NCBI GenBank assembly: GCA_019358935.1 | Contig: JAHHIK010000068.1 | Span: 1-44,797, forward strand | Length of the DNA: 44,797 bases | Reading direction: 5' to 3' | Origin: Tolypothrix carrinoi HA7290-LM1 | Lineage (GTDB): Bacteria; Cyanobacteriota; Cyanobacteriia; Cyanobacteriales; Nostocaceae | Part shown: in pieces, positions 1 to 44,797 of the stretch | Numbering within the stretch: position 1 is the first letter of the stretch | Layout: each line of letters opens with the position of its first letter | Notes under the pieces: generated by a model | The model's input: only the letters and a program-made list of their open reading frames with translations | Databases searched by the model: none | Told to the model about the DNA's origin: nothing | Position numbers and translations under genes: made by a program

Positions 1-121
1 AAGTAAGGATTATGAACGTCTACCAGAAACTTCGGAAACTTTTATTTATATTGCGATGATACGTATTATGATTCGACGACTCGCATGATTTTTGACCTGC
101 TTCGACTTTTCAAACATCCTC
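1..121 (+). mobile_element. Right part of an IS5-family insertion sequence, ending ...TTTTCAAACATCCTC and followed by a probable TTA target duplication (122-124)
   Basis: Transposase C-terminus, then a terminus that reads GAGGATG on the reverse strand. TnpB-like coding resumes directly after TTA. The left copy of the target duplication is outside the window. Confidence 0.7.
2..88 (+). CDS. C-terminal end of an IS5-family (IS1031-like) transposase, 5' part outside the window
   Basis: Frame from nt 2 reads SKDYERLPETSETFIYIAMIRIMIRRLA*, matching the (RRL)SKDYERLPETSE...IRxMxRRL C-terminus typical of cyanobacterial IS5 transposases. Confidence 0.85.
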   Translation, partial: SKDYERLPETSETFIYIAMIRIMIRRLA

Positions 122-372
122 TTAAGCCATCTCAAACTTGTCCAAGTTGCGGAGTTCAGAAAAAGAAAGAATTAACAGAGCGAATTCATAATTGCTCATG
201 TGGGTTTACGTCTGACCGCGATGTTGCGGCAGCAATGGTTATGCTCAATTGGGCAATGGGGGAGGGAACCGCCCTCAACAAACGTGGATTGGATGGCTCT
301 ACTTCTATTCACTGTGGTGGCTGGGCGCAACTGTCCAAAGTGAAGCGTCAGAAACCTCGTCCATCTTCCTAG
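122..372 (+). pseudogene. tnpB: 3' fragment of IS200/IS605-family tnpB (zinc ribbon + RuvC-III), interrupted by the IS5 element
   Basis: KPSQTCPSCG...ERIHNCSCGFTSDRDVAAAMVML matches the TnpB SQxCxxCG...CxCG..DRDxxAA motif. The first ~12 codons of the 85..372 ORF lie inside the IS5 end. Confidence 0.85.
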
Positions 373-390
373 ATGGGCGGGGTAGTTCAT
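350..390 (+). mobile_element. IS200/IS605 right end: subterminal hairpin CGTCCATCT-TCCT-AGATGGGCG followed by GGGTAGTTCAT
   Basis: Hairpin directly visible across the tnpB stop. A TTCAT/TTCAC terminus is typical of these right ends and of the omegaRNA scaffold 3' boundary. Confidence 0.65.
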
Positions 391-566
391 TAATCAGTTG
401 AAAAGAGACACTTATTTTTGTAAGCTGTCTATTTTTTTGCGTTGCTGAACACAAGTCAATTGCCTTCCATTGTCAAGCAATCCTAAGAATTTGAAGATTG
501 CTTAAGATTGCTCTACGCACTTTTACGTTCTTGCAACCATACACACAAAGCAGCGGATGAACCATA

Positions 567-735
567 ATATCATGTCCGGTTAATTAACACTAATAAGGAA
601 TACCCCGTCTGTAGTCGAGGGGTTTACAGCTATAAAAATATCGTAACCAACGCTCATAGACGTTCCGGACTGAACGTCTCTACAATATATGTAATAAGCC
701 TGTCATGGTATAAGTGCTTAGGTAAAGGTGATGCG
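567..735. mobile_element. Degenerate MITE-like segment starting AATATCATGTCCGGTTAATTA, containing a GTAG-type REP-like palindrome at about 655-684
   Basis: Left end resembles the end of the element at 43563 (ATATCAAGTTCGGTTAATCA). Internal AGACGTTC..GAACGTCTCTACA palindrome. The right end is poorly conserved. Confidence 0.35.
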
Positions 736-929
736 ATCGAGAATTTATGAAGCTTTACAAGATTTTATTTTATATTTGCCCTTATTTTTGATACTTTCAG
801 AATATGGCGGGTTTCACTCATGTTAGACACGATTCGGACAGTGCGCCTCATGCATAGATCTGTGATGCTTCATGAATATTCCAAAATAAGCCTGTCCATT
901 TTTGGCTCTTGTTTAGCCCAAGGGTGAGG

Positions 930-1075
930 CATAGGGCATGGGGCATGGGGCATGGGGCAATGGGCATGGGGCAATGGGCAATGGGCATGGGGCAATGGGC
1001 ATGGGTAATGGTAAAAAACGCACTCTCAATTCCCATTACCCATTAGCCATTCCCCATTCCCCATTCCCCTTTCCT
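930..1075. repeat. STRR heptamer arrays (GGGCATG/GGGCAAT followed by CCCATTC-type), in inverted arrangement
   Basis: Directly visible tandem heptamers. STRRs are characteristic of heterocystous cyanobacteria. Confidence 0.9.
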
Positions 1076-1354
1076 TTCTCCAGGAATGTAGCTTTTCCAT
1101 CAAATGACCGATGCGTAACCCTTTACTATGTAGTAGTACATTTCCTTATGGTCTAGTTCGATTTACAGAAGTCAAAAGTGAGTTCCTCTGGCAAAATTAG
1201 ATACTATAACTATCTTTTGTCGGAAAAACTCGGTGAAACATCAAGTTGAATCTAACGCCGCTTAATTTAGCTGACAGAGATATTTACTTTAATTATGTTG
1301 TTGTTCTTGATTTGCAATATAAAAGGACTGTGTTATGTGTGGAGCAACTAGATT

Positions 1355-2053
1355 ATGAAGAAAAAAATCCTTGGCGTTGCACCACTGCTAACCGCCACTC
1401 CTGTAGTAGGTCAAGCTATAATTCAACCTGCACAAGCCACTCAGGTTTACGAAAATTCGTTCACCAAAGATTTTCAAGGCTATGAAAATAGTCCTAACAG
1501 CGGCGAGCATAGTTTGTCGGTGATTCTTATTTTAGTTGGAGTTGGCTTAATTTTTGGCTCCACCGTTAATTCAGTTTATAAAGCGCTGAATCCGGGCAAG
1601 CCATCTGCAACAACAGCAGATTCTGTGCCTATACCAAAAAAGGAGCATAAAATTGGGGCTTCAGTTGGTATTGCGTCCGTTACTAAACAGAGCCATACTG
1701 CTGCATACGTTGAACAAGCTCGTACCTTTTTTAAACAAGGAGACACTCAAGGAGCGATCGCTCAATTCAATAATGCAATTCGTACTCGTCCAAATGATGC
1801 TTACCTTTACACTGAACGCGCTAACTTGCGTCGCAAAAATCTAGAAGATAAAAATGGAGCACTTGAAGATTACACTCAAGCGATTAATCTTCATCCAGAC
1901 AACCCGCTGTTTTACCTTTGGCGCAGTCAGCTTTATTATGAGATCGGCGATAAGTTAAAAGCAATGACAGACTATAACACAGCTATTCGTCTAGCTCCTG
2001 AAGGTAGAATGTATCACTCTTTTCAAACAAACGGAAACTCATTAAGACGCTGA
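1355..2053 (+). CDS. Exported or membrane-anchored TPR protein
   Basis: N-terminal signal-like segment, a hydrophobic helix (LSVILILVGVGLIFG) and three TPR units (GAIAQFNNAIRTRPNDA, ALEDYTQAINLHPDNP, AMTDYNTAIRLAPE). Confidence 0.85.
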   Translation: MKKKILGVAPLLTATPVVGQAIIQPAQATQVYENSFTKDFQGYENSPNSGEHSLSVILILVGVGLIFGSTVNSVYKALNPGKPSATTADSVPIPKKEHKIGASVGIASVTKQSHTAAYVEQARTFFKQGDTQGAIAQFNNAIRTRPNDAYLYTERANLRRKNLEDKNGALEDYTQAINLHPDNPLFYLWRSQLYYEIGDKLKAMTDYNTAIRLAPEGRMYHSFQTNGNSLRR

Positions 2054-2078
2054 ATGTAATTAAAATAGGCACGAGCCA

Positions 2079-2190
2079 GTTCCTACAGCCTGATTTTAAC
2101 AATCAAGGCGAAATTACCCTAATATCCCGCGCTTGTGATAGTCGTGCGCGAACACTTGCGCTTTACTACTGCTACATTGCAACAGCCACG
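2079..2190 (+). pseudogene. Remnant of the C-terminus of a further TpsA exoprotein
   Basis: From 2095 the frame reads FNNQGEITLISRA, matching FNNKGEVTLIS(N/H) at the ends of both downstream TpsA genes. Preceded by a degenerate VP-T-A and a stop codon. Confidence 0.6.
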
Positions 2191-2419
2191 AAGCTTCAAG
2201 TAAAATCTTCGGGGGTTTGGAAAAAACAGCCGCAGTCAATGAAAAATTTGACAGTCTTATTATCCTCCCAAAGATAGATTATTCAACCTTTTTTCACCAA
2301 ACGTTTGTTTTCCTGAGAAAATACTGTAGGTATTATTTTTAATTAGTTCTGAGAAATAATTGCCCAAGGTTACGGTTACAGGTGAGATTACTGAAATATC
2401 GTAGGAGAACCTGACTGAT

Positions 2420-5400
2420 ATGGCTATGGGCAGAAAACAGGGATGCGCGATCTTGTCTTGGGTAGTAGTTTTCGGGCTAGCAGGAGCGTTGAACGCATCT
2501 GCAAACGTGCAAGCTCAACAAGTAGTACCAGATACGAGTTTACCAGTTAACTCTGCGGTTACAGTTAACGGTAATAACTTTACAATTAATGGTGGAACTC
2601 AAGCAGGGGGAAATCTATTCCACAGCTTCAGTGAATTCTCTGTTCCCACCAACGGATCGGCTTTTTTCAACAATGCCCAGACGATACAAAATATCATTAG
2701 TCGGGTAACTGGTTCGTCTGCATCTAGTATTGACGGGATTTTGGGGGCAAATAGTCCAGCTAATCTATTTTTACTCAATCCTAACGGAATTGTTTTTGGA
2801 CCGAATGCCAGCTTGAATGTCGGGGGATCGTTTGTAGCAACTACGGCAAATGCAATTCAATTTGGCAATCAAGGTTTTTTTAGTGCTTCCAACCCGAATA
2901 ATCCTGCTTTATTGACAGTAAATCCTTCCGCGTTGTTCTTCAATCAAATTGCTGCTGCATCAAATCCGAATATCTCAACCACCGCTACTAATCTAAGTGT
3001 TCGTGATGGTCAGGGTTTGTTTTTAGTAGGTGGCAACATCAACATCGATAGCGGAAGACTAAACGCTTTTGGTGGTCGAGTGGAGTTAGGAGGATTAGCA
3101 GAAGTAGGATCTGTAGGCTTAAATTTGAGTGGTAACAATTTGAGTTTGAGTTTTCCGGATGCAGTAACGCAAGGTAATGTGTCACTGACCAATGGCGCTA
3201 TAGTTGATGTGAGTGCTGGCAATGGTGGTAATATTGCCATTAATGCAGCCAAAGCGATCGTATCTGGTGGTGCTAACTTAATTGCCCATACCTCCGGACA
3301 AGGAAATGCAGGTAGTATCGCGATCGCAGCGTCGGATGACATTTCTATAAATGGCAACAACACAGCTTTGGGTAGCCAAGTGTTGAATGATGCCACAGGC
3401 AACGGTGGCACGATTACCCTAAATGCACCAACAGTAAGAATATCAGATAATGCGGCTTTGATTGCCGACTCACAGGGCAGAGGTAACGGTAGCAAAATTG
3501 CCATTAATGCTGCCATTGTGACGGTATCTGATGGTGCTAGCATGACAGCAAACACTTTTGGACAGGGAAATGCAGGTAGTATCGCAATTACCGCTAGCGA
3601 TGACATCTCTATAAATGGAGATGGAACAACTTTAGGTAGTAGCCAATCATCAAGGGATGCCATAGGTAACGGTGGCACGATTACCCTAAATGCACCAAAA
3701 GTAATGGTATCTGGTGGTGCTAACATAGTTGCCCATACCCTTGGACAGGGAAATGCAGGTAGTATCGCGATCGCAGCTAGTGATGATATTTCTATAAATG
3801 GCAACAATACAGCTTTAAGTAGCCAAGTGTTTCCTCTTGCAGTGGGCAACGGTGGCACGATTACTCTGAATGCACCAAAAGTAATGGTATCTGGTGGTGC
3901 TAACATAGTTGCCCATACCTTTGGACAGGGAAATGCAGGCAGTATCGCGATCGCAGCTACGGATGATATTTCTATAAATGGCAACAACACAGCTTTGGGT
4001 AGCCAAGTGTTTCCTGATGCAGTGGGCAACGGTGGCACGATTACTCTGAATGCACCAATAGTAAGAATATCAGATAGTGCCGCAATGATAGCCGACTCAC
4101 AGGGCAGAGGTAACGGTAGCAAAATTGCCATTAATGCAGCCAAATTGACGGTATCTAATGGTGCTAACTTAGCAGCAAACACTTTTGGACAGGGAAATGC
4201 AGGCAGTATCGCAATTACCGCTAGCGATGACATTTCTATAGATGGGAGAAATACGGCGTTGGGTAGCCAAGTGTTCGGCGATGCCACAGGCAACGGTGGC
4301 ACAATTAACCTAAATGCACCAAAAGTGACGGTATCTGATGCTGCTGCTTTGATTGCCAATACCTCCGGACAGGGAAATGCAGGTACTATAACAATCGATG
4401 CCGCCAATTCTTTGTTGATAGATGGGCAAGGCACGGGTGTGGGTACTCAAGTGTTGGGCGATGCCACAGGCAACGGTGGCACGATTAACCTGAATGCACC
4501 AAACGTAACGGTATCTGATGGTGCTGCTTTGATTGCCAATACCTCCGGACAGGGAAATGCAGGTACTATAACAATCGATGCCGCCAATTCTTTGTTGATA
4601 GATGGGCAAGGCACGGGTGTGGGTACTCAAGTGTTGGGCGATGCCACAGGCAACGGTGGCACAATTAACCTGAATGCACCAAAGGTAACGGTATCCGGTG
4701 GTGCTGACATAGTTGCCAATACCGAGGCGGAAGGAGATGCAGGTACTATAACAATTGATGCCGCCAATCTGTTGATAGATGGGCAAGGCACGGGTTTGGG
4801 TACTCAAGTGTTGGGCGATGCCACAGGCAACGGTGGCACAATTAACCTGAATGCACCAAACGTAACGGTATCCGGTGGTGCTGACATAGTTGCCAATACC
4901 GAAGCGCAGGGAAATGCAGGTACTATAAGAATTGATGCCAAACAAGTATTTTTGGATGGAGAAGCAAGCGACGAACAACCTCATGGTATAGGCAGCGCCG
5001 TGTTTGGGTCAGCGAGTGGAAATGGCGGACAGATTGTCATTAACACAGGGTCACTTAATCTAACTAATAACGCTCTACTAATTGTTAGCAGCATTGGACA
5101 AAGAACTGCGGGACAGATAAAGATTGACTCTCGCTCTATTGAACTCGATAACCAGTCAACTATCCGCGCAACAACTGCATTTGGTAATGGTGGAAACATT
5201 TCCTTAACAGCCAGAGACTTGTTAGTTTTGCGTCGAGGTAGTCAAATTTCTGCGACTGCCGGTAATGATCGAGCAGGAGGTGATGGGGGCAACATAACCA
5301 TCAACGCGCCATTCATTATCGCTGTACCTAATGAAAATAGCGACATCTTGGCTAATGCTTTCACTGGCAGAGGTGGCAGAGTAGATATTACTGCAACAGG

Positions 5401-5911
5401 TGTATATGGGATTGAGTCCCGTGCCCAACCAACCTCACAAAGTGACATTACTGCTAGTTCTACATTAGGTGTTGCTGGTGTCGTCGAAATTAACACCCCA
5501 GATGTAGACCCCAGCCGTGGATTAATCGCCCTACCCGCGCTTGTAGTAAATTCACCAGAACTGCTTGCCTCGGCATGTAATGCTTTTATCGGCAAAGAAG
5601 GTAGTAGCTTCACCCTCACCGGACGCGGTGGTTTACCCCCCAGTCCTGATGATTTCCTTAGCGGTGATGTGGTGTGGTCAGATACTCGTAATCTCGCTAC
5701 TGCTAGCACTGTATCGAATTTGACGTTATATCGACGCGGTTTGAGAGCCTCAACTTCTGCTGCAAAAGTTCCGCCCAAAACAACAGAGCGCATTGCGATC
5801 GTACCTGCTACTGGTTGGGTATTTAACAATAAAGGCGAAGTAACGCTGATTTCTAATGTTAGTACTACTGAGCGTTTTGGGTCTGATGATGACACCTGCC
5901 TAAGACCCTGA
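2420..5911 (+). CDS. Filamentous haemagglutinin-family two-partner secretion exoprotein (TpsA-1) with beta-helix repeats
   Basis: Signal peptide, TPS domain (NLFHSFSEFS...NIISRVTG...NLFLLNPNGIVFG), ~60-aa GQGNAGSI...GNGGTITLNAP repeats, and the cyanobacterial C-terminal SFTLTGRGGLP...ATGWVFNNKGEVTL motif. Confidence 0.93.
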   Translation: MAMGRKQGCAILSWVVVFGLAGALNASANVQAQQVVPDTSLPVNSAVTVNGNNFTINGGTQAGGNLFHSFSEFSVPTNGSAFFNNAQTIQNIISRVTGSSASSIDGILGANSPANLFLLNPNGIVFGPNASLNVGGSFVATTANAIQFGNQGFFSASNPNNPALLTVNPSALFFNQIAAASNPNISTTATNLSVRDGQGLFLVGGNINIDSGRLNAFGGRVELGGLAEVGSVGLNLSGNNLSLSFPDAVTQGNVSLTNGAIVDVSAGNGGNIAINAAKAIVSGGANLIAHTSGQGNAGSIAIAASDDISINGNNTALGSQVLNDATGNGGTITLNAPTVRISDNAALIADSQGRGNGSKIAINAAIVTVSDGASMTANTFGQGNAGSIAITASDDISINGDGTTLGSSQSSRDAIGNGGTITLNAPKVMVSGGANIVAHTLGQGNAGSIAIAASDDISINGNNTALSSQVFPLAVGNGGTITLNAPKVMVSGGANIVAHTFGQGNAGSIAIAATDDISINGNNTALGSQVFPDAVGNGGTITLNAPIVRISDSAAMIADSQGRGNGSKIAINAAKLTVSNGANLAANTFGQGNAGSIAITASDDISIDGRNTALGSQVFGDATGNGGTINLNAPKVTVSDAAALIANTSGQGNAGTITIDAANSLLIDGQGTGVGTQVLGDATGNGGTINLNAPNVTVSDGAALIANTSGQGNAGTITIDAANSLLIDGQGTGVGTQVLGDATGNGGTINLNAPKVTVSGGADIVANTEAEGDAGTITIDAANLLIDGQGTGLGTQVLGDATGNGGTINLNAPNVTVSGGADIVANTEAQGNAGTIRIDAKQVFLDGEASDEQPHGIGSAVFGSASGNGGQIVINTGSLNLTNNALLIVSSIGQRTAGQIKIDSRSIELDNQSTIRATTAFGNGGNISLTARDLLVLRRGSQISATAGNDRAGGDGGNITINAPFIIAVPNENSDILANAFTGRGGRVDITATGVYGIESRAQPTSQSDITASSTLGVAGVVEINTPDVDPSRGLIALPALVVNSPELLASACNAFIGKEGSSFTLTGRGGLPPSPDDFLSGDVVWSDTRNLATASTVSNLTLYRRGLRASTSAAKVPPKTTERIAIVPATGWVFNNKGEVTLISNVSTTERFGSDDDTCLRP
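3280..4960 (+). repeat. Intragenic ~180-bp tandem repeats in tpsA-1 (about 9 units, some nearly identical)
   Basis: The 60-nt rows beginning at 4381 and 4561 are identical. Rows at 3721 and 3901 are nearly identical. Confidence 0.9.
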
Positions 5912-6091
5912 ACTTTAATATTTCATCATTTTTAACAAAAAATAAAAGTTTCTGGGAATATACTATGAGTATCAAGTGAATGGGCGAGATTAATTCGTAG
6001 TGAGCGGTTTACCGCTCAAATATAAAGGTTTTAAGCGGTATACCTTACTACATTTAGGAAGTGAAATTACAGATAGTAGGACTGAGGCTCT

Positions 6092-8521
6092 ATGGCTGGA
6101 AACTGGAGACACGGTTGCTGGCAGTTGGGGTTGGTGGTGGTTTTGGGAGTCCAAGGAGCGATCGCCTCCACCGTCAAAAATTGCGTCTTTGCTCAAGTAT
6201 TACCAGACACCACTTTACCCGTCAATTCTGCGGTTTTTTCTAGTGGCAACAACTTCACAATTACAGGTGGAACTCAAGCCGGAGGAAATCTATTCCACAG
6301 CTTCAGTCAATTCTCTGTCCCTACTAACGGTTCGGCTTTTTTTAACAATTCACAGACGATACAAAACATCATCAGTCGGGTAACTGGTTCGTCTGTATCT
6401 AATATTGACGGTATCCTCCGAGCAAATGGTACGGCTAATCTATTTTTGCTCAATCCTCAGGGGATTGTTTTTGGACCCAATGCCAGATTGAATCTCGGCG
6501 GTTCGTTTGTAGCAAGTACAGCAAGTAGCTTAAACTTTGCCGATGGCACGAAATTTAGTGCAACGACACCTGAAAATACACCCTTGTTAACAGTCAGTGT
6601 TCCCATTGGCTTGCAATTTGGCGAAAATCCCCAAAGAATTATCGTGCAGGGTAATGGTCAAGGATTGAGGAGGATGGAAGATCCTATAATTGATGATACG
6701 CAGAATGCTCTGCGAGTGCAACCCAATCAAACTTTAGCCTTGGTAGGTGGTGATGTAGCGCTCTTTGGTGGAACGCTAAAGACAGCTGGAGGACGAATTG
6801 AAATAGGCAGTATCGCTACACCGGGTTTAGTAAGTTTAATTCCTACCAGCAAAGGTTTTTCCTTGAACTATGATAACGTCAGCAGCTATGGAGACATCCA
6901 ACTATCTGGTGCGGCAGCAGTAGATGCTAGTGGGAATGGTGGTGGTGATATTCAATTGCGGGGTAGACGGGTGACGTTACAAAGTGGTTCCCAGATTGAA
7001 TCGAGTACATTAAATACTGCACCTGGGGGAACCTTGAGAGTAACTGCTTCAGAGTTAGTAGAAATAAGTGGCTCAACAGCAGATAATCCTCAAGATAATC
7101 GTCGGTTTCCTAGCTCATTGTCTACTGACAATCGAGAAGCCGGACAAATTCCGGGAGAATTGACAATCAATACTAGACAATTAATTGTCCGAAATGGTGC
7201 AAGAGTTTCCGCGAGTACTTTACGCACCGGTAATGGTGGAAATATCAATGTAAACGCTTCTGAATCTGTGCAACTGATTGGTACTGGTATCTCCCCAGGT
7301 GGACTGCGTTCTAGTGGATTGTCTGTTCAAACTCGCGGTGCGGGAAATGCCGGAAACTTAACCATTAATACCAGACAATTGATTATTAGGGATGGGGCAG
7401 AAGCATCAGCTTCTACTTTTGGTAGAGGTAATGGAGGTATTGTCAGCGTCAAAGCTTCTGATTCAGTTGAAGTAAGTGGCACTTCCGCAAATGGTCAGCT
7501 TCACAGTCGATTAGTTGCTGGAGTTGGCAATCCAGCAGATATACTTAGAGAAGGCTCTCCTCCCCCAGTTTCGGCTACGGGAAGAGGAGGAAATCTGGCG
7601 ATCGCAACTCGAAATTTGAATGTTGCAGATGGTGCGATCATTGCGGTAAGTAGTAGAAGCACTGCCCCAAATGCCCAAGGTGCAGGCAATTTAGAAGTAA
7701 ATGCCAAAAATATCCGCCTGAATAATCAAGGGACAATTTCTGCGGAAACATTCTCAGGTCAAGGTGGAGATATTACGCTAAAAGTTGAAGATTTTTTACT
7801 ATTACGGCGTAACAGTCAAATTTCTGCTACTGCGGGAACTGCCCAACAAGGCGGCAATGGCGGTAATATCACCATTGATGCAGCATTTGTAATTTCTGCT
7901 CCCCAAGAAAACAGCGATATTACAGCTAATGCTTTCAGCGGTCAGGGAGGCAGAGTTACTATCAATGCTACTGATATCTTTTTTCTAGAATCCCTGAGCC
8001 GAGATGAACTTTCGCGACAGTTGGGCGATCGCACTCAGTTAGACCCAAATCGCTTGCAAACAAATGATATCACTGCTATTTCCCAAGACAACCCCAACTT
8101 GAACGGTCAGGTAAATATTAATACCCCAGATATTGACCCCAGCCGAGGATTAATCGCCTTACCCGCAGTTGTAGTCAATTCACCAGGGCTGATTGCCTCT
8201 AACTGTAATGCCTTTATTGGCAAAAAAGGCAGCGAATTTACGATTACCGGACGCGGTGGTTTACCTCTTAGCCCTGACGATTTTCTCAGCAGTGATGTGG
8301 TGTGGTCTGATACTCGTTTGTCAGCAATTACCACAAAAAGGCAGGATTTGAATACTACCACTGCCAAGTTTGTTGCTCGTTCTCCAGTTGCGATCGTACC
8401 TGCTACTGGTTGGATATTTAACAACAAAGGCGAAGTAACGCTGATTTCTCATGCAGCTAATACTGTTCCTCAGGATTTCGGTGCGGCTACCTGTGCGGGT
8501 AATTTGTCAAGCTCAAATTGA
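6092..8521 (+). CDS. Second filamentous haemagglutinin-family TpsA exoprotein (TpsA-2)
   Basis: TPS domain (NLFHSFSQFS...NLFLLNPQGIVFG), GNGG/GNAG beta-helix repeats, and the same C-terminal TGRGGLP...ATGWIFNNKGEVTL motif. Confidence 0.93.
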   Translation: MAGNWRHGCWQLGLVVVLGVQGAIASTVKNCVFAQVLPDTTLPVNSAVFSSGNNFTITGGTQAGGNLFHSFSQFSVPTNGSAFFNNSQTIQNIISRVTGSSVSNIDGILRANGTANLFLLNPQGIVFGPNARLNLGGSFVASTASSLNFADGTKFSATTPENTPLLTVSVPIGLQFGENPQRIIVQGNGQGLRRMEDPIIDDTQNALRVQPNQTLALVGGDVALFGGTLKTAGGRIEIGSIATPGLVSLIPTSKGFSLNYDNVSSYGDIQLSGAAAVDASGNGGGDIQLRGRRVTLQSGSQIESSTLNTAPGGTLRVTASELVEISGSTADNPQDNRRFPSSLSTDNREAGQIPGELTINTRQLIVRNGARVSASTLRTGNGGNINVNASESVQLIGTGISPGGLRSSGLSVQTRGAGNAGNLTINTRQLIIRDGAEASASTFGRGNGGIVSVKASDSVEVSGTSANGQLHSRLVAGVGNPADILREGSPPPVSATGRGGNLAIATRNLNVADGAIIAVSSRSTAPNAQGAGNLEVNAKNIRLNNQGTISAETFSGQGGDITLKVEDFLLLRRNSQISATAGTAQQGGNGGNITIDAAFVISAPQENSDITANAFSGQGGRVTINATDIFFLESLSRDELSRQLGDRTQLDPNRLQTNDITAISQDNPNLNGQVNINTPDIDPSRGLIALPAVVVNSPGLIASNCNAFIGKKGSEFTITGRGGLPLSPDDFLSSDVVWSDTRLSAITTKRQDLNTTTAKFVARSPVAIVPATGWIFNNKGEVTLISHAANTVPQDFGAATCAGNLSSSN

Positions 8522-8582
8522 AACAAAGCATTCCAGAGATTATCTTTTTTAACGCAAAAAGACGCATCAGACAAATTTACAT

Positions 8583-8616
8583 TTGACATCTCCCCCCTTT
8601 TCAAAGCAGGGATTCT
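8583..8616 (-). mobile_element. Solo IS200/IS605 right-end-like remnant
   Basis: Reverse strand reads AGAATCCCTGCTTTGAAAAGGGGGGAGATGTCAA, the AGAATCCC..hairpin..GATGTCAA pattern of cyanobacterial tnpB right ends. Confidence 0.5.
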
Positions 8617-8676
8617 AAACTGATGTTGCTGAATGATAATATGCGATCGCGCGTAAGCAGCCCAAAATTTCTTTAG

Positions 8677-9570
8677 ATGACCATAGAACCGCAGCCAAAA
8701 CAAATATCCGTACTTGCAGCGTCTGTAGTCCACCCTAACTACCGCCCCCAAGCCGCCGACACCAGCATCGACGCAGATATTTACCTGTTTGTCCGATTGC
8801 GTCAACTATCGCTCAAGCAAAGGGTAGAAATATTCGTCACCCACGATCGCTCTGTTAAAAAACTTTGCCTTGCTGGTATCAAATGGCGGCAGAAAGATGC
8901 TCCAATAGAGAAAATTCGCCTGCATTTTGCCCATGCTGTCTTGGGGGAAAAATTCCCCTGTGGCTTCCAACCCACTAGTACTGATGAAACAATGTGGATT
9001 CAAGATTCCATCACTTTAGCTGGCGAACTCCACCAACTATTTGAATCGATAAATATCCCCTACTTCGTGAGTAGAGGTGTGGCGAGTTCCATTCACGGGG
9101 AAGCGCGTTCAACCCGCGATTTGGATTTGGTGGTGAGCGTACAAGGCGCGTCAGTTGATCTACTGGTGCAGACTTTAGAAGTTGCTGGCTTTTACTGTCC
9201 AGCCGGGGCAGTGGAGGATTTGAAGCTGGGGCAAGAAAGAATGCTGAACATTACCCATACCGAAACGATCGCCAATGCGGATTTATATCTAATGGACAAT
9301 TCCCCGTTTGCTGTATCGCAAATGTCCCGTCGGAGGTTGCTGGATATTGAAGGGATGCCCCCATTCTGGGTAGCGTCAAAAGAGGACACGATTTTACAAA
9401 AACTGCGCTGGGGGAAGGGAAATCAGTCAGAAAAACAATGGCGAGATGTCCTGGGGATACTCAAACTCCAAGCTGAGAGTTTGGATTATAACTATTTAGC
9501 GGAGTGGGCGGAACACTTGGAATTAGTTGATACTTTGAGTCAGGCGTTTACTGAGGCGGGGGTTTTGTAG
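8677..9570 (+). CDS. Fusion of a small helical partner domain and a Pol-beta-superfamily nucleotidyltransferase (TA/AbiE-like)
   Basis: C-terminal half has YFVSRGVASSIHGEARSTRDLDLV (GG..A..G..R.T.D.D type motif), EDTILQKL and KQWRDV. N-terminal half DTSIDADIYLFVRLRQLS...GIKWR resembles the short partner genes found upstream of such NTases. Confidence 0.7.
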   Translation: MTIEPQPKQISVLAASVVHPNYRPQAADTSIDADIYLFVRLRQLSLKQRVEIFVTHDRSVKKLCLAGIKWRQKDAPIEKIRLHFAHAVLGEKFPCGFQPTSTDETMWIQDSITLAGELHQLFESINIPYFVSRGVASSIHGEARSTRDLDLVVSVQGASVDLLVQTLEVAGFYCPAGAVEDLKLGQERMLNITHTETIANADLYLMDNSPFAVSQMSRRRLLDIEGMPPFWVASKEDTILQKLRWGKGNQSEKQWRDVLGILKLQAESLDYNYLAEWAEHLELVDTLSQAFTEAGVL

Positions 9571-9767
9571 CAGGGCGTTGCAGAATAGAAATATGAATTA
9601 GAGCGATCGCCCGACAAAAGAATTATCTTTCAAAATATTTAACAAAAATTCCTTTTACAACGGAATATACTGTGAAAGTTAAGAAAGTAGATTGTCCGTA
9701 TAAATTCGCATATAGTGAAATCAATACGTGAAATTACAGAAGTACTTTTAGAGAGAGGTGACTCTCA

Positions 9768-11738
9768 ATGACTCAGGCTTGGAAACAGGTATGGATTCGA
9801 TTGGGATTATTGATGATTTTGGTGGAGGTAGAAGTTTTATCAGTAGCAAACAGTGTTTTGGCAGAAACCACAGTAGATACTACCACACCCGAAGCCCAAA
9901 GTACTCAGATTCAACTTGGGGAAATTTTAGAGTTAGATGCAGTTTCTGTGCCGTTCCCACCAGCATCAGTAAATACGGCTGAACTTCTCCAGCCAATTGA
10001 AGCTGCCCAAAACCCACCACCACCACAACCACTACAACTACCACCAGATATTGAGCGTCAACGAAACCAGAACAATTCCCCGGTTACACCAGATATATTT
10101 CGCCGACCAGATGAGAATAATCCGCCAACTTTACCAGAAAATATTCAGCCAATCCCACCACCAGAACAGTTGTTTCCTTCGCCTGTACCACCTACGCCGA
10201 CTACTCCAGAAGTAGTTCCCAATCAGTTTTCGGGAACTATTAGAATCGATCGCTTTAACGTAGTTGGCAGTACTGTCTTCAGCCCTCAAGAATTTGCGGC
10301 AGTTACCAAAGACTTTGTTAATAAATCGATTACCTTTGCTCAACTACTACAAGCTTCGGAAGCAGTTACTAAACTATACCGCGATAAAGGTTACATTACC
10401 TCCGGCGCCTTCATCCCCGCTAACCAAACCTTTAGAAGTAGGGGAAGTATTATCACCATTCAAGTTGTCGAAGGTGGTTTGGAAAGCATCCAAGTTAGCG
10501 GTCTAAAGCGACTTAATCCTAACTATGTCCGCAGTCGTCTTGCCGTAGCTACTGGCAAACCCCTGAACGTAAATAAACTTTTACGAGCGCTGCAACTGCT
10601 TCAACTCAATCCGCTGATTAAAAATATTTCTGCGGAACTGGCAGCTGGGGCAAATGCTGGTAGTAGTATATTAGTTGTCAGAGCCAGCGAGACAAAGACA
10701 TTCACGGCGGAAATTAGCTTAGATAATAATCGTTCCCCCAGTATTGGCAGCTTTCAGCGGCAAATTCAACTCAACCAAGCTAACTTGTCGGGATTGGGAG
10801 ATAATTTAAATGTTGCTTACGCCAACACTGATGGTAGCAACGATGTTGAGGCAAGTTACACCTTGCCGATAAATGCTTATAATGGAACGCTGCAATTTAG
10901 CTACAATTACACAAATAGCCGTGTAATTGAAGAACCGTTCGATATTTTAGATATTCAAGGAACATCACAAGACTTTTCCATCACATTGCGTCAACCGATA
11001 GTGCAAACCCCCAACGAAGAATTTGCTTTGGGAATAACTGCATCTCGTCGGGAAAGTGATGTTGGTTTTTTGGAATCTGTTATCGGAAGACGATTGCCAT
11101 TTGATTCACCGGGTGCTAGGGATGGAGAGACGCGCTTATCAATATTACGCTTTTTTCAAGATTGGACTAAACGCAATAGCCGACAAGTATTGGCAGCGCG
11201 ATCGCAATTTAGTTTTGGTATAGATGCTTTCGATGCTACCATTAATTCAAATGCACCCGATGGTCAATTTTTCTCCTGGCGAGGACAAGGACAGTGGGTA
11301 AGGCTTTTAGCTCCAGATACATTACTGTTAGTCCGTGCCGATGCTCAATTATCAGACAGAGCATTAGTGCCTTTAGAGCAGTTTGGTTTGGGAGGTCAAC
11401 GCACCGTGCGCGGTTATCGTCAAGATTTATTGCTAGTCGATAAAGCTTTTTTGGCTTCTATCGAATTAAGATATCCAATTTTGCGCGTTCCACAAGTGGG
11501 AGGTGTGCTACAACTTACTCCATTCGTTGATTTTGGCACTGGTTCGGGTGGTACTAGTACAGGGGTTGCTGAAGCTCCTAATAACCTCGCATCAACTGGA
11601 CTGGGGTTATTGTGGCAAAGCAACAGAGTCAATGCTCGTTTTGATTGGGGTATTCCTTTAGTTTCTGTAGAATCACGTAATAATTCTTTGCAAGAAGATG
11701 GTTTGTATTTTTCTGTAGTTTATACGCAACCATTTTAA
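9768..11738 (+). CDS. ShlB/FhaC/HecB-family TpsB outer-membrane transporter
   Basis: Pro-rich N-terminus, POTRA motifs (TKLYRDKGYITSGA), barrel motif EQFGLGGQRTVRGY and terminal Phe. Confidence 0.95.
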   Translation: MTQAWKQVWIRLGLLMILVEVEVLSVANSVLAETTVDTTTPEAQSTQIQLGEILELDAVSVPFPPASVNTAELLQPIEAAQNPPPPQPLQLPPDIERQRNQNNSPVTPDIFRRPDENNPPTLPENIQPIPPPEQLFPSPVPPTPTTPEVVPNQFSGTIRIDRFNVVGSTVFSPQEFAAVTKDFVNKSITFAQLLQASEAVTKLYRDKGYITSGAFIPANQTFRSRGSIITIQVVEGGLESIQVSGLKRLNPNYVRSRLAVATGKPLNVNKLLRALQLLQLNPLIKNISAELAAGANAGSSILVVRASETKTFTAEISLDNNRSPSIGSFQRQIQLNQANLSGLGDNLNVAYANTDGSNDVEASYTLPINAYNGTLQFSYNYTNSRVIEEPFDILDIQGTSQDFSITLRQPIVQTPNEEFALGITASRRESDVGFLESVIGRRLPFDSPGARDGETRLSILRFFQDWTKRNSRQVLAARSQFSFGIDAFDATINSNAPDGQFFSWRGQGQWVRLLAPDTLLLVRADAQLSDRALVPLEQFGLGGQRTVRGYRQDLLLVDKAFLASIELRYPILRVPQVGGVLQLTPFVDFGTGSGGTSTGVAEAPNNLASTGLGLLWQSNRVNARFDWGIPLVSVESRNNSLQEDGLYFSVVYTQPF

Positions 11739-11826
11739 AGAAGGCAGGGGGCTTTCTTGCAGGGGGCAGGGGGATGGGGAGATGGGGAAAGGGTAAAGAG
11801 TATTTTACGTTAGTTTAATATAATTT

Positions 11827-14712
11827 ATGTCTAAAGTCATTATTTTCGCTTTTGCTCAAATAGCAGTCGTTAGTAGCATATTTGCTTTAACGGCTGATGC
11901 TGCTTCTAAGCCTGAGATGAAGATCGAGATTAGTCAACAAAATCAGCAGTCTGGTAATGCTAAACAATTGTTGCAGCAAGGTTTGAAATTCTATCAAACA
12001 GAACAGTTTTCCCCTGCTGTGGAAATTTTACAACAGGCAGTTCAATCTTTTAAAAGTCAGGGCGATGTTTTAAATCAAGCTTTAGCGTTAAATTATCTGG
12101 CATTAGCGTATCAGCAACAAGGTGATTTACCCCAAGCAAGTAAAGCGATCGCCGAAAATTTACTGCTACTCTCAAAAAATGAAAGAAATTCTCAAGAATA
12201 CTTATCAGTACGCGCCCAAGCATTTAATACTCAAGGTCAGATACAACTAGCTCAAGGACAATCTAACAAAGCTCTTGCCAGTTGGGAAGAAGCAGCTGCC
12301 CTTTACAGTATAAATAAGGATAGTGCAGGAAAAATTGGTAGCCTACTTAACCAAGCTCAGGCATTGCAAACCTTGGGACTTTATCGACGCGCTTTGATTA
12401 CTCTAGACCAGGTAAATCAACTGCTGCAACAACAACCCGACTCTCCGCTCAAAGCAAATGGCTTATTGAGCTTGGGTAATGCTTTACGAGTCGTGGGAGC
12501 TTTAGATATCAACAGAGAAACTACTAGCATAAATAGTCTTGGGACTGGGCAGGCTATATTGCAAAGATTAGAAGAAAAAAATTCAAAGACCATGCAATTC
12601 AGCCGGACCGGTTCGCTACAAGCTTTAGAGCAAAGTTTGACAGTAGCCCAAAAACTCAATTCTCCAGAACTGGTGGCAGAAATTCAGCTAAATTTAGGAA
12701 ACACCGCTCAAGCGCTGCGAAGTAATATTGAAGATAACGAAGAAGATACAACGCAAGCGCTATCGAGTACTACGAAAAATAAGGAATATTATACAACTCT
12801 AGCATTGGAGCATTACCAAAAAGCTGCTGCGACTGCTGTCTCACCGACGACGCGACTGCAAGCACAACTAAATCAACTGCGCTTATCGATACAAACAAAC
12901 AAACCAATTCCTGACCAAGTTTCCTGGAGGCAAATTCAATCTCAGCTTGCCACCTTAGCGCCTAGTCGCAAGATTATTTATGCGAGGATTAACCTTACCC
13001 AAAGTCTGGCTTGTCTGAAACTGAAAACAGTTCCAAGGGCAACGGCAACAAATTTACCTTGTCTGAGTGCGGATATCGAGGAAAAAGAAGCACAAATCAG
13101 TGAAAAAAGCAAGGGTACGCCAAATATCATAGCTCAAGCATCGGAGACTCCCGAATGGCTTGAGATTGCTCAGATAGCAAAAACAGCTGTAGATCAAGCC
13201 AAAAATTTAGGAGACAAGCGTGCTGAAGCTTATGCTTTAGGTACTTTGGGAGGGATATACGAACAAACTAACCAGTTAGCGATCGCTCAAACACAAACTC
13301 AGCAAGCTTTGACAATAGCTGAAAGTATTTCAGCACCAGATATCGGCTATCGTTGGCAATGGCAGTTAGGACGAATATTAAATGCCAAAGGAGATCGTAT
13401 TGCAGCGATCGCTGCATATACTAAAGCTGTAGACAACCTCAAGTCTATACGTCGTGATTTAGTTGCCATCAATCCGGATGTGCAATTTTCTTTTCGACAG
13501 GGAGTCGAGCCGGTCTTTCGCGAACTTGTCAGCTTGTTATTAGAATCTAAAGAACCCACTCAAGACAATCTCAAGTCAGCCAGAGATGTAATTGAGTCAC
13601 TGCGATTGGCTGAACTAGACAACTACTTTCGGTTAGCTTGTATTAACGCGCAACCCGTCCAGATTGACGAAGTGGATCAAAAAGCAGCAGTGATTTATCC
13701 AGTGATTTTGCGCGATCGCTTGGAACTAATCGTTTCTCTACCTTCGGACTCATCTAACCAGAAAGCCAACCAAAAAGCAGAGCCGACGTTTATTCATCAC
13801 ACAAGAAATCTCCGCAAGGATGAAGTTAAAGATACTGTCACAAAACTGCGAGAACAATTAGTAACTCGCTCTAGTAATGATTTTAAGAACCCGTCCAAAA
13901 TAGTATATGACTGGATAATTGCACCAATCGCATCTCAATTAGCAGAACACAAAATCGAAAACTTAGTATTTGTCTTAGATGCTCCATTGGGAAATATTCC
14001 GATGGGTGCGTTATATGACGGTAAGCAATATCTGATCGAGAAATATAACGTTGCTGTCACACCAGGTTTAGAACTGCTTAACCCGAAACCCATAGCACGT
14101 ACAGGTCTGCGAATTATTGCTGGTGGACTAACCGAAGCCAGCGAGAACTTTCCAGCGTTGCCCAAGGTGGGAATTGAACTGAAAGCCATTAAGTCAACAG
14201 TTACCGACACTCGTGTGCTGCTGAATAAGCAATTTAACAAAGATGCCATTGAAGATGCTGTGCAGTCGTTAAGTGTGCCTGTAGTTCACTTAGCAACTCA
14301 TGGTCAATTTAGTTCTAAAGCAGAAGATACCTTTATTTTGACTTATGGCGATCAAGTCATCAATGTTAGAGATTTGAATGGTTTACTCCAAAGCAGAGAA
14401 ACCAACCAACGGGGTGCAGTTGAGCTACTTGTTCTCAGTGCTTGCTCAACAGCTACAGGAGACATACGAGCTGACTTAGGAATTGCTGGAGTTGCTGTGC
14501 GCTCTGGAGCACGTAGTACATTGGCATCGCTTTGGAATGTAGACGATGAAGGAACTTCTATCCTCATGGGTGAATTTTACACACAGTTAAAGAAAGGTAA
14601 TATCACTAAAGCAAAGGCGATTAAGCAGGCTCAAGTTAGCCTCTTGAAAAATCCTCAGTATGAGCATCCATATTACTGGGCACCCTTTGTTTTAGTAGGC
14701 AATTGGTTGTAA
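11827..14712 (+). CDS. TPR-CHAT domain protein (caspase/HetF-like peptidase) with signal peptide
   Basis: TPR repeats, YRWQWQLGR, catalytic His (VHLATHG) and Cys (LVLSAC), LASLWNV and C-terminal [14 protein letters not shown]. Confidence 0.95.
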
Positions 14713-14717
14713 AGAAA

Positions 14718-14925
14718 ATGGGGCATGGGGAATGGGGAATGGGGAATGGGGAATGGGGAATGGGGAGACAAGGGGACAAGGGGACAAGGGGACAAGGGGG
14801 ACAAGGGGGACAATTTTTTTCTATTCCCAATGCCCAATGCCCAATGCCCAATGCCCAATGCCCAATGCCCAATTACCAATGACCAATTACCAATTACCAA
14901 TTACCAACTACCTATTACCAATCCC
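14718..14925. repeat. Composite STRR array (GGGGAAT, GGGGACAA, then CCCAATG, CCAATTA) between convergent genes; possible bidirectional terminator
   Basis: Visible tandem heptamer/octamer runs, with a G-rich block followed by a partly complementary C-rich block. Confidence 0.85.
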
Positions 14926-14931
14926 CTAAAT

Positions 14932-17052
14932 TTACAAATCATCTAAACTTTGTAAAACTTCCTCTACCGACTGATATCGGCTTTGAAAGTCATAAGCTAC
15001 CATTTTGTCTAAAATATCAGCCAACTCTTGAGAAGTATTCTCAGCAAGATGTCGCCAAGCAAATGCTGTTGTCGATTCTCGTTCGAGATTTTTAGCAGGT
15101 GTTCCAGTTAAAGCTTGAATGCCAATCATTCCAACAGCATAGATATCGCTGTTTAATCTGGGATGTCCCATAAACTGCTCGGGAGGTGCATAACCCGCAG
15201 TACCCACCGCTACTGTGGCGTTTTCTGCTTGCATCTGAGGCTGAATTTGTTTAACGGCACCAAAGTCAATTAAAACGATTCTTTTATCTTCTTGCCGTCT
15301 AATTAAGTTGCTAGGTTTAATGTCTCGATGGATAACACCACGAGCATGAACAAACACCAGTACCCGCAAAAGGTCTTTAAGGCAACTTACAACTTCAGCT
15401 TCTGGAATCGACTTTTTCGGGGTCAATTCTTCTTGGAGAGTTTGTCCCCTAATATACTCTTGTACTAAATAGAATTCCTGAGACTCTTCAAAATAAGCCA
15501 TCAACTGGGGAATTTGATCGTGATGACCCAAAATATCTAAAATTTCAGCTTCAGTTTTAAATAGACGTCTGGCAATATCTAAAAATACTTCATCGGTGCG
15601 AGCAGGTTGCAAGTGCTTAACTACACACATAGGGTTGCCCGGTCGATGAGTATCTTCAGCTAAATAAGTATAACTAAATCCCCCAGAACCAAGCAGTTCA
15701 GTAACTTTGTAGCGCTTGTTTAATAGTCTTTCTGGTTGTGAGCCATCATAAAGTCCCGTCGGTATCCGGGTTGTGGAATTTCCTCCTTCCCTTAAAAGTG
15801 CTTGCAATAGCAAGATGTTTTCATTTTGCTCTTTAATCTGAAGTGCTATTTTTTCTTTTTCTTGCTTGTTTTGAAATGAGATATAACCCAGAACGCCCAC
15901 TCCTGCTATAATAAAGCCTAACGCTGGGGATGATAAAGGTATCCACCCTGCCTGAATAAAGATAAGAAAACCGGTAACGAACAGTATTATTAAGGCAGCG
16001 GCACTCAAGAGTAGTAAGCGGAGTGGATGCTGAATGCGCCATCCGAGTATACCACCGGCGAAAGTCCATCCCCATATCCAGAGAATTTCACCCCATTCAG
16101 GTAAAAACCAAAATAGAGGTCGCTTTCCAGAAGCAGCATCAAGAATCTGACTGACCATGTGTGCATGAATTGTCACTCCAGGCATTCTGCCAGAATCGTC
16201 CCGCTTGCCATTACTATAAGGTGTATTAAGAATATCTTGGGAACTTGGTGCAGTCGAGCCAATCAAGATAATACGGTTTCTTACCCAACTCGGTTGGATG
16301 CGATCGCCTAGCACATCTGATAAACTGACTTTTTGAGCAACGTTATTCTGCGATCGGTAGTTGAGCAATATTTGAAAGCCACTGGCATCTATATTTTGAT
16401 AACCACCTGAGTCAGCTTCTAAACGTTTAAATAACGTTTTCCCTAATTGCATTCCCGAAGATGTGAACTTTGGTTGAATATTTAAGTACTGAAGCGCCAA
16501 TTGAAATCCAAAAGAAGCTGGAGTTTTACAATTTGACTTAGCGCCCGGTGTAACCACTAGTAAATTTCGCCGAATCAACCCATCTGGGTCTTCTGGGATA
16601 TCAGCGAATCCTGCGTGTTGAGGTTCTACACCCATCGGTGGTGGTACAGATTCACCATTATTTGCACCCACTGTACAGATAGGTACGATGCGTGAACTAT
16701 TTTTTATGTGTGTTAATAGCTTCTGATGACCGGGTTCAACTGGGCGATCGCGAAAGAAATCTAAACCGATGACTTTTGGTTGATAGCGCTCTAGTTTGGT
16801 CAATACTGTGTCTAAAGTTTCCCCAGTCGGCGATCCCTGGTTTAATTTTTGAATATCGTCTCCGTTAAATCCCACAATCAACAAACGCGGGTCTGGGCTT
16901 AGAGGAGGACGTTTTTGCGTCATCTGGTCGAAAGCTTTCAGTTCTACCGACTCTAACACTCCCAACCGTTGAACTCCAACCAGCAACACACCTGTAATTA
17001 AACTAATCACAACTACGGGCTGTGTCAGCACATTTCTCAAGTTGGTAAGCAT
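14932..17052 (-). CDS. CHASE2-domain transmembrane Ser/Thr protein kinase
   Basis: CHASE2 motifs (DPRLLIVG, PKVIGLDFFRD, DPDGLIRR, MPGVTIHAH), three TM helices and an intact kinase (LGSGGFS, VVK, HRDIKPSN, DFG, GYAPPE). ATG at 17052 preferred over TTG at 17058. Confidence 0.95.
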   Translation of the reverse strand: MLTNLRNVLTQPVVVISLITGVLLVGVQRLGVLESVELKAFDQMTQKRPPLSPDPRLLIVGFNGDDIQKLNQGSPTGETLDTVLTKLERYQPKVIGLDFFRDRPVEPGHQKLLTHIKNSSRIVPICTVGANNGESVPPPMGVEPQHAGFADIPEDPDGLIRRNLLVVTPGAKSNCKTPASFGFQLALQYLNIQPKFTSSGMQLGKTLFKRLEADSGGYQNIDASGFQILLNYRSQNNVAQKVSLSDVLGDRIQPSWVRNRIILIGSTAPSSQDILNTPYSNGKRDDSGRMPGVTIHAHMVSQILDAASGKRPLFWFLPEWGEILWIWGWTFAGGILGWRIQHPLRLLLLSAAALIILFVTGFLIFIQAGWIPLSSPALGFIIAGVGVLGYISFQNKQEKEKIALQIKEQNENILLLQALLREGGNSTTRIPTGLYDGSQPERLLNKRYKVTELLGSGGFSYTYLAEDTHRPGNPMCVVKHLQPARTDEVFLDIARRLFKTEAEILDILGHHDQIPQLMAYFEESQEFYLVQEYIRGQTLQEELTPKKSIPEAEVVSCLKDLLRVLVFVHARGVIHRDIKPSNLIRRQEDKRIVLIDFGAVKQIQPQMQAENATVAVGTAGYAPPEQFMGHPRLNSDIYAVGMIGIQALTGTPAKNLERESTTAFAWRHLAENTSQELADILDKMVAYDFQSRYQSVEEVLQSLDDL

Positions 17053-17401
17053 AAGCAATTAAAAATCAAAAAGACAAATTTATGATATGATTGGTGTTTT
17101 TCTTAATATAATACCTTTGGGCGCTTATTAACAGTAATAAAAACATACCTACCGTCACAAGAGACGTTTTTCCATGATAATACGGAGCAAAGGAGATAGC
17201 ATTGCCTAAATCCCAGCTAATAAGCTGTGAGGCAATTAACATTTATCGTTGACGCTAAGAGAAACAGGGGAAAAAGTTTCCGGCTTGAAAGTGAAATTTT
17301 CCGCATTGCAAATTATCAGCGCAATTTATCGCGACTTACGCATAAAGTAAATTCCCGAAAAACCCCTTTCCCCCTTCCCCTTTTTCCTTTTCCCCTCTTT
17401 T

Positions 17402-17617
17402 TCATAGTATGCTTTGTGGTTGACAACCAGATGAAAGACCGATGAAACTGCCAATCAAAACTAAGATGCCAAACATCAACAATAAACCGCCGCTGACCTT
17501 AATAGCAACATTTCCATCAGGACGAACTTCTGACCGAGATTTATCGCTATTGATAACAAGAAAAATACCAGAGACAATTACGACAATTGCTCCCACCAAA
17601 AATTTATAGCAGTTCAT
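17402..17617 (-). CDS. Small two-TM membrane protein, probably co-transcribed with sodC
   Basis: Two hydrophobic segments, AAGG RBS-like sequence, and a start 26 nt after the sodC stop. Confidence 0.55.
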   Translation of the reverse strand: MNCYKFLVGAIVVIVSGIFLVINSDKSRSEVRPDGNVAIKVSGGLLLMFGILVLIGSFIGLSSGCQPQSIL

Positions 17618-17643
17618 ACCTTACTTATTAAAAAAGTTTTTTT

Positions 17644-18213
17644 CTAAGATTTGACTAATTGAATTACACCGCAGGCTTGCCGACCACCGCCTGCTTCATC
17701 TGCCGTACCTCCAGCTTTCTTTTGATCGACCAACTTATGTACAATCACCGCACTACCATCACTATCAAATAAGCTTGTCGGACTATCAGTAAGAGTGAAA
17801 CTGTTAGAAAAAGTTTCCATTCTACCCTTCCCGACAACACTAACTTTGATGTTTTGTAAATCTCCCAAATGATAAGGATGATTTTTTTCTACAGGAGTTG
17901 ATGAACCGAATGGACCAGGGTCAAAATGTCCGCCCGCAGAGCTAAAAGGCTTTTCTTGTTGAGCTTCACAGACACCTTTTTCGTGTATGTGAACGCCATG
18001 AAGTCCAGGCGTTATAACTTTAGGATCGCCTTGAAGTTCAACAGCAACCCAGACAAAACCATTTGCCGTCTGCGTTGCTTTGAGGGTGCCTGTGATACCA
18101 GGACCTGCGATCGCAGCTTTCGCTTGCACGTTTTTACTGACATTTTCTCCAGACGAACTACAAGCTGATATTAATAGTAGCAATATCAAAGCTAAGTGGT
18201 AGATCAATTTCAT
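17644..18213 (-). CDS. sodC: Cu/Zn superoxide dismutase-family lipoprotein
   Basis: Lipobox LLISAC; motifs GLHGVHIHE, AGGHFDP, HLGDLQNI, AVIVH and GGRQACGVI. Confidence 0.9.
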   Translation of the reverse strand: MKLIYHLALILLLLISACSSSGENVSKNVQAKAAIAGPGITGTLKATQTANGFVWVAVELQGDPKVITPGLHGVHIHEKGVCEAQQEKPFSSAGGHFDPGPFGSSTPVEKNHPYHLGDLQNIKVSVVGKGRMETFSNSFTLTDSPTSLFDSDGSAVIVHKLVDQKKAGGTADEAGGGRQACGVIQLVKS

Positions 18214-18227
18214 AGAACGTTATGAAA

Positions 18228-18495
18228 GGTAATTGGGAATTGGGAATTGGGCATTGGGGAGGCAGTGCGTTGGGCGGCTCTGCCGACTTGAAGCACCTGC
18301 CGTCATGGGGCATGGGGCATTGGGCATTGGTAATTGGGCACGCTCGATTGGGGGCAATGGGAATTAAACAAGTTCAAGAACGTAATGCGCGAACGATCCG
18401 AGGATTCCTTCCATGCCCGATGCCCGATGCCCGATGCCCGATGCCCGATGCCCGATGCCCGATGCCCGATGCCCGATGCCCCATCCCCCATTTTC
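18228..18495. repeat. STRR arrays (GGGAATT/GGGCATT, and about ten ATGCCCG units)
   Basis: Directly visible tandem heptamers. Confidence 0.9.
18259..18303 (+). mobile_element. 45-bp structured mini-element (GAGGCAGTGCG...GCACCTGCCGT) inserted in an STRR array
   Basis: Interrupts CATTGGG|CATGGGG heptamers without duplication. Related copies at 36816, 36855, 38627, 38656 and 43148. Confidence 0.8.
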
Positions 18496-18504
18496 CCTAA
18501 AAAT

Positions 18505-20265
18505 CTACGCATCAATCACAACTTTGCCAATCGGGTAAGAAATGCAAGTGAGAATATAACCTTCTTGAACTTCGCTTTCTTCCAAACCTTCGGGTTCACC
18601 TTCTAACCTGACTTCTCCTTCTAGCTTGCGTTTCTTGCAGCTACCACAAACTCCAGCACGGCAACTACTGCGAATTTTCACTTTTTCCTGGTCAGCCAAA
18701 TTTAAGATGGGTTCTTCACCATCACAATCAACTTCTTTGCCTGACTTAGAGAAAACTACAGCAGTTTTTCCGGACGAGGTTGACTTGGGCAAGGTGGGAG
18801 TTGGTGTAGTGACTGATGCAGTTGCGGCAGCACGATCGCTACTGACATTTGATTCTGGAACAGATTGTGTAGACCAATTCCTCATCATATCCATGAAGCC
18901 AACAGCGCTTTTGACGCTTTGAGATGTGCTGCTAGCGACAGTTTCTTGTTTAGGCTCAACAGATTTGGGCTTTTTCTTTGGAGGTCCAAAGCTTTCTTCA
19001 TAGTAGTTTTGCATGGGGAAGCTGATACTTTCGAGCATTTGTTTGGTGCTTTCCATGAAGGTATCTGGTCCACATACATAAACAGTGCGAATTCGATAAT
19101 CTGGCGCAACAACTTGCAACATAGCTGGGTCAAGTCTGCCAGTTAAACTTAACCAACTATGACCAGGTTCAGTGCGAGTTGTAGAGACTGCTAGATGAAA
19201 ATTCGCATACCGCGCAGACATCATCTCTAGTTCATGCCGATAAATGATATCACGGGGGCTGCGAGCGCAGTGAAAAAAGATAATATCGCAATTAGCGCCA
19301 GTATCACATAACCACCGAGACATAGACATCATCGGTGTGATCCCACTACCCGCAGATATTAGCAAAAGTTTTTGCGATGGATTGGCGAAGCAAGTAAACT
19401 TACCCAAAGGTCCATTCAGCTTGATAATACTGCCTGGTGTAACGTTGTCGTGCAACCAGTTAGAAACTAGACCTTTCGGCGTTTCTGGTTCACAACCAAC
19501 AGGAGCGGGGACACGTTTGACGGTAATTTCTAAGGTGTGGGGACGTGAGGGAGTTGAGGAAATAGAATAGGAACGCGATATCTCTTCGCCATTGATTTCT
19601 AAATCAAGGGTGACAAACTGACCTGGTTTGTAACTGAACAACACCGGAGGATCTGCTACAAAGCGAAAGGTTCTCACATCATGTGTTTCATCAATAACAC
19701 CGATGCAGCGGACTGTTAAATCTCCTTTCGTCCAGCGTTGGAGGTCGGCGGGTTCTACCATCGCCAGTGGCATATATTCTTGGGGAGGGATGACAGGAGC
19801 GACAAATGGTGCTTCTACTGGTTTAGTCTCAACTTTTGGCTCCGGAGCAAGTCCGTTACTTATTTCTTGATTGTCTGTTGTTCTGCTTGTTTTTTCTACC
19901 TGTGGTAAATCTATTATCGTGTCTACGTTGGAACTTGTTTCTAGTGAACTAATTTGTACAATCATCAAAAAATATCTACCGACTTGAATTAAGTCGTTAG
20001 CTTTGAGAAGATAATCTTGATTGATTTGGGCGTTTTCGCCATTAAGCCGCGAACCACAGCTGCTAGCAAGGTCAGCATAATAATAATTTTCATTTTTTTG
20101 AGAAATTTTCCCATGCATCCGGCTGACTTCGGTGCCGTCTAAAACTAAATCACAGTTCAACAAGCGCCCAATATAACATTCCTGATTGAGTTTTGTCTCT
20201 AAGTCTAAATCTACTTCTTGCAGTTGCTCTGGCTTTTTTGGATCTATTACTTTGATTTTAATCAC
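18505..20265 (-). CDS. Forkhead-associated domain + FAD/NAD(P)-binding oxidoreductase + C-terminal 2Fe-2S ferredoxin (Hcr/PaaE-like reductase)
   Basis: FHA motifs (IGR...VSRMH...S.CGS), YKPGQF, RSYSISS, GLVSNWLH, SAGSGITP, VYVCGP, and CRAGVCGSC...ILTC. GTG start with AGGAGG RBS. Confidence 0.92.
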   Translation of the reverse strand: MIKIKVIDPKKPEQLQEVDLDLETKLNQECYIGRLLNCDLVLDGTEVSRMHGKISQKNENYYYADLASSCGSRLNGENAQINQDYLLKANDLIQVGRYFLMIVQISSLETSSNVDTIIDLPQVEKTSRTTDNQEISNGLAPEPKVETKPVEAPFVAPVIPPQEYMPLAMVEPADLQRWTKGDLTVRCIGVIDETHDVRTFRFVADPPVLFSYKPGQFVTLDLEINGEEISRSYSISSTPSRPHTLEITVKRVPAPVGCEPETPKGLVSNWLHDNVTPGSIIKLNGPLGKFTCFANPSQKLLLISAGSGITPMMSMSRWLCDTGANCDIIFFHCARSPRDIIYRHELEMMSARYANFHLAVSTTRTEPGHSWLSLTGRLDPAMLQVVAPDYRIRTVYVCGPDTFMESTKQMLESISFPMQNYYEESFGPPKKKPKSVEPKQETVASSTSQSVKSAVGFMDMMRNWSTQSVPESNVSSDRAAATASVTTPTPTLPKSTSSGKTAVVFSKSGKEVDCDGEEPILNLADQEKVKIRSSCRAGVCGSCKKRKLEGEVRLEGEPEGLEESEVQEGYILTCISYPIGKVVIDA

Positions 20266-20532
20266 GCCTATTTTCCTCCTAGCAAGAATGTTAATTAAAT
20301 TGTGCTACAATCCCACTCGCAAATTGATATTACAATTTCTACTACGTTTTACAGTTATTTCGCTATTGACAATAAGTATCTACAGTTTAACTAAAGACAA
20401 TTACGTAAAACCAGTACAAATAATATCAGATTTTATTGAGAATTTCTCAAAAAACTCAGTTCATTATCTTAATTAACAGTTAACCTCATGTCGGTGCTGA
20501 TTAACTTTAATAAAAACGCTGCAACCATAATT

Positions 20533-20564
20533 GTAGAGACGTTCCGCGCATAGGCATCTCTACA
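20533..20564. repeat. GTAG-type REP-like palindrome (GTAGAGACG...CATCTCTACA)
   Basis: Imperfect inverted repeat; relatives at about 655 and 38845. Confidence 0.65.
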
Positions 20565-20674
20565 ATTATGTGTGATTTACCTTTTCTGCGTGTATCAACA
20601 TGATGAGTAAAATTTTATTATGAAAAATTAATTGTTTGATTAGTAGCACCCATTTTATGATAGTAATTTTATTC

Positions 20675-20700
20675 GTGGTTGCGTTGTTGAGCGCAACCAC
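20675..20700 (-). terminator. Hairpin GTGGTTGCG-N8-CGCAACCAC just downstream of the FeS/cNMP gene
   Basis: Perfect 9-bp stem 8 nt from the stop codon. Confidence 0.5.
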
Positions 20701-20708
20701 AAATGAAA

Positions 20709-23700
20709 TTAAATTTGGGTAACGGCAGCTATTTGCCCTAAACTTTGCTGATAGCGAACACTGAGCATTTTTAAGACATTCGTAGTGAGTAATGGGTCTT
20801 GTGAAAGTACTGCCTCGAAATCTTTTGCTTTGATAGCTAAAGTCCGAACTCTGACTTCACCTGCAACAACTGTTGCCGCATATTGGCTATGGGTCAACAC
20901 TTCTAGTTCACCAATAGTTTGCCCAGCCGAGATAGTCATACCTTTGCCTGTATTGCTGGGAAGTACTTTTGCCTCACCATCAATTAAAACTATCAGTTCA
21001 AAGGCAGGTCTTCCCTCTTTGCAGATTTCTTGTTGAGGATGATAAATGCGTACTTCGCTATTACGTGCCAGTTCAATCAAAGCATTTGCCTTGATATCTT
21101 GGAAGAAGCTGCTGTCATAAAGCCATAACAGCTTTTCTAAAGTTCCTACAGATTCGGTGATTGTATTAAGCTGCAAAGGTCGCATTTCCCACTGGACGTG
21201 GATAACTAAATCATCTCCACTGCTAAAACGAACCAAATCTCCGGATTTCAGTTGTTTTTGCTGGTCGTGAATGTGTTCTTTACCAATGCGTAGACCGTTG
21301 CTGCTTCCTAAATCTTTAACGCTGACTCCTTTTTCATCCACATAGAATATAGCGTGCTCTCGCGAAACACGGTTATCGGGAATAACGATATCGTTTTCGT
21401 GTCCCCGTCCAACTTGAATTGTTGGCTGTTGGAAAATCCGTTTTTCTGTGCGTTTGCTTGCTCTGACTTGAGCAATTAGAGTTGGTACATTACCAGACCC
21501 ATTTGCTTGGTGACTTTGACCGAGAATTATTTGTGCTGTTTCTTGCACGAGCCAATCTTTATTTTGCTTGGCATCTAGCAGTTGGCGAGCTGACGCAAAG
21601 GCAACAGAAGGATTAGACTGATGCAGGGCATAAAGACAGGCAGCTTGTACTAAAGGATCTACGTCTTGTAAAAGTGCAAGCAAAACATCATTAATTGCCT
21701 CTAGACGATGTGTGCGTTCACCACCTAAGCGAGTAGGGGCAGAGTTAAAAGAATAAGATTGTGTTTGTTGCTCTGAGTAATTGTTGTTGACATCAAGTTG
21801 TGTTGATATTGGTACAGGCTGAGTTAGCTGATCCTGTTGTCGTAATGAAGAGATTACTCTTGGACTCAAACGCTTTTGCCATCTTGACTGCTCATCGTTA
21901 GATTGCAGAATTTCTTCGATGACATTTGCTGCCAATACACCGATTGAGCGACCAATGTCGATCGCTGCCGATGAGTCTCCGAGCAATTCTAAGATGCGGA
22001 ATAACTGAGTGGTAATGAGTTTTTTCTTTTCTTGTACGGCTTCTCGCAGCAAGACATAAACGGGTGCGTGCGGGTTTGGCACTGAGTTATACAGCATTTG
22101 ACCATGCACGGCTAAATCTTGCAGTTGAGTTAATAAAACTTCAGCTTTCACAAGAAGTGGACCGTCTTGATTAAACATTTCTGAGAACACTTGCTCGTGT
22201 TCGTCTGGTGTAATCGCGTACTCTTGTCTCAATTCTCTAATTTGGTTTTGGCTGCGCTCGATCGCTTCTTCTAAGGGTGTGCCACTTTCTAGCAGTTGCT
22301 GAATTAGCAATTCTGATGCACGTCGATAGCCTTCTATCCGCAATTGAGTTTCTCGACTGCGTTGTTTTTGCGGTTCTAGAAGGGTGTAATCTTCAACTCC
22401 CAGTTCTGCTAAAACGGCGTAATGTTCCTCATCTGTTACGTTGAGTTCTTTCCGCATATCTTTGAGAACTTCCAAACTTCCTGCGGAACTTACTTTTCCT
22501 TCTTCTAAAGCTTCGCGCAATACTCCTTTATAAACTTGCACTCGATCTGCACGCTTAAAACCGGGCAGTACTTTGGCAAGAACATACACTTCATCGGGAA
22601 TTAAATCTTGCAGCGAACGTCCTTCAAGTAGCTTTGACCAATCTACTGCTAGTTTGTTGAGTTGACGACGCAAATTCATTGCCAGACTTTCGCGAGAATA
22701 ACGCTCTCGGCTGCGAGTTAAGCTGCGATACAGCCACAAGGTGCTGACTGTGACGATAATACCGTTCAATGCCAGGATACCCCAACCGGGCAGCAAGCTG
22801 ATATTCGGGCGTCCGCCAAACATAAAGAAGACGTTGAAGGAGACAAATACACACAAGACAAAAATGACATGCAGTACTTGTTCTTCGTTTAAATATTTGT
22901 TTTTTGAATGCAGATAAGCTCTATAGGCTTTTTCTAGGGCTACAGTGATGAAATAGCTGGCGATCGCAAAAACTGCCAATGTCAAAGGTGCTGCAATTAA
23001 CTTGGGAATGGGAATTGCTTGATTAAAAAAGTAAAATCCTGGATTGAAGAGTGTGCGTAATTGCCCTTCTTCATGAGTCCATGCACCAGAGTAATAGTAG
23101 TCCCAGTTGCCTGCGTACAGAAAGTAGAACCAATAAAATCCTAACATCAGACCAAAGTAACTATAAAAAAGTATCTTTTGGTCTGGTTTGGTGATTCCCT
23201 CCCAGTATGAACGCTCGGCGTCAATGTCTATACAAGGAGATTGACAGCTTACACAAGCACTTTTTTCTTGACCAGAACTATCGACAGTCCGACAAGTTGA
23301 CTGGGTGATGCTTTGGGGCGGTTTGTCGTGAGCATCAGTTCCTAATAAGCCCCGCGGACCTGTGTAAAACATTTGTACAGGTGCCATTGGGCAAAAATAC
23401 TGACACCAGCTTCTTCCTTTGTAGAGAAAGCCGACTGCAATCGCACTGAAGATGGTAAATAGCAGAAAAATCGCCATTGCGGTGCGATCGCCATTCACAA
23501 ACAAAATCCGAATATTCAAACCCAGGTAAAATAAACCTAATTGCAGATATAGAAAATTGCGTCCCAGCCAAGACTCTTTTTCTATACCTGCCAGTTCTAA
23601 GCGAACGTTACCTGTGGAGCTTACCACTTTACGCTTGCGTTGAATTCCTAAGGCGCGGGGAATTTGCGAGAAGAAATATAATGGACAAATCCGGCGCCAA

Positions 23701-23996
23701 AATTCATGTCCGAATACCAGCAAGATCGTGATTCCTATCGGCAGAACCATTGCCCAAAATATGCGTCCTGCCATACCATATGGCTGTTCGGGCAGACACT
23801 CACCCTGAACTTTGACGCAACTTGATGGATCGAGGTATTTCTCTGGATGGAGATGAAAAGGACTAATGATATTACTTGGGTCTGTGAACCTAATTGAAAT
23901 TGGATCGTAAAATAAAGAAAATATTAACGTCAGCCAGCCAATTGCTAACAGCCACCTGACGAGATGCATTTTTTTTTCTTCAACTTGACTAATCAT
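20709..23996 (-). CDS. Polytopic membrane protein: NapH/CcoG/NosR-like FeS region + helical/HEAT region + forkhead-associated domain + cyclic-nucleotide-binding domain
   Basis: About 8 TM helices; WRRICP, WCQYFCP and SACVSCQSPC motifs; HEAT-like LLQDVDPLVQAACLYAL; FHA motifs VGRGHEND...VSREHA...DLGSSNG; cNMP motif GQTIGELEVL...ATVVA. ATG at 23996 preferred over TTG at 24020. Confidence 0.85.
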   Translation of the reverse strand: MISQVEEKKMHLVRWLLAIGWLTLIFSLFYDPISIRFTDPSNIISPFHLHPEKYLDPSSCVKVQGECLPEQPYGMAGRIFWAMVLPIGITILLVFGHEFWRRICPLYFFSQIPRALGIQRKRKVVSSTGNVRLELAGIEKESWLGRNFLYLQLGLFYLGLNIRILFVNGDRTAMAIFLLFTIFSAIAVGFLYKGRSWCQYFCPMAPVQMFYTGPRGLLGTDAHDKPPQSITQSTCRTVDSSGQEKSACVSCQSPCIDIDAERSYWEGITKPDQKILFYSYFGLMLGFYWFYFLYAGNWDYYYSGAWTHEEGQLRTLFNPGFYFFNQAIPIPKLIAAPLTLAVFAIASYFITVALEKAYRAYLHSKNKYLNEEQVLHVIFVLCVFVSFNVFFMFGGRPNISLLPGWGILALNGIIVTVSTLWLYRSLTRSRERYSRESLAMNLRRQLNKLAVDWSKLLEGRSLQDLIPDEVYVLAKVLPGFKRADRVQVYKGVLREALEEGKVSSAGSLEVLKDMRKELNVTDEEHYAVLAELGVEDYTLLEPQKQRSRETQLRIEGYRRASELLIQQLLESGTPLEEAIERSQNQIRELRQEYAITPDEHEQVFSEMFNQDGPLLVKAEVLLTQLQDLAVHGQMLYNSVPNPHAPVYVLLREAVQEKKKLITTQLFRILELLGDSSAAIDIGRSIGVLAANVIEEILQSNDEQSRWQKRLSPRVISSLRQQDQLTQPVPISTQLDVNNNYSEQQTQSYSFNSAPTRLGGERTHRLEAINDVLLALLQDVDPLVQAACLYALHQSNPSVAFASARQLLDAKQNKDWLVQETAQIILGQSHQANGSGNVPTLIAQVRASKRTEKRIFQQPTIQVGRGHENDIVIPDNRVSREHAIFYVDEKGVSVKDLGSSNGLRIGKEHIHDQQKQLKSGDLVRFSSGDDLVIHVQWEMRPLQLNTITESVGTLEKLLWLYDSSFFQDIKANALIELARNSEVRIYHPQQEICKEGRPAFELIVLIDGEAKVLPSNTGKGMTISAGQTIGELEVLTHSQYAATVVAGEVRVRTLAIKAKDFEAVLSQDPLLTTNVLKMLSVRYQQSLGQIAAVTQI

Positions 23997-24174
23997 CTGT
24001 TGAGTGCTTCTCTGTAGCAAGATATAAAAAACAGTTATGATTTTGCACGCAAAGACGAGCGTTTTACCCGTCTCCTATGCAGAGTAGGTATAATAACCCA
24101 CTCTTTTGGAGCTTTCAAAAAATGAAAGCAAGAACTGAGATAATACTACAACTTCTGGGAATAAATTTCGGAAA

Positions 24175-25413
24175 TTACTGATTTTTGCAACATTCTATTA
24201 ATGGTGCATCGGCAATTCCTCCCAAATTTACCGATCGCAGCAAATCTTGCCAGTCAGTTTTTAATTCGGCATCATTAGGACGTTGACGCCTTAACTGTGC
24301 AATATTTGTCAAGGCATCGCTGAAAGAGCCAGACTGTGCATAGATATTAGCACGCTCCCGCATATTTGAAGACGCTAAATCTCTTTGCAATTTTTCATCG
24401 GGTGCTAGCCGAACAATTGAGCCTTGTACAACTAAATCTCCGCTGCGCTCTTTTTCATCGCACACCGCTGAGAAAAACCAACGGTAAGTTTTGCCAACCT
24501 TCAGTAATGATGTTGAATTAGCAGGTATTACGCTGACAATTCCTGATTTTGCTGGAGTTTTAAAAGTTGTTTTATTAATTACCTCCTGGTTTTCATCTTG
24601 TATAACTAGTTCTAGTGCTTGAGCATTAGTTTGGGGAACGTAGAAAAATAATTGAGGATTAGAGAAAGTTGTTATTTGAGGAGTTTCTAAGGGTGCAAGA
24701 GCAATAATTGGTTGATTGCTGGATGTGCAGGAACTTCCTCTTCTAGTTCCTGCTGATACCCGTCTACTTGGTATGCCTAACGCTGCTGGAGGAGAAATTT
24801 TATAAGAGTTTCTTCTATTATTGACGCTGTTATTGACGGCAGGACTGGTACTGACGCTGTTATTGACGGCAGCACCGGACTCGTCTACCCTAGCACCAGA
24901 CTGTTGATTATTACCGAAACCGATTACAGTTTCGTTGTCTGGTAGTTTTTGCGTCCGCGTTCCTGCGGGGGTCAATCGTCCGGGTTGCCCGAAGTCAAAG
25001 TTAGCGGGTATATATAAAATATTGCGTCTTGTTTTGCTACCTAGTCGGCGATCGCGTTCGATATAACTTTTAATATTGCCAATAGCGATCGCTGCATATG
25101 TATCCCCAGGTCTTGCCTGTAATGCCTGTTGGAAATAATTTAAAGCAGCTAAGTAATTTCTTTGCTTTGTGGCATTATAACCCTGTAGCATATACTTGGT
25201 ATAGTTGCTTTGGCTAGATTTCGCTTGCACCAGCATCATTGTGGAAACATCTGCTGGCATTTTCATCGAGCAGCCAGCAGGTAATACCAAGGCAACAATT
25301 GCCACAAGGCTAATATATTTTGTCCAGGTTTGGTATTTCACGGCTGATGCGCTACTAGTAGCGCTACTGATAGTCTCTATTTTACTACAAAATTGGTTAA
25401 AGTGATTCCGCAA
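24175..25413 (-). CDS. TPR + DUF928 domain protein (exported or membrane-anchored; start uncertain)
   Basis: Hydrophobic segment ending LPAGC, one TPR, AGTR motifs, and DUF928-like PQLFFYVP...LKVGKTYRWFFSAVCD...DWQDLLRSVNL. Confidence 0.85.
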   Translation of the reverse strand: MRNHFNQFCSKIETISSATSSASAVKYQTWTKYISLVAIVALVLPAGCSMKMPADVSTMMLVQAKSSQSNYTKYMLQGYNATKQRNYLAALNYFQQALQARPGDTYAAIAIGNIKSYIERDRRLGSKTRRNILYIPANFDFGQPGRLTPAGTRTQKLPDNETVIGFGNNQQSGARVDESGAAVNNSVSTSPAVNNSVNNRRNSYKISPPAALGIPSRRVSAGTRRGSSCTSSNQPIIALAPLETPQITTFSNPQLFFYVPQTNAQALELVIQDENQEVINKTTFKTPAKSGIVSVIPANSTSLLKVGKTYRWFFSAVCDEKERSGDLVVQGSIVRLAPDEKLQRDLASSNMRERANIYAQSGSFSDALTNIAQLRRQRPNDAELKTDWQDLLRSVNLGGIADAPLIECCKNQ

Positions 25414-25481
25414 TTACACCTGTGAAAATATCAAGGTGTAATTCCCGCCCTTTTTTGACAACTTTCGGTCAGATATCCGAT

Positions 25482-25781
25482 TCAATCATTTCGGCGTTGC
25501 CATTGTTGCGGATCGCGTTTAATGTGAAAACAGGCAACAATCACAATTTTATCTTCTTCAATTAGGTAAAAAATTCCGTAGGTAAATCGACGAATCAAAG
25601 CGCGTCGAATTTCTCGATGTACCAAAGGATAACCTGAAAGATTGCGTCCCACAGAAGCTAGACAACTATCAACTGCACGTATAAACTCAAAACCTAATCC
25701 GGGATTGTGTTCTTCATACCACTCAAAAGCCTCTTCGATATCAAGTTCTGCCTCTGGGCTAATCAGTAATTTATAGTTCAT
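25482..25781 (-). CDS. RelE/ParE-family type II toxin
   Basis: AELDIEEAFEWYE...GLGFEF...IRRALIRRFTYGIFY...IVACFHIKRDP. Confidence 0.9.
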   Translation of the reverse strand: MNYKLLISPEAELDIEEAFEWYEEHNPGLGFEFIRAVDSCLASVGRNLSGYPLVHREIRRALIRRFTYGIFYLIEEDKIVIVACFHIKRDPQQWQRRND

Positions 25782-25783
25782 AA

Positions 25784-26008
25784 TCAAAAACCCAGTCTTT
25801 GCTTCATGTGTTCCCAGCTTGAACCCTGCATTGGGTTTTGGTAGTATTCTTCTAAACGTCGGTCTAATTCTTGCTGTTGAGCTTCACTGACACGAGCTGC
25901 CGCAGGTGTGGTGAGGATGCTATCCCATAAATCCTGGGCAAGTTGTATGCGCTCGGCTACACTTAATTGGGAAATCTCAACTTTCAATAACGAATGCATA
26001 CTCATCAT
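25784..26008 (-). CDS. Putative addiction-module antitoxin (TIGR02574-like)
   Basis: LSVAERIQLAQDLWDSI...ELDRRLEEY...SWE, immediately upstream of the ParE-like toxin. Confidence 0.9.
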   Translation of the reverse strand: MMSMHSLLKVEISQLSVAERIQLAQDLWDSILTTPAAARVSEAQQQELDRRLEEYYQNPMQGSSWEHMKQRLGF

Positions 26009-26263
26009 ACCAAGGTTTAATATATCTGAATATTCTACCTCTATCGAGAGGAGGATAGGCTATCTGCTCAATTAAAAGCCAAAGAAGCAAACAAGCAAGC
26101 GATCGCGCACCTGATGTAATTTTGGCGACAAGATGGGGTTAAGAGCAGCAGCTAATTCCCGCGAAAATGGGTGGTTTGCTTGACTTGCTTTTAGTTCTCA
26201 GTGTCCATCCAAAACCAACCAAACGCGCTGGGTAAAGTTTGTAGAACAATTAACTACAGCACA

Positions 26264-27721
26264 ATGAAATTTTTTGCCTTCCGCTCGATTCGCACCCGGA
26301 TTATGGCTGGGGCAACACTATTAAGTATCGCCCTCGTAGGCTCAGTAGTTTCGGTTTGGGCAAAAACTGAGAGTCACCTTTACCGTCAGGAAAAGCTGAA
26401 TGAAGCCAAGTTATTTTCTAAGGTATTAAGTACTACTTTGTTTAGCAATCATCTGGCAGAAAAAAACTGGAGTCAAATGCGCCTCAATTTAGATTTGCTG
26501 ATGAAGGAAAACGAAGACTTTGTATATATTCTGGTGTCTGATGCGCGGATGGACAATCAGATTGTCGGTGCATCCCCCGGAGATTTCCAAGGACAGTATA
26601 TTCCCGATGTTGTTCCTTTAGAGGTGACAAATACTGCACTAAATGTATCGGACAAGCCCAGTATTGTAGATACATTTGTTCTGCGGGATATTCAGTTTTT
26701 GGGCATGATGCGGGCGAAAAAAGGCGAACGCGTGATGGAAGTAGCTTCGGATATTCAGACGGCAACAGGTAAAAAAATTGGCACGCTGCGGTTTGGTATT
26801 TCCTTACGACCAGTGGATCGCGTTGTTGCTTATGCGGTAAATCAAGCGCTGATGGTAGGCGCTGTAGGACTTGGGATTGGTTTGCTGTGTGCGTATATTC
26901 TTGCAAGGCGTTTGAGTAAGCCGATACTGCAATTGCAGATGAGTGCAATCAAGATTGCTGCCGGGGATTTGCAACATCGCGCTCAAATAGACAGTGTAGA
27001 TGAAATTGGTATCTTGGCGGCATCATTTAATGAAATGACGGCTGCATTGCAAGGATCGTTTAGTAAATTGCAAAGAACGTTAGAATCGTTTGAAAGATTT
27101 GTACCAAATAAGTTTATCAGCGCGATCGCTCCAGATGGAATCGAAAATATTCACGTAGGTGTAGCTGTAAAGCGTAACATGACGATTTTGTTTTGCGATA
27201 TTCGCGGTTACACTTCAATGTCTGAGGTGATGACACCATTAGAAACCTTTGCATTTTTAAATGATTACCTGGCTTGTATGGGAAAAGCAATAGATGAAGC
27301 CGGCGGATTTATTGATAAGTATATTGGTGATGCGATTATGGCACTGTTTGATGATGAAGCTACAGATGGGGCACTTAAGGCAGCGATATTAATGCAGCAA
27401 GCGCTGTTAAAGTTTAATTATGAGCGAACGCAAAACAGTTTACCAAAAATCGCTGTCGGAATTGGCATTCATCGCGGCGAAGTAGTCATGGGCACAGTCG
27501 GTTTTGCTTGTCGCATTGATTCTACGGTAGTGGGTGATGCAGTAAATATCGCTTCGCGCATTGAAGGACTGACTAAGCAGTATAATTGTGGAATTTTAAT
27601 CACAGAGTCGGTGGTGAGTAGTTTACAATACCCCGAATTATTCGCGTTGAGATTAATAGATAATGCAGTCAAGGTGAAAGGTAAAGATGAAGCGATCGCC
27701 TTGTACGAACTTCAGATTTAA
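26264..27721 (+). CDS. Membrane class III adenylate cyclase with periplasmic sensor and HAMP domain
   Basis: Two TM helices, HAMP (DEIGILAASFNEM), and motifs ILFCDIRGYT, KYIGDAIM and STVVGDAVNIASRIE. The Lys/Thr pair suggests ATP specificity. ATG at 26264 preferred. Confidence 0.92.
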   Translation: MKFFAFRSIRTRIMAGATLLSIALVGSVVSVWAKTESHLYRQEKLNEAKLFSKVLSTTLFSNHLAEKNWSQMRLNLDLLMKENEDFVYILVSDARMDNQIVGASPGDFQGQYIPDVVPLEVTNTALNVSDKPSIVDTFVLRDIQFLGMMRAKKGERVMEVASDIQTATGKKIGTLRFGISLRPVDRVVAYAVNQALMVGAVGLGIGLLCAYILARRLSKPILQLQMSAIKIAAGDLQHRAQIDSVDEIGILAASFNEMTAALQGSFSKLQRTLESFERFVPNKFISAIAPDGIENIHVGVAVKRNMTILFCDIRGYTSMSEVMTPLETFAFLNDYLACMGKAIDEAGGFIDKYIGDAIMALFDDEATDGALKAAILMQQALLKFNYERTQNSLPKIAVGIGIHRGEVVMGTVGFACRIDSTVVGDAVNIASRIEGLTKQYNCGILITESVVSSLQYPELFALRLIDNAVKVKGKDEAIALYELQI

Positions 27722-27879
27722 TTGATAAATAACCTTTGATCTACCCGCAGATTGTCGCCAGAAATTAATTTATGAACTAGCATAACTAGCAAGACCGTTT
27801 GGCGAAATCAACAATGCTTTAAACAGGTCTCACTGACAAAATTATCTGCACATCAGCTACATATAAGTGGATAGTGTCT

Positions 27880-28815
27880 ATGCTTACAGCTGTTTGTACT
27901 TTATTTGAAGGTGACTATCACTATGGCGTGGGAGTTTTAGCCAACTCTCTTTATAATCATGGTTTTCGCGGTGTAGTTTGGGCAGGGTATCGTGGAACTT
28001 TGCCACCTTGGGCTAAACCTCTTAAAAGCGATGGGGGTTATCAAGAGTTTTCTCTAGCGTCCGATTGTGTAATTCGATTCATTGAGCTAAATACCTCAAA
28101 GTTTTTGTCTAATTACAAACCCGATTTTATGCTGAAACTTTGGGAAAGTTATTGCCCAGAAGTTGAAGCATTATTTTATTTCGATCCTGATATTGTCAAC
28201 AAAAGTTGCTGGGATTTCTACGAACAGTGGGTAAGTCGCGGAATTAGCTTATGTGAGGATGCTTACGACTATATGCCCGTTAATCATCCTAATCGATTAG
28301 CCTGGAAAGAACTTGCTGAAGGCTATGGTTATGTATGCTTGCGCGAAACAGACCGATACTACAATTCTGGCTTTATTGGAGTGAGGCAAAACCAGAAGTC
28401 CGTACTTTCGCTGTGGCAGCAATTACTAGAAACCTTTGAAGCAGCAGGATACATCAATCTCAGTGATTTCAATCTTTCTTCAGGGCGTTATCCCTATTTC
28501 CAAAGCGATCAATGTATCCTTAATTTGGCGCTGATGTTCACTTCTGAACCACTAAGCACTGTTAGTCGAATGGGAATGGATTTTGGTGGTGCCAGTGTCG
28601 GTATTATGTCACATGCATCAGGAGCGCAAATAAAACCGTGGCGCAAACAATTGATTTTTAAAGCTTTGGAAGGCGTACCTCCAACTATGACAGACAAAGC
28701 ATATTGGCTACACACTCAAACACCGATTCAACTATATTCGCCAGCGCAATACACCCAGAAAAAAATTGCTCTGCGTAGTGCAGCTGCAATTGGACGCTTT
28801 ATCCGTCGCTCTTAA
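27880..28815 (+). CDS. Glycosyltransferase-like (GT-A/GT8-like) protein
   Basis: YFDPD (DxD), YNSGFIG and SDQCILN motifs are typical of GT8-like folds. Confidence 0.6.
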   Translation: MLTAVCTLFEGDYHYGVGVLANSLYNHGFRGVVWAGYRGTLPPWAKPLKSDGGYQEFSLASDCVIRFIELNTSKFLSNYKPDFMLKLWESYCPEVEALFYFDPDIVNKSCWDFYEQWVSRGISLCEDAYDYMPVNHPNRLAWKELAEGYGYVCLRETDRYYNSGFIGVRQNQKSVLSLWQQLLETFEAAGYINLSDFNLSSGRYPYFQSDQCILNLALMFTSEPLSTVSRMGMDFGGASVGIMSHASGAQIKPWRKQLIFKALEGVPPTMTDKAYWLHTQTPIQLYSPAQYTQKKIALRSAAAIGRFIRRS

Positions 28816-28954
28816 AACTTATCATCAGTTTTGGTTATGTTCCGATTCAAACGAAGGCGTAAGCGACTATCTAGATTAATGTGGTAATTTTTTAGTTGGT
28901 GCTGTCTTTTCACTTAGCGCTAACTAAAAGATGAACTAATTGTAAATGCGATCG

Positions 28955-29623
28955 CTATCTCCCAACTTCAGATTCAATAACGTTATATAGCTTGCAAATT
29001 GCTTTCAAAACTTGCAATAGCTCAATCGAAGATTCAACACGAGTAATATCTAGTTTGGGCAGTAATTGATAAATTGGCGGATTTCCTTGCTGGATGTAGA
29101 CAAACTGATAATCCATACCGTTAGTAGTCAGTCCCCAAACTGATGTTTGTTGTTCTATGCCTTTATAAGCATAAGTAAGCAATTGGGGTAAACCATCAAA
29201 AGCATTAAGGCTACTATTTTTAGCTTCAATCACCAATATCCAAAATGGTGTAGTCGTGGTTCTTCCTTGAGTCTTATTGACTGCTAAAATATCCATCCGT
29301 CCTTTAACGATTGTATCTTCATCTTCAACGGATATATCAGCAATATTTTCTTCTAAAGTTATTTTAATCCTCGGATGATAAAAGCCTGCTAACTTCATCA
29401 ACGGAGCCAGAAAAAGAAACTTTATTTGTCCTTCGGATATTTTACCTGCTCCATAGTAGCTGCGAAAGATATTTTGGATTTGCAACAGTTCTTGTTGTTC
29501 AAACTCTGTCAGAGATTCCAGAGATAGTAATGATGTAAATGAGTTCTTGAATTGCTCTTCAAATTTGAAAAGCTGCCGAACAATTTCTAAGCTGAGATTT
29601 CTAGCGTCTAAAGTTGTAGTCAT
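28955..29623 (-). CDS. Stand-alone HsdR N-terminal-like PD-(D/E)XK nuclease, of a family expanded in cyanobacteria
   Basis: KGRMDILAV...LVIEAK...LPQLLTY...WGLTTNG. Confidence 0.8.
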   Translation of the reverse strand: MTTTLDARNLSLEIVRQLFKFEEQFKNSFTSLLSLESLTEFEQQELLQIQNIFRSYYGAGKISEGQIKFLFLAPLMKLAGFYHPRIKITLEENIADISVEDEDTIVKGRMDILAVNKTQGRTTTTPFWILVIEAKNSSLNAFDGLPQLLTYAYKGIEQQTSVWGLTTNGMDYQFVYIQQGNPPIYQLLPKLDITRVESSIELLQVLKAICKLYNVIESEVGR

Positions 29624-29725
29624 TGCTTAATTTCCTCTCATATTAAATGTAATTTTACAATCAGGCTAGGATAAAAGCAGACTTAAGCTCATCCCAAGAA
29701 GCGCGATTGCGTGGGATTAGCTTAA

Positions 29726-29752
29726 GTAGGGGCAATTCATGAATTGCCCCTA
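29726..29752. repeat. REP-like palindrome GTAGGGGCAATTCATGAATTGCCCCTA
   Basis: Perfect palindrome with a GTAG foot. Confidence 0.75.
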
Positions 29753-29868
29753 GGTCGAGCGTTAGCGTGCGTGCGTAATTCCGCGCTTACGCATCTTCAA
29801 GCCAGAATTGGTATTAGTACAGCATTTCATTAATACGATCGCTTTCTGAAATTTTGCACTCTTGAGTG

Positions 29869-30108
29869 CAATGCGATTGTCACCCGATACAATTCGATTG
29901 TCACCCGATACAATTCGATTGTCACCCGATACAATGCGATTGTCACCCGATACAATGCGATTGTCACCCGATACAATTCGATTGTCACCCGATACAATGC
30001 GATTGTCACCCGATACAATGCGATTGTTTCCCGATACAATGCGATTGTCACCGGATACAATGCGATTGTCACCGGATACAATGCGATTGTCACCGGATAC
30101 AATGCGAT
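29869..30108. repeat. 21-bp tandem array CAAT(G/T)CGATTGTCACC(C/G)GATA, 11 units plus a partial
   Basis: Units counted directly; no spacers. Confidence 0.95.
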
Positions 30109-30296
30109 AGCCTCAAACTTTCTCCCCCTCCCCCCCTCAACGAGAAAATTAAAAGCTTCACAGCTTTGTGAAGAGCGTTCTAACCAGAAAAAAGCTGTGA
30201 CGATGCAATAATTCTTAATTTACCCTAGCAAAATGTTGCGAATCTTGATTTAATTGATAGACTTGTAGCTTGTTAGCACAAGACAGATAGCGCCTT

Positions 30297-33200
30297 ATGG
30301 TGCATATCAAGCGCGTTGAACTTACCAATTTTAAATCCTTCGGCGGTACTACTTCTGTCCCTTTACTGCCGGAGTTTACTGTCATTTCTGGTCCAAATGG
30401 CTCCGGAAAGTCTAATATCCTAGACGCGCTGCTATTTTGCCTCGGACTTGCGAGTTCTAAGGGAATGCGAGCCGATCGCCTTCCGGATTTGGTAAATAAT
30501 ACTCAAACGGGTAAAGGACGTTCTACTGTTGAAGCTAGTGTGACGGTGACGTTTGATTTGGGGGATGAGGATTTCTCACGCAAAGACGCTAAGACGCAAA
30601 GTGAGGAAGGGGGAGAAGAAGAAAATCCAGAATCGGAGGATGTCTCACGCAAAGACGCTAAGACGCAAAGTAAGGAAGATGGAGAAGAAGAAAATCCAAA
30701 ATCCAAAATCGAAAATCCAAAATTGCAGGATTGGAGTGTGACGCGCAGGTTAAGGGTTACTCACCAAGGTACTTATACGTCGAATTACTACATTAATGGT
30801 GAAGCTTGTACGCTGACGGAGTTACATGAGCAATTAAACGACTTGCGGATTTATCCTGAAGGTTATAATGTGGTGCTGCAAGGCGATGTTACCAGCATTA
30901 TCTCGATGAATGCGCGAGAGCGACGGGAAATTATTGATGAATTGGCTGGGGTAGCGTCGTTCGATCGCAAGATTAATCAAGCCAAAGGTACTTTAGACGA
31001 AGTTAAGGATAAAGAAGATAGTTGTCGAATTGTGGAGACGGAGTTAACTTCACAGCGCGATCGCCTTTCTCAAGATCGTGCGAAAGCAGAAAAATATCAA
31101 AAGCTTCGCACGGAATTTATCGAAAAGCAATCTTGGGAAGCTGTGTTATCATGGCGTACTCTACAAGCACAACAGGAAAGGTTGGCGAATCAAATTCAAG
31201 CAGGCGATCGCACTTCCACAGAAATCTCTTCTCAATTAACAACGCTTGCTTCTCAAATCGCTCAAAAAACTGTTGAATTAGATGAACTTAATCGACTTGT
31301 AAAGGCGTTGGGAGAAGAGGAAGTTCTAGCAGTACAATCTACTTTGGCGACTCAAGAAGCTGAAAGAAAGCAACTTAAACGTCAACAAAGTGAGTTGGAA
31401 GCTGCTTTTCAAGAAACGCTTAAGCGTCTGGAACAACAATCGCAAGAGGTTCAACAATATCGAGTTTCTTTGGGGGAATTCGCAGGACAAGAAAATCAGG
31501 GGACGCAATTAATTGCGTCACTACGGGAAGAAAGAGATGAAGCGCGGCAATGTTTGGAAAATTCTCGTGAAGCTGCTGCTCTAATTGCTTCTGCTAGTGA
31601 AGCTTGGGTACAGCAACAAACTGCGTTAAACCGTCAAATTGAGACTTTGCTACAATCTTTGGAACCGCAACGTACTGAACAAGCGCAACTTAGAGAACGC
31701 AATAATCAATTACAAGAACTAATTCAAGAACAAAGTCTGTTAATTGAACGCGATGAACCGAACTTAGCAGAAAAGCAAGCTGAATGTACGCGACTCGAAG
31801 CAGAATTTAATGCTTCTAGCGAACCGATTCAAAATTTAGCGCAAACTTTAACTGCTACAGATCAAGAATTGCAAATTCAACAAGAAACGCAAAAGCGGTT
31901 ACTTTCTGAACAACGTGAAAAACAACGTTCTTTAGATAAGTTAGAAGCACAAGCTGCCGCACAGCAAGAAGTACAAGGAACTCAAGCAAGTAAAGTTATT
32001 TTACAATCGGGAATGCCGGGAGTATGCGGGTTAGTTGTACAGTTAGGAAAAGTGGAACCGCGCTATCAACTCGCTTTAGAAATTTGTGCTGGTGGACGTT
32101 TGGGACATATTGTGGTAGAAGATGATAGCATCGCCGCAGCCGGAATTGAACTGTTAAAACAAAAGCGTGCGGGAAGAGCGACTTTTTTACCGTTAAATAA
32201 AATTAATGCATCTAAATATGTTCAAGATGCAACGCTGCGTTATGCGAACGGGTTTGTCGATTATGCGGTGAATTTGGTGGAGTGCGATCGCCGTTATCGC
32301 GATATATTCAATTACGTTTTTGGTAATACGGTCGTCTTTGATTCGATTGAGCAAGCACGCAAGCAGTTAGGATTATACCGCATCGTCACCTTACAAGGCG
32401 AATTGTTGGAAACTAGCGGTGCGATGACTGGGGGAAGTAACACGCAGCGATCGGCGTTACGATTTGGTACGGTGGAAGCAGCAGAATCTGATGAAGTCAT
32501 TGCTTTGAAAAATCGCTTAAATGAAATTGAGCGCGTTTTAGAACGTTGTGGTGAAGCAATAAATACTCTCTCAGCTAGGAGTAAAAGACTTTCGCAAGAG
32601 GTGACAGAAGCACGTCAAGCGAAAAGAGAACAACAACTGCAATTAGAGCAGTTACAAAAAGAAATAAAAACTTTGACCATACAATTAGAAGGAACGCGAT
32701 CGCACCTTGACCAAAACAGCGAAAAGTTAACTGTTGCTCAAAGTCGTTTGGAAGTTTTAGATCGGGAATTACCAGGGCAAGAACATCAACTGCAACAATT
32801 GCGACAAGCTTTATCTGAGTTGGAAGCGTCGCAAACTCCGAGCGAATGGCAAGAAATTCAGGCGACGATAAAAACTCAAGAGCAACAATTGCAACAACGC
32901 GAAACAGCCTTAAGAGAAGCCGAACAAAGATTAAAAAATCTCGAAAATCAGCAGCAGCGTTTGCAAGAGAAAATTGAATCAGGAGAACAGCGAATAAGCG
33001 AGTATCAACAAGAACAAATAAACCAGCAAAATCGCTTAAGCGAAATCATAACTTTAGCTGAAGCATCCAGCACGCAAATAAAAGAGACTCGCGCTAAATT
33101 GAGTGAACTAGAAGCGAATTTAGGACAAGAGAAACAAAAACGCGATCGCGCAGAACAAGAATTGCGTGAGTCCTTACTGCGTCAGCAACAATTACAATGG

Positions 33201-33986
33201 GAGCTGGAAAAACTACAAGAAACTCAACAAACGCGACGGGAGGAATTAGCATCAGTTAGAGAGCAACTGCAAATTGTAGCAGCAGAATTGCCTAGCCCTT
33301 TACCAGAAGTACCCGATAAAGTAGACTTAGAAGAATTGCAGAAAGAATTGCGATCGCTTGCCAAACGCCTACAAGCGATGGAACCAGTGAATATGCTTGC
33401 GCTGGAAGAATACGAACGCACTTCAAACCGTCTTCAGGAACTTACAGAAAAGTTACAAACATTAGAAGGTGAACGCACCGAATTACTTTTGCGGATAGAA
33501 AATTTTACCACATTGCGGCAACGCGCTTTTAGAGAAGCCTTCGACGCGGTGAATGAAAACTTTCAATCAATATTTGCTACGCTTTCTGAAGGTGACGGCT
33601 ACCTGCAACTTGAAGATCCCGAAGATCCATTTAGCAGCGGATTGAATTTAGTCGCACATCCCAAAGGTAAACCGGTACAGCGATTAGCTTCGATGTCTGG
33701 GGGAGAAAAATCCTTGACAGCGTTGAGCTTTATTTTTGCCCTGCAACGCTACCGCCCATCACCATTTTACGCCTTTGACGAAGTAGATATGTTTCTAGAC
33801 GGATCAAACGTAGAACGATTAGCTAAAATGATTAAGCAACAGGCGCAACAAGCACAATTTATAGTTGTTAGTTTGCGGCGTCCGATGATAGAATCAGCCG
33901 AACGCACAATTGGCGTTACTCAAGCACGAGGAGCTTACACCCAGGTTTTAGGCATTAAGTTGCCATCAGACCATACATCGGCTTGA
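30297..33986 (+). CDS. smc: Chromosome segregation protein SMC
   Basis: NFKSF, Walker A GPNGSGKSN, coiled coils, hinge (GRATFLPL), signature MSGGEKS and Walker B FDEVD. Confidence 0.98.
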   Translation: MVHIKRVELTNFKSFGGTTSVPLLPEFTVISGPNGSGKSNILDALLFCLGLASSKGMRADRLPDLVNNTQTGKGRSTVEASVTVTFDLGDEDFSRKDAKTQSEEGGEEENPESEDVSRKDAKTQSKEDGEEENPKSKIENPKLQDWSVTRRLRVTHQGTYTSNYYINGEACTLTELHEQLNDLRIYPEGYNVVLQGDVTSIISMNARERREIIDELAGVASFDRKINQAKGTLDEVKDKEDSCRIVETELTSQRDRLSQDRAKAEKYQKLRTEFIEKQSWEAVLSWRTLQAQQERLANQIQAGDRTSTEISSQLTTLASQIAQKTVELDELNRLVKALGEEEVLAVQSTLATQEAERKQLKRQQSELEAAFQETLKRLEQQSQEVQQYRVSLGEFAGQENQGTQLIASLREERDEARQCLENSREAAALIASASEAWVQQQTALNRQIETLLQSLEPQRTEQAQLRERNNQLQELIQEQSLLIERDEPNLAEKQAECTRLEAEFNASSEPIQNLAQTLTATDQELQIQQETQKRLLSEQREKQRSLDKLEAQAAAQQEVQGTQASKVILQSGMPGVCGLVVQLGKVEPRYQLALEICAGGRLGHIVVEDDSIAAAGIELLKQKRAGRATFLPLNKINASKYVQDATLRYANGFVDYAVNLVECDRRYRDIFNYVFGNTVVFDSIEQARKQLGLYRIVTLQGELLETSGAMTGGSNTQRSALRFGTVEAAESDEVIALKNRLNEIERVLERCGEAINTLSARSKRLSQEVTEARQAKREQQLQLEQLQKEIKTLTIQLEGTRSHLDQNSEKLTVAQSRLEVLDRELPGQEHQLQQLRQALSELEASQTPSEWQEIQATIKTQEQQLQQRETALREAEQRLKNLENQQQRLQEKIESGEQRISEYQQEQINQQNRLSEIITLAEASSTQIKETRAKLSELEANLGQEKQKRDRAEQELRESLLRQQQLQWELEKLQETQQTRREELASVREQLQIVAAELPSPLPEVPDKVDLEELQKELRSLAKRLQAMEPVNMLALEEYERTSNRLQELTEKLQTLEGERTELLLRIENFTTLRQRAFREAFDAVNENFQSIFATLSEGDGYLQLEDPEDPFSSGLNLVAHPKGKPVQRLASMSGGEKSLTALSFIFALQRYRPSPFYAFDEVDMFLDGSNVERLAKMIKQQAQQAQFIVVSLRRPMIESAERTIGVTQARGAYTQVLGIKLPSDHTSA

Positions 33987-34045
33987 TTTTTTGTTAATAA
34001 TAGTGTATATATTAACCGGATTCGAGATCGGGACTCGGCAAGCGA

Positions 34046-35032
34046 ATGACCTCTGAACAAATAATTAGACGCTCTGATATTTTAAACACCCAGGTAATCA
34101 CCCGCGACAACGCCAAACGGCTAGGAATCGTCAGTCAAGTTTGGGTAGATATAGACCAAAGAGAGGTTGTGGCTCTTAGTTTGCGAGATAGCCTGATCTC
34201 TGTTTCGGGTATTCCGCGCTACATGTACCTCAACAGCATCAGTCAGTTTGGCGATGCCATCCTAGTTGACAACGAGGATGTAATCGAAGATGTAGAAGTT
34301 GATCTTTACAGCAACCTGGTTAACTGGGAAGTAATAACAGAAACCGGCGAAGTATTAGGTAGAGTGCGGGGCTTCAAATTCAACGGCGAAACAGGTAAAA
34401 TTTACTCAATCGTCATCGCTTCTTTGGGATTACCACAAATTCCCGATCAATTCCTCAGCACCTACGAATTGCCAGTTGAAGAAATTGTCAGCACCGGTCC
34501 CAACAGATTGATTGTCTTTGAAGGTGCTGAAGAAAGAGTAAATCAATTATCAGTCGGTTTGCTTGAACGTCTCGGTATCGGCAAAGCACCGTGGGAACGC
34601 GACGCAGACGAAGCTTATGATTATCAGCCTCGCGCAGTCACACCAGACAAACAACTGCCCAGCGGAGTACCATTGCAGCCACCCAAGCCAAAAGTTCGCA
34701 CACCCGAACCGATAGCGGAAGAATGGAACGAAGACTATATTGAGGAAGAAGTCCCCGTGCGTCGTGCTGTGGAAGCGCGGCAGTATGAGTCAATTCAGTA
34801 CGAAGAAGACGACGAAGAAGACAACTGGAGCGAAGCGACCGGCAAAGACAAATATCAAAAACCGATTAGTTACGAAGCCAAACCCGTCAACAACAAACCA
34901 CGCACCGACGACTACGACGATTACGACGACGATTTAGACAGCGACGCTTGGGATGATGCACCAAAGCCGATAAATATTCCCAAGAAAGTTAAAGAAAGAC
35001 AGCCAGAATACGAAGAAGAAGGCGGATATTAA
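34046..35032 (+). CDS. PRC-barrel domain protein with acidic C-terminal tail
   Basis: Two PRC-barrel-like units (QVITRDNAKRLG; EVITETGEVLGRV); usual smc neighbour in cyanobacteria. Confidence 0.85.
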   Translation: MTSEQIIRRSDILNTQVITRDNAKRLGIVSQVWVDIDQREVVALSLRDSLISVSGIPRYMYLNSISQFGDAILVDNEDVIEDVEVDLYSNLVNWEVITETGEVLGRVRGFKFNGETGKIYSIVIASLGLPQIPDQFLSTYELPVEEIVSTGPNRLIVFEGAEERVNQLSVGLLERLGIGKAPWERDADEAYDYQPRAVTPDKQLPSGVPLQPPKPKVRTPEPIAEEWNEDYIEEEVPVRRAVEARQYESIQYEEDDEEDNWSEATGKDKYQKPISYEAKPVNNKPRTDDYDDYDDDLDSDAWDDAPKPINIPKKVKERQPEYEEEGGY

Positions 35033-35040
35033 GTTTTTTA

Positions 35041-35090
35041 TCGTTCCCAGGTGATGCAGCCTGGGAATGTTTTTTTAGAGGCTTTGCCTC
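35041..35090. terminator. Dispersed hairpin repeat (CGTTCCCAGG...CCTGGGAATG plus GAGGC-TTT-GCCTC) between convergent genes
   Basis: Stem followed by a T-run on +. Confidence 0.6.
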
Positions 35091-35092
35091 GG

Positions 35093-35680
35093 CTAGCGCT
35101 TCTTGTCAGTCAATTTGGATAGCTTGTTAGGTTTGAGTGCTGAAAGTGCGCCGATGCCGAGGACGAGTAAGCTAGGGATAGAGGTGGGTTCTGGGACGGT
35201 GATTATGGTTGCAGAAAAACGAATGGGTAACTCACTATCTTCCAATCCGAAATTTTCAAAACCTGGTATGATTGGCGGTGCAGAAAAAACCTCTAAATAA
35301 CCTGGTGTCGGCAAAAAACTAGCGAAAAATGGACTAGAATAGTTTCCTCCCGATGTGGAATACCCAAAACCGTCATTTGTTAACTGCTGAGTATTAAGAC
35401 TAATTAAATTGTCAACATTAAAAGGTTCGTTTCCCGGTATTGGAGTCCCGGCAAGTTGCAAACCAGTAATTGTTTCACCATTTCGTGTACCAGTAATTCC
35501 CAAAATTTGGTAAAAACCCAAATCGTTAGGGGTGTCATTAGTGGTGAAAGTACCGTTTGCCGCGATGCCAGTACCAGAATAATTCCAGTTCCAATTTAAA
35601 GCAGATGCGGCTTGCATTGTCCCAAAAACTAATCCAGATGTGGTGGCAAGCGCTGTGGCAGATAGTAGGGCTATTTTCAT
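35093..35680 (-). CDS. PEP-CTERM sorting-domain surface protein
   Basis: Signal peptide ending AASA; C-terminal VPEP, hydrophobic segment and basic tail. Confidence 0.85.
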   Translation of the reverse strand: MKIALLSATALATTSGLVFGTMQAASALNWNWNYSGTGIAANGTFTTNDTPNDLGFYQILGITGTRNGETITGLQLAGTPIPGNEPFNVDNLISLNTQQLTNDGFGYSTSGGNYSSPFFASFLPTPGYLEVFSAPPIIPGFENFGLEDSELPIRFSATIITVPEPTSIPSLLVLGIGALSALKPNKLSKLTDKKR

Positions 35681-35694
35681 GGGGGTCGAAGTGT

Positions 35695-35727
35695 GCGATG
35701 GGCTTTCGCCCCGCCGGAGGCGATCGC
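35695..35727 (+). repeat. Small dispersed repeat embedded in or regenerating a HIP1 site (SDR5-like context)
   Basis: GCGAT-GGGC-TTTC-GCCC-CGCCGGAG-GCGATCGC: a mini hairpin between a partial and a full HIP1. Confidence 0.55.
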
Positions 35728-35976
35728 GGTTTTTGTAGAGAGTTAGTGTGTATTATACGGAAATTCGGAAAGGTAGTATTATTTGTGCAAATTGTATGAA
35801 GGGGCGGGATTATAGTCATATAGTCCTGCTACCCGACGACGATGACCCCAGTGCGAGTGAGGAAGCGGAGTGGGTAAAATCATGCAGTCAGCAGAAGGTT
35901 GATACCCCGCCCCTTGTGGGGGGTCTTTGAACTCAGCATTCAGCACTCATCATTGATGCTATGCCCTTAGATTTGT

Positions 35977-35994
35977 CTTAACCGACCCGTATTG
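35977..35994 (-). mobile_element. Solo terminal inverted repeat-like sequence of a cyanobacterial MITE/IS (CAATACGGGTCGGTTAAG on -)
   Basis: Resembles the CAATACGGTTCxGTTAAG ends common in Nostocales (recalled, not searched). No partner end found. Confidence 0.4.
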
Positions 35995-36021
35995 TATTGT
36001 ATTGAAACGACACTTTAACTT

Positions 36022-36474
36022 TTACTTTTGGTATTGTAGTTGTCCATCAATGTTGGCGATATGCTCATCCAAATCAATAAATGCTGCAACATCTGTTTCC
36101 TCAGTTTGATTTTTACCTTTCGATAAATCGAAACATTTAGCATTAAGCACAGTGTTCCTTGATATAATATCATTTGATATAGCGAAGTCGTAGCATTCCA
36201 ATCCCAAGTTTTGTCTACCCCAAGATAAAAATCCACTGCCATCATTGCCGATATAGGGATTTAATTCGAGAGAGGCTTTCACATAGGAACCATCTTTTTT
36301 TTCGCAGATAGCTGATAGGGATGGTTGTCCCAGATCGTTACTGACGTTGACTTCTTCACAGGTGGTGCTAAATTGACCTACTGCCCATGCTTTGCCAGTT
36401 ACTAAATTCAGTGACAGACAAACAGCGAACAAAAAGGTAACTGTAATCTTCAAAAGTAGCGATAGCGTCTTCAT
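36022..36474 (-). CDS. Cyanovirin-N homology (CVNH) lectin with signal peptide
   Basis: GQFSTTC...SAICEKKDG...LNPYIGN.G.G.LSW...C...AKC...IDLDEHIANIDGQLQY aligns with cyanovirin-N (GKFSQTC...INLDDHIANIDGTLKY); all four Cys present. Confidence 0.92.
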   Translation of the reverse strand: MKTLSLLLKITVTFLFAVCLSLNLVTGKAWAVGQFSTTCEEVNVSNDLGQPSLSAICEKKDGSYVKASLELNPYIGNDGSGFLSWGRQNLGLECYDFAISNDIISRNTVLNAKCFDLSKGKNQTEETDVAAFIDLDEHIANIDGQLQYQK

Positions 36475-36783
36475 GTTTTTTAACCTCGCAAAATTTAGCT
36501 GAAAACGGGTGTGGGGTGTGATGAATATTTCCTTACACCCCAGAGCTTACAAAGAGTTTGTATAGAAAGCTTAGTATTTTAGTAGTAAAGATGCAAGGAC
36601 AGTTAAGACAGTTAAGTAAATATTTCAATGCAAATATTCATATATTCATAGGTGCAGAATGCAGCAGGGCAAACGCATCTAAATTTGCTTGACAAAATGT
36701 GATTGATGTGATTAAAAACAAAAAATCTATTGTTCTGCCAGAACTACCCGACTCCAAGGAGCGATCGCAGGCTTGAATATTTT

Positions 36784-36982
36784 AGCCTACGCAGGTAGGC
36801 TTTGTTTGTATAGCCGAGGCAGTGCGTTGCGGTGAGACCAGCGCTGCGGGAGGGGAGCCACTGCGTTGGGCGGCTTTGCCGACTTGAAGCATGTGGCGTT
36901 TTCCCTCGTGCCGGCAAGGCGCGAACCCGAAGGGAGGTGTCCTCCGTTGTAGCATCTGCCGTCCACGCTTCTAGCCTGAGGG
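36784..36982. mobile_element. Four-level nest of small dispersed elements
   Basis: A = 36784-36815 + 36963-36982; B = 36816-36832 + 36935-36962 (45 bp); C = 36833-36854 + 36900-36934; D = 36855-36899 (45 bp). Confidence 0.8.
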
Positions 36983-36999
36983 GTGAGGGGTGAGGGCAA

Positions 37000-38481
37000 T
37001 TAAAAGTTTAAAATATCCAAAGATTCCTCTATTTCTAACTCTAAAATTCTCTCCCGCGCATCTTTGTGTTCTGCTAACTTTCCCTCTTTCCAATATAAAT
37101 CTGTCGCTTTCTGAAAATCCTCAATTGCTAACAGCTTATCTCCTAAATCAGAACGAGCATTACCACGGTTGTAATAAGCATCGCCATAATTGTAATTAAT
37201 CTTAATTGCTTGCGTATAATCTTCAATTGCTCCGGCGCGATCGCCTAAATCAAAACGAGCATTTCCCCGGTTATAATAAGCATCCGCATCATCAGGATTA
37301 ATTTTAATTGCCTGCTCATAATGTTCTAACTCAGATTCATGATGAAAATTAATTTCTCTTGACTGAGTGAAAATATCAAGAACTCTCTGCTGAGAACGAC
37401 CACAATCAGGATTAATCTTAATTGCTTGAGTATAATCCTCAATCGCTCCCTGATTATCTCCTATGTGAAAACGAGCATCAGCACGATTTCTATAAGCAAC
37501 TGCATCAAAGGGATTAATTTTAATCGCTTGCGTGTAATCTGCAATTGCTTGTTCGTAATCTCCTAACTCATAACGAGCCAAACCAAGTTGATTGTAAGCT
37601 TTGGCGTATTTAGGATTAATTTTTATTGCTTGATTGTAGTCTTGAATCGCTTTCTCGTCATCGACTAAATAATAACGAGCTAAACCACGTTTATAATAAA
37701 CTTCAGCATCATGGGGATTAAATTGCAAGGCAGCGTTATAATTCTTAATAGCCGCTTCGTATTCTCTTTTTTCAAAGTATTCATCACCCTGTTTGACGTG
37801 AAGTTGAGTTAAATCTTCACTATATATATAATGTCGAAACTGACTTTTGTTTTGCTGCTTAGAGAAATGATGATTTTCACCAGATTGCAACTGTTCTAAA
37901 TAGCAATATAACCCACCACCATATAACAATTGCTCTATCCCAAATGAAATTCTACCAGTTTTCAGCTTAATCATCTGAGTGGGAAGAAAACCAGCGACAA
38001 AAAGGTGATATTCTGGTTGTGCTTCGTTGACTTCTTCTTGAATCAAAATACAGACGACGACGGCATTTTTTTCAACTTCTTCGGAACTAACTGACCATCT
38101 AACTCTCTCAATACTGCCGTGACGCGATTTTACTTCGATACCGATCGCGCGATCGCAACTCAAGGTAAAATCAATGTTACCATCACCACCGAATCGTTTT
38201 TCATAATCTACTTCGGTGATAAAATCGGCTAAACGTTCTTTGACTACTTCTTCACCCAGTTTTCCTTTCAGATTGTTAATAAAAACATCCCTAACTGGTG
38301 AAGTACGTTTATATTTTTCTGCCATTAACCAGCAGAAATCTCGTAGCGCTTTTAATCTTTCTCCAGAAATTATTGTCAATTCACTATATTGACCTTCGGT
38401 TTGACAATGCAGCAAACAACCGGATGACAACCTTTTGATAAAATCTGACTGTAGCGATCGCAGTAGGGTAATCCAGTCCAT
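37000..38481 (-). CDS. TPR-repeat protein with an N-terminal PD-(D/E)XK-like domain
   Basis: GKLGEEVV...GGDGNIDF...IEVKS, followed by about seven TPRs (AIEDYTQAIKINP). Confidence 0.85.
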   Translation of the reverse strand: MDWITLLRSLQSDFIKRLSSGCLLHCQTEGQYSELTIISGERLKALRDFCWLMAEKYKRTSPVRDVFINNLKGKLGEEVVKERLADFITEVDYEKRFGGDGNIDFTLSCDRAIGIEVKSRHGSIERVRWSVSSEEVEKNAVVVCILIQEEVNEAQPEYHLFVAGFLPTQMIKLKTGRISFGIEQLLYGGGLYCYLEQLQSGENHHFSKQQNKSQFRHYIYSEDLTQLHVKQGDEYFEKREYEAAIKNYNAALQFNPHDAEVYYKRGLARYYLVDDEKAIQDYNQAIKINPKYAKAYNQLGLARYELGDYEQAIADYTQAIKINPFDAVAYRNRADARFHIGDNQGAIEDYTQAIKINPDCGRSQQRVLDIFTQSREINFHHESELEHYEQAIKINPDDADAYYNRGNARFDLGDRAGAIEDYTQAIKINYNYGDAYYNRGNARSDLGDKLLAIEDFQKATDLYWKEGKLAEHKDARERILELEIEESLDILNF

Positions 38482-38577
38482 GCGTGATTTCTGCGATTTT
38501 TAATATTATTATCTTATTAAAATATCAAGTCTGCTTTCATTTTTCAATTAGCTTTGAGTAATTCTATTTTATTAAAC

Positions 38578-38745
38578 GAACCGCAGAGGCTCAGAGAGGA
38601 GGACACTTGCACAGGAAGGGTTTCCCGCGCCAGGTGCTACAACGGGGGGAACCCCACGCCAGTCGCCTCAACGGAGGGAACCTCCGCACAGCGCTGGCTT
38701 TGCAACGCACTGGCTTGACTTGAGCAATGTGTCCGTCGCAGAGAA
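38578..38745. mobile_element. Second four-level nest of small dispersed elements
   Basis: Host CGCAGAG repeat; B = 38599-38626 + 38717-38736 (48 bp, +); C = 38627-38655 + 38701-38716 (45 bp, -); D = 38656-38700 (45 bp, -). Confidence 0.8.
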
Positions 38746-38844
38746 AAGCTCATAAGTTGTCTTAGGTTAGCATATTAACAGAATTATTTAAAATAAAGTC
38801 GCAAAATTTAACTTTATAACAATAATAAAAAAACCGTCACCTTG

Positions 38845-38874
38845 GTAGAGACGTTCCAATGGAACGTCTCTACA
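38845..38874. repeat. REP-like palindrome GTAGAGACGTTCCAATGGAACGTCTCTAC
   Basis: Perfect stem with a GTAG foot, just downstream of the DUF355 pseudogene stop. Confidence 0.8.
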
Positions 38875-38881
38875 GATTATA

Positions 38882-39369
38882 TTACAATTTGTAACCAATT
38901 TGACGCAAAAAGTTATGACGCGCTTTGACTTCATCGGCATTTTCTACACCTCTGGGGGAAAATCCATCCACAACACCTAAAATCCCGCGTCCCTGTTCTG
39001 TTTGTGCGACAATCACTTCTACGGGATTTGCTATCGCACAATATATATTGCAGACTTGCGGACACTGCTTGATTGCATTCTTTGAAGTTAATTGGATACG
39101 CTTGTTTTGTGTAAAATTACGAAACTGTGTCCAAAGCGCGATCGCGCTATGCGTTGATATTTGCTATTTGTTGAAGATGGCGATCGTTACCCGCTAATCT
39201 AATCAAGCATAATTGAGATGCTTCACAAAAAGCAATGCCAAATTTAATGTAATGCGAACTTGCCACTATTATCTCATATAAATCTTCGATTGTTTTAATA
39301 AGCGTGGGTTTGACCAACAATAATGTTACTTCCCTCCGGAATTTCCATGACAACTGATTTTATTTTCAT
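38882..39369 (-). pseudogene. Adenosine-specific kinase (DUF355)-family pseudogene
   Basis: Pieces in different frames: MKIKSVVMEIPEGSNIIVGQTH / IKTIEDLYE..FGIAFCEAS..RLAGND / GHSFVI / AYPINF / [51 protein letters not shown]. Several frameshifts and an internal TAG. Confidence 0.85.
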
Positions 39370-39538
39370 ATAGTTTTTTGAAGATTTGTAAACACAGTTA
39401 TTCGATTTGTAAAACAATATTTATTAAACTATACTATCTTTCTAAGATGAATATTAATAGTAACTTTTGGAAAAGTTGCATTTTAATTAGTTTTGTCAAG
39501 AATTGTCATCTAAATTAACCATAACTCAAATTTATTTT

Positions 39539-42500
39539 ATGAAAATATTACTTGTGGAGGATGACGAGTTTGTTGCTGAGGCTCTCGTCGCTGTTCTTAA
39601 TAACCAAAACTATGTAGTAGAAACTGCCCCCGATGGTGAAACAGCTTGGGATTTAGTGGAAATATTTGATTATGACTTAATACTTTTAGATGTCATCCTC
39701 CCGAAGTTAGATGGTATTAGTCTTTGCCGTAAAATAAGACTTCATGGTTTGCAAATGCCAATCATGTTGTTGACTGGGTGCGATAGCAGTCACGAGAAGG
39801 CTACAGGATTAGATGCAGGCGCCGATGACTATCTGGTTAAACCGTTCGATCAAGAGGAATTAATTGCACGGGTGCGAGCGCTGTTGCGTCGGGGTGTTAT
39901 TCCGTCACAACCTGTGTTGGAATGGAATAATTTACGGCTCGATCCGACAAGTTGTGAAGTCACTTATGGCGAACAACCGCTATCATTAACTCCGAAAGAA
40001 TATGCGTTGCTAGAACTTTTTTTGCGAAACAGTCACCGCGTATTTAGCTGCGGCATGATTTTAGAACATCTTTGGTCTTATAATGACGCTCCAGGTGAAG
40101 AAGCTGTTCGCACTCATATTAAAGGGTTGCGAACGAAGCTTAGAAGCGTCGGGGCACCAGGAAATCTGGTTGAAACAGTTTATGGAATTGGCTATCGTCT
40201 GAAGCTAGCGAAAGAGGACAGGGGGACAGGGGGACAGGGGGACAGGGGGACAGGGGGACAAGGGGGACAAGGAGGACAAGGGGGAGAAGGGGGACAAGGA
40301 GGAAAAATTTCTCCCTTGTCTTGCCCCTCTCCCCCATCCCCCCATCCCCCCCTCTCCCCATCCCCCCATTCCCCCCATCTCCCCCTCTCCCCATCCCCCC
40401 ATCCCCCCCTCTCCCACTCCCCCACTTCTTCATCACCGACTCCAAAGCAGACATTATTAGCGATCGCCTCAGTTTGGAACCGATTTAAAGGACGAATAGG
40501 TGAACAGGTGACTTTGTTGGAGGAAGCTGCTGCTGCTTATAGTGACAATGCTTTGAATCAAGAACTTCGCAAACAAGCATTTCAAGAAGCTCATACTTTA
40601 GCAGGATCGTTAGGTACTTTTGGCTTTCCTCTAGGCTCAAAGTTGGCACGAAAAATTGAGCATCTACTGAAAACTGATAAAATTTTGACTAAAGCCCAAA
40701 CGACGCAGTTTCAAAGTTGGGTAGAGCTATTGCGTCAGGAAATTGAGCGAAATCAGGATGAGACTGTTTCCTCTTCACTTCCTCTAGATGAATACCCAAT
40801 GCTTTTGGTAGTCGATCGCGATCGCTCGCTCGCTTCCCAACTTGCAATTGATGCAAACTCAAATTTCCAAGTGGCGATCGCAACCGATATTCAAACCGCC
40901 ATCCAGAAATTGTACCAAGAACATCCCAGCGCAGTACTATTAGATCCGAGCGTTTCCCCACTTGAATCCGACAGCTTGCGCTTACTTTGGGAGTTGAAAG
41001 ACCGCAAACCACCAGTCAGCGTGATAGTATTTACCGAACAAAGCGATTTTAGCCATCGATTGCAAGTTGCTCGCCACGGAGGACACACATTTTTACAAAA
41101 ACCCTTACCCATTGCACAGATAATACAAGCAGTGACACAAGTATTGCAACATGCACCCGATGCAGAAGCTCATGTTTTAGCTGTAGACGACGATGCGAAA
41201 ATAGGTGCGCTGTTGCAAGTATTGCTGACTCCTTGGGGAATCAAGGTGACAACCCTCAACGATCCGCAACGTTTTTGGGAAACTCTGGAATCTGTAAAAC
41301 CAGATTTTCTGATTTTGGATGTGGAAATGCCGGATGTCAATGGTATGGAGATTTGCCAGGTAGTACGCAACGATCCGCGTTGGAGTGAATTGCCGATTTT
41401 ATTTTTGACAGTTCATAACGATGCTAATATTATTAATCAGGTGTTTGCAGTCGGTGCAGATGACTTTGTAAGCAAGCCAATCGTCGGACCAGAACTTGTC
41501 ACTCGCATTATCAATCGTCTGGAAAGGATTAAATTACGGCAGCGTCTTGCCCAAACTCAACAAGCTGAAGCTGCTGCTAGCAAAAATGATATAACCCGCA
41601 TTCGCCAACAAACAACAGTTGCTCAGTTGGCTCAGTCAGCTCTTTCTGGCAAAGATTTTTCTAGCTTGATGAATGAAGCTGTGGAGATTATAGCACAAAA
41701 TCTGGAAGTAGAATACAGTAATATTTCGGAACTTATGCCAAAAGAAAACACCTGGGTGCTGCGCTCTGGGGTGGGCTGGGATGCGGAATTAATCGGGCAA
41801 GAAATAATCAATTTAGACGCGGTTGTACTCTCTCCTGTGATTATTGAAGATTTACAAACATCTGAGAGTAATTCCTTTTTGCAGCAACATCAAGTTAAGA
41901 GCGGCTTAAGTGTACCAATTTGCACACAGAATCGAATTTATGGCGTTTTAGGAGCTTATACGCGCAAAAAACGGACTTTCAGTTTAGATGATATGAATTT
42001 TGTCCAAGCGATCGCAAATGTCTTGTCAGCGGCACTTGAGCGGCAGCAAACTGAGCAAGCTTTACGTAAAGGTAAGGACGAATTGGAATTAAGCGTAGCA
42101 GAACGCACAGCAGAATTAATTAGAATTAATCAACAACTTCAGTTAGAACTTAACGAGCGTCAACGCACACAAGAAGCATTGCGAAACTCTCAAAGTCGAT
42201 TTGCGGGAATTGTAGAAATCGCCGATGATGCAATTATTTCGATTGATAGCAGCCAACGCATAACCTTATTTAACCAAGGGGCAGAAAAAATTTTCGGCTA
42301 CACCGCAGCCGAAGTGCTAGGACAGCCTTTGGATTTACTGTTACCGTTGCGATATATTAAAACACATCGTCAGCATGTAAGTGAATTTGGCAACTCGACA
42401 AAAGTCGCTCGTCGCATGGGAGAACGTCGTGAGATTTATGGTTGTCGCAAAGATGGTAGTGAATTTCCGGCAGAAGCTTCGATTTCTAAGTTAAAGCTGG

Positions 42501-43504
42501 GGGAAGAAACAGTATATACCGTTTACTTGCAAGATATAAGCGATCGCAAGCAAGTTGAACGCATGAAAGATGAGTTTGTCTCCGTCACCAGTCACGAACT
42601 TCGCACACCCCTAACTTCAATTCACGGCTCATTAAAAATGCTGGCAAGCGATCTAATTAAGTCAGATTCTCAACAAGGAAAACGTCTGCTAGAAATAGCT
42701 GTCAATAGTAGCGAGCGTTTGGTGCGCTTAGTCAACGACATTCTTGACATCGAGCGCATCGAGTCGGGCAAAGTGAAGATGGAAAAACAAACCTGCAACA
42801 TTGCCGACTTAATCGCACAAGCAGTAAATGTAATTCAGCCGCTTGCCGAGGCAGCCAATGTTACTTTATCTGTTTCTAGCTTATCACTTCTTCTCTGGGT
42901 AGATGGCGATCGCATCGTCCAAACCCTAACTAACCTACTAAGTAACGCCATTAAATTTTCCAACCTCGGTGCAACTATCCAACTTAGCGCTGAGTTGAGA
43001 AATGGACAAGGAGGACTCCTTGGAGACAAGGGCGACGGGCGTGGGGGACAAGGAGGACAAGGAGGACAAGGAGGACAATTTGGAAGAATTTCTCTCTTGT
43101 CTTCCCCCTCTCCCTTGTCCCCCTTATCTTCCCCCTCTCCCTTGTCCACGGACACGTTCCTTACTCCTCCACCCCCGCACGGAAGTGTCCTCCCCTTGTC
43201 TCCCCCCTCTCCCCCCTCTCCCCCTCTCCCCCTCTCCCCATCCCATCTCCTCATCTGTGTGAAAGATACTGGACGCGGCATTCCTCCTGATAAACTTGAA
43301 AGTATATTTGAGCGCTTTCAACAGGTAGACTCTTCAGATTCTCGCAACTATGATGGCACTGGTTTGGGCTTGGCAATTTGCAAAAGCATTGTGCAACAGC
43401 ATGGTGGATGTATTTGGGCGGAAAGTGTGCTGGGTGAAGGTAGTAATTTTTACTTAGCTTTGCCTGTAGTTCAGTCCCAAGATTCTGAATTACTATTTTA
43501 TTAA
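39539..43504 (+). CDS. RcaC-like multidomain regulator fused to a sensor kinase: REC-OmpR wHTH-HPt-REC-REC-GAF-PAS-HisKA-HATPase
   Basis: MKILLVEDD..LLDV, VETVYGIGYRL, AHTLAGSLG, LAVDDD..ILDVEMP, GAF (YGVLGAY), PAS (FNQGAEKIFGY), SHELRTPL, NLLSNAIKF, DTGRGI and GTGLGL. ATG at 39539 preferred. Confidence 0.93.
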   Translation: MKILLVEDDEFVAEALVAVLNNQNYVVETAPDGETAWDLVEIFDYDLILLDVILPKLDGISLCRKIRLHGLQMPIMLLTGCDSSHEKATGLDAGADDYLVKPFDQEELIARVRALLRRGVIPSQPVLEWNNLRLDPTSCEVTYGEQPLSLTPKEYALLELFLRNSHRVFSCGMILEHLWSYNDAPGEEAVRTHIKGLRTKLRSVGAPGNLVETVYGIGYRLKLAKEDRGTGGQGDRGTGGQGGQGGQGGEGGQGGKISPLSCPSPPSPHPPLSPSPHSPHLPLSPSPHPPLSHSPTSSSPTPKQTLLAIASVWNRFKGRIGEQVTLLEEAAAAYSDNALNQELRKQAFQEAHTLAGSLGTFGFPLGSKLARKIEHLLKTDKILTKAQTTQFQSWVELLRQEIERNQDETVSSSLPLDEYPMLLVVDRDRSLASQLAIDANSNFQVAIATDIQTAIQKLYQEHPSAVLLDPSVSPLESDSLRLLWELKDRKPPVSVIVFTEQSDFSHRLQVARHGGHTFLQKPLPIAQIIQAVTQVLQHAPDAEAHVLAVDDDAKIGALLQVLLTPWGIKVTTLNDPQRFWETLESVKPDFLILDVEMPDVNGMEICQVVRNDPRWSELPILFLTVHNDANIINQVFAVGADDFVSKPIVGPELVTRIINRLERIKLRQRLAQTQQAEAAASKNDITRIRQQTTVAQLAQSALSGKDFSSLMNEAVEIIAQNLEVEYSNISELMPKENTWVLRSGVGWDAELIGQEIINLDAVVLSPVIIEDLQTSESNSFLQQHQVKSGLSVPICTQNRIYGVLGAYTRKKRTFSLDDMNFVQAIANVLSAALERQQTEQALRKGKDELELSVAERTAELIRINQQLQLELNERQRTQEALRNSQSRFAGIVEIADDAIISIDSSQRITLFNQGAEKIFGYTAAEVLGQPLDLLLPLRYIKTHRQHVSEFGNSTKVARRMGERREIYGCRKDGSEFPAEASISKLKLGEETVYTVYLQDISDRKQVERMKDEFVSVTSHELRTPLTSIHGSLKMLASDLIKSDSQQGKRLLEIAVNSSERLVRLVNDILDIERIESGKVKMEKQTCNIADLIAQAVNVIQPLAEAANVTLSVSSLSLLLWVDGDRIVQTLTNLLSNAIKFSNLGATIQLSAELRNGQGGLLGDKGDGRGGQGGQGGQGGQFGRISLLSSPSPLSPLSSPSPLSTDTFLTPPPPHGSVLPLSPPSPPSPPLPLSPSHLLICVKDTGRGIPPDKLESIFERFQQVDSSDSRNYDGTGLGLAICKSIVQQHGGCIWAESVLGEGSNFYLALPVVQSQDSELLFY
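43148..43192 (-). mobile_element. 45-bp GAGGACAC...GTGTCCGT mini-element inserted in frame within an STRR tract inside the HATPase domain
   Basis: Same termini as element B at 38599/38736; adds TDTFLTPPPPHGSVL. Confidence 0.7.
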
Positions 43505-43562
43505 CCAAAGAATACTTATAACAATTTTAGATAAAGGTGCAAAAAAAACAGACAAAGATGTA

Positions 43563-43693
43563 ATATCAAGTTCGGTTAATCACTTTATATATTGGGAACG
43601 CGGTAACATGAAAAAACCATTACCAATTAGCAATTACCCCCGATCCCATTACCGACCTCACTAATAATATAAGTGTTCAAATGAACCTGATGT
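43563..43693. mobile_element. 131-bp MITE-like element with imperfect ~23-bp terminal inverted repeats
   Basis: Left end ATATCAAGTTCGGTTAATCACTT versus right-end reverse complement ACATCAGGTTCATTTGAACACTT; internal STRR-like CCATTAC units. Confidence 0.6.
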
Positions 43694-43728
43694 AAATAAT
43701 TTCCGAGTGCTTTGGAGTAAAAATATTA

Positions 43729-44109
43729 ATGGGAACAAAGTGTATTCTGGTAGTTGATAATGAAGAGTACATCCAAGAAGTTGCTAAGATTTGCTTAGAA
43801 ACTGTAGCAGGCTGGGAAGTACTGACAGCAGGTTCCGGATTGGAAGGTATAAAAAAAGCCGAGATTTACCAACCTGATGCAATTCTTTTAGATGTAATGA
43901 TGCCAGAAATGGATGGTATGACTACCTTTAGCAAACTACAGGCGAATCCGGCGACTCAAGCAATCCCGGTAATTTTTTTAACAGCAAAGATCCAAACTTC
44001 TGACAGGCGCCGCTATGCTCAAATGGGTATGCCGAGCGCGATCGCTAAACCCTTTAATCCTCTAGAATTAGCACGACAAATCGCCAATGCTCTAGGCTGG
44101 AGTATATGA
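43729..44109 (+). CDS. Single-domain response regulator
   Basis: ILVVDNE, ILLDVMMPEMDG, FLTA and AKPF motifs. Confidence 0.93.
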   Translation: MGTKCILVVDNEEYIQEVAKICLETVAGWEVLTAGSGLEGIKKAEIYQPDAILLDVMMPEMDGMTTFSKLQANPATQAIPVIFLTAKIQTSDRRRYAQMGMPSAIAKPFNPLELARQIANALGWSI

Positions 44110-44680
44110 AATGCGGAGGCGCTCGGTCAGTCCCTGCTTCTCTACAAAGCCACACACGCAGTTTTCCACCAGAAGCGACAGCAAACTCAGAGCGCAACTT
44201 GCGCTCTTATGGGATAACCAAACCGAGCGCAGGCAACATCAACATTGCCATCAGTACAGACCATTAACTCACGAATGTGACTGGTTTGTTGGCGATACTG
44301 CTCCCAATCAGGCAGCACAGTCAAGGAGTGAAGCAATGTTTCCAATAACGCCATCACGAAGGAGCCAACCTCAGAATCAGGGATGATAAACTCATGCTTT
44401 TCAAACTTCGCAAAAAGCTTTGTGGGTCGGCGGTAATACAGCACGCGAGTATAACCAGGACGTGAGTATTCGCTATCTGGAACGAGCAACTGACCTCGAA
44501 TCTTGATCCCATGCTCAAAAATCAGCTTTTCAATCAGAGCGATCGCTCTTCTTAGCACAGGATTTTCCTGGAAACGTTTTTCAGTCCAAGGGAGTCCCAT
44601 CTCAAGAGCCAGCCAGTGTTCGTAAGTAGGTGCTGAGCCAATGGGGTCTTCACCATTAGCGAAGAAGACAACACCTAAAA
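44110..44680 (-). pseudogene. Sucrase/ferredoxin-like family pseudogene (no start, frameshifted, 3'-truncated)
   Basis: In frame upstream of the ORF ATG: ANGEDPIGSAPTYEHWLALEMGLPW; then LMVCTDGNVDVACARFGYPI. Homology continues in another frame (KLRSEF..KLRVWLC) and then stops. Confidence 0.75.
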
Positions 44681-44684
44681 GCTA

Positions 44685-44797
44685 GCGGAAGCGTGGTAGC
44701 CCCGTATTTTTAAATCGGGGCGGAAACGCGACACGGCTCGTTTTAACGAGCGTCATTTGTAATGATGTGGGTCATTGATATATTTTTCAATCACAGC
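44685..44797 (+). mobile_element. Probable left end of an IS200/IS605-type element extending beyond the window
   Basis: AAGCGTGGTAGCCCCG-loop-CGGGGCGGAAACGCGACACG followed by hairpin GCTCGTT-TT-AACGAGC, a pattern recalled from cyanobacterial tnpA/tnpB left ends. It lies where the pseudogene 5' end is lost. Confidence 0.5.

Follow-up and report, generated by a model that had tools for sequence, protein, structure and literature searches.

The window, a stretch of 44,797 nucleotides from Tolypothrix carrinoi HA7290-LM1, carries a plus-strand group of envelope genes that converges on a minus-strand run of signaling and redox genes. On the plus strand are the filamentous haemagglutinin-like secreted protein TpsA1 (2420..5911; PF05860, E 3e-60) and TpsA2 (6092..8521; PF05860, E 3e-70), which have a C-terminal two-Cys tail in common. 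TpsA1 also contains 60-aa internal repeats, visible as 180-bp repeats in its gene. The outer-membrane transporter TpsB (9768..11738; POTRA and ShlB domains) is followed by a TPR-CHAT caspase-like protease with an N-terminal hydrophobic leader (11827..14712) and an intact His/Cys dyad (HLATHG, 821-826; LSACST, 870-875). Between TpsA2 and TpsB sits a 297-aa orphan reading frame (8677..9570, plus strand). It matched nothing in Pfam or NCBIfam, has no counterpart label in related loci and has one paralogue, on C7. It is likely a recent insertion outside the system.

The minus strand encodes, from the protease outward, a CHASE2 membrane receptor Ser/Thr (Hanks) kinase (14932..17058), which is the core of the system and has its Gly loop, Lys, HRD, DFG and PPE motifs, the kinase domain spanning residues of about 440-708; an accessory 71-aa membrane protein of two helices (17402..17617), present in genus g1 and genome G023; and an accessory Cu/Zn superoxide dismutase, SodC (17644..18213; PF00080), with intact metal ligands and a lipoprotein-type leader. 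Next come the two core genes of the redox module: an FHA-FAD/NAD(P)H reductase-2Fe2S protein (18505..20265) and an FeS membrane protein (20709..24020) with helical, HEAT-like, FHA and cNMP-like domains and a probable start at Met9. A TPR-DUF928 exported protein (24175..25413, probably starting near 25341) and a ParE toxin and TIGR02574 antitoxin pair (25482..26008) complete the run. The pair is a passenger, present within 4 kb at 1 of 77 reductase loci. A HAMP class III adenylate cyclase with intact motifs diverges from it on the plus strand (26201..27721). Pfam and the reading frames bear out every gene and strand named in the preliminary description, with motifs intact in CHAT, kinase, SodC and cyclase; that description lists neither the orphan frame nor the toxin-antitoxin pair. 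The cyclase, placed there "next door", is real but not directly adjacent, as the toxin-antitoxin pair intervenes toward DUF928.

From DUF928 to the kinase the intergenic gaps are 154, 443, 291, 26 and 343 bp by reading-frame coordinates, and the 291-bp gap holds a 7-bp tandem repeat. Because of these lengths, a single transcript is not evident in the window. The corresponding gaps shrink to 55-180 bp at several loci of relatives. Promoter and terminator scans of the window were at chance level (28 vs 24.8±5.7 and 17 vs 12.6±3.6). In contigs of about 90% identity from RNA libraries of relatives rather than the source strain (share of words 0.05-0.08), the FeS and reductase genes were covered in 4/4 runs, all picked by their match to the window, and the kinase and CHAT/TpsB genes were covered by short pieces.

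The TpsA/TpsB/CHAT/DUF928/CHASE2 cassette is ordinary in this genome, which has it at no fewer than four further sites that lack the redox genes. CHASE2 kinases have already been catalogued (PMC2176072), and EACC2-caspase-CHASE2 proteins have been described from cyanobacteria (PMC8195603). The envelope gene families are the same as in the window. The described proteins have a caspase domain fused N-terminally to CHASE2; the window protein has CHASE2 and kinase domains only, with no caspase domain by Pfam. A caspase-CHASE2 fusion follows the redox module at L153. The window differs from the usual cassette in the redox module placed between DUF928 and CHASE2, and it is this two-gene module, not the cassette, that is new. 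The literature searched yielded no account of the module or of the gene combination. Supplementary neighbourhood tables of PMC8195603 may bear on the novelty of the cassette.

The two-gene redox module

The reductase has FAD and NAD domains (PF00970, PF00175) and a C-terminal 2Fe-2S domain with four Cys. Its domain order and best HMM, GbcB (381.6 bits, below the equivalog cut-off of 500), liken it to reductases of the GbcB/Hcr/PaaE type. Unlike these, it has an N-terminal FHA domain and an FeS membrane protein as partner, with no Rieske oxygenase or Hcp adjacent; Pfam found no oxygenase in the window. FHA domains bind phosphate through GR, SxxH and NG residues. GR and SxxH are kept in 76/81 reductases, and the usual Asn is missing from 64/81. 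The window reductase has GR and SRxH, with Cys in place of the Asn, and two Thr-rich linkers (105-172, 431-500). The FHA domain of the FeS protein keeps GR, SxxH and NG. The four reductases with degenerate FHA domains are all separated from an FeS gene.

The two genes are adjacent at 65/77 loci. Five of the remaining 12 start too near a contig end, and at one the genes lie 7 kb apart after an inversion. Fusions of the two proteins occur in 6/150 cluster representatives, three of them with a PilZ linker, and also at loci L135 and L231. Electrons very probably pass between the reductase and the FeS membrane protein.

The FeS protein has about eight helices and seven conserved Cys, in one CxxxCP (206-211), one ICP (112) and one C243..CxxCxxxC (256-263) motif; by prediction, these ligands lie on the cytoplasmic side. 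CcoG/NapH polyferredoxins carry two CxxxCP and two 4Fe-4S motifs. The FeS protein resembles CcoG/RdxA/FixG and NapH in its CxxxCP, its Fer4_5 match and its membrane anchor, and departs from them in having one ferredoxin-type motif, about eight helices, its own reductase and FHA, cNMP or PilZ appendages. Two Cys-rich motifs are described for CcoG (PMC8267372).

The preliminary description invoked a transmembrane electron-transfer chain. In NOX and ferric reductases, haem is bound by two pairs of His in the membrane domain. The conserved His of the FeS protein (19, 105, 231, 384, 533) lie at helix ends or in soluble parts, and it has no haem-type His pairs, so a transmembrane chain is unsupported.

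At E values no higher than 1e-30, the FeS protein family comprises 356 clusters. It had no sequence match in the PDB, and Foldseek with models of 551 and 366 aa returned nothing at E 0.001. The best structural Z scores were 6.5, reached by the small helical domain at the C terminus, and 4.9, reached by the membrane part, where no family rose above background; an Atlas search with the FeS part matched solely unnamed 4Fe-4S clusters. What emerges is a membrane FeS family, so far uncharacterised, that has a reductase of its own and signal-reading domains that can be exchanged. Homologues that lack FHA often lie beside nitrate/bicarbonate-type ABC operons (6 loci), which indicates a wider, non-ROS role.

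A cAMP-binding domain requires the Arg of its phosphate-binding cassette. This Arg is missing from 18/22 FHA-bearing homologues, including the window protein (domain at residues 960-1103), where Tyr replaces it; 6/49 homologues have it, and L051 is an example. An adenylate cyclase lies near the locus only in the window genome and two close relatives (L039, L101). With the binding Arg lost and the cyclase unlinked, the suggested cAMP input is left without support, and the divergent cyclase is probably outside the system. Four homologues keep the Arg and have a decayed FHA domain, two of them with a cyclase nearby, and other branches may accordingly be under the control of cAMP.

Kinases and peroxide enzymes around the module

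The preliminary description named unlinked redox genes in other genomes as a ground for refutation, and on this point it stood: the link to CHASE2 held beyond the window. Among 121 genomes of the family, a window-type reductase (63-100% identity) occurs in 19, from 11 genera. A CHASE2 kinase lies on the same contig in 17 of these, and in the other two the contig breaks off. The 16 kinases with 66% identity or more all belong to reductase-bearing genomes among the 121, and the linked kinases form one clade (FastTree support 99). In genera g13, g155 and g156, a genome has either both kinase and reductase or neither. The CHAT and kinase genes converge in most genera, and DUF928 adjoins the FeS gene in most relatives. 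Gene order is shuffled, with an inversion in G023 and DUF928 in both orientations.

More widely, a kinase lies within 4 kb at 33/77 reductase loci and at 1/42 loci without a reductase; the background is 223/3745 intergenic points in genome G000. The kinase type differs among at least three clades: besides CHASE2 there are WD40 (12 loci), periplasmic-binding-protein (2) and TPR (1) types, with gaps to the module of 3-120 bp in separate clades. The evidence is all genomic, the search that counted 591 relatives listed 80 of them, and kin are not independent in the locus counts: the 11-genus CHASE2 link has a single origin, and the 33 kinase loci represent about three to four. At the other 44 loci, some of them short, no kinase comes within this distance. 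The arrangement exceeds chance. Kinases near anmK (L094, L114, L125) are within the 33 and are probably incidental.

Enzymes that handle reactive oxygen species (ROS) lie within 4 kb at 20/77 reductase loci, compared with 1/42 loci without a reductase. They comprise nine SodC, ten vanadium haloperoxidases of two families and one haem peroxidase, against backgrounds of 15/301 genomes for one haloperoxidase family and 1/37 family genomes for SodC. The remaining 57 loci, some short, have no such enzyme within this distance. Several haloperoxidases have no evident leader, L124 lacks the searched catalytic motif, and no haloperoxidase occurs in the T. carrinoi genome. Haem-peroxidase matches at L056 and L071 probably reflect accessory domains and were left out of the count. 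The recurrence of peroxide enzymes beside the module fits the ROS role assigned to the locus at the outset. The part given to SOD is less general, as SodC is at the locus in 3/11 genera (g1, g161, g177) and absent in eight; searches in G009 and G023 did not find it.

Proposed mechanism and its alternatives

We propose, with a probability of roughly 45%, that the locus is an envelope cassette joined to a redox module that is likely the output of the kinase, with ROS as the most likely product. The CHASE2 kinase would phosphorylate threonines read by both FHA domains, and this reading would turn on an electron path predicted to run from NAD(P)H through FAD and 2Fe-2S to 4Fe-4S. The acceptor would be met at the cytoplasmic face, or via a membrane quinone or metal site, because the Cys are predicted to be cytoplasmic and there is no haem wire. 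The end product would most likely be superoxide or H2O2, to be dealt with or consumed by SodC in the window and, in other lineages, by vanadium haloperoxidases. Control of the FHA domains by the kinase is somewhat more likely than not. ROS as the purpose of the module, not a by-product, has somewhat less than an even chance. The module is likely a phosphorylation-switched membrane redox machine, given the CHASE2 link in 11 genera and the other kinases and peroxide enzymes in distant lineages, and is possibly a ROS generator.

The same kinase gating could instead serve a reductive housekeeping output. The FeS protein would then be a Cu or quinone reductase of the CcoG/NapH kind, and SodC and peroxidases would be its clients or mop-up enzymes. 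CcoG is a cupric reductase (PMC8267372), and SodC requires Cu. Also in its favour are a weak HMM likeness to CcoG (36/90 members) and NapH (23/90), the CxxxCP motif, the predicted cytoplasmic Cys and the ABC transporters beside FHA-less homologues. Yet TIGR02745 scored 13 bits against 316.7, far under the cut-off, and clustered neighbours include no recurring Cu ATPase or oxidase assembly gene. Vanadium and haem peroxidases have a need for H2O2 in common, not one for Cu, which also tells against this output. We consider this output unlikely.

Still less likely is the absence of any direct wiring, in which an autonomous redox pair settled once in an envelope or stress island and was inherited as a block, with kinases and peroxidases as co-regulated neighbours. 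The single origin of the window clade, the redox-free cassettes elsewhere in the genome, the long gaps in the window, the shuffled gene order and the many reductase loci without any kinase would all suit it. It accounts poorly for the different kinases that closely adjoin the module in separate clades, the near absence of kinases where the FHA reductase is missing, the joint presence and loss within three genera, and the decay of FHA in orphan reductase copies.

The full chain first put forward, from contact signal through CHAT proteolysis, CHASE2, phosphorylation plus cAMP and transmembrane electron transfer to an oxidative burst, is very improbable: the intact and usually convergent CHAT, the export leader on SodC and the Arg-keeping homologues, two near a cyclase, speak for it, but the window lineage has Tyr for Arg, the cyclase is not conserved at the locus, the haem ligands are absent and CHAT is gone from the locus in some relatives (L035, L036, L223).

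The proposed kinase control of the redox module has precedents. Hanks kinases with co-encoded FHA effectors include the mycobacterial pairs PknF-Rv1747 and PknH-EmbR. In the window, too, the gene of a receptor kinase neighbours that of an effector fused to FHA. Its effector differs in being a two-protein flavin/FeS chain with an FHA domain on each protein, and one clade has another type of kinase than the next. Across genomes, the number of FHA domains correlates with that of kinases (PMC2176072).

A second likeness is to NOX/RBOH enzymes and the red-algal mbb locus, which holds three vanadium bromoperoxidases and a NOX (PMC12115072). The module also combines an NAD(P)H/FAD dehydrogenase with a membrane partner and signal-reading domains, and clusters with vanadium haloperoxidase genes. 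The FAD and NAD(P)H dehydrogenase domain is on the partner reductase gene and is fused in some homologues. Unlike NOX, the module has FeS clusters and no ferric-reductase haem domain by Pfam, and its ROS output is predicted. It is tempting to see here an analogue, made of unrelated parts, of the receptor kinase-RBOH burst, in which surface receptor kinases would act through FHA domains on a haem-free flavin/FeS membrane oxidase feeding SOD or vanadium haloperoxidases for chemical defence, with cNMP or PilZ gating in other branches; this reading is unlikely.

CHASE2 kinases, whose ligand is given as unknown (PMC10581220), gain a concrete, assayable candidate output. If ROS are made, the module would be a regulated superoxide/H2O2 source in cyanobacteria that could also provide their haloperoxidases with peroxide. 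In another clade, locus L235 repeats the layout with TpsB, TpsA, a haloperoxidase and a CHASE2 histidine kinase.

The redox pair and its neighbours

The plus strand of the window carries two TpsA genes, TpsB and TPR-CHAT, convergent with a minus-strand run of TPR-DUF928, an FeS-FHA-cNMP membrane protein (20709..24020), an FHA-reductase-2Fe2S protein (18505..20265), SodC, a 71-aa membrane protein and a CHASE2 Ser/Thr kinase. The ORF list and a Pfam scan bear out the genes and strands of both runs as first listed in the preliminary description, and CHAT, with its motifs present, appears catalytically intact as claimed there; the catalytic motifs of the kinase, SodC and the cyclase are also intact. 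The adenylate cyclase said to lie next door is present and divergent, separated from DUF928 by a ParE/antitoxin pair that had gone unlisted, as had an orphan ORF at 8677-9570. Whether the minus-strand run forms a single transcript is uncertain, given intergenic gaps of 154-443 bp.

The redox pair is a unit. Of 301 phylum genomes, 39 contain the FeS domain and 11 the reductase; the FeS gene is present in 10 of those 11. From our own genome comparisons and 80 loci of 591 relatives, we kept, among the loci listed, 77 from cyanobacteria that have an FHA reductase and, as controls, 42 with an FeS gene and no FHA reductase in view, three of them imperfect (L041, reductase 7 kb off; L135, a fusion; L151, broken). 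Left out were four duplicates, rows that were truncated or not cyanobacterial, and stretches showing only flanks. Reductase and FeS gene lie together in 65 of the 77 listed loci, and 5 of the other 12 begin at a contig edge. Fusions of FeS domain and reductase make up 6 of the 150 cluster representatives listed, 3 via PilZ domains. In P0104, P0106 and P0117, FeS domain, PilZ and reductase form a single chain, by its domains a possible c-di-GMP-gated version of the module. The FeS family also bears cNMP-like and FHA appendages, with an EF-hand domain as a weak Atlas lead (0.77).

The AlphaFold model of the FeS protein (pLDDT 84.8) has about eight long helices in residues 10-560; hydropathy gives seven segments. 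Conservation of its seven Cys (112, 206, 210, 243, 256, 259, 263) across 108 homologues is 97-98%; taking the FHA and cNMP domains as cytoplasmic and the helix number as even, these Cys probably face the cytoplasm. The protein resembles CcoG and NapH only weakly. NADPH oxidases (NOX) are recognised by in-membrane His pairs, and the conserved His here form none of that type. The reductase is closest to GbcB, with a score below the cut-off. By the usual motif criteria for FHA and cNMP domains, the FHA GR and SxxH are kept in 76 of 81 reductases and decayed in four orphans, and the FHA Asn is kept in only 17 of the 81.

Candidate output of the module

We favour, at a probability of roughly 45%, the view that the CHASE2 receptor of this locus has as its output a kinase-gated NAD(P)H-to-FeS membrane redox module: the receptor kinase would gate the module, NAD(P)H electrons would pass to the FeS membrane protein, and the likeliest product would be reactive oxygen species (ROS). 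Kinase-FHA partnerships are familiar from mycobacteria, and SodC, haloperoxidases and haem peroxidase share superoxide or H2O2 chemistry. Of the 77 reductase loci, 20 have such an enzyme within 4 kb (9 SodC, 10 vanadium haloperoxidases, 1 haem peroxidase), against a single di-haem peroxidase in the 42 controls. The haloperoxidases, identified from PDB matches, belong to two families (6 and 4 loci) and fall on at least four branches of the tree; L235 and L236 add two cases beyond the 77-locus count. In the background, one haloperoxidase family occurs in 15/301 genomes and SodC in 37/301 and in 1/37 genomes of the window's family, a rarity also noted in PMC8346466. In the red-algal mbb locus, peroxidases of the same kind are paired with a NOX (PMC12115072).

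The same module with a reductive output is an appreciably weaker candidate. Several observations speak against a ROS role: 57 of the 77 reductase loci have no ROS enzyme within 4 kb, only 3 of 11 genera have SodC at the locus, a haloperoxidase is lacking in this genome, and FHA-less FeS homologues favour ABC transporter operons.

Kinase linkage and the proposed cAMP arm

The envelope cassette (TpsA, TpsB, TPR-CHAT, DUF928, CHASE2) is ordinary in T. carrinoi HA7290-LM1. The genome has 24 TPS, 6 TpsB, 19 CHAT, 11 CHASE2 and 8 DUF928 matches, and the families cluster again on contigs C62, C83, C106 and C129 and partially on C73; the FeS protein, reductase and SodC are each single-copy. CHASE2 is described next to DUF928 in PMC5587647. 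Window-type reductases occur in 19 of 121 genomes of the family, in 11 genera. A CHASE2 kinase is linked in 17 of the 19 (one a 5′ stub at a contig end), so the association between redox genes and CHASE2 proposed earlier holds in other genomes; in the remaining two the locus breaks at contig ends. All 16 kinases with at least 66% identity come from reductase-bearing genomes, and the linked kinases form one clade (FastTree support 99, 24 of 36 rows). The kinases of the 11 other genomes have no reductase in their 1.5-kb flanks. In the linked loci TPR-CHAT and TpsB usually come after, and DUF928 or TpsA before; members of this set are lost in L035, L036 and L223. The CHASE2-redox linkage across 11 genera has one origin.

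That single origin leaves some room for co-location of kinase and redox pair without wiring, which we consider unlikely. Other kinases also adjoin the module, independently of the CHASE2 case: in another clade, 12 loci have a kinase-TM-WD40 gene immediately upstream; elsewhere there are kinase-TM-binding-protein genes downstream in two; a kinase-TPR gene in one; and a convergent kinase in L234. In a second clade, CHAT-CHASE2/DUF928 or TpsA/TpsB lie by the module (L128, L129, L142, L153, L154, L235). Within 4 kb, kinases occur in 33/77 reductase loci versus 1/42 controls (background 223/3745 points) and cassette genes in 24/77 versus 2/42 (169/3745), ratios inflated by kin. Literature searches on these gene combinations, mostly outside subscription journals, turned up no account of the redox module.

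The chain first proposed, from contact through CHAT proteolysis and CHASE2 to phosphorylation plus cAMP, electron transfer and a burst, is improbable; its cAMP input is not borne out. A cAMP arm seems unlikely here because the cNMP Arg is lost (Tyr in the window FeS protein) and a cyclase is rarely near the locus (within 4 kb in 3/77 reductase loci, none window-type). The 22 FeS proteins that bear an FHA split into 18 with a canonical FHA and without the cNMP Arg, and 4 in which the Arg is present and the FHA decayed. The window cyclase (26201..27721, +) has a counterpart near the locus in just two relatives, L039 and L101.

Further loci and window features

A second, diverged module copy lies in a same-genus genome (L088, G001:C7), its FeS gene broken by transposase-like ORFs and a cyclase downstream. 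In L047, L048, L063, L064, L070 and L076, a four-gene nitrate/bicarbonate-type ABC operon is immediately followed by an FeS-HEAT-cNMP homologue that lacks FHA; in one of the six the homologue is divergent from the operon instead. An MFS transporter is fused to or follows the FHA-reductase, with large synthase-like genes adjoining, in L232:6286-8955, L233:7661-10384 and L123:10001-12540. Methanotroph records L159 and L167 have an FHA-reductase that comes after a globin-like gene (by eye) and two further reductases; planctomycete L175 has multihaem cytochromes, FHA-reductase, more FHA proteins and a kinase.

Within the window, a small TPR protein (1355-2053, +) recurs by TpsB/TpsA in L035, L040, L100, L221, L227 and L228 and may be a cassette member. 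The contig start holds a Cas12f1/TnpB-like zinc-finger remnant (85-372). Downstream of the cyclase, a 313-aa ORF (27874-28815, +) has no Pfam or NCBIfam match and looks glycosyltransferase-like by eye; beyond it are a 21-bp tandem repeat of 11.4 copies (29869-30108) and a Cyanovirin-N-like CVNH lectin domain protein (36022-36474, -). A 1333-aa hybrid regulator/sensor kinase (39503-43504, +) combines receiver, winged helix, Hpt, GAF, PAS and HisKA domains, and its gene contains in-frame 8-bp repeats.
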